Part shown: one piece after another, positions 1-64,000 of the stretch
Layout of the letters: the number at the start of each line of letters is the position of its first letter
How positions within the stretch are numbered: the first letter of the stretch is position 1
Assembly (NCBI GenBank): GCA_963734545.1
Contig: CAVTHO010000004.1
Coordinates: 672,001-736,000 of the forward strand
Direction: 5' to 3'
Origin: an uncultured Spirochaetota bacterium
GTDB taxonomy: Bacteria; Spirochaetota; Spirochaetia; SZUA-6; Fen-1364
Length of the DNA: 64,000 nucleotides
Position numbers and translations under genes: made by a program
Notes under the pieces: generated by a model
The model's database searches: none
The model's input: the letters and a program-made list of their open reading frames with translations, nothing else
Told to the model about the DNA's origin: nothing

Positions 1-1
1 T

Positions 2-163
2 CGTCTCATCGGGGAGGGCGCCGACAATACCCTCATCGCGAGAAAGCTCTCGATCGCCGAGCAGACAGTGAAAAACCACGTGAGCGTGATCTATTCGAAG
101 CTGCACGTGCACAACCGCATGCAGGCGATGAAGCTTGCCAGCTCCTTGAAGAGTCACTTGTAG
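2..163 (+). CDS. C-terminal fragment of a LuxR/NarL-type HTH regulator (5' end outside window)
   Basis: Manual translation from base 2 gives RLIGEGADNTLIARKLSIAEQTVKNHVSVIYSKLHVHNRMQAM..., matching the LuxR HTH pattern (IA..L.I...TVK.H...I..KL). Stop TAG at 161-163. Confidence 0.85.
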   Translation, partial: RLIGEGADNTLIARKLSIAEQTVKNHVSVIYSKLHVHNRMQAMKLASSLKSHL

Positions 164-285
164 GGCGCCGCCGTACCTTGCACAAATGCCACCGGATACG
201 GCGGCCACCGTACTCGGTGGCATTCGTGGCCGCGAGTGCCACCGAGTACGGTGGCCGCGGTACTCCGTGCAGTGCGGCAGATTTG
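164..285. repeat. Nested cluster of RAAT-hairpin-CGC palindromic elements
   Basis: Three GCCACCG-RRTA-CGGYGGC hairpin units (184-207 +, 201-225 -, 234-258 +) lie inside a split TGCACGG-AGTA-CCG/TGCA unit. That unit lies inside a split AAAT-CTGCCG...GGTA-CGGCGG-CGC unit on the minus strand. Confidence 0.85.
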
Positions 286-383
286 TGAGTACTAGTACTA
301 TTCCGCCGTCAACCGGTACCGCAGTAACTTCTTTTCGCGCCACGCGTGGGATACTATGGCTGCGGGGGGATGAAAGCCCGCAG

Positions 384-1730
384 ATGAACAGGATCCCTGG
401 CGTACTTGCCATGCTTCTCGCCGTCTCAGCGGCCGTCTTCGCCGCCGGGGGGCGTGAAGAGAGCGGTCAGGTCGAGCTCACCGTCGCAACGGTGAACAAC
501 CCAGACATGCTGATCATGCAGCAGCTCTCGGGTTCTTTCACGCGCAGCACGAACATCCGATTGAGTTTCGTCGTGCTTCCGGAAAATGAGCTGCGCCAGA
601 AAGTCACCGAGGACGTCGGACTCGGCTCCGGAAAGTACGACATCATGACCATCGGAACCTATGACGCTCCGTTCTGGGGGAAAAACGGGTGGATCGTTTC
701 CCTCGAGCCTTTCTTTGCCCGGCTTCCGCAGGCGGAAAGAGACGCGTACGACCGGGAGGACCTGCTCCCGTCGATCCGATCCGCGCTTTCGTACAACCAC
801 GCCCAGTTCGCCCTTCCCTTCTACGGCGAGAGCAGCATGGTCTTCTACCGAAAGGACCTGTTCGCACGCGCGGGCCTCACAATGCCGGAGGCGCCCACCT
901 GGAAGCAGATCTACGATTTCGCGATGAGACTGAAGGGCATCGAAAAAGGAACATACGGCATCGTGCTCCGGGGCCTGCCCGGGTGGGGAGAGATCCTGGC
1001 CCCCTTCAACACGGTGATCAACGCATTCGGCGGGAGATGGTTCGACGAGGAGTGGCATCCCGCGTTCGACGAGCCCCCCATGCGTGAGGCATGGGAGTTC
1101 TACAAGAAGATCCTTGCAGATGCGGGGGAGCCCAACCCCGCAACGAACGGCTATACCGAGTGCCTGGCCATCATGCAGAGCGGCAAGGCCGCCCTCTGGT
1201 ACGACGCAACGGTGACCGCGGGCGCGCTGGAAGCACCGGGTTCGAAAGTCGCCGGCAGGATCGGCTACGCGCAGGCCCCGTCCGCCCGGAAAGGCAACAA
1301 TGGCTGGCTCTGGGCGTGGGCGCTCGCCATCGGGTCCTCGTCGCGGCATCCCGACGAGGCTTTCAAGTTCCTCCGGTGGGCGACTGACAGGAGCTATATT
1401 TCCCTGGTCGGCAGCCAGGTCGGCTGGGCGCGCGTCCCCCCGGGCACGAGGGCTTCCACGTACCGCAATCCGCACTACCTTGCCGCCGCGCCTTTCGCCG
1501 GCCGGGTCCTGGCCGCAATCGAAAGCGCCGACTACGAGCACCCGACTCTCGCGCCGGTCCCCTACGTGGGCGTGCAGTACGTTTCCATCCCCGAGTTCCA
1601 GAGCCTCGGAGAAACGGTCTCCCAGCAGCTCGCGGCGTACATTGCGGGACAGAAGACCATCGATGCGGCTCTCGCCGACTCGCAGGCCGCGGCCCTTCGG
1701 GTTGCGCGCGAGGGCGGGTACCTCAAGTAG
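384..1730 (+). CDS. Sugar/polyol ABC transporter substrate-binding protein (SmoE/MtlE-like)
   Basis: Signal peptide MNRIPGVLAMLLAVSAAVFA, then LTVATVNNPDM, ENELRQKVT, PFYGESSM, WLWAWAL and PYVGVQYV motifs typical of sorbitol/mannitol-type SBPs. Confidence 0.9.
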   Translation: MNRIPGVLAMLLAVSAAVFAAGGREESGQVELTVATVNNPDMLIMQQLSGSFTRSTNIRLSFVVLPENELRQKVTEDVGLGSGKYDIMTIGTYDAPFWGKNGWIVSLEPFFARLPQAERDAYDREDLLPSIRSALSYNHAQFALPFYGESSMVFYRKDLFARAGLTMPEAPTWKQIYDFAMRLKGIEKGTYGIVLRGLPGWGEILAPFNTVINAFGGRWFDEEWHPAFDEPPMREAWEFYKKILADAGEPNPATNGYTECLAIMQSGKAALWYDATVTAGALEAPGSKVAGRIGYAQAPSARKGNNGWLWAWALAIGSSSRHPDEAFKFLRWATDRSYISLVGSQVGWARVPPGTRASTYRNPHYLAAAPFAGRVLAAIESADYEHPTLAPVPYVGVQYVSIPEFQSLGETVSQQLAAYIAGQKTIDAALADSQAAALRVAREGGYLK

Positions 1731-1746
1731 GTTCATGAGGCCGGGG

Positions 1747-2631
1747 ATGCATGATGAATTGAACCGCCCACGATCCAGGCTCCTCACATTGCCGGCAATC
1801 GTGATCGTCGCGGTCATCACGCAGGCGCCCATCCTCGTCACCCTCGGGCTCTCCCTCGTGCAGTGGATAGTCGTCCGCCCCGACATGGGGGTCACGTTCG
1901 TGGGGTTGAACAACTATATCGACATTCTCCTTTCCCGGGATTTCTACTCCGTCGTCCTGAACACGGCGCTGATCACGCTGATCTCTCTTGCCGCCTGCAC
2001 GCTCCTGGGGATCCTGTTCGGGCTCATGTTGAACCAGGACTTTCCCGGGGTGAATATCGTGCGTACGTTGATCATCTCTCCCTTCTTCGTGATGGACGCG
2101 GTTGCCGGCATCATCTGGCGCACGATGATGCTGAACTCCTCGTTCGGCTTCAATGAATCCATCGCGGCCCTGCTGGGCATAAAGCCCGTCGATTTCTTCG
2201 GCGTCTACTCGCTGCTCACCATCATCATTCTCATTGTCTGGCAGTGGACCCCGTTTTTCGTCCTGATCATGCTTGCAGGGTTCCGTAACATTTCCGAGGA
2301 GATCATGGACAGCGCCCGGGTGGACGGGGTCGGGTGGCTGCGCGAGCTGCTCTCCATCCGGCTGCCGATCATCATGAACCACATCGAGGTGGCGATCCTG
2401 CTCGGGATGATCTTCGTGCTCAAGGTGTTCGGACTCATCTTCGTCACCACCCGGGGCGGACCCGGCTATTCCTCCGCCAACCTTCCCTTTTACGCGTATC
2501 GGACGGCATTCCTCGGCTGGGATGTCGGGCACGCGGCGGCGCTCGCCGTGGTGACGGTGGCAATCACCCTCGTGGCCATTTCCGTTCTGTTCCGCTGGTT
2601 TCGACGGCGCTTCGCGGAGTCTGCCTCATGA
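1747..2631 (+). CDS. Carbohydrate ABC transporter permease (SmoF-like)
   Basis: Multiple TM segments, WQWTPF, EAA-like loop (DSARVDG) and TRGGPG. Start estimated. Confidence 0.9.
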   Translation: MHDELNRPRSRLLTLPAIVIVAVITQAPILVTLGLSLVQWIVVRPDMGVTFVGLNNYIDILLSRDFYSVVLNTALITLISLAACTLLGILFGLMLNQDFPGVNIVRTLIISPFFVMDAVAGIIWRTMMLNSSFGFNESIAALLGIKPVDFFGVYSLLTIIILIVWQWTPFFVLIMLAGFRNISEEIMDSARVDGVGWLRELLSIRLPIIMNHIEVAILLGMIFVLKVFGLIFVTTRGGPGYSSANLPFYAYRTAFLGWDVGHAAALAVVTVAITLVAISVLFRWFRRRFAESAS

Positions 2632-3452
2632 AGTCCCGCGCGCGCAAGGGTCGTCGTCGATTGCGGATTGTGCTCGCGTGGTGTGTCGCCGTGATCTGGG
2701 CGTTTCCTCTTCTCTACATGCTTCTCACCAGCTTCAAGACGGAAGCGGACGCCGTGCCGCCGACTCTGTGGATCGCGCACCCGACGCTGCAGAACTACGG
2801 GATCGTCCTCCAGCATCAGATCCTCCGCTACCTGGAGGATTCGGCCATCATCTCCGTCTCAACGGTGGCACTCTGCATCCTCGTCGGCGTCCCCACGTCC
2901 TATGTCATCGTCTTCGGCAGGCTGAAAAAGGCGGACAATCTCTTCTTCTGGTTCCTGTCCACCACGCTGCTGCCGCCGGTGGCCGTGATCATCCCCGTGT
3001 TCCTGATCTTTCGGGTGCTCGGTCTGCTCGATACGCTCGGCGGGATGATCCTCATTTTTTCCGGGGTCAACATTCCGATCGTGATCTGGATGATACGGGC
3101 ATTCCTTCTCGATGTGCCGAGGGAAATCCTGGAGTCCGCGGACCTGGACGGCGCGTCCCGATTGCGGTCGTTTTTCAGCACGATCGTCCCCCTGTGCCGG
3201 CAGGGCATTGTGTCGATCGCTCTGCTCGTGTTCATATTCGTCTGGAACGAGTTCTTCTTCTCGATCAATCTGACGTACGTCAACGCGGCCCCCGTGCCGG
3301 TCTACATGGCGAGTTTCATGACGCAGGAAGGATTGTTCTGGGCCAAGCTGAGCGCCATCTCGACGCTCGTCATCCTTCCTCCATCGATACTGGGGTGGTT
3401 TGCACAGCGCTCGCTGGTCAAGGGTCTGACCGCGGGCTCCGTGAAGGGATAG
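2628..3452 (+). CDS. Carbohydrate ABC transporter permease (SmoG-like)
   Basis: TSFK, ESADLDGAS, WNEFFF and QRSLVKGLTAGSVKG. ATGA overlap with the upstream permease. Confidence 0.9.
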   Translation: MKSRARKGRRRLRIVLAWCVAVIWAFPLLYMLLTSFKTEADAVPPTLWIAHPTLQNYGIVLQHQILRYLEDSAIISVSTVALCILVGVPTSYVIVFGRLKKADNLFFWFLSTTLLPPVAVIIPVFLIFRVLGLLDTLGGMILIFSGVNIPIVIWMIRAFLLDVPREILESADLDGASRLRSFFSTIVPLCRQGIVSIALLVFIFVWNEFFFSINLTYVNAAPVPVYMASFMTQEGLFWAKLSAISTLVILPPSILGWFAQRSLVKGLTAGSVKG

Positions 3453-3473
3453 GGAAAACAGAAGGAGGTCGTC

Positions 3474-4277
3474 ATGGATCAGGTGACTCAGGCAGCTCCC
3501 ATCCTGGAGAGGTTCCGCTTGAAGGGAAAGGTCGCCCTTGTCACAGGGGCGGGACAGGGCATTGGCCGCGCGTTCGCGCACGCGCTGGGAGAGGCGGGCG
3601 CCTCGGTCGCGGTGGTGGATATCGCACCGGACGCCATTCGGGAGGTCGTGGCGGAGCTGGAGGGCAAAGGCGTGGATGCCCTTGCCGTGCGCGCCGACGT
3701 GAGCGACCGGGCCGAGATCGGGCGCATGGTGGACACGGTGCTGAAGAAATGGGGCGCTCTCACGATCGGCGTCAACAACGCGGGCATCGGGCAGTGGGTG
3801 GATGCGGAGAACATCACGGAGGAGATCTGGCAGAAGGTCATGCGCCTGAATCTCGATGGCGTATTCGCGTGCGCGCAGGCCGAGGCGCGCGTGATGAAGA
3901 AGTCCGGATACGGGAAGATCATCAATACCGCGTCCATGTCCGGCCATATCGTCAACACGCCGCAAAACCAGGTCCCCTACAACGTGTCCAAGGCGGGTGT
4001 CATCCACCTGACGCGGAGCCTCGCGACTGAATGGGCGCGGTACGGCATCCGCGTGAACTCCATCAGCCCGGGGTACACGAGGACCGCCCTCGTGGAGAAC
4101 CTGATTGGGACACCGGAAGGCAGGAAGATGGCGGAGGCCTGGATGCCGCTCATCCCGATGCACCGCATGGCCGAGGTCACCGACCTGCAGGGCGCCGTGG
4201 TCTATCTGGCGAGCGAGGCGTCGGATTACATGACGGGTTCCGATCTCGTCATCGACGGAGGATACTGCGCCTGGTAG
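3474..4277 (+). CDS. SDR-family oxidoreductase (polyol dehydrogenase / ketose reductase-like)
   Basis: TGAGQGIG Rossmann motif, NNAG, catalytic S...YNVSK, SPGY and DGG C-terminus. [12 protein letters not shown] resembles sorbose/xylulose reductases. Confidence 0.9.
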
Positions 4278-4284
4278 CACGCCC

Positions 4285-5646
4285 ATGAGGATAGCCGGCC
4301 TCGACATCGGCACGACCACGCTCTGCGGCCTTCTCCTGGACAGCGAGACGGGCGGGATCCTCTCGGTGATCACGGAGCCGAACTCCTTCGCGCTCCCGGC
4401 CGCCGCGCCCTGGGAATCGCTGCAGGACGCCGGGGCTATTGCCGGCGCAGCGGCACGGATCATCGATCGGTTCGCGGCATCCCATGGCCGCATCGGGGCC
4501 ATCGGAATAGCCGGCCAGATGCACGGAATCCTGTATGTGGACCGGGGCGGGGAGGCACTGAGCCCCCTGTACACCTGGCAGGACGGCCGAGGCGACCGCG
4601 AGATGCGCGCGAGGGTGACCTATGCCGGGGCGGTCTCCGAAACGCTCGGCAGGCCGCTCGGAACCGGTATGGGACTGGTCACGCACTTCTACAACGTCAG
4701 GAACCGCCTGGTGCCGGCGGGAACTGCCGCGCTCTGCACCGTCTCGGACTATGCGGCGATGAAGCTCGCCAGAAGGTCGCAGCCGCTCATGGATGCGACA
4801 AATGCGGCGAGCCTGGGCGGTTTCGACCTGCCGCGGCTGGAGTTCCGGCCCGATGCCATCAGGACGCTCGGGCTGGACCCCGGCATCTTTCCGCGCGTGG
4901 ACGCCAGGTACCCTGCCCTCGGTGAAACAGCGGAAGGGACGCCCGTGTTCACCGCTCTCGGTGACAACCAGGCGAGCTTCCTTGGGTCTGTCCGGCAGGT
5001 CGAAGGCTCCCTCCTCGTGAACATCGGCACGGGAAGTCAGCTCTCGCTTTTCATGTCAAAGTGGCTCGACATCCCGGGCATCGACACGCGGCCGTTCCCG
5101 CTGGGAGGCTGCATCGGCGTCGGCGCTGCGCTCTGCGGCGGCAAGGCCTGGTCGATCCTCCACGAGTTCTTCGAGCGGACGCTGCGCCTGTTCACCACGC
5201 AGGAGGGCGGCGCGTCCTGGGAGGTGATGAACGGGGTGTCGCCGCAGAGCGCGGCTGCCGGGGAGCCCCTGGCGGTGGATACGCGGTTCGCCGGCGCCCG
5301 TGCGGAGCCGGAGATCAGGGGTGCGATCAGCGGCATCGGCACGCGCAACTTCACGCCGGAGAATCTCATCAACGGAGTTCGGGAAGGGATCGCAGAGGAG
5401 CTGCTCGGGTTCCTGGAAAAGTTTCCCGCTGAAGTCCGCGGATCGATAAGAACGCTCGTCGGCTCGGGGAACGGGATCAGGCTGAACACCCTGCTCCAGA
5501 AGGTGTTCGAGGACAGGCTGGGCATGAAAATGAGCGTGCCGGCGCACAGGGAGGAGACCTCTTTCGGCGCCGCCCTTATTGCCGGAGTGGCATGCGGCGC
5601 GCTGCCTGACCTGGACGCGGCCGGGAGGCTCATCCGCTACCTCTGA
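4285..5646 (+). CDS. FGGY-family carbohydrate kinase, sedoheptulokinase-like
   Basis: GLDIGTTT, GQMHG, YTWQD.RG, LGDNQASFLGS, NIGTGSQLS, GSGNG and GAAL motifs. Confidence 0.85.
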   Translation: MRIAGLDIGTTTLCGLLLDSETGGILSVITEPNSFALPAAAPWESLQDAGAIAGAAARIIDRFAASHGRIGAIGIAGQMHGILYVDRGGEALSPLYTWQDGRGDREMRARVTYAGAVSETLGRPLGTGMGLVTHFYNVRNRLVPAGTAALCTVSDYAAMKLARRSQPLMDATNAASLGGFDLPRLEFRPDAIRTLGLDPGIFPRVDARYPALGETAEGTPVFTALGDNQASFLGSVRQVEGSLLVNIGTGSQLSLFMSKWLDIPGIDTRPFPLGGCIGVGAALCGGKAWSILHEFFERTLRLFTTQEGGASWEVMNGVSPQSAAAGEPLAVDTRFAGARAEPEIRGAISGIGTRNFTPENLINGVREGIAEELLGFLEKFPAEVRGSIRTLVGSGNGIRLNTLLQKVFEDRLGMKMSVPAHREETSFGAALIAGVACGALPDLDAAGRLIRYL

Positions 5647-5713
5647 CCGCAAATGTCGCCAGGAGCGACCGCAAATGTCGCCAAACTCCGCCAGGAGCGG
5701 AAGGAACGACCGC
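5645..5713 (+). repeat. Tandem/nested AAAT-GTCGC-CAGGA-GCGAC-CGC hairpin elements
   Basis: Unit 1 is 5651-5672. Unit 2 (5673-5713) has AAAC-TCCGC-CAGGA-GCGGA (5683-5701) inserted in its loop. Confidence 0.85.
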
Positions 5714-5714
5714 A

Positions 5715-5744
5715 TTGACAGACAGCCGACCCACCGGCTAATGT
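5715..5744 (+). promoter_or_regulatory. Sigma70-like promoter of leuB, probably leaderless
   Basis: TTGACA (5715-5720), 18 nt, TAATGT (5739-5744). ATG lies 6 nt downstream with no SD. Confidence 0.6.
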
Positions 5745-5750
5745 CCGCGC

Positions 5751-6797
5751 ATGAGCAAAATCGCAGTCATCCCCGGCGACGGCACGGGCCCCGAGGTTAC
5801 CCGTGAGGGAATCAAGGTCCTCACCGCGGCGTCGCGCAAGTTTTCCTTTCCGCTCGCCTTCACCAATTTCGACTGGGGCGGAGAACGGTACCTGAAGACC
5901 GGCGAGACGCTCCCGGAGGGCGGCATCGAACAGCTCCGCGGGTTCGACGCAATCTACCTCGGTGCCATCGGGCACCCGGACGTGAAGCCCGGCATTCTGG
6001 AACAGGGCATCCTCCTGCGCCTGCGTTTCGAGCTGGACCAGTACATCAACCTCCGCCCGGTGCGCCTGTACCCGAACGTGGAGACGCCGCTTGCCGGCAA
6101 GGGCCCGAAAGACATCGACTTCGTGATCGTGCGGGAAAACGTGGAGGGGCTCTACATCGGTTCGGGCGGGTTCCTCAAGAAAGGCACTCCGGACGAGGTT
6201 GCGATCCAGGAGATGGTCTACACGCGAAAGGGTGTGGAGAGATGCATCCGCTTCGCCTTCGAGTTCACGCGCAAGCGGAACAAGGGGAAGAAGCTCACGA
6301 TGTCGGGCAAGACCAACGTGCTCACCTACGTGCAGGACCTGTGGTACCGGACATTCATGGAGGTGGCAAAGGAATACCCCGACATCACCGCTGACTACGC
6401 CCACATCGACGCCACCACCATGTGGATGGTGAAGAACCCCGAGTGGTTCGACGTCATCGTGACGGAAAACATGTTCGGGGACATCATCACCGACCTCGGC
6501 GCCATGGTGCAGGGAGGCATGGGCGTGGCTGCCGGGGGGAACATCAACCCGCAGGGCGTGTCCATGTTCGAGCCCATCGGGGGCTCGGCTCCCAAGTACA
6601 CAGGCCAGAATATCATCAACCCGGTGGCGTCGATCCTTGCCGGCGCAATGATGCTGGATCAGCTCGGCCAGGCAAAGGCCGCTGAAGCGGTCGAGCGCTC
6701 GGTCATCGCCGTCATCGGGAAGATGAAGAGCATGGCGGCCGGCAAGATGGGCTTCACGACAAGCCAGGTCGGCGACATGGTTGCCGCGGGGCTCTAA
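5751..6797 (+). CDS. leuB: 3-isopropylmalate dehydrogenase (isocitrate/isopropylmalate DH family)
   Basis: [34 protein letters not shown] and FEPIGGSAP motifs. Confidence 0.85.
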
Positions 6798-6906
6798 CCG
6801 GCACCGCCCGCAGGGCGGTATCCGCGCGCGGGATTGACTGTGCTTTGCTCGCCATGGCGGTAACGGTCTCACCGGCACCGCCCGCAGGGCGGTATCCGCG
6901 CGCGGG
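6797..6906. repeat. Two exact 36-nt direct repeats with internal hairpin (74-nt period)
   Basis: ACCGGCACCGCCCGCAGGGCGGTATCCGCGCGCGGG at 6797-6832 and 6871-6906, with hairpin ACCGCCC-GCA-GGGCGGT. Located between convergent genes. Confidence 0.9.
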
Positions 6907-6950
6907 TCTGGTTGCTTTTTGCTTGCCATGCCAGTCCCGCGCACCCTTCC

Positions 6951-8063
6951 CTACTCGTACAGCCGAAGGCTCTTCCTGTACATACCGACGTTTTCGATGA
7001 AGTCCGTGCTGTCGGCGAACTGGTCGATGGCGCCGATCCGGATGGAGATGTCACGCACCTCCCGGGACTCGATGGCGCCGAGAAGGGCATTGGAGAACCG
7101 GTCCGCGCGGATGACCGCATAGGGGCGGTGGAAAAAGTGCCGCGGTGAGGTGTCCAGCGGATCGGTCACGCCCAGCGAGTTGTGCATGTGCCCGAGCAGC
7201 CGATAGAGCCCGACAAGGCTCTGCTCGATCGGCTGGTATTCCCTTCCGTCGAGGGCGCCCATGATGAGCGGGGTCGCCTCCGCGCTGCACGGCAGCCGGG
7301 CAAACGCGCTGCCCAGCCACTTCTCATAGGGCGCATACCGGCGCTCCAGGAGGAAGCACAGCCTCATGATGTCGCGCGTGAGCCGGGCAGCGACGATCTT
7401 CATGCCGACCGTATCACCCGCCTCCGCGCACCGGCCGACGAATGCTTCCTGCTGGAACAGTTTCTGCCACTGGCAGGCCATCTTGTACAGCCATATGTCC
7501 GCGGGATAGTAGGAAAGGTCCTTCCGGAGCCGGGTCAGCTCTCCCGGGGGGTCGTGAAAGACATCTCCCGAGGTCAGCTCGAGAAGCCGCTGCTCGGGGA
7601 ATGTCAGCCAGTCGAGGAGCCCGATTCCGCCGCGTACGTCGGTCCCGAGATAGCGGTGAAAATACTCCGGTATGGTCGTGATCTCCACGAGGTGATGCAC
7701 GAGCCCGTCTTCAGACGGACGGGGCACTTGCGTACCGCCGTCGAGCGGATCCGGATCGGAAAAGCCAACGGCAAAGCCGTGGAATACGCCGGGCAGACGC
7801 TTCTTCAGCTCGGTGTCCAGCGCCGCGGTCCTGGCCGCGTGCACGTCCTCTGGCAGGAAAAGCTGGAACCGGGGCCCCCAGTTGTGGTCGATCGACCTTT
7901 CCGAATCGTAGCCCAGGACATCGGACCCGTACCCGATGAAGGCCGCCGCATAGGAGTCGGCGGGGATCACCCTCTCGATAATCGGGCGCGCGGCCTCCGT
8001 GAAGAACATGCTGCCCAGACGCAGTCCGGGAATGAAGCCGGCCGCCGTATCCATCGATTTCAC
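6951..8063 (-). CDS. DUF4037 domain protein (nucleotidyltransferase-like fold)
   Basis: G.GSDVLGYD..S.DHNWGP, G.VF.DP.G and YAPYEKW motifs recalled for DUF4037 proteins. Confidence 0.75.
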   Translation of the reverse strand: MKSMDTAAGFIPGLRLGSMFFTEAARPIIERVIPADSYAAAFIGYGSDVLGYDSERSIDHNWGPRFQLFLPEDVHAARTAALDTELKKRLPGVFHGFAVGFSDPDPLDGGTQVPRPSEDGLVHHLVEITTIPEYFHRYLGTDVRGGIGLLDWLTFPEQRLLELTSGDVFHDPPGELTRLRKDLSYYPADIWLYKMACQWQKLFQQEAFVGRCAEAGDTVGMKIVAARLTRDIMRLCFLLERRYAPYEKWLGSAFARLPCSAEATPLIMGALDGREYQPIEQSLVGLYRLLGHMHNSLGVTDPLDTSPRHFFHRPYAVIRADRFSNALLGAIESREVRDISIRIGAIDQFADSTDFIENVGMYRKSLRLYE

Positions 8064-9310
8064 GCGGGGGGGAACTCCAGCGTGGCGAAATAGTCATCCA
8101 GGGTCTCCGCGCGCCTGATCTGCTGGACCGACCCGTCCGGCTTGAGGAGCAGCTCCGCGGAGCGCAGCTTGCCGTTGTAGTTGAAGCCCATTGCGTGGCC
8201 GTGCGCGCCCGTGTCGTGGATGACCAGGAGATCTCCCTCTTCGATGCCGGGCAGTTTCCTGTCTATGGCGAACTTGTCGTTGTTCTCACAGAGGGAACCG
8301 GTCACGTCGTATGCCCGGTCCGCCGGCTGCGATTCTTTTCCCACGACGGTGATGTGGTGGTACGCGCCATAGAGGGCGGGCCGCATCAGGTTGCTCATGC
8401 AGGCGTCCAGGCCGACAAAGTCCTTGTAGGTGTGCTTCAGGTGCAGCACCCTGCTCACCAGCCACCCGTATGGGCCCATGATCGCCCTGCCGCTTTCCAT
8501 GTAGAGCTTCAGCGGATGAAGGCCCTTTGCCTTCACCTTTGTCTCATACATGTCACGCACGCCCTGGCCGAGTCTCTGCCAGTCGATAGCCGTCTGGTCG
8601 GGCTTGTACGGAATGCCGAACCCGCCGCCCAGGTTCACGAATTCGAATCGGATGCCCAGCTCCCGGGAGAGATCCGCGACGAGATCGAAGAGCATGCGTG
8701 CCGTTTCAATGTGATAGCCCAGGTTCAGCTCGTTGGAGGCGACCATGGCGTGCAGGCCGAAGCGCGTGACGCCGCGGTCCCGCACCGTCCGGTAGCCATC
8801 GAAGAGTTGTTCGCGGGTGAAGCCGTACTTGGATTCCCGCGGTGTGCCGATGATGAGGTTCCCCTCCCGGAGGTCACCGGGGTTGTAGCGGAAGGAGATC
8901 AGATCCGGAAGACCGGCGTGCTTCGCCAGAAAGTCGATGTGCGTGATGTCGTCCAGGTTGATGATGGCCCCGAGCTGTTTCGCTTTCACGTATTCAGCGG
9001 AAGGCGTGTCATTCGATGTGAACATGATCTGCTCGCCGGCGAGACCCACGCGCTCCGACATGACGAGCTCGGCCATGGAGCTGCAGTCCGCGCCGAATCC
9101 CTCGGACTTCGTAATCTTCAGGATGTGGGGATTGGGACACGACTTGACCGCGAAGAACTCCCGAAACCCGTCCGCCCACGAGAACGCGCTCTTCAACGCG
9201 CGCGCGTTTTCCCGTATCCCTTTCTCGTCGTAGATATGGAAGGGAGTGGGATGGGACTGGACGATCTTCTCGAGCTTTTCCCGCGAGAGCGGGAGCCCCT
9301 TCTCAGTCAT
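8060..9310 (-). CDS. lysA: Diaminopimelate decarboxylase
   Basis: PTPFHIYDE, FAVKSCPN (PLP Lys), NLGGGFG, ESGR, RPALYGAYH, GSLCENND and MGFNYN. GGAGG SD upstream. Confidence 0.93.
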   Translation of the reverse strand: MTEKGLPLSREKLEKIVQSHPTPFHIYDEKGIRENARALKSAFSWADGFREFFAVKSCPNPHILKITKSEGFGADCSSMAELVMSERVGLAGEQIMFTSNDTPSAEYVKAKQLGAIINLDDITHIDFLAKHAGLPDLISFRYNPGDLREGNLIIGTPRESKYGFTREQLFDGYRTVRDRGVTRFGLHAMVASNELNLGYHIETARMLFDLVADLSRELGIRFEFVNLGGGFGIPYKPDQTAIDWQRLGQGVRDMYETKVKAKGLHPLKLYMESGRAIMGPYGWLVSRVLHLKHTYKDFVGLDACMSNLMRPALYGAYHHITVVGKESQPADRAYDVTGSLCENNDKFAIDRKLPGIEEGDLLVIHDTGAHGHAMGFNYNGKLRSAELLLKPDGSVQQIRRAETLDDYFATLEFPPA

Positions 9311-9411
9311 GCGCTCCTCCGTGAGACGGAGTGTAGCCGGAGCGCCGCACCGTGTCCACACGTCGAAGAAAATCCGCTGAGTACATCGATGGGGCGCGGG
9401 CGCGGCCCCAT

Positions 9412-10482
9412 TCAGCCGATGACTCCCCCGCCCACGAGCGTATCCCCGTCATAGAAAACGGCCCATTGGCCGAGGGCGATAGCACGCTGCGGCTCGTCGA
9501 ACAGGACGCCGGCGCTGCCCCCCTGCCGGGGCGTCACCACCGCCGGAGCGGCGGGATTGCGATAGCGTATCTTCACCTCCAGGCGGAGCGGCGCGCTCGG
9601 TTCCTCGATGCTCGCCCAGTTGACGTCGTACGCGACAAGCTCACGGGCATACAGCCGGGAGTCCGGGCCGGCGATCACGGTGTTGGTGGCGGACTCGATG
9701 CGCGTCACGTACAGCGGATCTCCGCCTCCCACTCCCAGTCCCTTACGCTGGCCGACGGTGTACTTCCAGATGCCCGTGTGTGTTCCCAGGAGCCTGCCCT
9801 CCTCGTCCTTGATGGGGCCTTCCTTTTCCGGGGCATCCACAACCGCCTTGTACCCGCCGGCAGCAAAGTCCTGGCTTTCCGCCCTGTCGTGGTTGGCCAG
9901 CCCCGCCTCCCGGGCGCGCTGGCGTACCTCGGGCTTCGTCAGCTCCCCCAGGGGGAAAATCACGCGCCGGAGCTGGTCCTGCGTGAGCATGCAGAGGAAA
10001 TAGGACTGGTCCTTGAGGGAGTGGGCGGCCTTGCGAATGGCATAGCGCCCTGTCTGGGGATGGCGTTCCACGCGGCAGTAGTGCCCTGTGGCAAAGAGAT
10101 CGAAGTCGATGCCGGATGACGAGGTGAGCTTGTCCAGCAGCATGCCGAACTTGATGCGCTGGTTGCACAGGACACAGGGGTTGGGCGTGCGGCCGGCGAG
10201 GTACTCCGTGCGGGCATAGTCGATGACCATGGAGCGATATTCCTCCCGGAGGTCGACGACCTGGTGCGGGATGCCCAGCCGGGAGCAGATGCGCGCCGCC
10301 TCCTCGATGTCCTGCGGCTCCCCGGGACCGTAGCAGGAATCGATGACAGGCCCTTCGGCCGGGCCGCCGGAGTAGATCTTCATCGTGACGCCGATAACCT
10401 CGTGGCCCGCGTCACGCAGGAGAAGCGCGGCAACGGAGGAGTCCACTCCGCCGCTCATGCCCACCACCACGCGCTTCTTCAT
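9412..10482 (-). CDS. mnmA: tRNA 2-thiouridine(34) synthase
   Basis: MSGGVDSS PP-loop, TPNPC..CN..IKFG, ATGHY, KDQSYFL, YTVGQRKGL and GQ.AVFY. Confidence 0.96.
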   Translation of the reverse strand: MKKRVVVGMSGGVDSSVAALLLRDAGHEVIGVTMKIYSGGPAEGPVIDSCYGPGEPQDIEEAARICSRLGIPHQVVDLREEYRSMVIDYARTEYLAGRTPNPCVLCNQRIKFGMLLDKLTSSSGIDFDLFATGHYCRVERHPQTGRYAIRKAAHSLKDQSYFLCMLTQDQLRRVIFPLGELTKPEVRQRAREAGLANHDRAESQDFAAGGYKAVVDAPEKEGPIKDEEGRLLGTHTGIWKYTVGQRKGLGVGGGDPLYVTRIESATNTVIAGPDSRLYARELVAYDVNWASIEEPSAPLRLEVKIRYRNPAAPAVVTPRQGGSAGVLFDEPQRAIALGQWAVFYDGDTLVGGGVIG

Positions 10483-10499
10483 ATTACGCGCCGTCCTCC

Positions 10500-10982
10500 T
10501 CAGATCATGTAGTTCGCGGCCGGCGCACCCACCTCACGCGCCTGCCGGGCCAGCTCGGCAAGCGTGAAGCCGGAGAGGGAGCCCACGATGTCGTCTCGGA
10601 GCTTCTTCCACACCCGGGTTGCCACGCACGTGGTTGCGCGGCCGCACCCCGTGGGGTCATCACCGCACTCGCCGGTGCCCGCGCCCGCTGCCGGGTCCAC
10701 GCAGGGCACCGGCGCGATGGCCCCCTCGATGGCCTCTACAATGTCCTTCACGGTTATATCCTCAGGCGGCCGCGCGAGGGAATAGCCCCCGTGCGACCCC
10801 CGCTGGGACGCCACCAGGCCTCCGGCCTTCAGAGGAATGATGATCTGGCCGAGGTATTTTTCCGAGATTCCCTCCTGCCGGGCAATGGACTTCAGGAGGC
10901 TGATGCCATTGCCGTAATTCAACGCCAGGGCCACCATGAGTCTCACCCCATAGCGGCCCCGGGTGGACATCTGCAGGGGCAT
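10500..10982 (-). CDS. Rrf2-family transcriptional regulator (IscR/CymR-like)
   Basis: STRGRYG, YL.QI...L...GLV.S.RG..GGY.L, plus a Cys cluster (C...C...C...C). Confidence 0.93.
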   Translation of the reverse strand: MPLQMSTRGRYGVRLMVALALNYGNGISLLKSIARQEGISEKYLGQIIIPLKAGGLVASQRGSHGGYSLARPPEDITVKDIVEAIEGAIAPVPCVDPAAGAGTGECGDDPTGCGRATTCVATRVWKKLRDDIVGSLSGFTLAELARQAREVGAPAANYMI

Positions 10983-10985
10983 TGG

Positions 10986-11915
10986 TCACACGTCTTCGAA
11001 GAGCCAGGTGCTGAGGTAGCGCTCGCCGGTATCCGGCAGGATCACGACGATGAGTTTCCCCGCGTTCTCCGGGCGCTTTGCCACCTGGAGCGCCGCCCAC
11101 GCGGCGGCTCCCGCGGATATGCCCACGAGAATCCCTTCCTCCCTGGCAAGCCGGCGCGCGGTCTTTCCCGCGTCCTCTTCCTCGATCTTGACCACTTCGT
11201 CGATCAATTCTCTCCTGAGCACCCCGGGAATGAATCCCGCGCTGATGCCCTGGATCTTGTGCGGCGTATGCGGACCGTCGCCGGTGAGAAGGGGAGATTT
11301 GAACGGCTCCACGGCGATCACCTTGAACCCGGGCTTCCGTTTCTTGATGAACTCCGCCACGCCGGTGAGCGTTCCCCCGGTGCCGACGCCCCCGACAAGG
11401 ATGTCGACCTTGCCGTCCGTGTCCTTCCAGATCTCCTCCGCCGTTGTCTTGCGGTGGATCTCGGGATTGGCCGGGTTCTCGAACTGCTGGGGCATGAAAG
11501 CGTTCGGGGTCGTTTCCACGATCTCCCGGGCTTTTTCAATGGCGCCTTTCATCCCCTGCGCGGCCGGGGTCAGGACCAGCTCTGCGCCGAAAACCTTCAG
11601 CAGCTTGCGCCGCTCGACACTGAAGCTCTCCGGCATCGTGATGATGCAGCGATATCCCTTGACGGCCGATACGTACGCGAGAGCGATGCCCGTGTTGCCG
11701 CTGGTCGGCTCCACGATCACGCCGCCCTTTTTCAGCAATCCCCTCTTCTCGGCGTCCACGATCATCGCGAGACCGATCCTGTCCTTCACGCTGGAGAGCG
11801 GATTGCGCGATTCGAGCTTTGCCACGACGTCCGCCTTTGCGCCGTCAGTGACCCTCTGCAGCCGCACGAGCGGCGTGTTGCCTACGAGCTCAAGAACGCT
11901 TTCTTTTATATTCAT
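10986..11915 (-). CDS. cysK: Cysteine synthase A
   Basis: [41 protein letters not shown] and [10 protein letters not shown]. Confidence 0.97.
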
Positions 11916-13204
11916 TTGTTCAACGCCTGATCGATGTCGTCTTTGATATCGTCCACGTGCTCGAGACCGATGGAGAGCCGGACAAGCTCGGGTGTCAGCC
12001 CGCCTTCCCTCTGCTGTTCCTCCGATAGCTGCGAGTGGGTCGTGGTTGCCGGATGGATGGCCAGACTCTTGGCGTCCCCCACGTTGGCAAGATGGGAAAT
12101 GAGCTTCAAGCTGTCGATGAACTTTGCCCCCGCCGCCTTGCCCCCGCTGGTGCCGAACACCACCATTCCGCCGAACCCCTTCTTGAGGTACTTGCTCGCA
12201 AGGGGATACGTCGGATCATCCGGCAGGCCCGGGTAGCGCACCCAGCTCACCTTGGGATGCTTCTTCAGCCACTGCGCCACGACCAGCGCGTTGCTGCTGT
12301 GCCGTTCCATCCGCAGCGGCAGGGACTCGATGCCCTGGAGGAAGATCCATGCGTTGTCGGGCGAGATGCACGCGCCCAGGTTGCGCAGCGGAACGGTCCT
12401 CAAGCGCAGGGCGAACGCGATGGGGGCGAGCGCCGCCGGAAGATCGCTTGCCCAGTGCAGGCCGTGGTAGTTGGGATCGGGATCGTTGAAGAGCTTGAAC
12501 TTCTTGTCCTTCCAGTCGAACTTGCCCGCGTCGGTGACGACTCCCCCGATGCCCGTTCCATGCCCTCCCATCCACTTGGTGAGGGAATTGACCACGATGT
12601 CAGCCCCGTACTCGATCGATTTCAGGAGGTACGGGGTCGTGAAGGTTGCATCCACAATGAGGGGAAGCCCGTGCGCGTGGGCAACTTTGGCAACTGCCTG
12701 GATATCGGTGACATCCAGCAGGGGATTTCCGATTGTTTCGATGAAAAGGGCACGGGTTTTCGGGGTGATTGCCTTCTCGAAGTTCTTCGGGTCGTCGTGC
12801 TTGACGAACTTCGTGGTGATGCCGAGGGTCGGCAGAATGGCATCGAACATCGTATACGTGCCGCCGTAGAGATTGTTGGCGGAGACGATCTCGTCCCCCA
12901 CCTGGGCGAGCGTGATGATCGAATTGAAGATCGCCGCGGTGCCCGAGGCCAGCGCCACGGAGGCTGCCCCTCCTTCGAGGAGACTTACCCTCTGCTCCAG
13001 GACGTCCTGCGTGGGATTCATGATCCTGGAATAGATGTTGCCCAGCTCCTTCAGGGCGAACAGGTTGGCTGCCCTCTCGGTGCTGGGGAACACGTAGGAA
13101 CTGGTCCGGTGAACCGGCACGCCGCGGGCCGTGGTGGTCGGGTCCACCTGCTGACCTCCGTGCAACGCCAGTGTCTCGAACTTGAGTTGCTTTGCCTCGC
13201 CCAT
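11912..13204 (-). CDS. metY: O-acetylhomoserine/O-acetylserine sulfhydrylase
   Basis: [45 protein letters not shown] and RLSIGLE. Confidence 0.93.
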
Positions 13205-13233
13205 CCTAATCTCCTTTCCGTCCTGGTAGAATC

Positions 13234-13312
13234 ACTACCATGTCTATAGTATTGGTGGTAATTTGGCGTAATCGAGTCTATTTGTCAATAGTAAGTCTAT
13301 AGAAATAGTAGT
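13234..13312 (-). promoter_or_regulatory. AT-rich metY promoter with two inverted candidate Rrf2 boxes
   Basis: ACTACCATGTCTATAG (+, from 13234) and ACTACTATTTCTATAG (-, from 13312) flank a minus-strand TTGACA (13283-13288). Confidence 0.55.
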
Positions 13313-13361
13313 ATATCAGCAGACGGGCGCAAAGGCAAAGCTTTTGGCAAATTGCCCACGC

Positions 13362-14150
13362 CTACTGCGTGTTGTCGGCCCTCTTGATGTGGAGCATGAC
13401 GCCTGCCACGCCGAGCACGAAGACAGCGGCAAGCACGGCGTAGCTTCCCGTACCGATGGATTGCCGCGCCTCGGGGCCTGCCGCGCCCGTAAAGAGAGGG
13501 ACAATGGACCAGGGCACCCACGGTGCCCAGCCCGTGGGCCCGAAGACCATTCCCAGGATCAGCGTGAAGATTGTGACGCCGAGCGGGGCAAAATAGCCCT
13601 TGCCTGCAAGCGCGGTCCATGCGGCCACAGGGCAGAGGAGAATGAGGAGCGCGGCTGATTCCAGTTCAACTTCCATGGAATGGAGAACCAGCCCGGACGA
13701 ATACCCTGGCAGCCCCACGAGCAGCCCCATGAGAATGGATTCCGCGCAGAAGGCCGCGGAAAGCGCCGCAAACCAGATCACGATCACCGCCACCTTGGCC
13801 AGGACGAACCATTCACGATGGATCGGCAGCGCAAGCATGTTCTTGGCAGTGCCTTCCGCGTATTCCCTTCCGAAAACGTAGGCAGATATGACCCCGATGA
13901 GGATCATCCCTGCAACACCCGTCATCTGGAGCATCATCGAAAGGTAGGTGGGCCAGTCCGCGCTGCCTGCGGACCACCTTGCCTTTGCAGCGATCAGCCC
14001 CATGCGCTGCCCGAGCCCGGGGTCCTTCAGAACAATCATGAACAACGCGCCGATCAGCGGGCCTGCGCCGTATGCCAGAAACGTGATCCACGTGATCTTG
14101 CTGCGCCGCAGCTTGAGAATCTCGGCATGAAGGATTGTGGCAAAGCTCAT
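13362..14150 (-). CDS. ABC-2 type exporter permease (bacitracin/lantibiotic-immunity-like)
   Basis: AEILKLRRS, FGREY..GT.KN.L..P..R and six TM segments. Confidence 0.88.
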   Translation of the reverse strand: MSFATILHAEILKLRRSKITWITFLAYGAGPLIGALFMIVLKDPGLGQRMGLIAAKARWSAGSADWPTYLSMMLQMTGVAGMILIGVISAYVFGREYAEGTAKNMLALPIHREWFVLAKVAVIVIWFAALSAAFCAESILMGLLVGLPGYSSGLVLHSMEVELESAALLILLCPVAAWTALAGKGYFAPLGVTIFTLILGMVFGPTGWAPWVPWSIVPLFTGAAGPEARQSIGTGSYAVLAAVFVLGVAGVMLHIKRADNTQ

Positions 14151-15076
14151 GATGCCTCCCCGGTCAGGCGCATGAAGCGCATCTCGAGATCCTCCGATAC
14201 CGGGCAGAGCCGCAGGAGAGACACCCCTGCATGCACCACCGCACGCGCCACATCTTCCGGGCGCACATTTCTGTCCCGTATCGTGAGGCTACCCGGCGCG
14301 GTCTCAGCGATTGCGGTCACGCCGAGGGATTCCGCAAGGGCCCGCGCGGCGCCGGGCACGTCCGACACGGTGATCTCGACTCCTGATGGTCGGGAGGCGG
14401 CAAGCTCCTCCCCACTGATTTCATCCACCAGTCTTCCCTGGTGGATGATCCCGATGCGGTCAGCCAGATGCGCTATCTCGCCGAGGATGTGGCTGGAAAG
14501 GAACACGGTCACGCCCTTGTCATGCGCCAGGTTTCTCAGCAGCTCCCGTATCTCCACGATCCCTGCCGGGTCCAGCCCATTTGTGGGCTCATCGAGAACA
14601 AGAATCCCTGGCGATCCCAGCAGGGCGCGGGCCAGGCTGAGGCGCTGCTTGTTTCCGAGGGAAAGCCTTCCGGCGCGCCGCTCCGCATAAGCCTCCAGGT
14701 GTTGTGAACCCATGACCTCATCAACCGCACGCGCCGGCGCGCCCCGCAGGCGTCGGTGCATGTCGAGGTTCTCCCGAACCGTAAGGTTCGGATACGCCGA
14801 GGCCGACTCCACAAGATACCCTGCGGATGACAAGGCGGCTTCCCGCTCGCTGCGGAGATCCCGGCCGAGGAGGATTACCGAGCCCGCGGTCGGCTTGATC
14901 AGACCGAGCATCATGCGAATGGTCGTGGTCTTTCCCGCCCCGTTGCGGCCGAGAAAACAGTAGACTTCCCCGGGACGGATCCTGAGACTGAGCTGCTGGA
15001 CCGCACGTACTTCCTTGTAGTGCTTGGTCAGGCCCTCCACCGCTATCGCGGCGCCGTTCATTCCCCTGTCACTCAC
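14147..15076 (-). CDS. ABC exporter ATP-binding protein (BcrA-like)
   Basis: GRNGAGKTT, LSLGNKQR, LDEPTNGLDP and SSH. Confidence 0.93.
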   Translation of the reverse strand: MSDRGMNGAAIAVEGLTKHYKEVRAVQQLSLRIRPGEVYCFLGRNGAGKTTTIRMMLGLIKPTAGSVILLGRDLRSEREAALSSAGYLVESASAYPNLTVRENLDMHRRLRGAPARAVDEVMGSQHLEAYAERRAGRLSLGNKQRLSLARALLGSPGILVLDEPTNGLDPAGIVEIRELLRNLAHDKGVTVFLSSHILGEIAHLADRIGIIHQGRLVDEISGEELAASRPSGVEITVSDVPGAARALAESLGVTAIAETAPGSLTIRDRNVRPEDVARAVVHAGVSLLRLCPVSEDLEMRFMRLTGEAS

Positions 15077-15671
15077 TCACTGGTCCTTTCCTTATCAACG
15101 CACTACTCAGCAGGTCCAGCAGGAGCTCGAGCGAATCCCCGAGCTGACCATCCTCGCGGTGCAGGTACACGAAGAATATCGCGCGGGAAAGATCGACGAG
15201 CTGCCGGACGGTGTATCGGCACTCGAAACCACGCGCCTTCCAGCCCTGAATGAGACCGGCGATGAACTCCTCGTCCCGATCGTCGTCAAGGGCCTCCGGC
15301 GGCAGCCTGCGGCTGAGGAGCGTGTACGTCTCCGGGCTCGAAGCCGCGCGAAGCATGGGGTAGCGTTCCAGGGCTTCGAGCTGAGCAGTATAGAGCCTTT
15401 TGAATTGCGCGCGGGGAGCGAGAGACGTGTCGGCCAGAATGCCGGAGATCTCCTGCCGCATGCTGGCCTCATCCTCCTTGATGATCGATAGGAAAAGCTC
15501 CTCCTTGGAAGAGAAGAAAGCGTAGAATGAGCCCTTGGCAATTCTCACCCCGGTGCAGAGCTCGTCCACCGACACCTTTGCCAGCCCCTGGCGGACAAAG
15601 AGCTCCCGCCCTTTCTTCAACAGCGCGGCGCGGATTGCGCTGCGCTCCCGATCGTCAAAATGCCGCGGCAT
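15069..15671 (-). CDS. TetR/AcrR family regulator
   Basis: N-terminal HTH: LF...G....SVDEL....IAKGSFY.FF.SKEELF. Confidence 0.92.
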   Translation of the reverse strand: MPRHFDDRERSAIRAALLKKGRELFVRQGLAKVSVDELCTGVRIAKGSFYAFFSSKEELFLSIIKEDEASMRQEISGILADTSLAPRAQFKRLYTAQLEALERYPMLRAASSPETYTLLSRRLPPEALDDDRDEEFIAGLIQGWKARGFECRYTVRQLVDLSRAIFFVYLHREDGQLGDSLELLLDLLSSALIRKGPVSE

Positions 15672-15701
15672 GCAGGAATTCTCCTTCTGCTGCTATTGAA
15701 C

Positions 15702-15732
15702 TAAATGACTACTTCGTTCATATAGTCATTTA
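15702..15732. promoter_or_regulatory. Palindromic operator, probably bound by the adjacent TetR
   Basis: Perfect 10-bp arms, TAAATGACTA-N11-TAGTCATTTA, about 30 nt upstream of the tetR start. Confidence 0.75.
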
Positions 15733-15787
15733 ACTGAATGTATCAGGCAATTCAAGTACGGTCAAGCGGCATCCATTCAGCCTTCTG

Positions 15788-16780
15788 TCAGGTGACGAAG
15801 TGGCAGGCAACGCGATGGCCGGGCCTGACCTCGCGGAGCTCGGGCGTGACCTTTCCGCATTTCTCCTGTTCGAGAGGACATCGCCCCACAAAAGGGCAGC
15901 CGGACGGGGGCCGGGTGGGATTGTAGGGAGTGCCGCCTGTAGAGCCTCGCTCGGGCGGCTTCGCTCCGAGCCGGGGCACGGCGCTGTAAAGGAGCTGTGT
16001 GTAGGGGTGCAGCGGGCTCGCCACGATGTCAGCCGTCGGGGCTTCCTCCATCAGCCTTCCCCCGTACAGCACGCCGATTCGGTCCGCCATGTAGGAGACG
16101 ACCGTCAGGTCGTGCGCAATGAAGATCATGGTCAGGCGATACTCTCGTTTCAGATCGATCAGAAGATTGAGGATCTGGCCCTGCACGGAGACGTCGAGGG
16201 CGCTGACCACTTCGTCACATATCAGGGCGCTCGGGCCGCTGATCAGGGCGCGGGCAAGGGAGATGCGCTGGCGCTGGCCGCCGGAGAACTCCGAAGGCCG
16301 CCTCCCGAGATCCTCCCCCCTGAGACCCACGGCTTCCATGGTTTCCCGGGCCCGGGAAACGAGCCGGGCCGGATCCAGGGACCGATCCGCGTATCGGGAG
16401 CCCGTGGTGAGAATGCGAAGCACGTTCATCCGCGGATCGAGGGCCGATGCAGGATCCTGGAACACGTACTTCACGTCCGTGCGGAAGCGGCGCAAGGTGC
16501 GTGGATCACTTCGCGTGATCTCCCATCGATCGCTGCCGGTGAAATACTCGATCCTGCCCGAGGTATGGGGAAAGAGCTGCACAAGCGCCCGGGCGAGCGT
16601 GGTTTTTCCGGAGCCGGATTCCCCCACGAGCCCGTAGGTCTCACCCCGGAGAACGTCGATGCTGACGCCGTTCAACGCCCAGACCCATCGACCCGCCGCG
16701 GCAAACAGGCCGGCATCGAGCTTGTATACCTTGGTCAGGCCGCTCACCCGGAGAAATGTGTCCGCGCTCCCCGTGCTCAT
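15788..16780 (-). CDS. oppF: Oligopeptide/dipeptide ABC ATP-binding protein
   Basis: GESGSGKTT, FQDP, FSGGQRQR, DEVVSALDVS, HPYT and GCPF..RC..VACH. ATGA overlap with the upstream ATPase. Confidence 0.88.
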   Translation of the reverse strand: MSTGSADTFLRVSGLTKVYKLDAGLFAAAGRWVWALNGVSIDVLRGETYGLVGESGSGKTTLARALVQLFPHTSGRIEYFTGSDRWEITRSDPRTLRRFRTDVKYVFQDPASALDPRMNVLRILTTGSRYADRSLDPARLVSRARETMEAVGLRGEDLGRRPSEFSGGQRQRISLARALISGPSALICDEVVSALDVSVQGQILNLLIDLKREYRLTMIFIAHDLTVVSYMADRIGVLYGGRLMEEAPTADIVASPLHPYTQLLYSAVPRLGAKPPERGSTGGTPYNPTRPPSGCPFVGRCPLEQEKCGKVTPELREVRPGHRVACHFVT

Positions 16781-17764
16781 GTCTTCACTCCGGGAAAGAT
16801 GCAGCGATAGACCCCGCCATACGGCGCGCCCTCGGCGGAGTCCTCGCGCACCAGTGGGGGAATGACCTCGCGGCAGCGCTCCACGACGAGCCGGGCAGCG
16901 CGGCGCAAAGGGGCAGCCCGGCTCGTGATGGGTCGGATCCGGCACGGACCCCGCGATCGTGCGGAGCTTCTCCCTGCTGTAGTGGCTTCCCCAGGACGGA
17001 AGGGCGTCCAGGAGGGCGCGCGTGTAGGGGCTGCGTGGATGGGAAAGGACGCGGCCCGCGGGCCCCGCCTCCAGCACGAGCCCGGCGTACATGACATGTA
17101 TCTGGTCCGCGATCTGTCCCACGAGGGCGAGGTTGTGCGAGATGAAGACCAGGGAGAGCCGGCGCCGGCTGCGCAGCTCGCTCAGCAGCCCTATTATCTC
17201 GGCCTGGATCGTGACGTCCAGCGCGGTGGTCGGCTCATCCGCGATGAGCAGCTCGGGATCGTTGGCAAGGGCCAGGGCGATCATGATCCTCTGGAGCATG
17301 CCGCCGGAGAACTGGTGCGGGAAGCCGCGGAGGCGCTCTTCCGCGCGAGGAATGTGGACCTCCGTGAGGAGACGCACGGCCCTGCGCTGGCACTCGTCCG
17401 CGCGGAGCTCAGGGTCCTTCACGCGCAGGGTTTCCTCGAATGTCTTTCCGATGCTGGAGATCGGGTCGAAGGAGCGGCTCGGCTCCTGGAAGATCATGGA
17501 CGCCACGGTGCCGCGGAAGGCGCGAAGCTGCTCGGGGCCCAGGCCTCGCAGCTCGGCGCCTTTCAGGAGGATGCTCCCGCCCACGCGCGCGTCCTTTCCC
17601 AGCAGCCCCAGCGCCGCGAGGGCGCTGACGCTCTTGCCGGACCCCGACTCGCCGACGATGCCCAGGCACTCCCCGGTGCGCAGGGTGAAGTCGACGCCGC
17701 GGACCGCCTGCAGCGCGCCCTCGCGCGAGGGGAAATCCACGGTCAGGCCACGCACGTCGAGCAC
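16777..17764 (-). CDS. oppD: Oligopeptide/dipeptide ABC ATP-binding protein (one frameshift near 16890)
   Basis: GESGSGKS, FSGGMLQR, DEPTTALDVT and GCPFAPRCP. The true C-terminus (LVVERCREVIPP...YRCIFPGVKT*) is in another frame. Start uncertain. Confidence 0.85.
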
Positions 17765-17775
17765 GGTCAGATCGC

Positions 17776-17823
17776 CCGGTCGCTCCTGGCGACATTCACG
17801 CGGTCACTCCTGGCGGCACTATC
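17776..17823 (-). repeat. Two CAGGA-loop hairpin elements between oppC and oppD
   Basis: Minus strand reads TAGT-GCCGC-CAGGA-GTGAC-CGC then GAAT-GTCGC-CAGGA-GCGAC-CGG, the same unit as at 5651. Confidence 0.75.
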
Positions 17824-18901
17824 CACGGCGGGTCTCCCTCCAGTTCGGATCCACCATGTCCCTGAGGAGCTCTCCCAGGAAATTGAACGCCAGGGCAATG
17901 AGGATGAGGAAAACGCCCGGGGCGAAAAGCCAGGGGAACTGGACGAGATTCGTGATCGTGGTGGCGTCCCGGTTGATCATGCTGCCCCAGCTCACGGCGG
18001 GATCCACGATGCCCAGGCCCAGGTAGGAGAGCACCGTCTCCCCGAGGATGAAACCGGGAATGCCGAGGGTGACGCTGATGATGAGGATCGAGGCCATCTG
18101 CGGGATGATGTGGCGGAAAAGGATGGCGCGGGGCGGCATGGATTCCAGCTCCGCGTTGGCCACGAAATCGTTCCGCTTGATGGAGTGGACCATGCCGCGG
18201 ATCATGCGCGCGGTTCCCGGCCACCCGACGGTGGAGAGGATCACCGTGATGATCGCGTAGGACTGGCCCGAGTTCATGTTGGTGCTGAGGATGGAGCGAA
18301 GGAAGAGGATGAGGTAAAGACCGGGGATCAGGATGATGTACTCGGCAAGACGCATGATGATCCAGTCCCACAGCCCTCCAAGGTAGCCGGCCAGACCGCC
18401 CAGGAGGAGCGCGATGAGGAGAGAGACGGCCACGCCCACGAACCCGATGGTCAGGGAGATCCGCGAGCCGTAGAGGAGCCGGCTGAAGATGTCCCTGCCG
18501 AGATTGTCCGTGCCGAACAGGAACACCGGCTCCGCCCCGGCATCCGGATGCGTGTAGCGGTCCGTGCCGAAGAGGTGATGCCGGAAGGGAATGAGGCCCC
18601 AGAGCTTCGCTTCCGGTCCCGCGGCAAAGAGGTTCACCGGCGTGTAGCGGCCCTCGAGGCCCGCATACTCCCGGGTGAAGTCGTTGATCAGCACGAGGGT
18701 CTGCACCTGGGGTCGAAAGCCGAGCGCGCGGGAATACAGGAGAAGCGAGGGGGGCTGGTTGGAATGGCCTGCGAACTGGTCATTGGGACCGTAGGGCGCA
18801 AGAAACTCGCAGAAGATCATGCCGAAGTAGAGAACGGCCAGGACGATGAACGAGGCCAGGGCGATGGGCCTGCGGCGGAGAGCACCCCAGAAGCGCTTCA
18901 T
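17819..18901 (-). CDS. oppC: Peptide ABC transporter permease
   Basis: FGTDNLGRDIFSRLLYGSRISL, HIIP, LSYLGLG...SWG and FNFLGE.LRD..DP. Confidence 0.9.
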   Translation of the reverse strand: MKRFWGALRRRPIALASFIVLAVLYFGMIFCEFLAPYGPNDQFAGHSNQPPSLLLYSRALGFRPQVQTLVLINDFTREYAGLEGRYTPVNLFAAGPEAKLWGLIPFRHHLFGTDRYTHPDAGAEPVFLFGTDNLGRDIFSRLLYGSRISLTIGFVGVAVSLLIALLLGGLAGYLGGLWDWIIMRLAEYIILIPGLYLILFLRSILSTNMNSGQSYAIITVILSTVGWPGTARMIRGMVHSIKRNDFVANAELESMPPRAILFRHIIPQMASILIISVTLGIPGFILGETVLSYLGLGIVDPAVSWGSMINRDATTITNLVQFPWLFAPGVFLILIALAFNFLGELLRDMVDPNWRETRRG

Positions 18902-19979
18902 GAGCGCGAGTACCTTATCCGCGGATCGACGAGCGCGAGGGCCACGTCGGAGACCAGCATGCCCACGAGGATGAGAAAGCTGATGAACATGATGTTGGTC
19001 ATCACGAGGTTGATGTCCTTCTGGATGACGGCCTCGTACATGAGCCGCCCGATCCCGGGGTAGGAGAAGATTATTTCCAGTATCAGCGACCCGGAAAAAG
19101 ATCGGCCAGGAGATTGGAGGAGCTGGTGATGAACGGGTTCATCGTGTTCCGAAAGGCATGGTGGAAATAGATCCGCCTCTCGGAAATCCCGCGTGAGCGC
19201 AGCGCCGTGATATAGGGCTGGCCGAGCTGATCGAGCATGGTGGCGCGGATCAGGCGGAGTGACCCGCCGATGCTGCCCAGGAAGGCTCCGATGAGCGGGA
19301 GAATGATGTGGTAGAGGTACGAGAAGGTGAACCCGACCGGATTGCCGTCATAGTTCTCCGACGGGTACGCGGTCACGGGGAAAATGCCCGTTGCCGAGGC
19401 GAACATCTGCAAAAGGATGAGCAGGAGGATGCCGGGGAATGCGTTGAGGAACAGGCTGACGAATGCAACCACCGGGTCGATTCGCGAACCGGCCTTGGAG
19501 GAGAAGTACAACCCCAGGGCGAACGAGATGATCGTCAGAAAGACGAGGGAGATGAGGTTGAGGATTATGGAGTTCAGCATCCGGGTGCCCACCAGGAAGA
19601 GGACGGGGGCGCGCGAGATGAGCGAGCGTCCCAGGTCGTGCTCCACGAAGATCTGGTAGAGCCAGTGCGTGTACTGCACGTAGAAGGGCCGATCCAGCCA
19701 CAGCCGGTGCTTGGCCTCCTGGATCTGCGCCTCCGTCAGCGTGTTCGTGTCGGACTGAAAGCCGCGCGTCTGAAGGATCTGGCTCCTGGCGTAATTATCG
19801 ACGATGTCCCCGGGGGAGAGGGACATGAGGCCGAACGCTCCCAGCCCGAGGAGAAAGAGCATGACGAGCATGGTGAGGAACCGGCCCGTGAGGAACGTGG
19901 CAAGGGGATGCCGCTGTCTGAGCCGTGCGAGGCTGAACGGCGCCCTCACGCGGGCGGTGCCGGCACCGGGCAGGCTCAT
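18898..19979 (-). CDS. oppB: Peptide ABC transporter permease (frameshift near 19095)
   Basis: PGD, LDRPFYVQY, DLGRS and YITALRSRG. Continues in another frame as SLILEIIFSYPGIGRL...DPRIRYSRS*. Confidence 0.88.
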
Positions 19980-21811
19980 TTGGCCTTCAGGTACGCGTAG
20001 CCGAGGTCCGGCGCCTGGAGCGTGTCCACGCGAATGTTCGCCCACCTGTCCCTGTACGCGGAGAAGGCGACCTCGTAGACCATGTACATGACAGGGACCT
20101 GGTCCAGGATGATCCGCTGATACTGGTCCCAGATCTTCTTGGCCTTCACGGGATCCCGCTCTGAGAAGCCCTGCCAGTACAGCTCGTCCACCTTCGCTTC
20201 CCAGGCGGTTGACGGCTTGGGTTGGAGGGGGTTCCACAGGTGGAGATTTCCCGAGGAGATCCAGACATTGCTGCCCTGGACCGGGAAATAGTTCGATCCC
20301 AGGGCGATCATGATGGACTGCCAGTCGTACCCCTTGGTCAAGGTGTCCACGAGCTTCTGGAACTGGACCGGCTTCACATTGAGGGTAATGCCCACCTTCT
20401 TCAGCTCATCCGCGTAGATCGTGGCAATGTCGATTGTCAGGTTGGTGTCGATCTGCACGGTGAGGTCGTAGGTGATCAGGTTTCCCTCCGCATCCTGCAT
20501 GAGCCCCGCGGCGTTCGGCTTGATCCCGATCTCCGCCAGGAGCCGCTTCCCGCGCTCGGGATCGTAGGTGAACTGCTGCTTGATTGCCGGATCGTAGTAG
20601 GGGTTCGCCTTTGCAAAAAAGGAAAGGTCGGGCTCCGCAAGTCCCCGATAGACCTCCTTGACCACCCTGTCCCGGTTGAAGAAGCAGCTCATTGCCTGGC
20701 GGAATTTCGTGTTGGAAAACCATTTCACGTATATCGGCTTCAGGTTTCTCGGGTTCTGGTTCCACGAAATGAACCGCGCACCGAGGCTGGGGCCCCCGTA
20801 GTACACCGTGTAGTCCCGCGGGCTTTTGTTCACCATTTCCTGAAGATCTTCGGGCCGCAGGCTGTAGCCGTCGAGCTCCCCGGCGAGGAACTTCAGTCTC
20901 TCCGTCTCCTGGTTGGGGACTATCTTGGTCTCGAACTTCTCGATGTACGGCATCTTCTGGCCGTAGTCGTCCGTCTTGAAGTAGTTCGGGTTGCGGACCA
21001 GGGTGACCTGGATCCCCGGTCTGTTCGATTCGATGTAGTAGGGCCCCATGGAGGGGATGGTCCGGGGATCCGTATTGATGGTCCAGAGATTGAGCACCCC
21101 CTCCACCCCTTTCGCCTTCTTGACCGGCTCGAACACGTAGCGTGGTCCGAAGTTCATGTTGCTGAACAGCTCGGGCATGGCAACGACCCGGGGATAGTGC
21201 ATCACGAACCGCCGCTCGTCGAGCTTCTCAATGTCGATATGCTTCTTCGTGCCGTCCGGCATCTGCACGAACTGGCCCGAATAGCCGGAATGCTGCATGG
21301 CGGGATCCCCTTCGATCTGGTTGTACCAGAAGACCGCGTCATCCGAGGTCACCTTGACCCTGGTCCCGGGGTCCGCGAGGGTCGTCCAGTACATGTCGTC
21401 ACGCAGGGTGAACGTCACATTCATTGTGCCCGCCGCTTCATTCACGGAAACCTCGTAGGAGGCGGCAAGCGGCTTCCACTGCTTCTTGTACGCATCGTAG
21501 TCGAGCAGCGCGGTGGAGAGGGCGTCGGTGATCCCCGCGCTCTCCGAGTCATTGACGGCAACCACGGGGTTGAAGGTCTTCAGGTCATTGGTCATGTTGT
21601 TGATCCAACTCCCGCCGGCCGTGCCCTTTTCATATGGGGCCGCGCTCCCCGGCCGATACACGGTCTTTTCAAGCAGGTTGTCTTCATGCTGCTTCTTCAG
21701 GAAAGAAAGCTGATCCTCGGAGATCTGCTTGACCCCGGGGCCGCAGGCGGCCAGGGTCACCAGCGCCGCAGACAGAACGAGCAGCAGTCTATTCAACTCT
21801 CGTACCCCCAT
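19976..21811 (-). CDS. oppA: Family-5 ABC substrate-binding lipoprotein
   Basis: Lipobox LAAC, DLKTFNP, TFTLRD...W, GPY, RNPNY and FRQAMS. Confidence 0.9.
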   Translation of the reverse strand: MGVRELNRLLLVLSAALVTLAACGPGVKQISEDQLSFLKKQHEDNLLEKTVYRPGSAAPYEKGTAGGSWINNMTNDLKTFNPVVAVNDSESAGITDALSTALLDYDAYKKQWKPLAASYEVSVNEAAGTMNVTFTLRDDMYWTTLADPGTRVKVTSDDAVFWYNQIEGDPAMQHSGYSGQFVQMPDGTKKHIDIEKLDERRFVMHYPRVVAMPELFSNMNFGPRYVFEPVKKAKGVEGVLNLWTINTDPRTIPSMGPYYIESNRPGIQVTLVRNPNYFKTDDYGQKMPYIEKFETKIVPNQETERLKFLAGELDGYSLRPEDLQEMVNKSPRDYTVYYGGPSLGARFISWNQNPRNLKPIYVKWFSNTKFRQAMSCFFNRDRVVKEVYRGLAEPDLSFFAKANPYYDPAIKQQFTYDPERGKRLLAEIGIKPNAAGLMQDAEGNLITYDLTVQIDTNLTIDIATIYADELKKVGITLNVKPVQFQKLVDTLTKGYDWQSIMIALGSNYFPVQGSNVWISSGNLHLWNPLQPKPSTAWEAKVDELYWQGFSERDPVKAKKIWDQYQRIILDQVPVMYMVYEVAFSAYRDRWANIRVDTLQAPDLGYAYLKAK

Positions 21812-21925
21812 CTATGAGCATTCTCACGCTAATATAAGATACGACAAGGACGGTAGCAATGGTCGGCCGTGCATGCCGCGGCCGTGGCCCGTGTGGTGCC
21901 GATATGGTACATTGAGGGCAAGGGA

Positions 21926-22786
21926 ATGGCACAAGTGGACGGGGAAAAGATCCTCATCATCAAGACCGGCAGCACGCTCTCCAGGCTGAAATCCCGCAAG
22001 GGCGATTTCGAGAACTGGATCATGGCCGGCATGGGCCTGAACGCGGACGAGGTGACGATTGTCGACGTCACTGCCGGAGAACCGCTGCCCGCCAACGGGT
22101 CGCACGCGGGGGTCGTGGTGACCGGGTCCCACAGCATGGTGACGGAGCACCCCCGCTGGAGCGAGCGCGCGGCGCAGTGGCTGGCCCTCGAGATCGCGGC
22201 GGAGACACCCACCCTGGGGATCTGCTACGGGCATCAACTCCTCGGCTACGCGCTGGGGGGAACCGTGGAGGAAAATCCGCTGGGCTGGGAGCTGGGCACC
22301 GTGGAGATAAAGCTGGATGAGCAGGCGGCCCGGGACGAGCTCCTCGGCGGTCTGGACTCGATGGGGCGAAATCCGCGGACCGCCGCGATGAAAGTCCACG
22401 CCAGCCACACGCAGGCGGTGACCCGCCTGCCTCCCGGCGCGGTCCGGCTGGCTTCCAGCTCCCGGGACGCAAACCACGCGTTCCGGGTGGGGAAAACCGC
22501 ATGGGGCGTGCAATTCCATCCCGAGTTCGACTGCGACATCGTCCAGACCTACATCCAGCACTGCCGCAGGAAATTGATCGCCGACGGTCAGGACCCGGAT
22601 CAGCTCATGCGTGATTCCGAGGACACCGAATGGGGCGCGAAAATCCTGCGGCGCTTTGCGAAGGTTGCTAAGGGCGCGGCGGCCCGGAATCCGCGGGGTA
22701 CCGCGATGCGGAATCCGCGGGGTACCGCGATGCGGAATCCGCGGGGTGCCGCGATGCAGAATCCGCGGGGCTCCCCGGCAGAGTGA
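21926..22786 (+). CDS. Class I glutamine amidotransferase-like protein with repeat-derived tail
   Basis: VVTGS, LGICYGHQLL and WGVQFHPE (Cys-His-Glu triad). The last ~30 aa are (RNPRGTAM)n. Confidence 0.9.
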   Translation: MAQVDGEKILIIKTGSTLSRLKSRKGDFENWIMAGMGLNADEVTIVDVTAGEPLPANGSHAGVVVTGSHSMVTEHPRWSERAAQWLALEIAAETPTLGICYGHQLLGYALGGTVEENPLGWELGTVEIKLDEQAARDELLGGLDSMGRNPRTAAMKVHASHTQAVTRLPPGAVRLASSSRDANHAFRVGKTAWGVQFHPEFDCDIVQTYIQHCRRKLIADGQDPDQLMRDSEDTEWGAKILRRFAKVAKGAAARNPRGTAMRNPRGTAMRNPRGAAMQNPRGSPAE

Positions 22787-24167
22787 TCACGAGCTCCGAT
22801 CCCTTCCCCGGCTGGCTGGCCGCGCGGATCGATCCTCCGTGCGCTTCGATGATCGCACGCGCAATCGAGAGCCCGATGCCGGACCCGCCGGTGGCGCGGC
22901 TGCGGGACGAATCGGCCCGGTAGAACCGCTCGAATATCCGGGGAAGGTCCTTCGGGTCGATCCCGATCCCCGTGTCCGTCACCCGGATCTCCGCCCCCTC
23001 CCGCATCGGTTCCACACGCACCTCCACGGCGCCTCCCGCCGGTGTGAACTTCAACGCGTTCGACAGGAGATTGATGACCGCCTGGCTCACCTTGTCAGGG
23101 TCCACGGCAAGGACAGGGCCCGCGGCGCCGGCGCCCGGCTGGAGGCGCAAGGCGACGCCCTTCTCCCGGAACTGCGACTCGTGATTGCGGACGATCCCGG
23201 CCGCGAGCGCCGTGATGTCCGTTCCGACGCGTTGGAGGCTCACCGCGTCGTTGTCATATCGGGCAAGCTTCTCCAGGTCCGCGACCAGCCGGTTGATCCG
23301 AAGTATCTCCTCGTGCAGGCCGGAAAGCCGGGCCTGGTCCGGCTCCCAAACCCCGTCGACCAGCGCCTCGAGATGGCTCTGGAGCGTGGTCAGGGGCGTA
23401 CGCAGCTCGTGGGCCACGTCCGCGGTGAGCCGCCGGCGGAGAGCTTCCTGTTCCCCGAGCGCGCGGGAAAGATCGTTCACCGCGGTGGAAATTCCGTCCA
23501 GCTCGCGCACACGCGTCTTCCGCGTGATGAACACGTCCCGGTTGCCGTCGGCAATTCTCCGCGTGGCAACGACCACCCGCGCGAGAGGCTCCGAGATGCG
23601 CCGGGCCATGAAGAGGCCGATGCCCGCGGCGCATGCCAGCGCGGCGAGCGTGATCAGGAGAAGCAGGCGGTTGAGCGAGTTGATGAAGGAAAGGTTCGCA
23701 TCACTGAGGAAGAACGGTCCGTAGTACCCGATGATCACCGAGCCCTGCTCCTTGAAGTCCGCCCGGACGGGGTAGAGGGTCTCCGTGTAGGCGCCGTGCC
23801 AGTTCCGATAACGGCTTGCCATGTTCTGCGCCATGTGGGTGATCATCTGCACGCAGAGGCCATTGTTGTGCACCGTGGCATCCCAGACGGTCCGGCCCCC
23901 GAGGTTCGTGACCTTGACGATCATCCCCTGCTCGAGGGCGCCCATACCGATGGCCTGGATTGCGGACTCATCCCATCGATTGTCCGGCCCGACCTGGGCG
24001 CCGATCAGGGCAACGACCTGCCGCGCGTTGTTCTCCAGGCCTTCCGTCACGTACCGGCGGAAGCTGCCTTCGAGAACGCCGTTGGCCAGCGCGCTTACCA
24101 TGACCACGCAGAGAAGAGCCACCAGCACATAGGAAAGAGTCAGGCGGGTCCTCAGGCTCCAGGTCAC
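22668..24167 (-). CDS. HAMP sensor histidine kinase (BaeS-like)
   Basis: Two TM segments, HAMP, AHELRTPL, NLLSNALKF, DTGIGI, FERFYR and GSGIGL. Tail is (ADSASRYP)n from the repeat. Confidence 0.93.
   Translation of the reverse strand: MTWSLRTRLTLSYVLVALLCVVMVSALANGVLEGSFRRYVTEGLENNARQVVALIGAQVGPDNRWDESAIQAIGMGALEQGMIVKVTNLGGRTVWDATVHNNGLCVQMITHMAQNMASRYRNWHGAYTETLYPVRADFKEQGSVIIGYYGPFFLSDANLSFINSLNRLLLLITLAALACAAGIGLFMARRISEPLARVVVATRRIADGNRDVFITRKTRVRELDGISTAVNDLSRALGEQEALRRRLTADVAHELRTPLTTLQSHLEALVDGVWEPDQARLSGLHEEILRINRLVADLEKLARYDNDAVSLQRVGTDITALAAGIVRNHESQFREKGVALRLQPGAGAAGPVLAVDPDKVSQAVINLLSNALKFTPAGGAVEVRVEPMREGAEIRVTDTGIGIDPKDLPRIFERFYRADSSRSRATGGSGIGLSIARAIIEAHGGSIRAASQPGKGSELVITLPGSPADSASRHPADSASRYPADSASRYPADSGPPRP
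22687..22770 (+). repeat. 24-nt tandem hairpin array GAAT-CCGCGG-GGTA-CCGCGA-TGCG x3.5
   Basis: Units start at 22687, 22711, 22735 and 22759. A solitary variant lies at 22369-22390 inside the same gene. Confidence 0.93.
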
Positions 24168-24874
24168 GACCGCGCCTCCGCGGCGAAGCGGTATCCGATC
24201 CCGTGAACGGTGAGGATGTAGCGCGGCCGCCGCTGGTCCGTCTCGATCTTTTTTCGGATGTTCTTCACATGGGCGTCGATGGTCCTGTCGAATCCCGAGT
24301 AGTCGTCCCCCAGGGCGTGGTTGATGAGCTCTTCCCGGGAGAAGACTCGGCCGGGGTTTGCCGCCAGGACGCGGAGCAGCCGGTACTCCCGGGGGGTCAT
24401 GCTCACCGCCGCGCCTCCCTTGCGCACGTCATCCGTGCCCGTGTCGATCACCAGGTCGTCTCCCCCGAACCTCAGCACGCGCGCCAGGGGAGAGGACGCG
24501 CCTTCGGCGCGGCGCAGCACCGCCTGCACCCGGGCCATGAGCTGGCGCGGGCTGAAAGGCTTGGTGACGTAGTCGTCCGCCCCGAGGTCGAGCCCCCTCA
24601 CCGCGTCTCCATCCTCGACCTTCGCGGTGAGCATGATGATGGGCACACGGGAACGGGCGCGCAGCCGGCGGCAGACCTCCTCACCGGAGAGATCGGGCAG
24701 CATGAGGTCCAGGATGACGAGACAGGGTCGCGTCTTCTCGAAGAGCTGAAGGGCCTGGGTGCCGGTCAGGGCGCTCACGGGCTCGAAGCCTGCCTTGAGC
24801 AGGTACGAGCCTACCACCTCCGCGATCTTCGGCTCGTCGTCGACCACCAGCACCCGCTGCGGCTGACGGGCCAT
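24164..24874 (-). CDS. OmpR/PhoB-family response regulator
   Basis: VVDDE, LDLMLP, GADDYVTKPFS, RTIDAHVKNIRKKIE and TV.G.GYRF. Confidence 0.96.
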   Translation of the reverse strand: MARQPQRVLVVDDEPKIAEVVGSYLLKAGFEPVSALTGTQALQLFEKTRPCLVILDLMLPDLSGEEVCRRLRARSRVPIIMLTAKVEDGDAVRGLDLGADDYVTKPFSPRQLMARVQAVLRRAEGASSPLARVLRFGGDDLVIDTGTDDVRKGGAAVSMTPREYRLLRVLAANPGRVFSREELINHALGDDYSGFDRTIDAHVKNIRKKIETDQRRPRYILTVHGIGYRFAAEARS

Positions 24875-24880
24875 GTCACT

Positions 24881-25111
24881 TTACGGAGTAGCCCCGGTCT
24901 TCGCTACGGAGTAGCCCTGATCCTCGATTGCCGTTTTTATCATGGACAGGGTCGTGACGTCTGGGTCGAAATCCACCGTCGCCAGGTTCTTCTCCAGGCT
25001 GACCTCGACCTTCTCCACGCCGCTGAGCGCTCCCACCGCGCTTTTTACCGCATGCACGCAATGCTGGCACGACATTCCTTCCACATTCAGGTCCATGGTT
25101 TGCTTTGCCAC
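24881..25111 (-). CDS. copZ: Copper chaperone (HMA domain)
   Basis: VEGMSCQHCV and AIEDQGY. GAGGAG SD. Confidence 0.92.
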   Translation of the reverse strand: MAKQTMDLNVEGMSCQHCVHAVKSAVGALSGVEKVEVSLEKNLATVDFDPDVTTLSMIKTAIEDQGYSVAKTGATP

Positions 25112-25179
25112 GTTGAATCTCCTCTCCCTCTAATATGCTCCGGACGGCCGGGCCCGTCCATGACGAGGGTAGGAAATGA

Positions 25180-25198
25180 ATGTGAAGGAGATGTGAAG
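25180..25198 (-). promoter_or_regulatory. Tandem direct-repeat box (OmpR-type) upstream of copZ
   Basis: CTTCACAT-N3-CTTCACAT on the minus strand, with the 11-bp period typical of OmpR/PhoB sites. Confidence 0.6.
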
Positions 25199-25201
25199 AA
25201 G

Positions 25202-25285
25202 GGCGCCAGGGCGCAAACACATAGGCGCCAGGGCGCAAACACATAGGCGCCAGGGCGCAAACACATGGGCGCCTGGACGCGCAAA
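25202..25285. repeat. 22-nt tandem repeat GGCGCCAGGGCGCAAACACATA x3 plus a degenerate copy
   Basis: Seen directly. Each unit contains a GCGC-CAGG-GCGC hairpin. Confidence 0.92.
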
Positions 25286-25312
25286 CGCGCGGCGCATTCA
25301 GGCGTCGGTGCC

Positions 25313-25418
25313 GCGGCCACCGTATCTTGCACGGTACTCCGTGCAGTTAGGTGGCATTTGGGCGGCCACCGTATCTTGCACGGTAGTCCGTGCAGTTAGG
25401 TGGCATTTGGGCGGCCAC
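25313..25418 (-). repeat. 49-nt tandem composite element x2 (hairpin nested in hairpin)
   Basis: Minus strand AAAT-GCCACC[TAACTGCACGG-AGTA-CCGTGCAA]GATA-CGGTGGC-CGC twice. The outer part matches the unit at 184-207. Confidence 0.9.
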
Positions 25419-26453
25419 GTCTCCTGAGTCGTTTCTTGAGATTTCTATAATAGAACAGACGCGCCGCCTCGGCCGCGCGATACAAAGAATAGAGCACGGG
25501 ACGAATGGGCACGTCCCACGTGCCCCATCGCTCGACAAGGCAGTCGGAGAATCCGGTCTTGAACTGGTACAAGCCGTACATGGGGTGATCAGGGTCCGGT
25601 TGAGGAGGGACTCCATACAGATCGTAACTGGTGCACCCCGCCTCCCGCGCCATGCGGATTGCCTCCCACTGCAGCGCATAGGTGGGCATGAGGTTCCGTT
25701 TCTCCCCTGATGAGGCGCCATAGAGGTAGGCGGCGCGGCTCTTCCAGAACGCCACGATGTTGCCGGCGAGCAACTCCCCGTCGTGCCGCGCAAGAAGGAG
25801 CTTCACGGTCGGTTTCACGCCCGGGTAGCTCTGCGACGCCTGGAACAGGCCCTGGTAGTAGGCGCGCGAGTGGATGGCTATCCTGTCCCGGCTGCCCGTC
25901 TCCTGGTACAGGGCATACCATCGATCCAGGTCGTCCGGGCCTCCCTCGGAAACACTCACCCCTTTCTTGCCGGAGAGCCTCACGTTGTATCGGGTCTTGG
26001 GTTTCATGGACGCGAGGACCTGCTCCAGGGGCGGCGTGATGTCCAAGATGACGGTGTCCGGCGGCTGCATGTCTCCGGCGGCTTTCACCGCGCGCGGGCG
26101 GACGGATGCGAGTGGCGCTCCACCGGTCCTGCGCCAGGGCAGGTCGAATCGAAGGAAAAGCGTCGAGCGCGGCAGGTGGCTGCGCACGGCGCGCGCGAGC
26201 GCGGAAAGAAGCTCCCCGCGGCCTTCGACAGGATCCAGGACCGGCCCGAACGGCACATAGGCGAGGGACAGGAACCGTGCCAGGCGCCGGCTGAGAACCA
26301 GCATGCCGAATGTCGCGCCGGCCTCGAGAGTCACGCTGAACGCCTGCGCTTCCCAACCATGGGCCTGTTTGAATTGCCCCCAGAAGCCGGACTGGAGCAT
26401 CTCGTCATTATCGTCGAGGAATGAGAGCGGAACCGGGCGGATGGAAACCTGCT
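25396..26453 (-). CDS. FemAB/FemX-family peptidoglycan interpeptide-bridge aminoacyltransferase
   Basis: LQSGFWG.FK, YVPFGP, MKPKTRYNVR, YLYGAS, LQWEAI, YDLYG and GLYQFK.GF. Start codon unclear; a possible 1-nt loss in AGGAG-cgac-A(T)G-CAG is near 26453. Confidence 0.88.
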
Positions 26454-26477
26454 GTCGCTCCTGGCGACGTTTTTCGA

Positions 26478-28728
26478 TTACTTCACCCTGCCCTTCGCGA
26501 CTTTCACAGTCACGACCGGCTTGCCCGCGCATTCCAGGGCGGAGTCGCCGACCGTGACTCGGAACGAATCCACCGTAATCGGCGTGCTGAAGAATGTGTC
26601 GATATCGATCTCTCCGGGCGCCTCCGGGGTGGCGCCATCGGCCGCGGCAGCGGCGGCGGGGGCACTGGAAGTGGTCGCCGCGGCCGGTGCACCGGCGGGC
26701 GCGCCGCCGGCAAGCACGACACGGTCACCGGGGCTGGCATGATCCACGAAAAGGACTTCCACGACCCTGGCTTCCTGGGCGGCAAGAAGCATGCCGCGGC
26801 TTTCCACGCCGCGCAGCACCGCGGGCTTGAGATTGGCCACCAGCACGACATTGCGGCCCCGCAGCTCCTCTTCCTTGTAGTGAGGAACGAGCCCCGAGAC
26901 GATTGTCCGCGTCTCCGTTCCCAGGTCCACTGTTTCCACGTACAGCTTCTCCGCATCGGGATGCCGCTTGATCTCGACTATCTTCGCCACGCGCAGGTCC
27001 ACCTGCGCGCGGAACCTGGCTGCTGTCTCGGCCGGCGTGAGAGCGGGAGGCGCGGCCAGGGCGTCTGCCGCGTCTTTGCGCTCCTTCTGCGTACCGGAGA
27101 ACCGGATTCGCAGCGCGTCGATCTCCTTGTCCTCCAGCCGGGCAAAGAGAAGATCCGGCTTCTCCACGCGGCCGATTCCCTTGAACGTGCCCAGATCCGC
27201 CCACGAGATCTTTCCGGTGCCCAGGATCTGCGCGACACGCTCCGCCGTGCCGGGGATATACGGGCTGGCGAGGATGGCAAGGTCACGCACGAGGTAGGTG
27301 AGATTGCAGATGAGGCTGGCGGTGGCAGCGGGGTTTTCCTTGATCCCCTTCCACGGCTCCCCGTCCTGAAACTTCTTGTTCCCGATGGAGGAAAGGGCGA
27401 ATATCTTTCGGAATGCCTCCCGCAGCTCCACCTTTTCCAGCAGGTCCTTTATCTCCGCCTCCGCCTTTCGGACCTCCTGCCAGAACGCCTTCGTCGGCTG
27501 TTCCCTCGGGCAGCTTCCCGTCGTAGAACCGGGTGATGAACTGCAGGGTGCGATTGACCAGGTTGCCGAAATTGCCGATCAGCTCGGCGTTGACTTTCTC
27601 CTGGAAATCCTTCCACGTGAAGAGGGCATCCGACCTCTCGGGCCGGGTATAGTAGATGTAGAAACGCCAGACATCGGCGGGGATGCCCGTTTCCTTGGCG
27701 TCCGTGCCGAATACCCCCACGCCCTTGCTCTTGGAGAACTTCCCGCCTTCGTAGTTGAGGTATTCCGTCGAGGACATGTGGTACAGCGTGGTCCAGTCCT
27801 CTCCTGTGCCGAGCTGGCTGGAAGGGAATATCACCGTATGGAACGGGATGTTGTCCTTGCCGATGAACTGAAAAAGCTTGACGTCCCGCGGCGCATACCA
27901 CCAGCTCTTCCAGTCCGGTGTATGTTCGGCGGTGATGGAGACGTAGCCGATGGGAGCGTCGAACCACACGTAGAAGACCTTGTTCCGGAAACCGTCCAGG
28001 GGAACCGGAATGCCCCACTTCAGATCACGCGTGATGGCGCGCTCCCGCAGGCCGTCGCGCATCCACGCGTACGTCATCTGCACGGCGTTGCGCGCCCAGA
28101 AACCCTTCTCCGCGGCGGACTCTATCCAGTTGCGCAGCTTGGGCAGGATAGCCATCAGGTCGATGAAGAGGTGCTTCGTCTCCCTGATAACGGGCTTTGT
28201 GCCGCACACGCTGCAGCGGGGATCGATCAGCTCGACAGGGTCCAGGAGCTTGCCGCAGTTTTCACACTGATCCCCGCGCGCATCCACGTAGCCGCAGTGC
28301 GGGCAGGTGCCCAGCACGTACCTGTCCGCGAGGAACCTCTGGTCTTTCTCGCAGAAGGGCTGGCTCTGCACCCGCTCGTTGATGTAGCCGTTCTCGTGGA
28401 GCTTCAGGAAGATATGCTGGGTGATCTCGGTGTGCACCGGTACCGAGGTGCGGCCGAACTTGTCAAAGGAGATGTTGAACCAGGAATAGATGTCCCGGTG
28501 GATGGCGTGGTAGCGGTCGCAGAGCTCGCGGGGAGTGATCCCCTCCTCCAGCGCTTTCGTTTCCGTGGCGGTCCCGTACTCGTCGGTGCCGCAGATATAG
28601 AGCGTCTCGTAGCCGGCCAGGCGGCAGTAACGGGCAAACACGTCCGCGGAGAGCACCTGGATGAGGTTCCCCAGGTGGGGGATGTTGTTCACGTAGGGGA
28701 GCGCGGAGGTGATGAGACGTCTTTCCAT
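26478..28728 (-). CDS. metG: Methionine--tRNA ligase with C-terminal tRNA-binding (OB) domain; one frameshift near 27489
   Basis: [20 protein letters not shown], two zinc knuckles, [15 protein letters not shown] and KFSKS. Removing one G joins it to ...EAFWQEVRK... and the OB domain ([23 protein letters not shown]). Confidence 0.95.
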
Positions 28729-28873
28729 ATGTGACGGAAATGTATCTGACGCGCCTCCGGGCGTCAAGGAGACGCGGGAGAGACAGAGCGCGCACCGTCT
28801 CCCCCGCGTCCGGTGACGCGGCCCCTTCATTGACTCCGGTGACCCGGCCCGTACTATGGCCTCAGGAGGCGCT

Positions 28874-29904
28874 ATGACAGACGTCACCCCGCGGAAGGTT
28901 ATCCGCAACATCACGCCGACAATCCTGCTGATCGTCGTCGGTGGCGATACTCGCGCTCATTTTCCTGTTTTCAAGTTTTTTCATCGTTGACCAGAAGGAA
29001 GAGTCGGTGGTTCTCAACTTCGGCAAGTTCTCCCGGATGGTGGGGCCCGGGCTCCATTTCAAGATCCCCTTTGGAGTGGAAAAGAGCTACAACGTGCCGA
29101 CGCAGACGAATCCTGAAGGAAGAGTTCGGTTTCCGTACGGAGAGGTCCGGCATTGTCTCGTCATATTCGGGAGGGGACTTTTCGTCGGAATCGATCATGC
29201 TCACCGGAGACCTGAACATCATCGACGTGGAGTGGATCATCCAGTACCAGATCACGGACGCGCGGGCCTGGCTTTTCGACGTGGACAACCAGGAGAAGAC
29301 CATCCGCGACATCTCCCAGTCGGTCATCAACCTGCTGGTCGGAGACCGGACCATATTCGACGTCATCGGCGCGGAGCGCGCGAACATCGAGCTGAAGGGC
29401 CAGGAGATGATGAACGAGCTCTACAAGTCCTACGGCCTGGGCATCAGGGTCACAACCGTCAAGCTGCAGAACATCGTTCCCCCCAAGGGCGCGGTGCAGG
29501 ACGCCTTCGAAGACGTGAACAAGGCCATCCAGGACAGGAGCAGGATGATCAACGAGGGCAAGGAAGCCTACAACCAGTCCATCCCCAAGGCAAGCGGCCA
29601 GGCCGACCAGACCATCCAGGTGGCGCAGGGCTACGCCACCGAGCGCGTGAACCAGGCCCGCGGAGACGTGTCGCGGTTCCTTGCCGTGCTGGGAGAGTAC
29701 CGGCAGGCGCCCGACATGGTCCGCACCCGGCTGTACTACGAGATGTACGACCAGGTGTTCGCAAATGCGGAAGGCACGGACCTGATCGACAAGAATCTGA
29801 AGAACTTCCTGCCGCTGAAGAGCGTAGGAGCCGGGGCCGCGCCGGCTGCACCCAACCCGTCGGCCACGCAGGCCGCGCCGGCCACGCAGGGAGGCTCACA
29901 ATGA
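28874..29904 (+). CDS. hflK: FtsH protease modulator HflK (frameshifts near 28940 and 29108)
   Basis: [40 protein letters not shown] and TRLYYE. AGGAGG SD. Confidence 0.9.
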
Positions 29905-30890
29905 GAAAGACGGTCATCATCCTGGTCATTATCGGCGTCGCGCTGATCATCATCTCACTCCTGGGACCCTACTACATCCTCCAGGAAGGAGAGCAGGCGG
30001 TTGTCGTTCAGTTCGGAAAGATCGTGCGCGCGGAAACGCACGCAGGTCTGAAATACAAGGTCCCCTTCGTGGAGAACGTGGTCAAGTACACCAAGAAAGT
30101 CCAGTCCTGGGACGGGGACGCGCAGCGCATCCCCACGTCGGAGAACCAGTTCATCTGGGTGGACACCACGGCACGCTGGCGCATCTCGGACCCCAAGAAG
30201 TTCTACGAATCAGTGGGCTCCATCACCCAGGCGCATGGCAGGATGGACGACGTGATCGACTCCGAGGTTCGAAAGATCATCTCAAAGAACCCCCTGCGCG
30301 AGGCGGTGCGGGATTCGAACGTCATCAGCGAGATCAAACGTTCCAATGTCCTGGCGAGCGTGGCAGGGTCCGCGGAAAGCACGCAGGCTTTGAGCAATAT
30401 CTCCACGCTGGCGGAAATCAAGTACGAAAACATCGTCACGGGGCGCCGTGCTCTTTCCATCGAGATGAGAGAAAACGCCCGGACCATCATGCCGCAGTAC
30501 GGCATGGAGCTCATCGACGTGATCATCCGCCAGATCAAGTACTCGGATGACCTTACCCCGAGCGTGTACGACCGGATGATCAAGGAGCGCAACCAGATTG
30601 CGCAGGCTTTCCGGTCGGACGGAGAGGGAGAGAAGGCCAAGTGGTTCGGCCAGACAACACGAGAGCTGAAGCAGATCCAGTCGGACGCGGAGCGCAAGGC
30701 CAAGGAGATAAAGGCAAAGGCGGACGCTGAGGCGCTTGCCATCCGCAACAGGGCGTACAGCCAGGACCCTGATTTTGCCGACTACTGGATGGCGCTGGAG
30801 GAGTACAAGACGATCCTCCCGAAGTTCAACAAGACTTTTACAACGGATGGGGATTTCTACAAGTATCTGTACAACAAGAGGGGCAGATAG
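29901..30890 (+). CDS. hflC: FtsH protease modulator HflC
   Basis: N-terminal TM, EGEQAVV.QFG, WRISDP..F, VYDRM..ER...A..FRS.G and AY..DP.F. Confidence 0.93.
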   Translation: MRKTVIILVIIGVALIIISLLGPYYILQEGEQAVVVQFGKIVRAETHAGLKYKVPFVENVVKYTKKVQSWDGDAQRIPTSENQFIWVDTTARWRISDPKKFYESVGSITQAHGRMDDVIDSEVRKIISKNPLREAVRDSNVISEIKRSNVLASVAGSAESTQALSNISTLAEIKYENIVTGRRALSIEMRENARTIMPQYGMELIDVIIRQIKYSDDLTPSVYDRMIKERNQIAQAFRSDGEGEKAKWFGQTTRELKQIQSDAERKAKEIKAKADAEALAIRNRAYSQDPDFADYWMALEEYKTILPKFNKTFTTDGDFYKYLYNKRGR

Positions 30891-30921
30891 CACCCCGCGC
30901 GCGGACAGCGTGCGGCTCGGA

Positions 30922-32643
30922 TCAGGCGCCCGGGGATTCCTCGGGCGCCTGTTTTTTGCCCTCCACTGCCGCGCGCCTTGTTGTCGCTGTCAGGGCGATC
31001 CTGTCGAGCCCCGCGCGGAACCCCTCGAACGCCGGGTCTCCGGCGGCAAACGCGCGCAGGCTCTCGAGCACTTCCGAGAATAGAGCGGCGTATTTCCGAT
31101 GGGCAAGCTTGTTGACCAGCCGCAGGGTCTCCTTCATCAGCTTGTCCCTCTCTCGCGCGTCCCTTTCTTTCCTGGCTATCCCCACGATCACGTCGATCTC
31201 TTCTCTCACGTCGCGCACCAGGCAGCCGCGCAGGTCAGCGGCAAACTGTTCGGCACCCTTCGGTGATCCGAACCGCGGGGGCTCGGCATCCGCGGTGAAC
31301 CTCCATTGGTGGCGCATCGTGAGCCGAACGGCCGTCCCGGGACAGGGCTCGACGACGATCGCATCCTGCTCGGTGCGGAAGGCCCTGCGCACACGCGCCG
31401 GGTCGAAGGCCTGGCCCATGAGCCTGGCGATCCGCACGTCGAGCAGCAGCTCGCTGACCAGCCTCGTCCCCTGCGGCCGCCGTGCGCGGGCAATCCCGGT
31501 TCGGTCCACAACGAGGGCCAGCTCCTGGTTGCGGGTCGTACGGCCAAGGCTCTGCTTTCCGCCGGGATACTTCACGTAGCCGGTCGCGCTTATGGACAGG
31601 CTGCCCGTCCCGGCAAGAAGCTCACACAACTCCTCCAAGCCGATCAACCCCTCGTCGCTGTAGCTCACTACCAGCCAGCGGCAGTCCGCTGCCTGCACGA
31701 CTTCCTTCATGGCGTCAAATGCCGTGGAGGGATAGCAGAACGCTGAGCGCGTCCTGGTCCAGTCCGCGCGGATACCGGCCTTGCTCCGAAGCCGTCCGTC
31801 GGGACCGCGCGCCTCGCTCACCGGCGGCTTGTCCCAGAGTGCAATGGAGTTGAGCATGAAGTAGTTGCTGCCGTACTGGTGGACCGCATAGGGAGGATCC
31901 AGGTAGCAGATGTCGGCGCGGCAACCGGAAAGGAACTCCCGCGCGTCCATGCAGGCCACCGTGGAACGCGCCGGCGCGTCGATCAGCACAGGCGGCCGGA
32001 GAACAATTTCCGCCATGATGCGCTTGAGCGCGTCCCGGCTGTGCCCGCCAAAGCCCCTGTGGCAGGCCTTGAAGACACCGGATGTGTTTGTGTGCGTGGC
32101 GGCCTCATACAGGAGGGGAGCCAGAAGCATCATCTTCTGCCGGAAGGCAGGTTCCTCCGCCAGCGTGCCGGGGTACATCTCCTCGATCCGTTCGCGCACC
32201 GCGTCGATCACCCGCGCGTTCTCCCGGGTATAGAAAAGCCTTTCCGTCCGCCAGTCCGCCTCTTCCGTGCTGCGCGGCGCGTAGTGCCTGCTGATATAGG
32301 CCTTCTCCTCCCGGGGCGGGGGCAGGCTGTTCAGCTCCGCCAGGACCGGCCCGAGGCCGCCCTTCTCCCTGAACAGGACGTCCGTATCCGCCTGTGCGTT
32401 TCCGAGGTGGCAGGAGTTGATCACGTATGAATAGTGCTCCAGGTCGTTCGCGGCAACCGCGAAGCCCATCAGGCGCGCCAACCGGGAGACGGCACCGCTT
32501 CCCGCGAACGGGTCGAGGAATGTCGCGCGCGAGGGCTCCGGCACGAGCTTCGAGAAGACTCCGTGCAGGAAAGGCAGGAGCGCCCGCTTGTTTCCTATGT
32601 AGGCAATGAGCTGCTCGGTGAGGAATGGATGACGGAGATCCAT
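30922..32643 (-). CDS. Adenine-specific DNA methyltransferase (alpha class, D12-like) with C-terminal extension
   Basis: YIGNKR, motif I DPFAGSG, motif IV YLDPPY and SYS.EG. About 190 extra C-terminal residues. Confidence 0.88.
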   Translation of the reverse strand: MDLRHPFLTEQLIAYIGNKRALLPFLHGVFSKLVPEPSRATFLDPFAGSGAVSRLARLMGFAVAANDLEHYSYVINSCHLGNAQADTDVLFREKGGLGPVLAELNSLPPPREEKAYISRHYAPRSTEEADWRTERLFYTRENARVIDAVRERIEEMYPGTLAEEPAFRQKMMLLAPLLYEAATHTNTSGVFKACHRGFGGHSRDALKRIMAEIVLRPPVLIDAPARSTVACMDAREFLSGCRADICYLDPPYAVHQYGSNYFMLNSIALWDKPPVSEARGPDGRLRSKAGIRADWTRTRSAFCYPSTAFDAMKEVVQAADCRWLVVSYSDEGLIGLEELCELLAGTGSLSISATGYVKYPGGKQSLGRTTRNQELALVVDRTGIARARRPQGTRLVSELLLDVRIARLMGQAFDPARVRRAFRTEQDAIVVEPCPGTAVRLTMRHQWRFTADAEPPRFGSPKGAEQFAADLRGCLVRDVREEIDVIVGIARKERDARERDKLMKETLRLVNKLAHRKYAALFSEVLESLRAFAAGDPAFEGFRAGLDRIALTATTRRAAVEGKKQAPEESPGA

Positions 32644-32650
32644 CCGTGTC

Positions 32651-33016
32651 TCAGTCAGGGGTGAAGGTGGCCCTGTTCCTGTCCGTCTCGAAGACCTCGA
32701 CGAGGCTGAAGTTCACCTGCGGCATATCCGCGTGCATCTTTTCCCAGACAAAGCGCGCGATGCGCTCCGCGCTGGGACACCCGTCGCTGAATGCCGGGTG
32801 ATCGTTGAGACTGCTGTGGTCCAGCTCCCCCGTGATCTTCCGAAGGGATGTCTTGAGAAGCCCGAAGTCGACCAGCATTCCCCCGTCGTCGAGCTCTGTT
32901 CCGGAGACGGTCACGAGCACCTTGTAGTTGTGGCCGTGCAGCCTCTCGCATTTGCCGTGGTACCGGGTGAGAAAATGTGCGGCCGCAAAGCCGCCTTCGA
33001 CGCGAACGGTGTACAT
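32651..33016 (-). CDS. queD: 6-carboxytetrahydropterin synthase
   Basis: FAAAH.L, C..LHGHNY, GM.VDF, LDH..LN, SAE.IA and V.ET. Confidence 0.92.
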   Translation of the reverse strand: MYTVRVEGGFAAAHFLTRYHGKCERLHGHNYKVLVTVSGTELDDGGMLVDFGLLKTSLRKITGELDHSSLNDHPAFSDGCPSAERIARFVWEKMHADMPQVNFSLVEVFETDRNRATFTPD

Positions 33017-33144
33017 GTCAGTCGGTCTCCAGTCGAGAGCATATTCATTTCGACCCCCCGAGGCAAATGCGTGCGTCCTGCATTCGCAATTCCCGGGATT
33101 CGACGGTCTTGCACAGGGCGCAGCCGTCCGGATAGCATCCATCG

Positions 33145-34669
33145 ATGAGCTCGAGGTCGTTGCGGGAATTGTGCGCGGCGCTCACCGTGCGGGAGACCCG
33201 GGGAGACATGGGCCGGACGGTGTGCGGCATCGCCTACGATTCCCGGGAGGTGAAGCCCGGCTTTCTCTTCGTGGCGATGGACGGCCTGCACACGGACGGC
33301 CACAGCTTCATCCCTGATGCGCTGGCGAGGGGCGCGGCCGCCCTGGTACACGCCCAGCCGCTCCTCGAAACGCCCGCGGGCGTCACCTGCATCCGGCTGG
33401 ACAACCCGCGCGCGGCGCTCTCTCCCCTGGCCGCCGCCTTCTACGGTCACCCCTCCCGGTCCATCCGCGTAGTCGGCGTCACCGGCACCGACGGCAAGAG
33501 CTCCACCGTATGGTTCATCACCCAGCTTCTCGGGTTCCTCGGCAGAAGAGTCGGATTTCTCTCCACCGTCTCCTTCCAGACCTCCGAAACGATCGTGAAG
33601 AATCCCTTCCGTCAATCCACGCCGGAGGCAACCGAGATCCATGGGATGCTGAGAGAAATGGTGGACCTCGGCAAGGAGTTCGCCGTTGTGGAGACCACCT
33701 CGCACGGGCTGTCACGGCGGATGAACCGGCTGGCGGATGTGCGGTTCGACGCGGGCGTGCTGACCAACGTCACGCACGAGCACCTGGAGTTTCATGGCTC
33801 GTTCGAGCAGTACCGGTCGGACAAGGCGAACCTCTTTCGCGCCCTCACTTCCGCGCCGGACAAAACCGTGGAATGCCCGCGTTTCGGCGTGGTGAACGCG
33901 GACGATCCCAGCGCGCCGTACTTCCGCCAGGCAGCCCAGGTTCCCGTTTTTTCCTATGGCCTCAGGGAGCCCGCTGACCTCGGGGCGCGCGCAATACGGG
34001 CGGATCTGTCCGGCACGACTTTCCTCATGACAGGCGAGGGGGGGGAAGCTGAGACGCGCGTGGCAATTCCCGGGACCCTTCTGGGTGGAAAACTCCCTGG
34101 CCGCGTGCCTGACGGTCGCGCGGCTGCTGGAAATCGACCCCCTCGCCCTGGCCCCTCACCTTCAGGAACTGCGGGGCGTGCAGGGGCGCATGGACTACGT
34201 CGTGCTCGGCCAGCAGTTTGCCGTCATTGTCGATTATGCGCATACCCCCGGAGCGTTCGAGAAGCTCCTCCCCTGGGTGCGCGCCCACACCACGGGAAAG
34301 ACAATCGTCGTGTTCGGCTCGGCAGGAGAGCGCGACAGCGCGAAGCGCCCCCTGCAGGGCAGGGTCGCCTCCGAGAATTGCGACACGCTCGTGATCACGG
34401 ACGAGGATCCGCGGGGCGAGGACAGCATGACCATCATCGAGCAGATCGCCGCCGGCTGCGTCGGCAAGACCCGGGGCAGGGATCTTTTCCTTGTTCCGGA
34501 CAGGCGGGAGGCGATCCTGCTGGCCCTGAGGCGCGCAGCGCCGGGGGACACGGTGATGCTGCTGGGCAAGGGTCACGAAGGGAGCATCATCGGCCCGGAG
34601 GGCGCCGCTGCCTGGGACGAGAGATCGGAGGCGGAGGCCGGCCTGCGGATCCTGGGGTACGGCCGCTGA
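33145..34669 (+). CDS. murE: UDP-MurNAc-tripeptide ligase (frameshift near 34083)
   Basis: YDSR, GVTGTDGKSS, STPE, E.TSH, TNVT.EHLEFH, then in the next frame GRM, VDYAHTP, FGSAGERD..KR, DEDPR and GKGHE. Confidence 0.93.
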
Positions 34670-37448
34670 TGCCGGTCCTTCTTGCGCTGATCCTGATTCT
34701 CTGTCCCCGGCCCGCCGGAAGCGAAACACTTCACGTCGGCCTCACGATGGCCGCCGAGCTCAGGGGCTCTGCCCCGGAGATCGGCGCTCTCCAGTCAGGG
34801 GTAGGGGCTCTTTTCGCGAGGGAGTATGGAAGGTTCGCCGACATTTCGTTCGACGCGGCGCCGGGTGCCGGCGCGGCGGGAACCCCGGGGGCGGCGCCGG
34901 GTGCCGGCGCGGCGGGGGCCTCCGGGGCGGCACCGCCTGCCCCGGCGGCGGGCTCCACGGCGCGTGTCATCCTGTCACGGCAGGCCGGCCGCATCGACGT
35001 CTCAACCGATCTTGCGCGAGGAGGCGTGACGCGCTCGTTGTCTTCCTCGGTCCCTGCGGGCGCACTTGCGAGCCTCGTTTCCACGATCACGGGAGACGTC
35101 GCATTCCTCTTCTTCTCCGCGCAGGATTTCTCGGCCTTTCCTCTCGCTGCTCCCCCTTCTCTGCGCGCGACATTGCAGACAGAAACGCTCCGTATCCTCA
35201 CGGGATGGGACTCGACGGACCTGGAGCCCATCGCGCTTGCCGAATCGGAAGGGCAGGTCACCATATGCTTCCCGCACCGCTATCTCACGCTTGACCCGCT
35301 GTTCCGGATCACCGCTGACACCATCCGGGATCTCAATGCCCAAACGGGCAGCGCAGGGGAACCGCTCCAGCTCTCGGGGATTGCCGCGGGACGCCGTGAC
35401 GAGCTTCTCCTCCTTTCAGAACGGGAAGGCGTGATCGCGCGCATCAATCCTTTGCTGGGAACCCGACAGCAGGTATCTGCGCCGGGGCTCTCCGGAGTCG
35501 GCGGCCGGATGCTCGACCCGGATACCCTCGCGGAGCTCTCGAACGCCGGCGGCGCGACGCACGTCGTGCTCCATGGGGCATCACCTTCCGGCCGGCGGAC
35601 GCTGTCGGTGCCTGCTTCCTACGCCTCGGCCCTTTCCGTGGATCCGGAAGGCAACCTCTGGGTGTGGGATGCCGGAGAGCGCCGCGTCCGCGTCATGACG
35701 GCGGGCGGCCGTGAAGTCTTTTCGATCAGGCCGATGATCAGTGCCTCGCTGATGCAGCTCCCCCAGCAGCTCGAGGTTTTCGAGGACGGCAGCTTCCTCC
35801 TGGGCGGCTCGGCAGAGGTCTGGAAGTTCGACAACGCGGGGATTCCGGCATGGCGGCTGTCCCGTATTCCCGGCCGGCCGGGCGAAAAGCTCCCTCCCTC
35901 ATTCGCGCTCGTCGCGCACGGCGCGGACGGGTCCTTCACGCTCCTTGACGCGCCATCGCGCAGGCTGATGACATTCGGACCCGTCACCGGGCGGGATGAT
36001 GAGCTTACCTCCCTGCTTGCGCGACTGGACGGACGCAGGCGGCAGGATCTGCAAAACGCCGGCGAGCTGGCCCGCCGGGCCGGCCTTTCACTGATGGCAT
36101 GGCAGTTTGGCGATCTGCTGGCGCGCAGAGGGGGATCAGAGAACGACAGGGAGGCGGCGCGAAGAGAAGTCCTCAGGGAAAAGTGCGTCTTGTACGCCGC
36201 GCTTGCCGACTCGATGGCGCGCGCCCAGCTCATTCAGCGCGCAGACGGGGCGTACCTGCGTGCCGCGGAGGCGGCGAGAGAGCTCACGGCCGCGGCACCG
36301 GATGACGACGCTGCGGCGCGGCTGGGAGAAGCCATGGTCTCGAAGAGGCAGGCAGCGCGCGCCGGTCTCACCCGGGCGTCCGATGTGCGCATCGTTTCCG
36401 CCGCGGCAGGCGTGGCGCACGAGGGAGGGTGCGCCCTTTCCCTCACCGTCATGCTGCGGGTGAGGAACAATGCGGCGTCGAACCTGACGAGGCTCCGCGT
36501 GCACCTCGGTCTCCCGTCCATCACGGAGACGCAGGCGCTCGCTGCCGTCGATACGCTGTTCCCCGGGGACGAACGCGACATGGAGTTCCCGCTTCGACTC
36601 GACGGTCCCCTGCCGCCGGCCGCTCTCGAGCCCGGGGGCATTCCCGCGGTATTGCTCATTACCTACGAGCGCGGCGAGGAAGGTTTTTCAGTGCCGGATG
36701 CACTCACCGTTCGCGTGATGGATGTCGCAGCCGGAGAGCCTCTCGCCAATTCCCTTGCGTGCCGCGCCGAGACGGGGGATCAGCTCGTGGCAGGGCTCGC
36801 GGATGATCTTCTGGCCGCCGCCGGCCCGGTGCGCGGCGCAGCGGACCCGGTGGCCTCGTTGGCCGGGATACTCGATTCTCTGGGCGGGCTGCGGCGCCAG
36901 GCCGCGTCCGGTCGAGCCGGCGTGGATCAAGCGGCCCAACCGGACCCCGGGCGCGCGGAAGGCGGCGTCCGCCGGGCCCTGCGCGCGCTCTCACCGGATG
37001 AGACCGACTGGACCCTGCTGTCCCTGTCCGTGATCGCCGGCCTGGGGCTGCCTGCCGGGCTCATCTCCTGGCCGGATCGCGTGTGTGCCCTGGTGGATAC
37101 CGGTATCCCCCTGTCCGGCGTCATTTCGTCCGTCCCGGGCATCGAACGATACTCCGGCGTTCTGCGCGCGCTCTCGCGCGAAGAGCGGCTCTGCGTCCCG
37201 CTCAGCGGCCGGCTTTCCCCCGACGCCTCTTCCGCGGCCGCGTGGTCGGTCGTGGATGCGCTCGAGATCTGCCGGGACAAGGCTGTCCGCAACGCCTCCA
37301 TCGCCTGGCTGGACACCGCGGTGACGCGGCAAGGGCCCGCGCTCCCGTGCCGGTCCCCTTTCCCTTTGTTCCTCCCTGCCTGCCGGTGCGGCCATCCGGC
37401 GAGGCTTTGCGCGCAGAGATCGTCAAGGCCCTGGAGCAACAGAAATGA
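34669..37448 (+). CDS. Large exported hypothetical protein: propeller-like region, Ig-like domain, degenerate transglutaminase-like domain (frameshift near 37350)
   Basis: Signal peptide MPVLLALILILCP, NHL-like ALSVDPEGNLWVWD...RVRV, and Ig-like LRVRNN...L.PGDER. Overlaps the murE stop and the ddl start. Domain calls are by eye. Confidence 0.7.
34855..34926 (+). repeat. 36-nt tandem duplication encoding an Ala/Pro/Gly linker
   Basis: AAPGAGAAGTPG / AAPGAGAAGASG. Confidence 0.8.
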
Positions 37449-38518
37449 ACATCTGCATACTGTATGGGGGCAGGTCCGGCGAGCACGAGATTTCCCTCAG
37501 GTCCGCCGGTTCCGTGGTGAAGAACCTCGATCCTTCCCGATACGCCGTTGTCGCCATCGGCATCGACAAGGCAGGGCGCTGGCACCTGCAGGAGGAGCTC
37601 CCTCTCCGGGAAGTGCCCGGACAAGGCGCCATCCTGTCGATCGTCTCCGGGTCGACGCCGGTCTCCATCGTGCCTTCGGACGGCATTCACACTCCCTCGG
37701 GAAAGCTGGCCATCGATTGCGTCTTCCCCGTGCTCCACGGCTCCTTCGGTGAGGATGGCACGGTGCAGGGGCTTCTGGAGATCGCGGGCATCCCGTATGT
37801 GGGGGCCGGCGTGCCGGGGAGCGCGATTTCGATGGACAAGGAAACCGCAAAGCGCCTCTGGAGGGACGCGGGTCTGCCCATCGTGGATTTCCAGGCCGTG
37901 GACCGTTCGAGCTCCGCAAAAGACCTGCGGGAGGCGGCGGCGCGCATCGGCTGGCCGGTTTTCGTAAAGCCCTGTTCGGCGGGCTCCTCGCTGGGCGCCT
38001 CACGGGTGAATGACGCGCGCGAGCTGGATGCGGCGGTCGCGCAGGCGCTGCGCTACGACACGAGAGCGCTCCTGGAACGCTGCGTCGACGCCCGGGAGAT
38101 CGAGTGCGCCGTCATCGGCAATTCCCGTCCCCGGGCGTTTCCTCCCGGAGAAATCGTTCCGTCCCGCGCGCACGGTTTCTATGACTATGATGCGAAGTAC
38201 ACCGACAAGGACGGCGCGTCACTGGAGGCAGCGGCGCAGGTGGATGAGGCGGCCCGGAGGCGCATCATGCGCGCCGCGGAGTCAGCCTACGCGGCGGTGC
38301 GATGCGAAGGCATGGCACGGGTGGATTTCTTCCTGGAGCGCCGCAGCGGCGAGCTCTTCGTGAACGAGATCAACACGATCCCCGGCTTCACGAGCATCAG
38401 CATGTTCCCGCGCATGTGCGAGGCGTCCGGTCTCCCCTATGCCGAGCTCCTCGACACTCTGATCGAGCTGGCCCTGGCGCGCGACACCGAGAAGAAAACG
38501 GTGCGCTACGAGAAGTAG
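37445..38518 (+). CDS. ddl: D-alanine--D-alanine ligase
   Basis: GGRSGEHEISL, FPVLHG..GEDG, MDK, FVKP...GSS.G, FYDYDAKY and NEINTIPGFT. Confidence 0.97.
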   Translation: MNICILYGGRSGEHEISLRSAGSVVKNLDPSRYAVVAIGIDKAGRWHLQEELPLREVPGQGAILSIVSGSTPVSIVPSDGIHTPSGKLAIDCVFPVLHGSFGEDGTVQGLLEIAGIPYVGAGVPGSAISMDKETAKRLWRDAGLPIVDFQAVDRSSSAKDLREAAARIGWPVFVKPCSAGSSLGASRVNDARELDAAVAQALRYDTRALLERCVDAREIECAVIGNSRPRAFPPGEIVPSRAHGFYDYDAKYTDKDGASLEAAAQVDEAARRRIMRAAESAYAAVRCEGMARVDFFLERRSGELFVNEINTIPGFTSISMFPRMCEASGLPYAELLDTLIELALARDTEKKTVRYEK

Positions 38519-38606
38519 GCGGCACGGGCTCCCAGGCGCAAACGGCTTGACCGGTCAGGGCTTTTATGACAATACGGTGAGGAGACATTCAATAAGGAGA
38601 CCGCAC

Positions 38607-38867
38607 ATGGGGTGGAACACCGCTTTTCTGGTTCTGGGCATTATCGCGGGAATTCTCGGTATCTGGAATCTGGCCCGGCAGCGCAACATCTTTCTCTCCC
38701 TGACGGGCATCCTGTGGTTCCTGGTCGTCCTGTTCAAGCTTCCCCAGCTGCAGAGCATCTACGACTACAAGCTGGTTTCGGGCATTCCCGGAGTCGGTGA
38801 CCTGGTTCTGTTTCTGCTCATCCCGATATTCATCATCTTCGCATTCTTCACGAGCTACAGGCGGTAG
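38607..38867 (+). CDS. Small membrane protein (three TM segments), unknown function
   Basis: TAAGGAG SD before ATG, hydrophobic segments, and an upstream TTGACC box. Confidence 0.75.
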   Translation: MGWNTAFLVLGIIAGILGIWNLARQRNIFLSLTGILWFLVVLFKLPQLQSIYDYKLVSGIPGVGDLVLFLLIPIFIIFAFFTSYRR

Positions 38868-40029
38868 AAGCCGCACAAGGCTTTGACATTCTCTCCAGCG
38901 CCCAGCGCGCGGTCCGGCGGAGCATCGGTTCACTGCTTGCAGTGAACCGCTCCACGTCGGTCCGCAAACCGGGATCGCGGCTGTTGCCGGCCGCGATAAG
39001 GGCGTTTCGCATCAGCGCGTCTCCCGACACCCAGGACATCCCCATGGCCGTGCCTCGAAACCACTCTTTCAACCCGGAGGCCGGGTCCAGCGAGAGTATT
39101 TTTCGAATTGACACGCTCGGCCCCAGCTCCCCGGCAGCGAAGGGCGCCTCCTCGTTCAGGTTCCGATTGTGCGGGCAGGCTGCCTGGCACTCCTGGCAGC
39201 CGTAGAGCCGGGTCCCCCACAACTCCATGACATGCGGCTCGAGCGGCACGGCCGATCCGGCAAGACCCTGGAGACAGCGGCCAGGGGAGACGAGCCCCGG
39301 CTCTTCGATGGCCCCAACGGGGCACGCAGACATGCAACGGGTGCAGGAACCGCAGAGATCACCCCGCGGCTGGGCAGGCGCAGCCGAGGGGCGAAGCTCC
39401 ACGGAGGGCAGGGGGATGACCGCGCCTCCAATGACGAACATCGAGCCGAGGCCCGGTACGAGGGCGAGCCCGTTCCTGCCGTATGCGGCAAGGCCCGAGG
39501 CAACGAGGAGGGGCTTTTCCGGGATGCGCGAATTGGAAAAAAGGCGGATGGAGGCGCGGGGAATGCCGCGCTCCTCTTCGAGCCGGCGCGCGACCCCGCG
39601 CAGCATTCCCATGGCCATACGATAGTAATTTGCGCGGGCGAATGGCGCGATCAACGCATGTGGATCGCCCGGGCGGGAAAGATCGTCGGGCTCATGCCGC
39701 GCGCAGGAGAGGCAGCAGACGAGCACGGAAGATGTTTCCGACCAGCGCGCCACGGTACTCCGTGGATTTGGCGCCACGGTACTCCGTGGATTTGGCGCCA
39801 CGGTACGGGGTATTCCCCGAACGGGTATTCCCGTACTCCGTGGATTTGGCTCAGGTTCGAGAATCCACTCCCACTCCAGACCCTCGAACGCCCCCTGGTC
39901 CAGAAACCCGCGCGTGCGCAGCGCGCGCGCCCGGCGCGCCAGGGGAATGATAAGGCGGGGATCGACCCACCCCGCTCGATGAAAACCCGCCTCCCGCGCC
40001 AGGGCGAGGACGGAGTCGCCGGGGGACAT
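38848..40029 (-). CDS. queG: Epoxyqueuosine reductase-like 4Fe-4S protein with in-frame repeat insertion
   Basis: IAPFAR.NYY, IPEK, G..GRN, CGSCTRCMSACPVGA, LYGCQECQAACP and RNALIAAGN. Confidence 0.8.
   Translation of the reverse strand: MSPGDSVLALAREAGFHRAGWVDPRLIIPLARRARALRTRGFLDQGAFEGLEWEWILEPEPNPRSTGIPVRGIPRTVAPNPRSTVAPNPRSTVARWSETSSVLVCCLSCARHEPDDLSRPGDPHALIAPFARANYYRMAMGMLRGVARRLEEERGIPRASIRLFSNSRIPEKPLLVASGLAAYGRNGLALVPGLGSMFVIGGAVIPLPSVELRPSAAPAQPRGDLCGSCTRCMSACPVGAIEEPGLVSPGRCLQGLAGSAVPLEPHVMELWGTRLYGCQECQAACPHNRNLNEEAPFAAGELGPSVSIRKILSLDPASGLKEWFRGTAMGMSWVSGDALMRNALIAAGNSRDPGLRTDVERFTASSEPMLRRTARWALERMSKPCAASTACSS
39747..39849 (-). repeat. Three 24-nt AAAT-CCACGG-AGTA-CCGTGG-CGC units inside queG, one with a 30-nt nested insert
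   Basis: Encodes PNPRST[GIPVRGIPRT]VA-PNPRSTVA-PNPRSTVA. The insert is CGGG-AATA-CCCG TT CGGGG-AATA-CCCCG TA. Confidence 0.93.
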
Positions 40030-40038
40030 TGCCGTGCT

Positions 40039-40203
40039 TCAGTCGGAGGTCTTCTCGAAGTCTTCGCGGCTCGCCCCGCACACGGGGCACACCCAATCCT
40101 TCGGGACATTATCGAAGGGCGTTCCCGCAGGGACACCGTTCTCAGGGTCTCCCTTGGCCGGATCGTAGACATACCCGCACACCGTGCACACCCACTTCTG
40201 CAT
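40039..40203 (-). CDS. Rubredoxin (54 aa, missing from ORF track)
   Basis: Manual translation: [54 protein letters not shown]. Confidence 0.96.
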
Positions 40204-40299
40204 ATGCGCTCCTCTCTGCTGTGTGTTCGGCGCATACTACCCAAAAGCGGCGCCGGAATCAACAACTCGTCTTTTCGAAAGGTCCTTTTTCACTTTCGA

Positions 40300-40328
40300 T
40301 TGACAGCGTGTACCATTTCTCCTACGCT
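40300..40328 (+). promoter_or_regulatory. Sigma70-like promoter
   Basis: TTGACA-17-TACGCT. ATG lies 8 nt downstream with no SD. Confidence 0.6.
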
Positions 40329-40336
40329 ACTATAGT

Positions 40337-41899
40337 ATGGTTGCGCAGGGCCCGAAAAATCTCGCGCCGAAGAAATCAGCCCCCACGCGTCCGGCTGGAT
40401 TCCTTGAGCGCCTGGTTGCACTGTTCGAAAGCGACGATCCGGAGAGAAAAAAGCAGCGCCAGCTCCGCGAGATAGTTGCCGAGCTCAAGCGGAACCGCTC
40501 CCGCTTCTACAATCCGGTGAAGGGCATGGCGGAACCGGGGCTCGCCCGGTTCTTCTGGGAAATCTACAAAGCGGTGGCTGCGGCGCAAGTACTGTTGAAA
40601 GGCGCGGAAGTCTCCGGAGCGCTGAAAATGACCCTGGTGGATTTTTCCCTGGGGGAGGAACAGCTCCTGCTCAAGGAGAGACTGTCGGAAAAGGCCATCA
40701 CGGAGCGCGCGGGCAAAGGCGCCGACCCCGCCACAATCGAGGCGGAGGTGAGGCAGGACCTCAAGACTTTCATGGAGGGCATCGACACCGACTGGATGAA
40801 CGAGATCGATGCCGTGTACAACCGGCTGCTCGTGCTCCTGGACCTGATCGGTTTCGACTACTTCTTTCTGCTGAAGAAGTTCGACACCGGGATGCCGGAA
40901 CGGGACTTCACCTATACTCCGCACTTCGAAACTATCGACGCGGCCATAATCCAGGATGAGGTGCAGGATTTCCTTGAGATCCTCCCCAACGTCGACACGG
41001 AGGCGAACTGGGAACGTATTCTCACCATCATCAAGGAGCATCGCGGCATGGAGGTGATGTCACGGGACGCGCTGCGCCGCGCGTTCCAGGTGATACGGGA
41101 CATGCAGCGAAGCGGGGTGATGCTCCTCATGGTCCGTCACCTGCTGCAGAATCCTGCATGGAAACCCATGGTGCGCACGCACCGCGAGCGCATCGTGGAG
41201 CCCTATCTCGCCAAGGTCAAGGCGGAGGCGGAAACCTCGGCGCAGAAAGTGGCCAGCGGAAAGCGGAATGAGCAGCTTCAGGCGCTCGCGCGGCAGGTCT
41301 TCGGCTCCGGCTCGGTATCGCGCCTGACAAACTATTCGGAGAGCGCAAACAGCGATTTCGCGCAGAAGATGATGGGGGGATTCCTCTATGTCACCGCGCT
41401 CAGCTACCTGCGCGCGTTCCTGGCGGATTACCTGCCCAAGAGCATCCGGGAAGTCGTGGACCTCCTCATCATCAAGGGCAAGTGGGTGAGCAACGCCCCC
41501 TCGCAGCAGTTGTCCGAGGCGTTTCACCAGCTTCTGAAGGTATCGGAGACCATCTCCCGGTTCGACGCCGGCCTGGCTGAAGACGAGGAGCGGGGGCGGA
41601 AGCTGAAAAACTTCGCGCTGCGCGCGGACCGGGACAAGCAGGCGATCATTCAGCTTCGCGGTGCCCTGCGGCAGGTCAACGACGAGGCGCGCACCATGAT
41701 AGGGGACTCCACAGAGTACTTCGTGGAGGTCGCGCGCGTACTGAAGCTCGCCCATGAGGACGTCGGAAAACCCAACCCCTCCAACCTGATGAACTGGAAA
41801 GAGCTCAAGCCGTCGGGAGACAGGGACCTGCGCTCCCTCATCGCCGGTGTCTACAAGAAAATATACCATTTCGTGCAGCTCATGCAGATGTACCGCTGA
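40337..41899 (+). CDS. Conserved spirochete helical protein (DUF5312-like)
   Basis: F....DPE..K.RQL..I...L, FDYFFLLKKFD and NWKEL patterns recalled from spirochete DUF5312 proteins. Not database-verified. Confidence 0.7.
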   Translation: MVAQGPKNLAPKKSAPTRPAGFLERLVALFESDDPERKKQRQLREIVAELKRNRSRFYNPVKGMAEPGLARFFWEIYKAVAAAQVLLKGAEVSGALKMTLVDFSLGEEQLLLKERLSEKAITERAGKGADPATIEAEVRQDLKTFMEGIDTDWMNEIDAVYNRLLVLLDLIGFDYFFLLKKFDTGMPERDFTYTPHFETIDAAIIQDEVQDFLEILPNVDTEANWERILTIIKEHRGMEVMSRDALRRAFQVIRDMQRSGVMLLMVRHLLQNPAWKPMVRTHRERIVEPYLAKVKAEAETSAQKVASGKRNEQLQALARQVFGSGSVSRLTNYSESANSDFAQKMMGGFLYVTALSYLRAFLADYLPKSIREVVDLLIIKGKWVSNAPSQQLSEAFHQLLKVSETISRFDAGLAEDEERGRKLKNFALRADRDKQAIIQLRGALRQVNDEARTMIGDSTEYFVEVARVLKLAHEDVGKPNPSNLMNWKELKPSGDRDLRSLIAGVYKKIYHFVQLMQMYR

Positions 41900-41907
41900 A
41901 CGGCGTC

Positions 41908-43089
41908 ATGTTCTCAAACCGTGTGAAAAGAAATCAGGCGGCGAACCGTCTGTCCCGCGCGCTGGAGGCAAAAAGGGCCGCGGGCGCGGTGCTGCTCGAC
42001 CTGACGGAATCCAATCCCACCCGCAGCGGCTTCCGCTACGAGGGGGAGGCGATCTTTCGCGCCCTTTCGCAGCCGGGCTCACTCCTCTACCAGCCGCACC
42101 CGCAGGGATTGCCCGGCGCGCGCCAGGCCGTGGCAGACTACTACGGGGAACGGGGCGTACGCGTGGATGCCGACTCCCTCATCCTGGCCTCGGGCACCAG
42201 CGAGGCGTACGGGTCCCTTTTCAAGCTGCTGGCAAATCCCGGCGATGAAATCCTGGTTCCCGTGCCCGGCTATCCGCTGCTGGAGGTCCTGACAGAGCTC
42301 GAATCGGTGAGACAGGTCCCGTATCGGCTGCTGTACGAGGAGCCGCGCGGCTGGAGAATCGACATGGAGCGGCTGCGCAATACGATCAGCAATCGCACGG
42401 TGGCGATTGTCTCTGTCAGCCCCAACAACCCGACCGGCTCGTTCCTGAAGACCGACGAGCTGGCGGAAATCGGCGGGCTGTGCCGACAGTTCGGGCTGGC
42501 GCTCATCGTGGACGAGGTGTTCGCCGACTACGGACGGGGCGCGGATGAGAACCGCGTGCCGTGCGCAGCCGCCCATCAGGGCTGCCTGACCTTTGTCCTG
42601 AACGGGTTCTCCAAGGTCGTCGGGCTCCCCCAGCTCAAGCTCGCCTGGATCCACGTCAGCGGGCCGGATGCCCTGTGCCGGCAGGCACGGGAGCATCTCG
42701 AGTTCATCAACGATGCCTATCTCACCGTCGCCACCCCGATACAGAACGCCGCGGCCGGCATCCTGCGCCAGAGAGGAATGATCCAGTCCCAGATCCTCGA
42801 GCGGGTCGAAACGAACGGCGCGACGCTTGAAAAGGAAACGGCGGATGTGCCGTCCTGCCGCATACTCGAGCGGGAGGGAGGCTGGTACGCGGTTCTCCGC
42901 CTGCCCGAGGATTGCCCGGATGAGGACCTTGCGGTCGAGCTGCTGGAGAAAGATGACGTGCTCGTGCATCCGGGTTATTTCTATGATTTTTCAGGCGGAG
43001 GCTTTCTCGTCATCAGCCTGCTGACTCCCCTCGAGGTATTCCGCGGCGGCGTGCAGAGGCTTGCCGCCCGGTTGCGGGGCCGCGCATAG
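41908..43089 (+). CDS. PLP-dependent aminotransferase class I/II
   Basis: [30 protein letters not shown]...P..KL.W and HPG.FY. Confidence 0.92.
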
Positions 43090-43100
43090 GTCGCTATAAT
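43072..43100 (+). promoter_or_regulatory. Sigma70-like promoter of gpmA, probably leaderless
   Basis: TTGCGG-17-TATAAT. ATG lies 6 nt downstream with no SD. Confidence 0.7.
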
Positions 43101-43106
43101 GGCCGC

Positions 43107-43853
43107 ATGACGCGTCTCGTATTGCTTCGCCATGGCGAAAGTGTATGGAACAAGGAAAATCGGTTCACCGGATGGACGGATGTCGACCTTTCGGACAAGG
43201 GCAGAACCGAGGCGAAAACCGCCGGACAAAAACTGCGCGCTGAAGGGTACGTATTCGACCTTGCCTTTACCTCGGTCCTGAAGCGGGCTGTCCGTACTCT
43301 CTGGATGGTCCTGGACGAGATGGACCTCATGTGGATCACGGTCCTCAACAGCTGGAGGCTCAACGAGCGCCACTATGGCGGGCTCCAGGGGCTCAACAAG
43401 GCCGAGACCGCGGCGAAATTCGGCGAGGAGCAGGTGCACATCTGGCGCAGAAGCTACGACGTTCCGCCGCCGCCGCTGGAGGCCACCGATCCCCGGCACC
43501 CTTCTCACGATCCGCGTTATCGCGACCTTGCCAAGAAGGATCTTCCGCTCACCGAGTGCCTGAAGGACACGGTCGCCCGCGCCCTCCCCTACTGGCACGA
43601 GGCCATCGCCCCCGTCCTGCGCGCGGGAAAGAAGGTGATCATCGCCGCGCACGGCAACAGCATTCGCGCCCTGGTCAAGATGCTGGACAAGATCTCGGAT
43701 GCCGACATCGCCGGCCTGGACATCCCTACCGGCATCCCCCTGATCTACGAGCTGGATGACGCGCTCTCGCCCATCCGGCACTACTACCTGGCGGACCAGG
43801 CCGAGCTCGAAAAGGCCGTGGCGTCGGTGAAGAGCCAGGGCAAGGCAAAATAG
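43107..43853 (+). CDS. gpmA: 2,3-bisphosphoglycerate-dependent phosphoglycerate mutase
   Basis: [27 protein letters not shown] and AAHGNS.R. Confidence 0.98.
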
Positions 43854-43896
43854 CCGGCGCAGAGAGCCCGCCGACCGTTTCCACGGATAGAAACCC

Positions 43897-45278
43897 ATGC
43901 CGACACTGCACCGCGAGGTCACCCTCGCGCACATGCTCACCATCGCTTTTCCCCTGATCGTCTCCCAGGGCTCGGAGACCGTCATGCTCTTCTTCAACAG
44001 GTATTTCGTCTCGTTTCTCGGCTCCGACTACATCCCTGCCTCCATGAGCGGCGGCCTGACCCAGTTCGTCTTCACGTCCCTGTTCGGGGGGATCGTGGGG
44101 TACGTGAACGCGCTTGCGGCCCAGTACCACGGGGCGGGCCGTCCGGAGCGCTGCGTCCAGGCTGTTTCCCAGGGGCTCTTACTCTCGGTCGTCTTCTATC
44201 CGATGCTTCTTGCGCTGATTCCGCTCGTGCACCTCGGATTCGCCTGGGCGGGACACGAGCCGCGGCTGGTCGCCCTCGAGTTCAGCTTCTTCCGTATCCT
44301 GATGTTCGGGTCCTTCATATTCCTGGCGCAGGGCGTGCTGGCCGGCTATTTCATCGGCCTCGGGAAGACGCGGACGGTCATGGTGGCCAGCTTCCTCGGC
44401 ATATTCGTGAACATCCCCCTGACCTGGATTCTCACCCTGGGCCGGCTGGGCATTCCCCGGCTCGGCATCGAGGGGGCGGCCATAGGGACCCTGTGCGGAT
44501 CCTTCTTCACCGTGGCGCTCCTGTTCGTTGCGTACCTCCGCAGCCCCGCGTACCGGGCCCATCATGGAAACGGCGCCTGGAAGCCGCGGCGGGAGATGCT
44601 GGTGCGGCTTCTTCGCTACGGCGGCCCGGCAGGCGCCGAGGTCTTCATCAATGTATTTGCCTTCAACCTGTTCATCCTGCTCATGCAGTCCTACAGCCCC
44701 TCCGTGGCGACCGCGGTCACCATCACGTTCAACTACGACCTGGTGGCCTTCATTCCCATGCTCGGCGTGGGAGCCGCGGTGACGTCCCTCGCGGCCCAGC
44801 GCATGGGCGCGGGCGATGTGCGGGGCGCGCGGCGCGCCGCTTTTCTCGGGCTTCGCGTGGCGTGGAGCTACGCGAGCATCATGGTCGTCGTGTTCGTGGT
44901 CGGCGCGCCCATGCTGGTAAGGGTCTTCTCGGGCGGATTCAGCGCGGGTGACGAGGAGATTCTCCCCCTTGCCCAGAAGCTGCTGCGCCTTGCCGCGCTC
45001 TACACGCTGGCGGACGCCACGCAGGTCGTCTTCTCCGGAGCGCTGCGCGGGGCGGGTGACACGAAGTGGGTCATGATCATCTCGGGGGCGCTGCACTGGG
45101 CATGGCAATCGGCTCATTCGTTTTCATCCGCATCCTCGTTCTGTCGCCGGTCGCCGTGTGGTTGTTCTTCATCGGGTTCGTCGTATCCATGGGAGTGGCC
45201 ATGTATCTGCGGCATCGTCACGGCGCATGGCAGTACATCAGGCTCGTGGAAGGCGTTCCGCCGGCTCTCGCGGGTTGA
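43897..45278 (+). CDS. MATE family efflux transporter (frameshift near 45103)
   Basis: About 12 TM segments, LG..GAA.GT, G.P and GALRGAGDT. The last TMs are in frame 45066-45278. Confidence 0.9.
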
Positions 45279-45292
45279 GCGCCGGACGCCCC

Positions 45293-45769
45293 TCACTGCG
45301 CGCGCGCAACCCCTTCACGGCGCTTGCGGACATAGTCCGGGAGGATCCCCAGGTCAAGGTATCTCTGCCAGACCTCGTGCGGCAGGTACTTGCCATCCCC
45401 GATGAGCTTGCGGCACGAGGGCCTTCCGCACTGGCAGGCCATGGTGAAGTCGTCTTCATCGAGCGTGGTGGAATAGTCGAAAAGGATTTCCTCCCCCGCC
45501 GCGATGTCGCGAATCGCGTACAGATCAGCGGTTGTCCCCTGGATCTTGAATCCCGCGTTCGGCTCGCAGGAGTGGTTGATGAAGTCGTCGAGACCGCCCG
45601 AGGCGCCGATGTACAGGTCAGGGGCGATCTGCAGGGCGAGCGTGTGCGCGGTTGTCTCCGCGTGGCGCAGCAGGGGTCCGGTGAAACGAATGATCCTCGT
45701 TGCGGCAGCGATGGGTTCTTCAGTGAAAACGCCGCGGCCGTGCGTGCCCTGTCTGACGGCAAGCTTCAT
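45293..45769 (-). CDS. SET-domain protein-lysine methyltransferase with post-SET motif
   Basis: GRGVF, FINHSCEPN, AIRDI..GEEILFDY and CQCGRPSCR. Confidence 0.93.
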   Translation of the reverse strand: MKLAVRQGTHGRGVFTEEPIAAATRIIRFTGPLLRHAETTAHTLALQIAPDLYIGASGGLDDFINHSCEPNAGFKIQGTTADLYAIRDIAAGEEILFDYSTTLDEDDFTMACQCGRPSCRKLIGDGKYLPHEVWQRYLDLGILPDYVRKRREGVARAQ

Positions 45770-45948
45770 GCAGCCGATCTCCTTTCTCGCCCGCCCTCGG
45801 ATGCGGGCATGAAATCCAGGCTAAAAATACTTGCTCCGGCTCTTTTCAAGTACTAAAATCCTGGTTGGAACTATTTGTCCGGAAGCCTTGATATTATCTA
45901 TATTATGTGAGATATTATAAGTGGCTCCATTATCTAGAAGGCGGAGAG

Positions 45949-47626
45949 ATGCACGGCCAGAGGTCTTGTGCGAAGATAGGCTACTCCCTGCTCAGCCGTT
46001 ACTCCCTCGCGGCTGCACTCGCCGGCCTCACACTGCTTCTGCTTACCTGCTCGAGCCCGGTCTCGGAGGATCTCGTCCTTTCCGTTGTCGGGACCATTCC
46101 TTCCAACGGCGACACCAATTTCGATCCTGGCCAGGCGATCGTGGTCAGCTTCAACAAGGATCTGGATCCCGGCTGCCTGGCAGTTGCTCGCCAGTAACCA
46201 TCCAACCCTCTTCCCTCACGCTGACATTCTCCTATGACAGCTCATCGAAAAAGCTCGTTATCGAGCCTCATCCATTCCTGGCGAGCAACTCACACCTACA
46301 CGGTGAGCTTTGAAACGACCCTGAAGGATTCTTCAGGAGGCACGCTCCCCAGGCAGGTCGATCTCTCTTTCACCACCGGCGACAGGCTCGCAGGAGATGT
46401 CAAGCTGGTCGGTGGCAATACCTATGACGGAAAGCAATATACGCACGAAGACAGCGTCACCCTGTACCTGCAGCACAATGCTCAAGCTTCGCCTGCTTCA
46501 CCTGTCCACGTGCACATAGCAAAAAGCGAGGCAGAATTGTCGGGCGGATCACCCGTGAATCTCGACATGGTAGGCCCCTCAACAAACTATTTTGAATGGC
46601 CGCTCGACCACCTCTTCCAGGGCACTCAGATGGTCTATGTGGAGTATTTTTTTGGATCCCAATCGTCCGCCATAAGGTCGGCGGAAATCGTGCATGACAC
46701 CGAGAAGCCGTTAGTCCAGCCGGCCAGCCTTTCGTCTCCGTACTACAATATGTACAATGCTACCCAGAACCCCCCTGTACGTGGGGCGGCAACCGCAACA
46801 GACGCCACAAGCGGGGTTTATTCCTACAACTGGACCGGGGACCCGGCGTGAGCTTCAACACTTCGGCTCCTAACAGTCCCCAGTCTCCCGGCCATAACGA
46901 TCAGCGGCGGACCAGAAACGGACAAGCCGTACAACCTGTCGCTGACCGTGACCGATTGTGCCGGCAACAAGTCTGATCAACAGGATTTCACAATAACCAA
47001 GGCAACAGTTCGTCCCGGCAAGCCGACAGAATCGATGGACAGCAGCAGCTTCGGGGACAAGACTCCAATTCTCAATCCACATCCGTCTGTGACATGGGTA
47101 TGGGAAGCCAGCCCAATTCAAGGCTTTCCTCCGGATTCATTCCTGGAGAAGTTGGAAAGTGAAACAACATGGACGGCTGCCCAGCTCTCGACCCTCTCAC
47201 GTAGTCATGACCGCACTCTCGGACGGAACCTACAGGCTCATGGTCAGTACAGGTCGACGCTGCCGGAAACCAGTCACCTGTATTAAGCATGCCGATCATC
47301 GTGACACCAGTGATCCCTCCTGACGGGAGCACAACTGCCACAGTTACTCTCTACCTCCAGTGGCGTGATTTCTTCCAGGGAGCGGGCAGGGCTCTGGGAG
47401 CGCAATACAGAGTACACTTCTGGCCCCATAACGATTCCAATCCCGAGCATATGGTCGTCTACACTAGTGCCGGCATCATGCGACAAGCGGGCCCATCTAT
47501 GATCTGGATCACGGCCGGACATACGACTGGTACATCGAATGGTCCTTTGATGGAGGCGAAAGCTATCTCACGGAAAACCGCAACCCATCGACTGATCAGA
47601 CGTACCATCAGTTCACGACACCGTAA
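45949..47626 (+). CDS. Ig-like (SbsA/Big_5-type) multidomain lipoprotein, multiply frameshifted
   Basis: Lipobox LLLTC, P.Q.IVVSFNK.LD...YTVSF...LSFTTG, and further beta-sandwich segments across ORFs 45907, 45921, 46234, 46948 and 47289. Colinear with 57887-59526. Confidence 0.7.
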
Positions 47627-47646
47627 GCCGCCGTCCTGTCAATTTG

Positions 47647-49307
47647 CTATTTCTCGCTCATGACCGTGATGCCGGACCAGTCCTCTGCAGGCGGGTTCTT
47701 CATGAAAGCTTCGATTCTCTGGAGAAACCTTCCTGAAACCGCATCTCCCGGCATGAGATTCAACACCTCGCGGAGTGCTTCCGCCGCGGCCTTGAAGTCC
47801 CTGTCGTAGTACAGCTTGATACCAGTCTCGTGTATCTTCCAGGCCTCGGCCTCCAGCGGGCTGAGGTTCCGCCGGGGCGTGTAGATGAGGATCCCCTTCA
47901 CTCTTCCTTTCACTGCTACCTTGTCGATGGCCTGCAGGGTATCTTCCCTGCCAGGTCATTCACCAGCGGCTCGGACACGATCATCTCTTCGTGGTAAACC
48001 TTCGTGAGCCCTTCCAGCCGGGAGGCCAGGTTCACCATGTCCCCGATCACCGTGTAGTCCATCTTCTGTTCCGAGCCGATGTTTCCCACCGTGACTTCCC
48101 CATAGTTGATGCCGATCCCGATCTTGAATTGCGGCCGGCCCTTCTTGAGCTGGCCGGCGTTGAAGAGCTTGAGCGCATCCAGCATGTCGAAGCCCGAGAC
48201 TCACGGCCTGATAGGCCTCGTCACCGTAGTGCACGGGAGCGCCGAATGTGGCCATGATCGCGTCCCCGATGTACTTGTCCACGATTCCCTTGTGCTCCAT
48301 GATGATCTTTACCATCCGTCCGAAGTAGGCGTTCAGCGATTCCACCACCTCGTTGGGGGGCAGGCCCTCGGAAAGAGTCGTGAACCCGCGGATATCGGAG
48401 AAGAGGACCGCGAGCACCCGGTCCTGGCCCACCAGCATGGACTCGGGATTGGCGAAGAACTCGTCGATTACCGCCTTGGGCACGTACTTCTGGAAGATGT
48501 TCCTGATCTTCTGCTCGCGATGCTGGGCAACCACCGCTTTCAGCGCGTAGCCCTTGATCTGCTTGTAGGCCTTTTCCAGCTCCTCTGTCATCAGGTTCAG
48601 GCTGTGGCCAAGCTCCCCGGTTTCGTCCTTGTAGAGTATTTCGACGCGCTTGGACAGATCGCTCGTGCTCATGATCTGCCGCATCACTGAAACCACCATG
48701 CGCAAAGGCTGCGTCATGATGAACGAAAAGTAGAACAGCAGGATCAGGGCGATTGCCAGTGAAACCAGGAGGATCACCGCGGTCTGCCTGAATATCTGGG
48801 TGGTGATCTTGTAGAAGGCGTCGCGCTTCTCGGTGACAAGAACATACCAGCCGAACGGCGCGAACTCCTTTGCCTGGGCAACCCTTTCCACGCCGCCCGC
48901 CTTGAGCTGGGCCCAACCGGCAAAGCCATCCGCTTTCATGCGTGAAAGCTGGGCGGATTCCGGACTGCTCAGAGCTGAGATCTCCGGTGTGCAGGACCAC
49001 GTTTCCCTGAGCGTCAACCGCAAAGATCAGCTCCGCCTCATCCCGCACCAGCGAGCGCGCGTAGGATGCCACCGCGGCCTTCGCGGCATCCACGAATTCC
49101 AGTCTCCCGACCATATTGTTCTGCACCAGAAGGGACCACTGGCTGTTCGCGTAGTTTTCAAGGTCATCGATCTTGAAGCGCAGAAAGCTGGTGGCGATGC
49201 CGGTGATCCCGTTCCTCGCCGACAGCGCGGCGATGTACCCCGTTACAAGGAGCGGCCCCACGATCAGGGGGAGAACCAGCAGCACCACCTTTGCCCGGAA
49301 TATTCAT
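47647..49307 (-). CDS. Membrane-bound class III adenylate/guanylate cyclase with Cache-like and HAMP domains, multiply frameshifted
   Basis: Two TM segments, HAMP (DETGEL), [28 protein letters not shown] and [15 protein letters not shown]. The K/D residues suggest ATP specificity. Confidence 0.88.
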
Positions 49308-49534
49308 CGTGAGCAGACTGTACTATGACGGCTTTCACCGGGTCAACGCAAAGCCCGGCCGGATCCGGACTGCGAAAAATCGCTCCTTGCAGATGCGACT
49401 GATTGCGGCAATAATGCCCCTGTTCCTTGCCTTCGGCTGCACTTATTGCCCGTGGCAGCCGATCTTGAGGGAAGGGCCGCAGGGAGAATCAGAGGTGAGG
49501 GGTCTACTTCGCAAAGCGCTCACGCTGCACGCAC

Positions 49535-51411
49535 ATGGAAAATCGGCGGAAACCCCGAAGCCGGCCGATCTGCTGCTCGAAGACCCGGAGGGGCAGGACG
49601 AATCCACGGGCATATCCGTGGAAGAGAAACGGCAGATAACCGACCAGATCGACCGGCTCATGGCGGACAACAGGATCGAGGTCTCTCCGGAGAATCTTTC
49701 CTATGTGTCCCGGCGCAACGGCGCGCTCCTGCCTTTGTTCAGCAATATCGCGATTCTCTCCGTGGTAATTATCGCCCTCCTCGTCATCTCGCACTTCCTC
49801 AACCGTCAGGAGAGGTCGATCGCCACATCCGGAACAGCGATCCTCACCGCCGAAAGCAAGCTGATTGCCGCGCTCAGGCAGGAAGCGGATCAACAGCTTC
49901 AGCAGAGAGACCGCACGATCGTGGATGCGCAGAACAAGCTCAACGCAATCAGCAGGGAGAAGGAGCAGCTCCGCGGACAGGCTGACTCGATCATTCGCGC
50001 CCGAGAGCAGGAGCTCAAGGACGATTTCGACCGCAATCTTGCCGCGGAGCGGGACCGGCTGGAAAAGCAGGGCATGGCCGCAGCCTCCGTCGAGCAGAAA
50101 ATGAAGGCCTTCCAGGATGCGGAAAGACAGCAGCTCGAGCAGCAGCTTGCAGGCGCGCGCCAGCAGGCCGAGGCGGATCTGGCGGCAAAGCAGGAGGCCT
50201 TCGCCGCCCAGGAAGCACAGTACCAGCGCGACCTCGAAGCAGCCCGGCAGGAACGCATACGAATGCAGGACGAGACGCGGCAGAAAGAGGCGGAGCTCCA
50301 GAAACAGTACGCGCAAAAGGCGCAGCAGGCCGAAGACGAAGGCGCACGCGTGGGAGCGGAGCTGGCGCGCCTCCGCGCGCAGCAGGACCAGGAGAAGCTG
50401 GTGCTCGACCAGCTCACTGCCGGCTACGCGCAGGTGAATGAATCCCTCCAGGCGGCCCGGTACGATCAGGCGCAGGAAGGGCTGGCCTCCCTCAGGAAGC
50501 TGCTGGATGACGATTCTGTTGCCGCTCTTCCCACGGTGCAGCGGAGACGCTCGGTGGAAGTGTTTCTTATCAGCTCTCTTGAAGAGCTGGTGAAAGCCCG
50601 TCAGGCCGGGACATCCACGGACAGCGCCTCTCTGGCACAGACTTCATCCATCATCAGCGAAGTTACCGATCTGGTCAGGCGCGGGGATGAGCTCGCCCAT
50701 TCGGGAGACGCGCAGGGCGCGCGTCTGGCCTATGAGGCGGCACTGGGAAAGGTCCCTCCCCTCGCAGCCGCATCCGGGAAAATCCAGGATATGCGGAACA
50801 ATGATGCCGCGGCACTGCTGCGTCAGGCGAACGTCTTCTACCAGGCGGGCAACTTCCAGGCTTCCATCGACCGCTACCAGCAGACCGTGGGACTGCTTCT
50901 GAATGACAAAGTCCTGGCCCGGCAGCTCACCGATTCTCTGACAAAGGCAGGCTACCGGATATTCGCCGCGGATGACCTTGCCCAGCTCGCCCGGCTGAAA
51001 AGCACGGACCAAAAGCGGCAGGAGGTGAACGCCCGGCTCCGGGATATCCGTGCCCAGTACAAGGCGTACGTTGCCCTTATTCCCCGGTCCTCTGCCGCAG
51101 ACCCGAGCTCTCCTGAATCCCTTGCCACATTGCTTCAGGCAAAGATCCTCCTCAGACAGGTCCTGGACACCGAGCCGGTGCGCTCGCAGTATCCCGATCT
51201 TGCGGCAAAAACCGAGCGCTACATCGACGCAGTCTCGGCAAGGGCAAAGGACGAGGGGCGCAAGGAGGCGCTCGACGCGTTGGACTCTCTGTTCGGCAAG
51301 CTGCAATCCGGCGACAAGACCTCCCTGCCCGGTCTGGCCCAGATCTCAGCGAATGGTGAACGGGATCCGCTTCTCCGTCTCCTGGACAGGCTGCAGGCGA
51401 TAATTCAGTAG
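49535..51411 (+). CDS. Single-TM long coiled-coil/TPR-like hypothetical protein
   Basis: One hydrophobic segment followed by ~250 aa of Q/E/A-rich coiled coil and helical repeats. Start uncertain (possible ATG GAA A(A)A indel). Confidence 0.75.
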
Positions 51412-51422
51412 CTGCACGGACT

Positions 51423-53893
51423 TCAGTTCGCCGGTAATGATGAGAGTATAGGTCGGGACGGTTCTGCTGGCGAGTGACACATCGAATCCAGCGAGGTATC
51501 CAGCCGCGTCACGCAGCCAGGTAGCGGAAATGCTGCTCCCGGCCGCAACGTTTGCGCTTTGGGCCATCGTGCTCGGCGCAGGTCATGAAATAGAGCGTGA
51601 CGTTGTGGTGTCCTGCCCAACTGATGTAGACGGTAACGCTGGCAGCAGTGCCCGTATTGTAGGCAAACATGTCGTCGGTATCTCGTAAGCAGGTCATCCA
51701 GTCACGAGTAACGCTCATGCCAGGCTGCAGCGTGATGCCGAGGTTCGTCGCGTCGCTTGCAGGTTCGTCGCATGTTGTTGGGCTCTGCTTCGTTGATGTA
51801 GCCGACAGCCGTAAGTACTCCCGTACGCCTTCGAATCGTTCGTGGAATCCGTATCGACATCCACCGGGAGCCGAGACCATGACGACAAGGTCGTAATTGC
51901 CGTAGTGCATCGGGCCACTGCGCCGGTAATGGAATATCACGCTGAAGTCGTCGACGCAGGGAGCGGCGGTCGAGACTCCGGAGGCCATGGCAACGGCGGA
52001 GGAATCCACGAGCCCGCTCGTGGAGGCGTACGCTGTCCAGCTCACGTACTGAGAGCCTTGTCCGGCGCTCGTGATTGCTGAGGTGGAATGATGCACCGTT
52101 CACGTTGCCCAGAACCGCCGCAGTCGGTGCGCACCGTGTATAGTTGACCGACGAAACGGCATAGTCGATGATGCGGAGCGGTCATCACGTATCCCGGGCT
52201 TGCCCTGACATTGTACAGTAGGGCCCACATCATCCGAAGCAGCGACCGACACGATCAGGAAGTACGTGCTTCCGAGGCGTTCGGCCAGATTCCCGGTGAC
52301 GGGAATGAATGGGCACGACGGACGACGCACGGGAATTGAGCTGGCCGGTCGTGCTCGAGGCAATCAGAGTGTCGCCGCATGGGCGTGAGCGTAGGTGCCA
52401 CGTACGCGGTCCAGCATATTCTGGGTGCCGTTTGCAGTTCCCGACGTTCTGGAGATGTGAAATTCGCCGTTCGAGCGGGTCGCCGGCCACCTGGCCGAGC
52501 CGTGGCTGTCAACCGCACCGTAACCGGTTGTAGTCCACATGCGTCGTGGTATCCCCTCCGCTCGCCTGGCTATTGTTCCCCGTATTGATGTCGTCCGCCG
52601 CGGAAACCCGCACTTTCAGGAAATAGGGACCACCGGGCGTGCTCGGCCACGTGCCGGTAAAGCTGATCGCCGCGGAGTCCGGTGCGGCCAGCCAGCGCAC
52701 CGTGCGTCCCCGTGTCGATCACTATGTCCGGCGGCGCGGTGATCGTGGGAGATGAGCTGAGGCGACACGTATGCCGTCCACGTCACGGTCTGGCTGCCCG
52801 GCATCCGCGCCCGTGTTCAGAAGCGTGAAGCTTCCATTCAGCGGGCCTCCGGCAACCAGGGCTCCGGTGCTCTGGACATTGGACACGGAATAGTCGATAT
52901 TCGGCGGAGAAAGGGTGACCGGTGTAGGGACCCGCGATGTTGTTCGCGGAGTTGAGATCATCATCGGCCGCGACCACGACGAAGAGATACTTTGTCGCGC
53001 CGCCGGGAACAGGCACGACAGGCCAGGTCCCCGTGATCGGGATGGTCACCGTGTCGGACGGCGTACCGGATGCGGCCAGCGATCCGGCGACGTTGTTGGT
53101 CAGGATCTGCATCCCCGCGGTGTTGAACGTGGAAGAGTCGGACAGGTAGACCCACCAGCTCACCGGTTGGGATCCTCCTGATACGCCATTGTTCTTTACA
53201 GTGAACTCGTAGCCCGCGGCAACAGGCTTCCCTCCCTTGCCTCCCGTGGGAGGCGTGACCGACTGGATCGTATAGTCGACGTTGGTTGCCGTCAGCGTGA
53301 CGTGCACGGTTGCCGTTGTTGTTTGGGGTGTGACCGGGGTCGAGTCCGTCACTCTCACCGTGTCGTCTCCGGTGGTGAACCCGGACGTGTAGAGCCCGCC
53401 GGTGGATATCGTGGGACCGGATTGGGAGCCGGCGTCGAATGCTGAAAGTGTACGGGAATGTTCCGCCCACCGCGACGAACTGGATCGTCCCGTTCTTGCC
53501 GACGCTGACATCGGAAGGATTGATTGCGAGGAGCCCTGTCGGCGTCACATTTATCGTCGCATCGCTTGTCTTCTTGTTCTTGTCCGTCACGCGGATGACA
53601 GCGGTCCCCCCTCCGCTTGCAGAGAATACCCCTGTGGAGCTGTTGATGGTTCCCGGTCCTGACACCACCGAGTAGGTATAGGGACGAGTGCCGCCGGTGG
53701 CGCTGAAGGTCAGGCTCGTTCCGTCGGCAATCGTGCCCGCGGCGGGCGCAATGGTCACGGGGCCGCTTACTATCTGGTCTCCAAGGGCACCGTAGAATAC
53801 GCCCTCCTTGCAGGAAGCAAGGGACAGGAGGAGAAGAAGAAGCCCATGGATCAACGTTCGTCGCACGTGAAATTCCCCGGCTCCGCGCTTCAT
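51423..53893 (-). CDS. Large Thr/Ser-rich Ig-like/CARDB-repeat lipoprotein, heavily frameshifted
   Basis: Lipobox LASC, two FSATGGT.PYT units, repeated VDY....F...N.G.......W..Y.S....GTWP....YL...V.A.DD....NN units, and an EAEPNN motif. Confidence 0.7.
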
Positions 53894-54966
53894 AATATGA
53901 AAGTGACCATGACCGTTGGAGAGAAGCCCATGATCAGATAGGGCATCTCAAAGTATATCTCGTAGTCGGCGATTAAGCTGAGGCCCCACCCCTGCGTGAC
54001 CATGAATGTAGCGCCGATTCCGCTTTTCAGAAACGCCGTGAAGTCCGAGAGAGTCCCCTGCGACCCTGTGTTCAGCACGAGCACGGCAGGCCCGCCCGAA
54101 ACATGTGCAAACGCGAGAAGCGGGGTTCCATTTCCTATCTCATAGCGGACGTCCGGTCCGAAGGGGTATCAGGAAGCTCGTGGCAGAGTCCGTTGGGCCT
54201 GTGGCGGAGAAAAAGTTCACGCCTGCATAAAGTCCCACGGCAAAACGTCCGGCAGGAGTGATGAACTGAAGGCTGGCAAGCAGGGAAGGAAAGAGCCCGA
54301 CGGAAAAGTAGTAGCTGGCAGATCCAATCGGGATGAATGACGCAAAACTCGAGGAGAGAGAATAGCGCATGATCGAGGGCGGAACCACTGCCGGCACGGT
54401 GCCGGCGCGGCCTCGGCCGGCATCCGCCCTGCTTCCTCTTCCCTGGGCTGCGCTCTGGCTTGCGCCTGCATTGCAGCCTCTCGCAGGCCTGCAAGCTGCT
54501 TCACTCTCTCCTGAACCGATGACAGGAGGTCGTCAAGCGCTTTCAGGATGACCGAGTCGAGCATGAGATCCAGGGGCCCCTTCTCCTCGCGTATGACAGG
54601 CGGACCCCTTTTTTGAACGTCGCGCCATTGGAGGGAAATAGCCATCTGGGAGCCGACCACGGAATAGCTGCAGCTCAGCGTGATGGCGGCGCCCGCCTCC
54701 CGTGCCTTCGCCTCCAGGTCCGGAGCGCTCGGTGTGCCGGGCAGGAAGCTCACGGCAAGCCCGCGGCTGATCAGCCTGTACCGAACCGCGTCGGCAATGA
54801 CCGGGCCGAACGACTCGGTGTCAGGCACCTGTGGGTAGGTTGCCACAATGATGTCAGGCGGAAGCTCCTGCTGCGCGCCGGAATCCCCCCGGGCGGGGGC
54901 GGGAATGAGGATAAGGATGGCGCATCCGAGCATAATGACTGCGCGTCGCGCCCACTCCGCCATCAT
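53890..54966 (-). CDS. Exported protein with TolB-N/CsgG-like N-domain and C-terminal beta-barrel, frameshifted
   Basis: Signal peptide, alpha/beta domain (IADAVRYRL...GAAITLSCSYSVVG.Q..I.L...DV), and amphipathic strands ending ...SPTVMVTFIL. ATGA overlap with the downstream lipoprotein. Confidence 0.6.
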
Positions 54967-55117
54967 GCCCCTGGTGGAACCCGGATTCTTCAAGGTCCTA
55001 CTCTCGATTGATATCAGCGTGCAATCTGAAGCGAGCGCATATATTACTATTTTGGTTAGTTTCTGTCTCCCCTGCAAGCCCTATGAGAAAAACGGCCTAT
55101 GGGGCCGCGCTGTGAGC

Positions 55118-55777
55118 TCAGCCTTGGACCTTGTGAAAAATCCGGGCGAAGAGCATCAGCTTCGGAAACCTGTTCTCCTGGCCGCGCAGCAGCCGGCCGA
55201 TGTTGGCACGGTGCGTGTAGATGATCAGCAGCGCCACGGGAATGGAGAACCAGAAAAGGAGCGGCGAAACCTGCGCCACTCCTGTCCGGTCCAGGACAAG
55301 AAGGACCAGGGGGAACAGCAGGGCAGCACACATCGACGCAACGGAGACGATTCCGAAAGAAATCAGGGTGATTCCGAACACGCCGATGCAGACGAGCAGG
55401 GCAACGGGATAGAGCCCGACGAGCATTCCCGCGGCAGTGGCGACTCCCTTGCCGCCTCGAAAGCCCGCGAACACTGTCCAGACATGACCCACAATTGCCG
55501 CGCAGCCGGCCGCGATCTGCATGAGCTCGTGTGGAATCGCCCCGGGGACGGGTATCCTCGATATGAACAGGGTGGCAGCAAGCCCCTTGGCCACGTCGAC
55601 GAGAACCGTCGGCACGCCCCCTTTCCAGCCAAAAACTCGAAACGCGTTGGTGCCCCCCGCGTTTCCGGAGCCCAGGTCACGCGGATCCTTTCCGAAAAAG
55701 ACCCTGCCCACGATGATGCTTGTGGGAAAGGCGCCAAGAAGATAGGAGCAGAGAACGATCAGGACGACCCCTATCAC
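55118..55777 (-). CDS. plsY: Glycerol-3-phosphate acyltransferase
   Basis: YLLGAFP, GSGNAGGTN..R, D..KG, GH....F..FRGGKGVAT and H..NI.RL..G.E. Confidence 0.96.
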   Translation of the reverse strand: MIGVVLIVLCSYLLGAFPTSIIVGRVFFGKDPRDLGSGNAGGTNAFRVFGWKGGVPTVLVDVAKGLAATLFISRIPVPGAIPHELMQIAAGCAAIVGHVWTVFAGFRGGKGVATAAGMLVGLYPVALLVCIGVFGITLISFGIVSVASMCAALLFPLVLLVLDRTGVAQVSPLLFWFSIPVALLIIYTHRANIGRLLRGQENRFPKLMLFARIFHKVQG

Positions 55778-57607
55778 CCCTTGCGCTCCGGCAGTATGTA
55801 CCCCACGCCTACCGCCCCTTCACCGACATGTGCCGCGAGGACCGAAGTCACTTCCGCCAGGAACACCGGCCGTGCCAGGGTGAAACGTTCGGCAATGCGG
55901 TCCCTGAACCAGAGTGCGTCCGCTTCTGCGTTGGCGTGGGCAATGCCGAACTCCATCGGGACCCGTGGATCGATCTCACGCTCCATCAGACGGAGGATCC
56001 TTTTTCTGCCGCCCTTGACGCCGAAGACCGTGGCGCCCTGCTCGACCTTTCCCTGGGTCTCGGCGTTGAGCCGGAGGATGGGCTTGAGGTGGAGCAGGTT
56101 CGCAACCAGGCCTTTCATCCTGCTTACCCGTCCGCTGCGCATGAGGCTTTCCAGGGTACGCACTGCGACGTGGACGCGTACTCTCGGGATGAGCCGATTC
56201 ATGAGGGCAACGACTTCCTCCCGGGTTGCCCCACGCTCCACCGCCTCGGCGGCCGTGCGCACAAGGAGCCCGAGCCCCATCGAAACGGACTTCGTATCTA
56301 TGACGTCGATATTGTCTCCCGCCAGCTTCGCCCCTGTCCGGGCCGAATCAAAGGTCCCGCTGATTCCGCTCGACAGGGAAAGTGACAGGACCGACTTGTA
56401 GTGTCTGAGCAGGAAGTCGTAGCGCCCCTTGAAATCAGCCGGGGACGGCTGTGAAGTCGTGGGGTGGGAGCTCTTCCGCTGCGCCCCCCGCTGGAGCGAA
56501 AAGAGGATCTGGGGCGTGATGGAAAGCTTGTCGAAGTAGCTCTTGCCTTCGAAATTGAGTATGCAGGGAACGATATGCAGCGTGTGTGCGTCTATCACTT
56601 CCGGGGGAAGATCACAGGCCGAATCAACCGCAATGGCGATGTCGGGGTGAGCCGTATGCGCGGCGCGATATTGCGCTTTCATGTCCTCCACGCGATGGGC
56701 GGCGATATCGCCGTGCCGCACGACGTTCTGGAAGACAAGGCCGGGCGAGTTCGAGTGGATGTGTATCTTGGCCCGGGCCGCGGAGCCTGCCACGATGAGC
56801 GAATGAGCCCATGCCGGACAATTCCGTTCTTATCCTGCCGACATCGATGTCGGAGCCTTCCAGGACGAACTGCGTGCAGTAGCGGAACTCCGGGTCTTCC
56901 ACCGCCTCCCCGGGGATCTCATTCTCTTCAGCGGTCTCTTCCGGTGCGTGTGTGTCGAGCTCGCCGATCCGGCCGGCCGAGATGAACCGTGTGATGCCTG
57001 CCAGCATGTGCACGAGCCCCTGCGCTCCGGCGTCCACCACGCCCGCGAGGGTCAGGACCGACAGGGTTTCCCGGGTGCGCATGAGAGACCTTGCCGCGCT
57101 TCGGTAGGCATGCTGGAGCAGCTCCACGAAGTCATCCGTCCGGGAGCTCCACTCGTAGACCGTGTTCCCCCAGTCCCGCAAGACAGTGAGGATCGTGCCT
57201 TCCCGCGGCTCTGAGACGGCGTCCCATGGGTAGGCAACGGCTTTCCGCACTCCCAGCCCGAAAGAGCGGGTGGTGAGCTTCACCGCGTGGGCCATCTCCT
57301 GCGCGAGCCCGTGAAAGAACTGCGCGAGAATGGTGCCGCTGCAGCCGCGCGCGCCGGAGAGGGCAAGGTCAGCAACGGACCGGAGCATCCTGTCGATGGC
57401 CCGCTCCTTGCTGGGGGCGATCCCGTTCACGATGAAGCCCAGGGTGCCCGCCATGTTGCTGCCCGTATCCCCGTCCGCTACGGGAAACACATTGATGGAG
57501 TTGATGCGCTCTCTGTACCTGATAAGCTGTCGTGCGCCTGCAATCAGGGCTCGTCGGAATCTGAGCCCGTTCAGGTAGCGAATCCGCGGGGCCGCCGCTG
57601 CCGTCAC
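55774..57607 (-). CDS. DAK2 (FakA-like) - DegV (FakB-like) fusion; frameshift near 56805
   Basis: INVFPVADGDTGSNM, GARG.SG.IL, EGTILTV and VVDAGA, then KIHIH, DSACDL, TTSQPS, SS.ISGT and AHVG.G. Start uncertain. Confidence 0.88.
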
Positions 57608-57819
57608 TGTCGAAGGCTCCTGAGCTGTAGTTGATTCATAAACCACCTTGGGGCAGATTCCGTTCCGGCGGGACACGGTGCCATAGCCACCATAGCATAC
57701 ATTTCATCTCTTTGAATATACTGACGCGAGGGGAAAGCGGGGAGCGCATTAGTGGATGCGCCGGACATCGACTGACCGCTCCGCCCAGGCGGGAATAGGC
57801 TGAGCGCGCAGCCCAGGCG

Positions 57820-57850
57820 AAAAAAAGCCCGCGGTCGGAAGGCCGCGGGC
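57820..57850 (-). terminator. Rho-independent terminator
   Basis: Minus strand GCCCGCGG-ccttccga-CCGCGGGC followed by T7, downstream of the lipoprotein gene. Confidence 0.85.
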
Positions 57851-57886
57851 GAGCACGTATCAGAATATGGACCTGCTCTCCTGGCT

Positions 57887-59526
57887 TTACTTGACTATGA
57901 CTGTGAAGTATGTCTTCGGCGCGTCTGCGGGAAGGAACGTGGTCCCCTGAACGTACCAATAGTACGTGCCCGGTTTCAGATCTCCCACCGGGATATCGAG
58001 GTAGTTTATTAATTCCGTTCTTCCCAACGGCCCGAACTTGGGAATAGGAGCAGCAGTCGCGACGTAAATACGGTAGCCAGTGGTCATGGGTCGCCACTCA
58101 AAGTGAATAGGCAGTGCGACGTTAACCATCGCGCCATCCGGGGGCAACGCGGGGACAACCACAACGTCTTGCTCTGCAAAATTCGAGAGATTCCCGACAT
58201 CGTCGTATTCGGCAACCTTCAGGGTCCACTTTCCGTCACTGAGAGGGTAAACACGCTGCTGGATCAACTCTGCCAGGTGAGCCGCATTGACGGGGAATGA
58301 GGCCGATTTCAACTTTCCCTCCCATCTCACCTCTCCCTTTGGGCTCCACAATTGAATTATATACATCCCGCTCCCCCGTTTCCACCAGATGCCCACGTCC
58401 ATGTCGGGGTAACCGCTGGGGTCGTGATGGGATTGAATACCGGCACATTGGGAGGCGTCGCGTCCCTTTTCACGGTGAGGGTGGCAGAGTTGGTGCGTAA
58501 AACGCCGTCCGTAACTGTGAGGGTGACGACGTAGGTGCCATCTGCACTGGCGCTTATGGTGGTGTTCAATGCGTTTGACGACCCGAACGTGATTGCCGCC
58601 GGGCCGGTCCAATTCCACTTCGTGATACCGCTTGCGTCTGACGCTTTCGCGTTGGTCGTTCTTGTCGGAGTGCTCATAGTCAGAGTGCTCATCGATCCGG
58701 CGGACACGGTGGGATTGGTCGTATCGAGGATGACCGTGTCGGTTGCCACGGGCGATACGTCCCCCGTGGCGGTCCTCAGGAACTGAATATAGATTGTCTT
58801 TGTCCCGTCACCTGCGGGGAGCTCGATATCGGACCGGAGCGGAGTATACACATCCCCCGAGCCAAAGCTGGGTAGCGAGCCAACCATCACTGGATCGGTA
58901 AAGCTGCTCGAACGCTGTCGCCGATGTCGCCATTCTGTACTTGTCCACAACTGCCTTGAAGTGTATCCAGAGCTTCAGGGGCGAGGGAGCCCCGATATAC
59001 GTGATTTCCCTGGGATTTCCTTGCAACCGTCGAGAACCCCGTCGGTAATGGTGATATCTCCCGCCGGGTAAACTCCCGTCGTGAATGACCAGCTCATGGG
59101 AGTCTCGATCTCGCTCGCATCGTCCCCGAGCACGGCCGAGGTAACGGTGACGTCATACGCAGTGTTATCATTCAGAAAGGGCTTGGGCGTCAGTGTCACG
59201 GTCTTGTTCGAGTTGCTGTAGCTTATGGTAAGGGAGTAATTCACGGCCGCGCCATTGCTGGGCTTGATCGCGATGCTGGCAGCGGAAACAGTGCTCGTGT
59301 CGACCGGCCTGTCGAACTCGATCGTGATCGGGGTTCCTGGATTCACGCTTGTTGTGCCGGTGGGTGACTGCAGGCCTTTCACAACCAGGAATTTGGCATT
59401 GGCCCTCTTCACCTCCGTGGTGACGGTCTGGAGGATGTCGATGGGGTTGGAGCACGTCATGAAGGAAAGAGCCACTCCGAAGAGGACGCCGATACCGCAG
59501 AGGCTTCTTCTCACTCTTCGTTCCAT
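57887..59526 (-). CDS. Ig-like (SbsA/Big_5-type) multidomain lipoprotein, frameshifted
   Basis: Lipobox SFMTC, PITIEFDRPVD...VTLTP...L.....Y.VTV...WSFTTG, GDGTKTIY.QF, ILDTT.P and D.VGNLS. Confidence 0.75.
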
Positions 59527-61574
59527 GACGACACCTCCTTCTCCGCTGAGGCGGCCCGGCCCTTGCCGCCGCTCCCCGCGTCCAGGCTGGCCAGACGCTC
59601 CGCCGCTTCTGGATCTGCAGTCTTGAGCTGTACCAGTGCGGTCTGGACCGCGTTCGTGTCCCCCAGCTCGTAGCCGGCCATGGCGATTCCCTGCAGCGCG
59701 AACGAGTTGTTCGACGACCTCTTCAAGGCGCGCGTGTAGTAGTCCAGCGCGCCCTGGTTGTCGCCTCTCATGTAGGCGATATTGCCGAGGTTGACCAGGG
59801 CCGAGGGGACTTCCCCGTTCGTGGTCACGATCTTCTCGAACTGCTGGCGGGCTTCGTCGTACCTGCCGAACCTGGCATAGAGGACGCCAAGCCTGTTCAG
59901 AAGCCTGCTGTCTGTCTTCTGCAGCCTCAGATCATCCTGCAGCTTCGAGATGCGCGGCTGGAACGCGGCGGTCCAGAAGGCCTGCAGCTCGGCTGCGTAC
60001 GCGGCATAGACGCGCTCGGAGTCCGGCGGGCTGATGTTGACCCTTATAATATCTCCCGTGTTTGCCGGAGAGAATTTCTCCCAGGCATCACGGACAGGAA
60101 TGAAGGCGGCGTTCTGGCCGGCAGAAGCCGAGCGCCATTCCTGCGCGCCTGTCTGCCACGCCCTGAGAAATCCGTCCCGGACCCGGGTGATCTCCACGGG
60201 AATCCAGGTCTCGTTTTCCCTGGTGATCAGGTCCGCCGGGTTCACGAAGGTGGCGGCTGCGGTGCGCGGATCCAGGTCGAGATTGAACGCCACGTAGATG
60301 TGACCGGGAACCGTGATGAACGCGGTCTCGATGCCGGCGGACTCGAGGAGGGCCGCGTACAGGATCGTAAGATCGTCACAGTCACCCGCCCGGGTCTCCA
60401 GGGTCTGGGCAGGGAATTGCAGGTAGTCCACCGCTTCCTTGTTCTCCACCTTGGAGGCAAAAGTCTTCGGGTCGGGTATATAAGCGACACCCTGGATTCT
60501 CATGGCGGTGAAGAGCGCCATTGCGGCCCGGAATGTGACGTTGATCGCCGCGGTCCCCCTGGACCGGGCGTCGGGCACGGCCCGCGCAGCGAAGCTGCGG
60601 ATGTTCATGTCATTCGACGTAATGAACGCGGCGGCCTTGCAGGTGTCATCCCACGTCATGCCGTTCCTGTTGTGCACGGTCACGGTCACCGGATAGCTGC
60701 CCGTCACGTCGTTTCCGAAGTACTTGTAGGCGACGCTGATCTCGCCCGCCACCTTCGTGGCCTCTGTGACCCCGAAGATGTTGTCCCGAACAAGGGCGAA
60801 TACGTCGAACGTCTTTTCCTCACCTCGCGCGAGCTCCTTGCAGGTCCAGGTAACCTTGGGCTGGTCCATGAACTGCTTGACGAAGAAGCTCACTTTCAGG
60901 TCCTGGATCGTCCCCGTGCTGGTGTTCTTGATGGTCGTTGATCCTGCCGGGTTTTTGTCGTAATAGCTGTAAAACAGCGGGAAAATCGGCCGAAGGGCGG
61001 GCTCGACCTTGAGGTTCGCGGCGCCCCCTCCCGCGCCGATATGATAGCGCACGCCGAAGCTCACCCCGATGCCCTGGTACAAGGGATCCGTCGGCGTAAA
61101 GTTGTACCTGTAGGATGCACCGAGGGCGAGGGTGAGAGAAGGGTTCAGCAGGTAGCTGACGTCAGCCAGGCCCCCTATGTAGGGGTTGAATACAGTCCCC
61201 TCCGCGACCATACCGGCATATTCACCCCCGCAAGCGGCCAGCCGGAGTCCCAGACGCGGAATTGGGAAGTACTGGACACCGAGCTCCGCCCCGAGCGACA
61301 GGAGTGTGACGGATTTGGTAGAAGAGTTGATCGGCACCAGGTCCGCCCCCAGCGCGAGTCCCGAATAGAGAAACTGCGCAAAGGACGGCGTGTATTCGCC
61401 CTTCACCGACACCCCGCCGCCTATCGAATAATAGGGCGTGCCGTCCGACAATACAGGCCCCAGCGGGATGTTGACGGTCGGATACGCTGTCAGGGTGAAA
61501 TCACTGGTGACCTGCGCCCAGCCCAGGGCGCCCACAAGAACCAGGCCGAGAGCGACGACGCATTTCTGATTCAT
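59511..61574 (-). CDS. Outer-membrane beta-barrel + Ig-like + transglutaminase-like + TPR protein
   Basis: Signal peptide, about eight amphipathic strands ending FGVRYHIG, DYLQFP.QTL...GDCDD...GHIY...WIPVE, and three TPRs (NRLG..Y...G, NLGNI.Y..G). Confidence 0.8.
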   Translation of the reverse strand: MNQKCVVALGLVLVGALGWAQVTSDFTLTAYPTVNIPLGPVLSDGTPYYSIGGGVSVKGEYTPSFAQFLYSGLALGADLVPINSSTKSVTLLSLGAELGVQYFPIPRLGLRLAACGGEYAGMVAEGTVFNPYIGGLADVSYLLNPSLTLALGASYRYNFTPTDPLYQGIGVSFGVRYHIGAGGGAANLKVEPALRPIFPLFYSYYDKNPAGSTTIKNTSTGTIQDLKVSFFVKQFMDQPKVTWTCKELARGEEKTFDVFALVRDNIFGVTEATKVAGEISVAYKYFGNDVTGSYPVTVTVHNRNGMTWDDTCKAAAFITSNDMNIRSFAARAVPDARSRGTAAINVTFRAAMALFTAMRIQGVAYIPDPKTFASKVENKEAVDYLQFPAQTLETRAGDCDDLTILYAALLESAGIETAFITVPGHIYVAFNLDLDPRTAAATFVNPADLITRENETWIPVEITRVRDGFLRAWQTGAQEWRSASAGQNAAFIPVRDAWEKFSPANTGDIIRVNISPPDSERVYAAYAAELQAFWTAAFQPRISKLQDDLRLQKTDSRLLNRLGVLYARFGRYDEARQQFEKIVTTNGEVPSALVNLGNIAYMRGDNQGALDYYTRALKRSSNNSFALQGIAMAGYELGDTNAVQTALVQLKTADPEAAERLASLDAGSGGKGRAASAEKEVSSWNEE

Positions 61575-61695
61575 GGGACCTTCCCCTTTTAATCAACATT
61601 CCTGCATGCCCGCACATCTTATGGAGTCACTCATAATTATACACCCCGTGGCAAGTTTTTCTCAACCCGCGCCTGCGCCGAGTTTGGCGGCGCAC

Positions 61696-61743
61696 GAATC
61701 CGCCGAATACGGCGGCGCAGGAATCCCCCGAATACGGCGGCGC
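61696..61743 (+). repeat. Two GAAT-CCSCCG-AATA-CGGCGG-CGC hairpin units (25-nt period)
   Basis: Units at 61696 and 61721, preceded by a degenerate copy. Confidence 0.85.
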
Positions 61744-61761
61744 GCATCGCGTGCCGATGTC

Positions 61762-61824
61762 TTGACAACCGTCCCCGGCTGGTATAGAATTCGACCATTA
61801 GACCATATTGGTCGAATGGTCGAA
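61762..61824 (+). promoter_or_regulatory. Sigma70 promoter plus TetR operator
   Basis: TTGACA-17-TAGAAT (61762-61790), followed by the inverted repeat TTCGACCATTAGACCA-TAT-TGGTCGAATGGTCGAA (61790-61824, 15/16 match). Confidence 0.85.
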
Positions 61825-61841
61825 ACCGGAGGTCGGTGCAC

Positions 61842-62429
61842 ATGCACGAGGTCGCGCACAAGGATTACCGCAAGCAGATCCTTCAGACGGCGGGGAATGT
61901 CATCCGCCAGTTCGGATTCGAAAAAACCACGATGAGCGACATCGCGAGGGCTCTTCGCAAGGGAAAGAGCTCGCTGTACCACTATTTCTCGAACAAGGAC
62001 CAGATCTTCGAGGAGGTGCTGCGGAGCGAGATCGACGAGCTGAAGGTGGAGTTCATGAGGGTCATCGAAGCGGAGCCGACACCGGAGAGCAAGATACGCG
62101 CATATGTGCTCAACCGCATGGACATGTTCCGCAAGCTGGCCCGGCGGCACATGTCATTCATCGAAGGCACGGCGGAACGCTACGACCTGCTCCTGAAGAT
62201 CCACGAGGAGTACGACCATGAAGAGATAAGGATCATGGCGGAGATCTTCACGCGCGGCGTCGCGGAGGGGCATTTCACGATCAAGGACATCCCGGCCACT
62301 GCCGCTACCTTCGTGACCGCCCTCAAGGCATTCGAGTATCCCTTCTCAAAAGTGGCAAACGCCGCCCGAACGGCAAGAGAGCTGGATTCCCTGCTGGAAA
62401 TACTGTTCAGCGGAATATTGGCCCGTTGA
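61842..62429 (+). CDS. TetR/AcrR family regulator
   Basis: GFEKTTMSDIA.....KSSLYHYFSNKDQIF. GGAGG SD. Confidence 0.93.
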   Translation: MHEVAHKDYRKQILQTAGNVIRQFGFEKTTMSDIARALRKGKSSLYHYFSNKDQIFEEVLRSEIDELKVEFMRVIEAEPTPESKIRAYVLNRMDMFRKLARRHMSFIEGTAERYDLLLKIHEEYDHEEIRIMAEIFTRGVAEGHFTIKDIPATAATFVTALKAFEYPFSKVANAARTARELDSLLEILFSGILAR

Positions 62430-62432
62430 TAT

Positions 62433-64000
62433 ATGAAGAAACTCACCGGGCTGGTCTTCAGATACCGTCTCCCCATCATTGCCGTCTTTGCCGCGGTCAC
62501 GCTTTTCTTTGGCTATTGGATCAGGGAGATACGGATCAACAGCGACGTGACGAGCTACCTTCCCGGGGAAGATCCGGCGGTCGCGCTGTACAACCGGATG
62601 GACGAGAGGTTCGGGGGAAATGATCTCGTCATGACCGCGGTCACGGCGCCAGACATCTTCACGGTGCAGGCCCTCCGGGACATCGCCGCGCTTACGGACG
62701 CATTCGGCCGGCTCACCGGGGTGACCTCCGTGACCAGCCTGTCCAACGTGATGGACATACGCAAGGGAGCAGACGGCAGCATCGAGATCGGGAAGCTCAT
62801 TGACGCGGATGATCTGCCTGCCACGGACGGCCGGCTCCACGCGCTTCGCAATGACGTCATGGGCAGGGAGAGGTACCGGGGCAGCCTCGTGTCCATGGAC
62901 GCCACGTCCACCCTCATCGTCTGTCAGCTCGCGCGCGGCGCGGACAGAAGCGCCGTGGTGCGCGCCATGCAGGCCTCGGCCCGCTCCTCCGGCGTGCAGG
63001 AAAAACTCTACTTCGGGGGGGTGCCGGTTCTCGTGGCTGAGCTCAGCACGATCATGTTCCACGACCTTGTTCTGCTCATCCCCATCGTGCTGCTCCTGAT
63101 CATCCTGACCCTGTATGTCAGCTTTGGCACAGTCCGCGGAGTGCTGGTCCCCCTGGTCTCCGTCATCATCAGCACGGTCTGGGTGCTGGGTCTCATGGGT
63201 CTTTTCCGGGTGCCGCTGACACTCGTCTCAGACATCATTCCCGCGCTTCTTCTGGCCATCGGAACAGCCCCCTGCATTCACATCCTGAGCAAGTACGACG
63301 AAGACGTGACACTGTACGGCAGCAGCGGTGAGAAGTCCCAGGCTGCCTTCAGGGAGGTGGGCATCCGGGTCATCCTCGCTGCGCTCACGATCGTCCTCGG
63401 GTTTTCCTCCTTCATCATGGGGTCCTACCTCACCGCCATCCGGGATTTCGGCATCTTCTCTTCGATCGGGGTGTGCTTCTCCCTGATCGTCTCCGTCGTT
63501 TTCGTTCCCGCGCTGCTGGCCACCCTCACCGTCAGGCCGAAGCGCGTCAACCCGGAAAGGACCGCGCGGCTCCGGCGAGCGGGAGCACCGCCCATCGCCA
63601 GGGCAATGAGCGCCTGGGGGGACATGGTGGTCCGGCACAGAAAGGCCATCCTCATAGCAGGCGCCATCGTTCTGATCGCGGGCGCCGCGGGAATCCCGCT
63701 GATCCAGCAGAAGGCGGATTTCGCCTTCTTCCTCCCCCCGTCAAACGGCGTGCGGTTGACCGAGAATCTTCTCCAGAATGATTTCGGAGGCTCCCGGCCG
63801 CTCCAGATACATTTTTCCGGTGATATGCAGAATCCGTTCGTGCTCAAGGAGATGCTCCGGCTCGAGCGTTTTCTCGAAGGCCGGGGGCTTGCCCGCAACC
63901 CGATCTCCGTGGCGGACCTGATTGCAGAGATGAATGACATCATGGAAAACCGCAAGACCGTCCCGGACAGCCAGGAGAAAGTAGCGAACCTCATGTTCCT
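62433..64000 (+). CDS. MMPL/RND-family transporter (runs off window end)
   Basis: Manual translation begins MKKLTGLVFRYRLPIIAVF...INSDVTSYLPGEDP...FGG. It has GGVPV, a TM bundle with LTIVLGFSS and DFGIFSSIGV, then a second repeat half. Confidence 0.9.
   Translation, partial: MKKLTGLVFRYRLPIIAVFAAVTLFFGYWIREIRINSDVTSYLPGEDPAVALYNRMDERFGGNDLVMTAVTAPDIFTVQALRDIAALTDAFGRLTGVTSVTSLSNVMDIRKGADGSIEIGKLIDADDLPATDGRLHALRNDVMGRERYRGSLVSMDATSTLIVCQLARGADRSAVVRAMQASARSSGVQEKLYFGGVPVLVAELSTIMFHDLVLLIPIVLLLIILTLYVSFGTVRGVLVPLVSVIISTVWVLGLMGLFRVPLTLVSDIIPALLLAIGTAPCIHILSKYDEDVTLYGSSGEKSQAAFREVGIRVILAALTIVLGFSSFIMGSYLTAIRDFGIFSSIGVCFSLIVSVVFVPALLATLTVRPKRVNPERTARLRRAGAPPIARAMSAWGDMVVRHRKAILIAGAIVLIAGAAGIPLIQQKADFAFFLPPSNGVRLTENLLQNDFGGSRPLQIHFSGDMQNPFVLKEMLRLERFLEGRGLARNPISVADLIAEMNDIMENRKTVPDSQEKVANLMF

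Follow-up and report, generated by a model that had tools for sequence, protein, structure and literature searches.

RAAT-tagged, REP-like hairpin repeats confined to one genus of uncultured Spirochaetia

Tiny GC-rich hairpins with recurring flanks and differing stems are scattered along a 64-kb stretch of DNA from an uncultured wetland spirochaete (64,000 nucleotides, here called the window), and they raise the question of whether such units are mobile and how they spread. The conclusions of PMC3733652 raised the question of how REP-like hairpins might spread without a RAYT, there with regard to "untagged" families. A sequence-only reading of the window had proposed a dispersed family with a RAAT-hairpin-CGC plan; every locus that it cited exists in the window, and about 200 places in the genome carry units.

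Units, copies and stem pairing

The A unit consists of a RAAT tag, a 5- to 7-bp GC stem, a 4-nt loop NNTA, the complementary arm and a CGC tail, forming a discrete 23- to 26-nt piece with one linker base preceding the tag. The B unit, AAAT GTCGC CAGGA GCGAC CGC (loop class CNGGA), likely belongs to a separate sub-family; its copies at 5651-5672(+), 17776-17797(-) and 26451-26472(-) also rank as perfect or near-perfect units. Flanks that are RAAT and YGC on the unit strand read as GCR and ATTY on the other. Table 1 lists the copies in the window together with their state in two relatives, G014 and G002; the source genome is a metagenome-assembled genome (MAG) that is 89% complete, all genomes compared are MAGs, and gene positions come from a crude in-house ORF caller.

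Table 1. Hairpin units in the window, with the perfect or near-perfect units, gene setting and orthologous sites
Position	Strand	Feature	Perfect/near-perfect units	Setting	Relatives
184..290		four A-type units, stem GCCACCG, alternating orientation	184-208(+), 201-225(-), 234-258(+)	intergenic	
5651..5713	+ (first unit 5651-5672)	two B-type units, the second enclosing a nested B-like hairpin		begins 5 nt past the stop codon of an FGGY kinase gene (Pfam)	G002: one unit only
9370..9392	+	degenerate A-unit remnant, AAAT CCGCTG AGTA ...			G002: array of composite units
17776..17823	- (one at 17776-17797)	two B-type units		54-nt spacer between two co-directional ABC-transporter genes (Pfam)	common locus, variable copy number: window 2, G014 1, G002 2
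22685..22770	+	24-nt A unit repeated 3.6 times, GAAT CCGCGG GGTA CCGCGA TGC	22687-22709(+), 22711-22733(+)	GATase and histidine-kinase genes converge on the array, and each ORF runs through it	missing from G014 and G002
25313..25418	-	49-nt composite x 2.2; outer A-type hairpin encloses inner hairpin			G014: simple hairpin only; G002: none
26451..26472	-	B-type unit, degenerate flanks AAAC/AGC		5' part of FemAB-family ORF	common to G014 (1 unit) and G002 (3 units or unit-like copies)
39747..39848	-	threefold A-unit array, AAAT CCACGG AGTA CCGTGG CGC, one linker base before each	39747-39769(-), 39771-39793(-)	102 nt (34 codons), in frame within ORF 38848-40029(-), Fer4_16 domain	
61686..61743	+	half unit (GGCGGCGC), then two A units, GAAT CCGCCG AATA CGGCGG CGC	61696-61718(+), 61721-61743(+)	intergenic, upstream of TetR gene	G014: half-unit sequence only

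Several of these copies are more elaborate than first described. The locus at 25313-25418 had been taken for a simple GCCACCG-RRTA-CGGTGGC unit; it is a composite in which a GCCACC/GGTGGC outer stem carries a TGCACGG-AGTA-CCGTGCA hairpin in its loop, and at 39795-39848 a single unit holds two small hairpins nested in its loop. The cluster at 184..290 folds as one long hairpin (-46.2 kcal/mol, z = -8.35). The unit placed at about 26452-26473 does carry GTCGC-CAGGA-GCGAC, with degenerate flanks, whereas the "22369 variant" has the loop ACCG, lies inside the GATase gene and falls outside the descriptor. A scan of the window against Rfam 15 gave no match at the gathering score; a B unit was aligned by cmscan as the 3' end of 5S rRNA, a similarity of about 9 nt that we treated as a false, chance match.

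Across the 5.14-Mb genome, the strict descriptor (RAAT, stem, loop and YGC) matched 173 times, compared to 12, 14, 16, 7 and 17 times in five dinucleotide shuffles, so that the comparison with shuffled sequence proposed by the sequence-only reading came out in favour of a real family. A loop-anchored scan tolerating one deviation found 257 A units and 45 B units, 302 in all, at 197 loci, against 3, 4, 3, 2 and 3 units in five shuffles, while the reversed pattern gave none in 41 of 41 genomes. Among 723 hairpins with an NNTA loop, positions -10 to -7 were enriched for R/A/A/T; in the loop-anchored scan, 257 units carry the tag. With at most 150 candidates scored, a covariance model recovered 137 matches in the source genome; the totals used here are those of the loop-anchored scan.

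The stems vary while their pairing is kept, as the sequence-only reading had held. At 61 independent loci of the source genome, chosen with pairing not required, stem pair 5 was G-C in 45, C-G in 15 and unpaired in 1, and stem pair 3 was G-C in 47, A-T in 9 and unpaired in 5. Among 75 units from other MAGs, pair 10-22 was GC in 66 and AU in 6, and pair 12-20 was GC in 67, CG in 4 and UA in 1, with none unpaired at either; the covariation score of this set was reached by 0 of 500 shuffles.

Units occur singly, in head-to-tail arrays with a period of 23-27 nt, as inverted doublets and nested in one another's loops, with an inner two-hairpin module present in 33 copies. Head-to-tail arrays predominate over mixed orientation, which was found at only 4 of the 197 loci; linkers are specific to each array, and copy number differs between species at common loci. 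The original picture of tag, hairpin and tail was sound, and it left out the tandem arrays, the loop nesting, the in-frame copies within genes and the likely separate status of the B units. We also considered a TA-flanked phase (TA-arm-CGC..RAAT-arm-NN-TA, a tiny TA-duplicating, MITE-like unit) and rejected it because 133 of the 197 loci are single RAAT-hairpin-CGC units with one TA. A restriction-site explanation for GTAC at hairpin junctions was likewise dropped (13,370 GTAC genome-wide, with 14,512 expected). A copy of the second arm with its CGC (arm'+CGC) precedes 50 of 162 A loci, compared to 0.9 expected, with true half units at about 18 of them, a pattern that is not predicted if whole units move by simple cut-and-paste.

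Range, insertion sites and genomic setting

The family is confined to one genus of uncultured Spirochaetia. Of 20 further species in the genus, the covariance model was positive in 18, and it gave one weak match in 71 genomes of other genera; a search of a 185,579-species collection with the exact pattern gave at least 92 matches, and all 92 of those listed came from MAGs with names beginning "Spirochaet". About 20 sequenced sister species differ in abundance, some having no detected copy and the richest at least 96 by the exact pattern, covariance-model counts being capped. None of the simple A loci and arrays of the window has the same element at its counterpart in G014, whose DNA is about 89% identical, the leftovers being a simple hairpin (25313) and half-unit sequence (61686); for some B loci, conservation extends over three species.

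Empty orthologous sites, which the sequence-only reading had said to look for in relatives, were found in sister species and in a metagenome contig. The segment 39747-39848 is exactly three units, and its site is exactly empty in L002/G014 and L004; a wetland-metagenome contig also skips it exactly. Empty sites were found as well for the 22685 array, C6:84041 and C7:112725, and insertions private to G014 lie at 38520, 38868 and 39370 in window coordinates. In one of three rRNA-region paralogues, otherwise 97.4% identical (564/579), a 26-nt insert at C8:3591-3616 is exactly one unit, placed in the apical loop of an LSU helix of a decaying rRNA copy. No target-site duplication was seen in the flanks of this insert, nor at 39747-39848 beyond at most a 2-nt GC ambiguity, and the junctions of four or five clean events share neither a target motif nor a cleavage motif. 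When four ordinary empty sites were folded, none showed a significant hairpin relative to shuffles (z = +1.43, 0.00, -1.10 and -0.09), which removes loop or palindrome centres as a general target; therefore, loop targeting is shown only for the nested copies and the rRNA fragment.

On balance, we lean towards a REP-type family of mobile DNA elements that are very small, non-autonomous and specific to this lineage. Whole units turn up at new sites with no target-site duplication and are then multiplied locally into head-to-tail arrays with array-specific linkers, most simply by slippage or unequal exchange; others have landed in the loops of existing hairpins, giving nested, cloverleaf-like composites. 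Survival is mainly near gene 3' ends and, within genes, only where the insert preserves the reading frame, since no frame of the unit contains a stop codon. A constant tag, loop TA and tail, combined with free and always compensated stems, suggest that a trans-acting, structure-specific DNA enzyme recognises the unit in its folded single-stranded form, with only folding copies being propagated. A more far-reaching reading is put forward tentatively: RAYT-independent hairpin transposition, in which 24- to 26-nt single-stranded units might be copied, with no duplication of the target, through an enzyme family or a host pathway so far not linked to REP-like elements, with a preference for hairpin loops that would build recursive composites, and with further insertions in frame into ORFs and into decaying rRNA genes.

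The strongest competitor, though one we consider improbable, is that host replication and repair make and spread the hairpins with no dedicated enzyme: intra-strand template switching would "correct" inverted repeats and so yield compensated stems in a single step, slippage would build arrays, and gene conversion or microhomology-mediated copying would seed new loci. The array-specific linkers and copy-number variation are in line with this, as are the arm'+CGC sequences already present before 50 of 162 loci, the half-unit sequence in the relative at 61686, the 22685 site of G014 (where GAAT and CCGCGGGG lie 6 nt apart) and the failure to find a RAYT-like driver in the assemblies searched. Template switching, however, would not remake RAAT, TA and CGC at about 200 unrelated sites and across about 19 species, and the empty sites of the 26-nt rRNA and 102-nt 39747 inserts hold no similar sequence. 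Furthermore, the family is confined to one genus, though replication and repair enzymes are universal.

With respect to genes, 118 of the 197 loci are intergenic, compared to 12.6% of the genome. About 26 loci lie in frame within coding sequence, in either orientation, and their 24-nt units (8 codons) yield peptide repeats such as RAAVPGGF, PNPRDTAT and APRYSADS; because units lack stop codons, arrays lengthen ORF calls. A units are oriented at random relative to flanking genes (27/22/23/26), which points to a DNA-level element and is one reason why selected RNA or regulatory motifs (3' mRNA stabilisers, terminators or protein binding sites) are a distinctly unlikely alternative to mobile DNA. 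That alternative would account for A loci being nearer gene 3' ends (median 19 nt, versus 89 nt to 5' ends; 33 versus 17 in tandem-gene intervals), for the sense bias of B units (10 versus 2) with AGGAG in their loop, for the B loci conserved in three species and for the single A unit kept in each of the three rRNA spacers. Against it stand the 23 of 98 intergenic A loci that lie between divergent genes, the in-frame copies in either orientation, the rapid turnover of window A loci relative to G014 and the lack of any Rfam match in the window. Intrinsic terminators, i.e., a GC hairpin and T-run in the orientation of the upstream gene, were rejected given the random A orientation and the inspected sequence contexts, in which units are followed not by T-runs but by CGC and GC-rich sequence. 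GC skew, looked at for replication-strand bias, is too weak across the 10 contigs of the genome for strands to be assigned.

Search for a candidate moving enzyme

The sequence-only reading had proposed a structure-recognising enzyme encoded outside the window as driver, and had suggested a search for RAYT/IS200-Y1 HUH genes or reverse transcriptases flanked by units. The results do not support this driver. No RAYT or REPtron was found in the assemblies searched, where any enzyme moving the units is not a canonical RAYT. In the source genome, PF01797 detected one Y1 HUH gene (C4:159630-159989), an ordinary IS200 with end hairpins of its own that are unrelated to the units and with no flanking units. 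No reverse transcriptase was found in the source genome, G002 or G005. Because the assemblies are incomplete MAGs, an enzyme may still be encoded elsewhere.

Y1 HUH enzymes act on hairpins with a 5' guide tetranucleotide (PMC6006769, PMC8266576). Their genes are present in 12 of 21 genomes of the genus, and MAGs often miss IS copies, but it is very unlikely that these IS200 transposases move the units in trans as miniature IS200 derivatives. Y1 genes do not follow repeat abundance in the genus: G002 (96% complete) carries at least 52 units without any Y1 gene, G010 and G005 are likewise rich in units and gave no Y1 match, and G015 and G008 combine Y1 genes with 0-1 units. At nine inspected IS200 loci in eight genomes, the genes lack flanking units, and the end hairpins of both types (CCACCGCC-TAT-GGCGGTGG, GTCTTC-AGAC-GAAGAC and others) are unlike the units. 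One right-end hairpin (AAATCCACCGCC...) bears some likeness to the units; its AAT lies within the stem and its tail differs, and we judged the likeness coincidental.

Other candidates were equally unproductive. The TnpB zinc-ribbon (PF07282) had no match in 5 genomes, and none of 10 proteins tested from genes between inverted units was transposase-like. Of 5 genomes, 4 carry IS110-family genes; one junction, read by eye, was without a unit, and the IS110 family is not known to move units of this kind.

Comparison with known repeat systems

The genus offers a tractable case, with a tiny and sharply defined unit, signs of recent insertions with exact boundaries, nested copies, in-frame copies in about 26 genes making short peptide repeats, and about 20 sister species that vary in unit abundance. 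The arrays account for many intergenic length differences among the species compared, and they are likely to break or confuse short-read assembly and annotation of these MAGs.

The closest likeness is to the RAYT-associated REP, BIME and REPIN repeats of Proteobacteria, which, as described in PMC8266576, PMC6006769 and PMC3733652, share a short hairpin, rich in GC, that follows a conserved 5' tetranucleotide and ends in a short 3' tail, a copy number in the hundreds, mostly intergenic and near gene 3' ends, an arrangement as singletons, head-to-tail arrays and inverted doublets, and lineage-specific sequence classes with stems that are free but paired. The long hairpin formed jointly by the units at 184..290 resembles a REPIN doublet. 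REPs are defined by a 5' GT[AG]G tetranucleotide 0-2 nt from the hairpin foot (PMC8266576, PMC6006769). In contrast, the spirochaete tag is RAAT, the loop TA is conserved, the unit, at 23-26 nt with a stem of 5-7 bp, is smaller, head-to-tail arrays dominate, copies are nested in loops and no RAYT or REPtron was found. The family is a short GC-rich palindrome of high copy number and mainly extragenic; a GT[AG]G foot and a REP-flanked single-copy RAYT were not found in these MAGs. This agrees with the earlier description of a REP-like family with a foot unlike GTAG or GTGG, namely a RAAT tag, GC hairpin and 3-nt tail in high copy and mostly between genes.

REP-like hairpins with non-GTAG tags do exist: CGTC-tagged repeats have been reported from five phyla, Spirochaetes included (Di Nocera et al. 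2013), some tagged stem-loop families have intragenic members and 3-nt tails, and CnGA-footed hairpins adjoin class 3 Y1 genes (Quentin et al. 2018). The spirochaete tag is neither of these on either strand and no such Y1 gene was seen, a comparison that covers the families named here rather than the full family lists of the surveys. A limited literature search found no mention of a RAAT-tagged family. What appears to be new here is the RAAT tag on a REP-like, non-autonomous mobile hairpin family.

MITEs are likewise small, non-autonomous and built on inverted repeats, with presence/absence differences between relatives. The spirochaete units are an order of magnitude smaller, show no target-site duplication at clean events and, among the inspected IS200 loci, have no parent IS with ends matching theirs, so they are not classed as MITEs. 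Rickettsia palindromic elements, of about 100-150 bp and not known to form tandem arrays, belong to an alpha-proteobacterial genus; their in-frame insertions into protein-coding genes add segments to the peptide that are tolerated. The in-frame palindromic copies described here are similar to these, but in units of 24 nt, or 8 codons, set in tandem.

Abundance, anatomy, and stem covariation of the units

The dispersed hairpins proposed by the sequence-only reading, each comprising a RAAT tag, a GC stem of 5 to 7 bp, a loop, and a YGC tail (about 24 nt), are real, as the described hairpins were present at every locus it cited. The window occupies C4:672001-736000 of the source genome (5.14 Mb, 10 contigs, 63% G+C, 89% complete). 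When this genome was scanned with a strict descriptor (RAAT, perfect 5- to 7-bp stem, 4- to 5-nt loop, YGC), 173 matches at 117 loci were obtained, compared to 12, 14, 16, 7, and 17 in five dinucleotide-preserving shuffles. A loop-anchored scan allowing one deviation retrieved 257 A units with an NNTA loop, 118 of them perfect, and 45 B units with a CNGGA loop, 20 of them perfect, with 2 to 4 units in total detected in shuffled sequence; about half of the 723 perfect NNTA-loop hairpins in this genome have A-A-T in positions -9 to -7 and a C-G following the stem. Most of the examples singled out by that reading stood, except that 25313-25418 is a composite, with a hairpin within a hairpin loop, rather than a simple unit; the "22369 variant" fell outside the descriptor, and 26451-26472 is a B-type hairpin with degenerate flanks.

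The commonest unit is GAAT-CCGCGG-AGTA-CCGCGG-CGC. Stems occur in 50 combinations, and about 20 pair perfectly, including CCGCCG, CCACGG, CCACCG, GCGCGG, GCACGG, GCCACGG, GTCACGG, GTCACCG, and CACACGG. The B unit, RAAT-GYCGC-CAGGA-GCGRC-CGC, shares its flanks with A units and behaves somewhat differently. The 302 units fall into 197 loci (133 single, 39 double, 15 triple, and 5, 4, and 1 with four, five, and six units), only 4 of which are of mixed orientation. Units and their linkers (1 to 5 nt from CGC to RAAT; array periods of 23 to 27 nt) are near-identical inside one array and different between arrays. A copy of the 3' arm with its CGC lies no more than 16 nt before 50 of 162 A loci (0.9 expected by chance), these copies being 22 degenerate full units, about 10 composites, and about 18 true half units; a copy of the tag and 5' arm follows only 15 of the 162. 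Extra hairpins may be carried in unit loops, and the composites are predicted to fold as multibranch structures. The inverted cluster at 184-290 folds as a single long hairpin (z = -8.35). An inner module made of two small hairpins with GAA between them has 33 copies, mostly within A-type outer stems, which may have either orientation. The same genome contains an eight-copy family, GGACGRCG-TTCG/TACT-CGYC-GAA-CGGG-TACT-CCCG-TA, often lying between CCATGG-like arms; it has in common with the inner module that module's second hairpin, and it would fold as a three-way junction.

Covariation of the stems, also claimed initially, was borne out. In a pattern that demands no pairing, with all positions fixed except two stem pairs, pairing was kept across 94 units from 61 independent loci of the source genome: pair 5 was G-C at 45 loci, C-G at 15, and unpaired at 1, and pair 3 was G-C at 47, A-T at 9, and unpaired at 5. 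A covariance model built from 34 diverse units found 75 units at 50 loci in other MAGs, among which two pairs change both partners and are never unpaired; stem diversity is understated there because the loci were chosen with a CCGCGG pattern. The covariation score of these units was reached by none of 500 shuffles. Covariation shows that pairing is kept, which would be compatible with selection, selective propagation, or template switching alike.

Insertion, turnover, and distribution

The 23S-3'/5S region, which provides the cleanest insertion events, has three paralogous copies in the source genome (C8:2901-3990, C8:42381-43330, and C4:7041-7990), and one 7-bp-stem A unit is kept in the 23S-5S spacer of all three. 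The C8:2901-3990 copy, a 5'-truncated 23S fragment plus 5S located between two near-identical IS110-family genes (C8:195-5390), is identical to the other two at 564 of 579 positions outside gaps and has five private insertions (see the table). The 26-nt insertion has no flanking-base duplication and sits at the apex of an LSU helix, in a loop with 8 positions in the model and 34 nt here. The comparison of these paralogues shows that a unit can enter a site whole, as a discrete piece, and that loops are hit, at least in structured DNA. Four ordinary empty sites folded no better than shuffles, and no common motif was found at the junctions of clean insertion events.

Coordinates of units, insertions, and related elements (C4 to C9, contigs of the source genome; G014, a relative of another species in the genus)
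Feature	Location	Details
Single IS200, lower G+C (L001)	C4:158130-161489	left end CCACCGCC-TAT-GGCGGTGG; right end AATCCACCGCC-TCT-GGCGGTGGATT
26-nt insertion, C8 rRNA copy	C8:3591-3616	exactly one linker base + GAAT-GCCACGG-AGTA-CCGTGGC-CGC
54-nt private insertion, C8 rRNA copy		in another hairpin loop
55-nt private insertion, C8 rRNA copy		inner-module motif at its end
11-nt private insertion, C8 rRNA copy		in spacer hairpin loop
62-nt private insertion, C8 rRNA copy		in 5S gene; contains B unit
In-frame array inside Fer4_16-domain ORF	window 39747-39848	102 nt = 34 codons
B units after stop codons inside operons	window 5651-5713, 17776-17823	mostly sense
Private G014 insertion	window 38520	125 nt, deeply nested element
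Private G014 insertion	window 38868	
Private G014 insertion	window 39370	in frame, +18 nt
Eight-copy family loci	C5:555300, C7:675371, C7:285791, C7:285708, C8:55516, C8:716578, C9:251184, C9:252404	

Relatives recovered with a window protein as query are MAGs of uncultured Spirochaetia/Spirochaetota. Syntenic regions came from two other species of the genus, G014 at about 89% identity and G002 at about 84%. The empty sites anticipated in relatives were found: G014 lacks both the 22685 and the 39747 array, and G002 lacks the former. At the 39747 site G002 has an array, partly N-masked as are several of its arrays in the collection, and in a contig from a wetland metagenome precisely 39747-39848 is missing. 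Of the arrays at 25202-25418, the relatives have nothing or only a simple hairpin. G014 is also empty at C6:84041 and C7:112725. It has the same element as the window at two of the window's four B loci and at none of the simple A loci or arrays. Locus 17776 is common to the source genome, G014, and G002, with 2, 1, and 2 units, respectively, and C6:86426, inside a gene, has 2, 3, and many. At 11 to 16% DNA divergence most of these indels are unpolarized, the exceptions being the rRNA paralogue events and multispecies empty sites.

Other local repeats were seen in the same comparison. Window 25202-25286, adjoining the composite array, holds 3.8 tandem copies of a different repeat, GGCGCCAGGGCGCAAACACATA (22 nt), with a small GCGC-CAGG-GCGC hairpin; G014 and G002 lack it. 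At 6793-6930, between convergent genes, there are 1.9 tandem copies of a 74-nt repeat; at this site G002 has an unrelated 35-nt repeat and G014 a 5.2-kb insertion. Window 30931-30967 has a terminator-like hairpin only; in the G002 orthologue that hairpin is immediately preceded by a 24-nt unit, GGCCGCTGAAATCGGGCGGCCTGT, in four copies, and this is another type of local hairpin array. Within a 1,527-aa ORF (33169-37752), an in-frame 36-nt GC-rich repeat at 34855-34952 differs in length from both relatives.

Of 20 other species in the genus, 12 matched an exact degenerate pattern (1 to 96 copies); none of 20 genomes from other genera did, and a reversed-pattern control had no match in the same genome set. 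The covariance model, with the best 79 candidates scored in each, found the family in 18 of the 20 species and gave one weak match outside the genus in 71 genomes from 26 other genera of the order; among the matches listed when the genomes of 185,579 species were scanned, all 92 stretches were from MAGs with Spirochaet- names. Preferred stems vary by species, G005 having no pattern match and 40 model matches. Since most species with one exact-pattern copy or none fall in one clade of a single-locus tree taking in 15 of the 20 species, unit abundance is largely clade-structured.

Placement relative to genes

By our own crude, purpose-written codon-usage ORF caller (4,773 calls, 87% coding), with Pfam applied to 20 proteins (10 from the window), 118 of 197 loci are intergenic compared to 12.6% of the genome. 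Orientation of A units relative to neighboring genes is random (27, 22, 23, and 26 in four configurations), and the shares of A loci in tandem, convergent, and divergent spacers roughly follow spacer length. A loci lie at a median of 19 nt from gene 3' ends versus 89 nt from 5' ends. The remaining 79 loci overlap ORFs; 39 lie well inside, and for 26 of these the coding potential is positive on either side within 100 codons. In translation, units in either orientation give in-frame peptide repeats, including RAAVPGGF in four different proteins, PNPRDTAT (three times), and APRYSADS (three times).

B units are mostly sense, between co-directional genes (10 versus 2), often with the upstream stop within about 20 nt, and the loop CAGGA plus the following G reads AGGAG. 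Near 10490, where the window lacks the insertion, G014 has one B unit and G002 two; located where a gene begins, the unit gives a second ATG and an upstream ORF of 9 codons, the stop of which overlaps with the real start. The placement of B units and this start-codon duplication hint at a role at the RNA level or, failing that, a side effect on translation.

Candidate enzymes, origin, and comparison with REPs

The sequence-only reading had also proposed spread by a structure-recognizing enzyme encoded outside the window, to be sought as a RAYT/IS200-Y1 HUH or reverse transcriptase gene flanked by units. No unit-flanked Y1 gene was found in 21 genomes of the genus, only ordinary IS200s; this and the other negatives given here are limited by MAG incompleteness and by the loss of IS copies that is usual in short-read bins. 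The one PF01797 (Y1 HUH) match in the source genome belongs to L001, an IS200 type that is multicopy in another species, G017. Y1 matches occurred in 12 of 21 genomes of the genus, as two IS200 types, and units flanked the Y1 genes in none of the 12. G002 (96% complete), G010, and G005 are unit-rich and lack Y1, whereas G015 and G008 have Y1 and 0 or 1 unit; thus Y1 presence does not track the repeat. Among five genomes, PF07282 was found in none, RVT_1 only in G014 and G010, and IS110-family genes in four. Genes between inverted units encode ordinary metabolic or unknown proteins, with no transposase.

The conserved tag, loop TA, and tail, the paired variable stem, insertion as discrete pieces with no duplication, rapid lineage-specific turnover, and random orientation fit a non-autonomous element recognized as folded single-stranded DNA. 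The main rival, in which the units arise through template switching and slippage with no dedicated enzyme, accounts for arrays, half units, and compensated stems but not for flanks that are the same at about 200 unrelated sites, for the clean insertion of units, or for the restriction to one genus.

If recognized in folded single-stranded form, the unit would be comparable to REPs and IS200/IS605 ends, which are processed by Y1 enzymes, a guide tetranucleotide lying 5' of the hairpin (PMC6006769, PMC8266576). Two features that define the RAYT-REP system do not fit here, the tag being different and the associated gene not being found; hence, of the proposal of a REP-like family with a different foot, the REP-like manner of working is retained and membership in a REPtron is not. 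The very small size, head-to-tail dominance, recursive nesting, in-frame peptide repeats, and lack of a detected RAYT look unusual. Published work already describes REP-like families with a CGTC tag or with CnGA beside class 3 Y1 genes, as well as 3-nt tails and intragenic members in such families. Altogether, this kind of element is known already, and the RAAT family is a further variant of it.

Follow-up and report, generated by a model that had tools for sequence, protein, structure and literature searches.

The closest described counterparts of the elements analysed here are the REP/BIME and REPIN-RAYT systems of E. coli, Pseudomonas and other bacteria: short GC-rich imperfect palindromes that reach hundreds of copies, occur as singles, tandem arrays and mixed-orientation clusters near gene ends, and persist for long within a lineage, all of which holds for the spirochaete repeats as well. 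To our knowledge, REP-type multiplication is known only for GTAG-tagged REPs with RAYTs. Resident palindromic repeats can also be precise landing sites for insertion sequences; IS1397 inserts in the REP loop, and ISPpu9 is named in the literature alongside IS elements that target REP sequences. HUH transposases of the IS200/IS605 type yield a duplication-free, strand-specific insertion geometry, the target tetranucleotide of IS608, an element of this type, being TTAC, and IS630/mariner-type elements give TA..TA flanks. Plant MITEs commonly nest, and the likeness to the spirochaete elements lies in this nesting of small non-autonomous elements. In the accessible text of one survey, the two known REP superfamilies are defined by a GTAG or CGTC end tag, and some REPs lie inside small palindromes (T. 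roseum GTAG-23 within CCGSSCC(n3,4)GGSSCGG, A. variabilis GTAG-15 and H. neapolitanus CGTC-1) (Di Nocera et al. 2013, PMC3733652), while the accessible part of another paper records IS elements that enter REPs at one fixed position (Tobes & Pareja 2006, PMC1525189). The word 'nested' is absent from the accessible text of both, open-access full texts yielded no account of REP-type units that lie within one another at defined junctions, and for nested MITEs in bacteria the open-access texts gave, among the matches listed, only eukaryotic elements or general TE biology.

The locus compared with these systems lies in a window of 64,000 nucleotides, the whole stretch of DNA that was analysed (G000:C4:672001-736000; positions without a contig prefix count from its first base). 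The genome of the window, G000, is an assembly of 5.14 Mb in 10 contigs with 62–63% G+C and 89% completeness, and the closest records of the neighbouring gene are uncultured Spirochaetota/Spirochaetaceae genome bins. Positions 164-286 are intergenic, with the stop codon of a luxR-family gene on one side and a solute-binding protein gene on the other, the latter followed by two ABC permease genes (PF00528 twice); the substrate of this operon was predicted to be a polyol. These 123 bases consist of five canonical REP-like hairpin units, A (26 nt), E (22 nt) and D1, D2 and D3 (25 nt each), whose lengths sum to 123 and which tile the stretch without remainder (Table 1). The 3' half of unit A begins 1 nt beyond the TAG stop of the luxR-family gene. 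Unit E sits between the 5' arm of A and the GGTA loop of A, which is the register found for E elsewhere. The block inside E, made up of D3 and D1, fits junction position 5 of inverted units with a 1-nt ambiguity, and D3 is in turn broken by D2 after its loop plus 3 nt, within the D3 3' arm, at a junction that, again with a 1-nt ambiguity, is compatible with a position directly 5' of NGTA as read on the strand of the insert.

Table 1. Coordinates of the hairpin units, flanking genes and further loci (window positions unless a contig of G000, C4 to C8, is named)
Feature	Position	Strand	Remarks
luxR-family (GerE) regulator gene, 3' end	2..163	+	PF00196, E 1.8e-13
Outer unit A, 26 nt	164-177 + 275-286	minus (loop strand)	halves rejoin into a family-A unit: NAAT, 6-bp arm, GGTA, arm, CGCC
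Unit A, 3' half	164..177	-	loop GGTA + arm CGGCGG + flank CGCC; joins with 275-286
Unit A, 5' half	275..286	-	flank ACAAAT + arm CTGCCG; joins with 164-177
Second-level unit E, 22 nt	178-182 + 258-274	-	rejoined parts give a 7/7 stem
Unit E, 3' end	178..182	-	TGCAA
Unit E, 5' part	258..274	-	CAC, arm TGCACGG, loop AGTA, first CCG of 3' arm
Third-level unit D3, 25 nt	183-201 + 227-232	+	7/7 stem once 202-226 is removed
Fourth-level unit D2, 25 nt	202..226	-	inverted relative to D3
Third-level unit D1, 25 nt	233..257	+	direct tandem with D3
AGTACTAGTACT motif	288..299		two tandem AGTACT palindromes; conserved across the genus; directly beside the nest
Solute-binding protein gene, ABC uptake operon	384..1730	+	PF01547
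Second nested locus	25313..25418	-	family-D host, E between 5' arm and GATA loop; tandem duplicate (49-nt period)
Inverted case, D2 in D3	C4 672203		nest locus
Inverted case, family C in A	C6:159484		
Inverted case, family C in A	C8:647901		
Inverted case, D in E-like unit	C4:560968		
Inverted case, C in C	C7:1010136		
Inverted case, C in E	C7:1021636		
Seventh inverted case	C7:1020868		host with CTG closure
IS200-like element (L013)	C4:158130-161489, ORF 1408-1890	minus	G+C markedly below genome; own end hairpins

Stepwise excision of 202-226, then 183-257, then 178-274 restored 7/7, 7/7 and 5/6 arm pairs (the last with an additional G-T pair). Since each excision gives back a canonical host and the tiling is exact, the nest is four levels deep. 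The original prediction, whose quoted sequence strings are indeed present here on the minus strand, had recognised the nested feature but ended it at 285 and gave it three levels. It had also described three GCCACCG units in alternating orientation; the number is right and the arrangement is another one, as two units are direct (183-232 and 233-257) and the third (202-226) lies inverted inside the 3' arm of the first. The stretch folds with -82.4 kcal/mol as against -54.8 +/- 3.8 kcal/mol for 200 dinucleotide shuffles (z = -7.3), none of which was as stable. No sigma-70-like promoter or intrinsic-terminator pattern was found within positions 1-600, and no Rfam family reached its gathering score, the best match being a plant/animal miRNA hairpin model with 39.8 bits against a threshold of 85. 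The hairpin elements at 164-286, which carry no terminator or promoter pattern, are probably without a dedicated function.

The five units belong to a large repeat superfamily. Among perfect hairpins of G000 with a 7-bp stem and a 4-nt loop, nearly all recurrent ones are NNTA/TANN-looped with CGG/CCG closure. With 7-nt arms, at most one mismatch and an NNTA loop, 613 units were recovered; their arm families include TCCGCGG (124), TCCGCCG (26), TGCGCGG (22), GCCACGG (18) and GTCACGG (18), and their loops AGTA (166), AATA (91) and GGTA (90). This NNTA total is no higher than that of other loop classes (519 to 1033), so that the signal lies in the recurrence of families and not in an excess of hairpins. 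Families A, C and D share the consensus NAAT + arm + RRTA + arm + CG(C), and families E and B the consensus AAC + arm + NNTA + arm + A; what marks the superfamily is the NNTA loop of 4 nt, in most cases AGTA, GGTA or AATA, with a C after it and CGG/CCG as its closure. The units are arranged mainly in direct tandem (period 23–27 nt), and inverted pairs are also present, several of them nested rather than adjacent. In 17 of the 18 other genomes of the genus, the repeat part of the window has matches at many sites; in 12 genomes of the same order outside the genus, no repeat-range match was found among the matches listed, their one match lying in the luxR gene.

These units conform to the description of REPs as GC-rich palindromes of 20–40 nt in high copy. 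They depart from the RAYT-associated families in three respects: their conserved tetranucleotide (RRTA) is the loop and not a GTAG/CGTC end tag, no RAYT flanked by repeats was found in G000 or at 20 loci of the genus, and the units lie inside one another at a fixed point, not merely side by side. Nor does the stretch at 164-286 have the makeup of a BIME-like mosaic cluster with alternating units and defined linkers, as its units interrupt each other, lack linkers and tile exactly. As it lacks the traits that define the RAYT-REP family, we class the feature as of the REP/MITE kind, outside that family.

Some further arrangements of single families were observed in G000. At C6:83522-83660 and many other loci, up to six 23-nt units of family A follow one another in direct tandem, and the loop is uniform inside one array and differs between arrays. 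The family-B hairpin (AAC, TCCGCGG arm, NNTA loop, arm, AAGG) has 33 copies genome-wide, for instance at C5:332466-332540 and C7:943503-943577. Many of them lie inside a different, non-hairpin repeat (...CTCGCC[AC]TCC / GCTAC...), which also exists hairpin-free, with ATG or CTG at that spot.

The junctions of the nests were mapped relative to the host loop, the check that the original prediction had proposed, and family-specific analyses of E, of the 25-nt units and of a further element, G, each gave fixed positions. The E stem-loop has 22 copies in G000, 14 of which carry AAC (once CAC) and A flanks and continue with GGTA (10), GATA (2), GGTG (1) or GACC (1). Host arms read at the E register form at least 5 of 6 pairs in 6 of the 22 copies and at least 4 of 6 in 10, while the eight copies without AAC/CAC flanks gave 0–3 arm pairs. 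As these numbers are small, metagenome contigs were scanned for the 22-nt E pattern, in which AAC and CAA flanks were fixed, so that the sample consists of copies with those flanks; at least 120 stretches matched, with 103 distinct copies bearing full flanks among the matches listed. Within this listed set of 103, NNTA follows E directly in 79 copies (GGTA 57, GATA 15, GCTA 6, GTTA 1). The register (0,4), which corresponds to the boundary between host 5' arm and loop, placed complementary host arms (at least 5/6) around 67 of the 103 copies among the matches listed, its diagonal continuations gave 66 and 43, and every off-diagonal register gave 0–5. By the same criterion of at least 5/6 arm pairs, 72 of the 103 listed copies are nested. 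The host 3' arms among the matches listed include CCGTGGC (27), CCGCGGC (9), CGGCGGC (7), CGGTGGC (5), CCGCGAT (3), CGGTGAC (2) and CCGTGAC (2), with one host belonging to family B. A strict re-survey of the metagenome E loci among the matches listed yielded 40 children at junction positions j=7-9 and none at j=4, 5, 10 or 11; because repeated letters make j=7-9 equivalent, the E cut lies somewhere from the arm/loop boundary to the TA, with a 2-nt ambiguity. The hosts of E share its orientation, and E goes in where their 5' arm meets the loop.

The TGCACGG-AGTA-CCGTGCA unit recurs at 25313-25418, as had been predicted, in a different host stem (GCCACC/GGTGGC) and just 5' of a GATA loop, as a 49-nt tandem duplicate, and the nested composite at C7:1001056-1001122 is likewise duplicated in tandem (two A units, each with E). 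Beside the nested locus at 25313-25418, about four tandem units of ~24 nt (GCGCC.GGGCGCAAACACAT-like) were observed at ~25200-25300; this array is wholly absent from the orthologs in G014 and G002.

The hosts that the 25-nt units enter have the opposite orientation, and the point of entry lies 2 nt beyond the host loop on its 3' side. Strict counts in G000 alone are small, with six inverted and two same-orientation children; all six inverted children are compatible with j=5, that is, immediately 5' of NGTA on their own strand, three of them fitting j=5 only, and none occurs at j=9-12 or 14. The inverted-child matches at 7, 8 and 13 were rejected as spacer pseudo-loops in tandem arrays or as non-family hairpins. 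The same inverted geometry was found in G014 (twice), in G002 and in one metagenome contig. A position just 5' of the RRTA loop, as given in the prediction, is correct for E and not for the 25-nt units. Read on the strand of the insert's NNTA loop, E and the 25-nt units nevertheless follow a common rule: NNTA comes directly after the insert, and no duplication flanks the insert. A host of the same orientation supplies this NNTA as its loop, and an inverted host supplies it as its last two arm bases plus the loop TA.

The third insert class, G, is a 28-nt double hairpin with 24 copies, flanked by TA..TA in 21. It lies within host arms (at least 5/6 pairs) in 19 of the 24, of which 12 have one orientation and 7 the opposite one, and the registers peak sharply at (4,2) and (2,4). 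Whichever way it is oriented, G sits at the TA of the host loop. The host at C5:506986 has an ordinary loop of 4 nt with a single TA in its G014 and G002 orthologs, and TA + 28 nt + TA in G000. The first hairpin of G often carries, within its loop, an interruption of 30 nt made up of a GTGCGCG-AGTA-CGCGCTC hairpin together with GGCC-CGAA-GGCC (in G000 at C5:195923, C5:553265 and C7:150477, for example), a further nesting series.

Searches blind to family did not reach this resolution. Excising every unit and scoring the restored host gave 152 units against 63–106 with control loops, block excision 63 of 723 against 67–86 with shuffled flanks, a split-host scan 33,644 raw matches and 422 after filters, mostly chance, and a flank-motif filter 11 against 7 in the control. 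Such finders fail to separate the signal because of the self-complementary CCGCGG arms, the tandem arrays, the G doublets and chance hairpins in GC-rich DNA, and the genome-wide claim rests on the family-specific analyses. Taken together, units of fixed length are found whole within other units, next to the loop TA, at positions that are specific to the family and coupled to the strand; this holds in many hosts and several species.

Orthologous sites were compared along a tree of the flanking 2.7 kb, (G000,(G014,(G002,L029))), on which G010 and G009 fall outside. G014, L029, G010 and G009 lack the nest entirely, and in them the stop-codon region runs into AGTACTAGTACT. This motif is kept upstream of the ABC operon in the orthologs L002-L012, L014-L016, L029 and L042 and is likely an operator. 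The site adjacent to it holds different hairpin elements in G006, G008 and contigs of two metagenome runs, and AGTACTAGTACT is also a landing spot for different hairpin elements in different species. The sister species G002, an independent assembly, carries the orthologous left 68 nt of the nest at ~84% identity (hand count): the left halves of A and E, and a 25-nt unit that carries another one, inverted, at the same junction. In the inner host, two arm pairs differ between G000 and G002 on both sides with pairing kept. The right 56 nt of the nest are absent in G002, an indel that is not a whole element and has its right edge at a GTACT repeat, so that deletion between loop motifs also shapes these loci. 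In two wetland metagenome runs, contigs join window position 171 to 289 via a single 32-letter unit of the superfamily. The contigs of the four best metagenome runs are short and none spans 164-286, and one run with contigs of 99+% identity covers only 328-478 and 556-700.

The states found at the locus are thus an empty site, a single unit, a left half with one nested unit and the full nest, and a simple series of events at 164-286 along the flank tree was rejected, as it does not fit them. Judged by the sequences, the nest is old, with its left 68 nt common to G000 and G002; as it is missing in G014 and L029, placed between those two by the flank tree, precise loss, recombination or repeated gain is needed. 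L029 groups with G002 on the tree of the downstream gene, and the last ~40 nt of its luxR-family gene are outgroup-like (L029 and L016/L042 versus L014/L015), a likeness that suggests a recombination breakpoint at the intergenic site in L029. Elsewhere, 25313-25418 is represented in G014 by one uninterrupted hairpin of the host family, with neither E nor the tandem duplicate, and G002 has no repeat there; at C7:1001056, G002 has plain A units without E. The nest at C7:1020868 is common to G000 and G014, with stem changes that keep pairing, and is lacking in G002; that at C4:711805 is absent in G014 and masked in G002, and the orthologs of C7:1021636 gave no clean alignment. The polarity of nesting (gain as against precise loss) and its mechanism are what we infer from these comparisons. 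Site-specific entry into pre-existing copies, as originally proposed, is supported by the E register in 67 of 103 distinct metagenome copies among the matches listed and by the uninterrupted hosts at two orthologous loci. The accompanying argument, that replication slippage alone would not produce such nests, holds in so far as slippage cannot put a unit of one family inside that of another, yet slippage did later duplicate nested composites in tandem.

A cognate enzyme was sought in G000 and its genus. G000 has one PF01797 match, a 160-aa IS200-like TnpA (Y1 transposase), and the end hairpins of this element are unrelated to the NNTA repeats. PF01797 genes occur in 12 of 21 genomes of the genus, often in multiple copies and in some with 4–5 matches; no NNTA/CGG-type unit was found beside a PF01797 gene at any of the 20 loci examined in the genus, the end hairpins of the IS200-like copies have, for example, TTTA or TATG loops and other stems, and the repeats are also present in genomes that have no Y1 gene at all (G002 and G010, for example). 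A RAYT origin was rejected on these grounds, with no RAYT found in the 89% complete assembly of G000, unrelated Y1 ends and no repeats beside Y1 genes. An IS630 parent for G was likewise not found, as G000 (89% complete) gave no match to the IS630-type DDE_3 domain (PF13358) and no inverted pair of G half-sites was seen at IS-like spacing. The cognate enzyme may be absent from G000, unrecognised or lost.

We consider it reasonably probable, though well short of assured, that the locus is a stack of mobile REP-like hairpin elements of 22–28 nt that land at the loop motif of resident copies. Each unit would enter as a whole, at a set position with respect to the host loop, presumably on single-stranded DNA with the host hairpin extruded and its loop exposed, and the NNTA loop motif of resident copies would be the landing site of incoming elements. 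G would enter at the host loop TA in either orientation and come to have TA on both sides. Repeated rounds would build the four-level nest at 164-286, and tandem duplication would then copy nested composites. The strand-coupled and duplication-free geometry of E and the 25-nt units resembles IS200/IS605-type HUH chemistry, and on the complementary strand it would amount to insertion 3' of TACN.

The main rival dispenses with an enzyme: nests would arise, and be cut back, when replication switches template, or short homologies recombine, between hairpin copies at the GTAC-like loop core that they have in common. Such a process explains the microhomologies and the GTACT-bounded indel between G000 and G002, as well as the single-unit allele of the two metagenome runs, which also ends at a GTACT repeat, and it would put junctions at or near the loop too. 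Three of the six strict inverted junctions slide by 1–2 nt, which is microhomology, the E junctions are ambiguous over 2 nt, the TA repeats flanking G are mostly extendable to TAC/GTAC, and the searches of G000 and the genus found no cognate enzyme. We nonetheless regard it as unlikely as an account of the nests, since the inserts are whole canonical units of fixed 22, 25 and 28 nt and not variable tracts, three inverted cases have zero microhomology, the orientation of the insert goes with the side of the loop at which it lies, and in dozens of hosts E separates the 7-bp arm from the 4-nt loop cleanly, leaving both intact.

That the multi-tier hairpins are functional composites (a terminator, a stabiliser or a protein-binding site), with nesting reflecting selection for shape, seems to us quite improbable. 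The fold is very stable, nests are conserved across species with 81–90% flank identity, and double changes keep pairing between G000 and G002 in the nest and between G000 and G014 at C7:1020868; these double changes, however, switch between two abundant consensus stems, as gene conversion would also give. The hosts of E belong to many stem families and are far more often uninterrupted, orthologous sites are empty or hold an uninterrupted host, and the promoter, terminator and Rfam searches described above were negative. We attach very little credence to an assembly artefact, in which repeated hairpin units were mis-joined or collapsed. The region does consist of near-identical short inverted repeats, and the contigs of the four metagenome runs never span the nest, the short ones breaking inside it; but the orthologous left part, with a nested unit, is also present in G002, which was assembled independently, nesting of this geometry is seen again at further G000 loci, in G014 and in dozens of metagenome contigs, and the five units tile the stretch exactly.

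If the stack-of-mobile-hairpins reading is taken forward, its nearest precedents differ in instructive ways. As with REP-targeting IS elements, a resident palindromic repeat is the precise landing site, whereas the spirochaete insert is a non-coding hairpin of 22–28 nt from the same superfamily and the process iterates to four levels. The REPs in small palindromes likewise present a hairpin in a hairpin, with target palindromes that also occur empty; in the accessible text of that survey, however, they reach one level and involve GTAG/CGTC-tagged REPs (PMC3733652), whereas the spirochaete hosts are themselves superfamily members, with three insert classes at defined junctions and a depth of four. 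E and the 25-nt units share with IS200/IS605 derivatives a strand-specific position beside a fixed motif without target duplication, the E cut being ambiguous over 2 nt; they differ in that they are single hairpins of only 22–25 nt, and their ends do not match the resident TnpA element, the ends of the IS200-like copies being different. G resembles IS630/Tc1-mariner MITEs in its TA on both sides and in the single TA of the orthologous host loops in G014 and G002, and differs from them in its length of only 28 nt and in its target, which is the TA within a hairpin loop; in G000, no cognate DDE transposase was found, nor terminal inverted repeats to match.

A bolder extension, which we regard as speculative and rather doubtful, is that these repeats form a RAYT-independent superfamily of minimal mobile hairpins of 22–28 nt, in which the loop motif (NGTA, then C) is at once signature and landing site and whose driving enzyme, in an uncultured Spirochaetota lineage, would be a transposase or recombinase of single-strand DNA that has so far escaped recognition. 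Should this hold, every new copy would be a new target, and the elements would grow 'fractally' inside each other. Because dozens of independent junctions define the target (NNTA in an extruded loop), the mechanism is testable with oligonucleotides given a candidate enzyme. The spirochaete repeats would add to the RAYT-linked REPs a large and diverse set of smaller hairpins with precise, strand-coupled insertion into the loops of their kin, without a recognisable RAYT, and they carry a warning for annotation: long, very stable intergenic 'super-hairpins' need not be structured RNAs or assembly errors and can instead consist of tiny mobile units stacked together.
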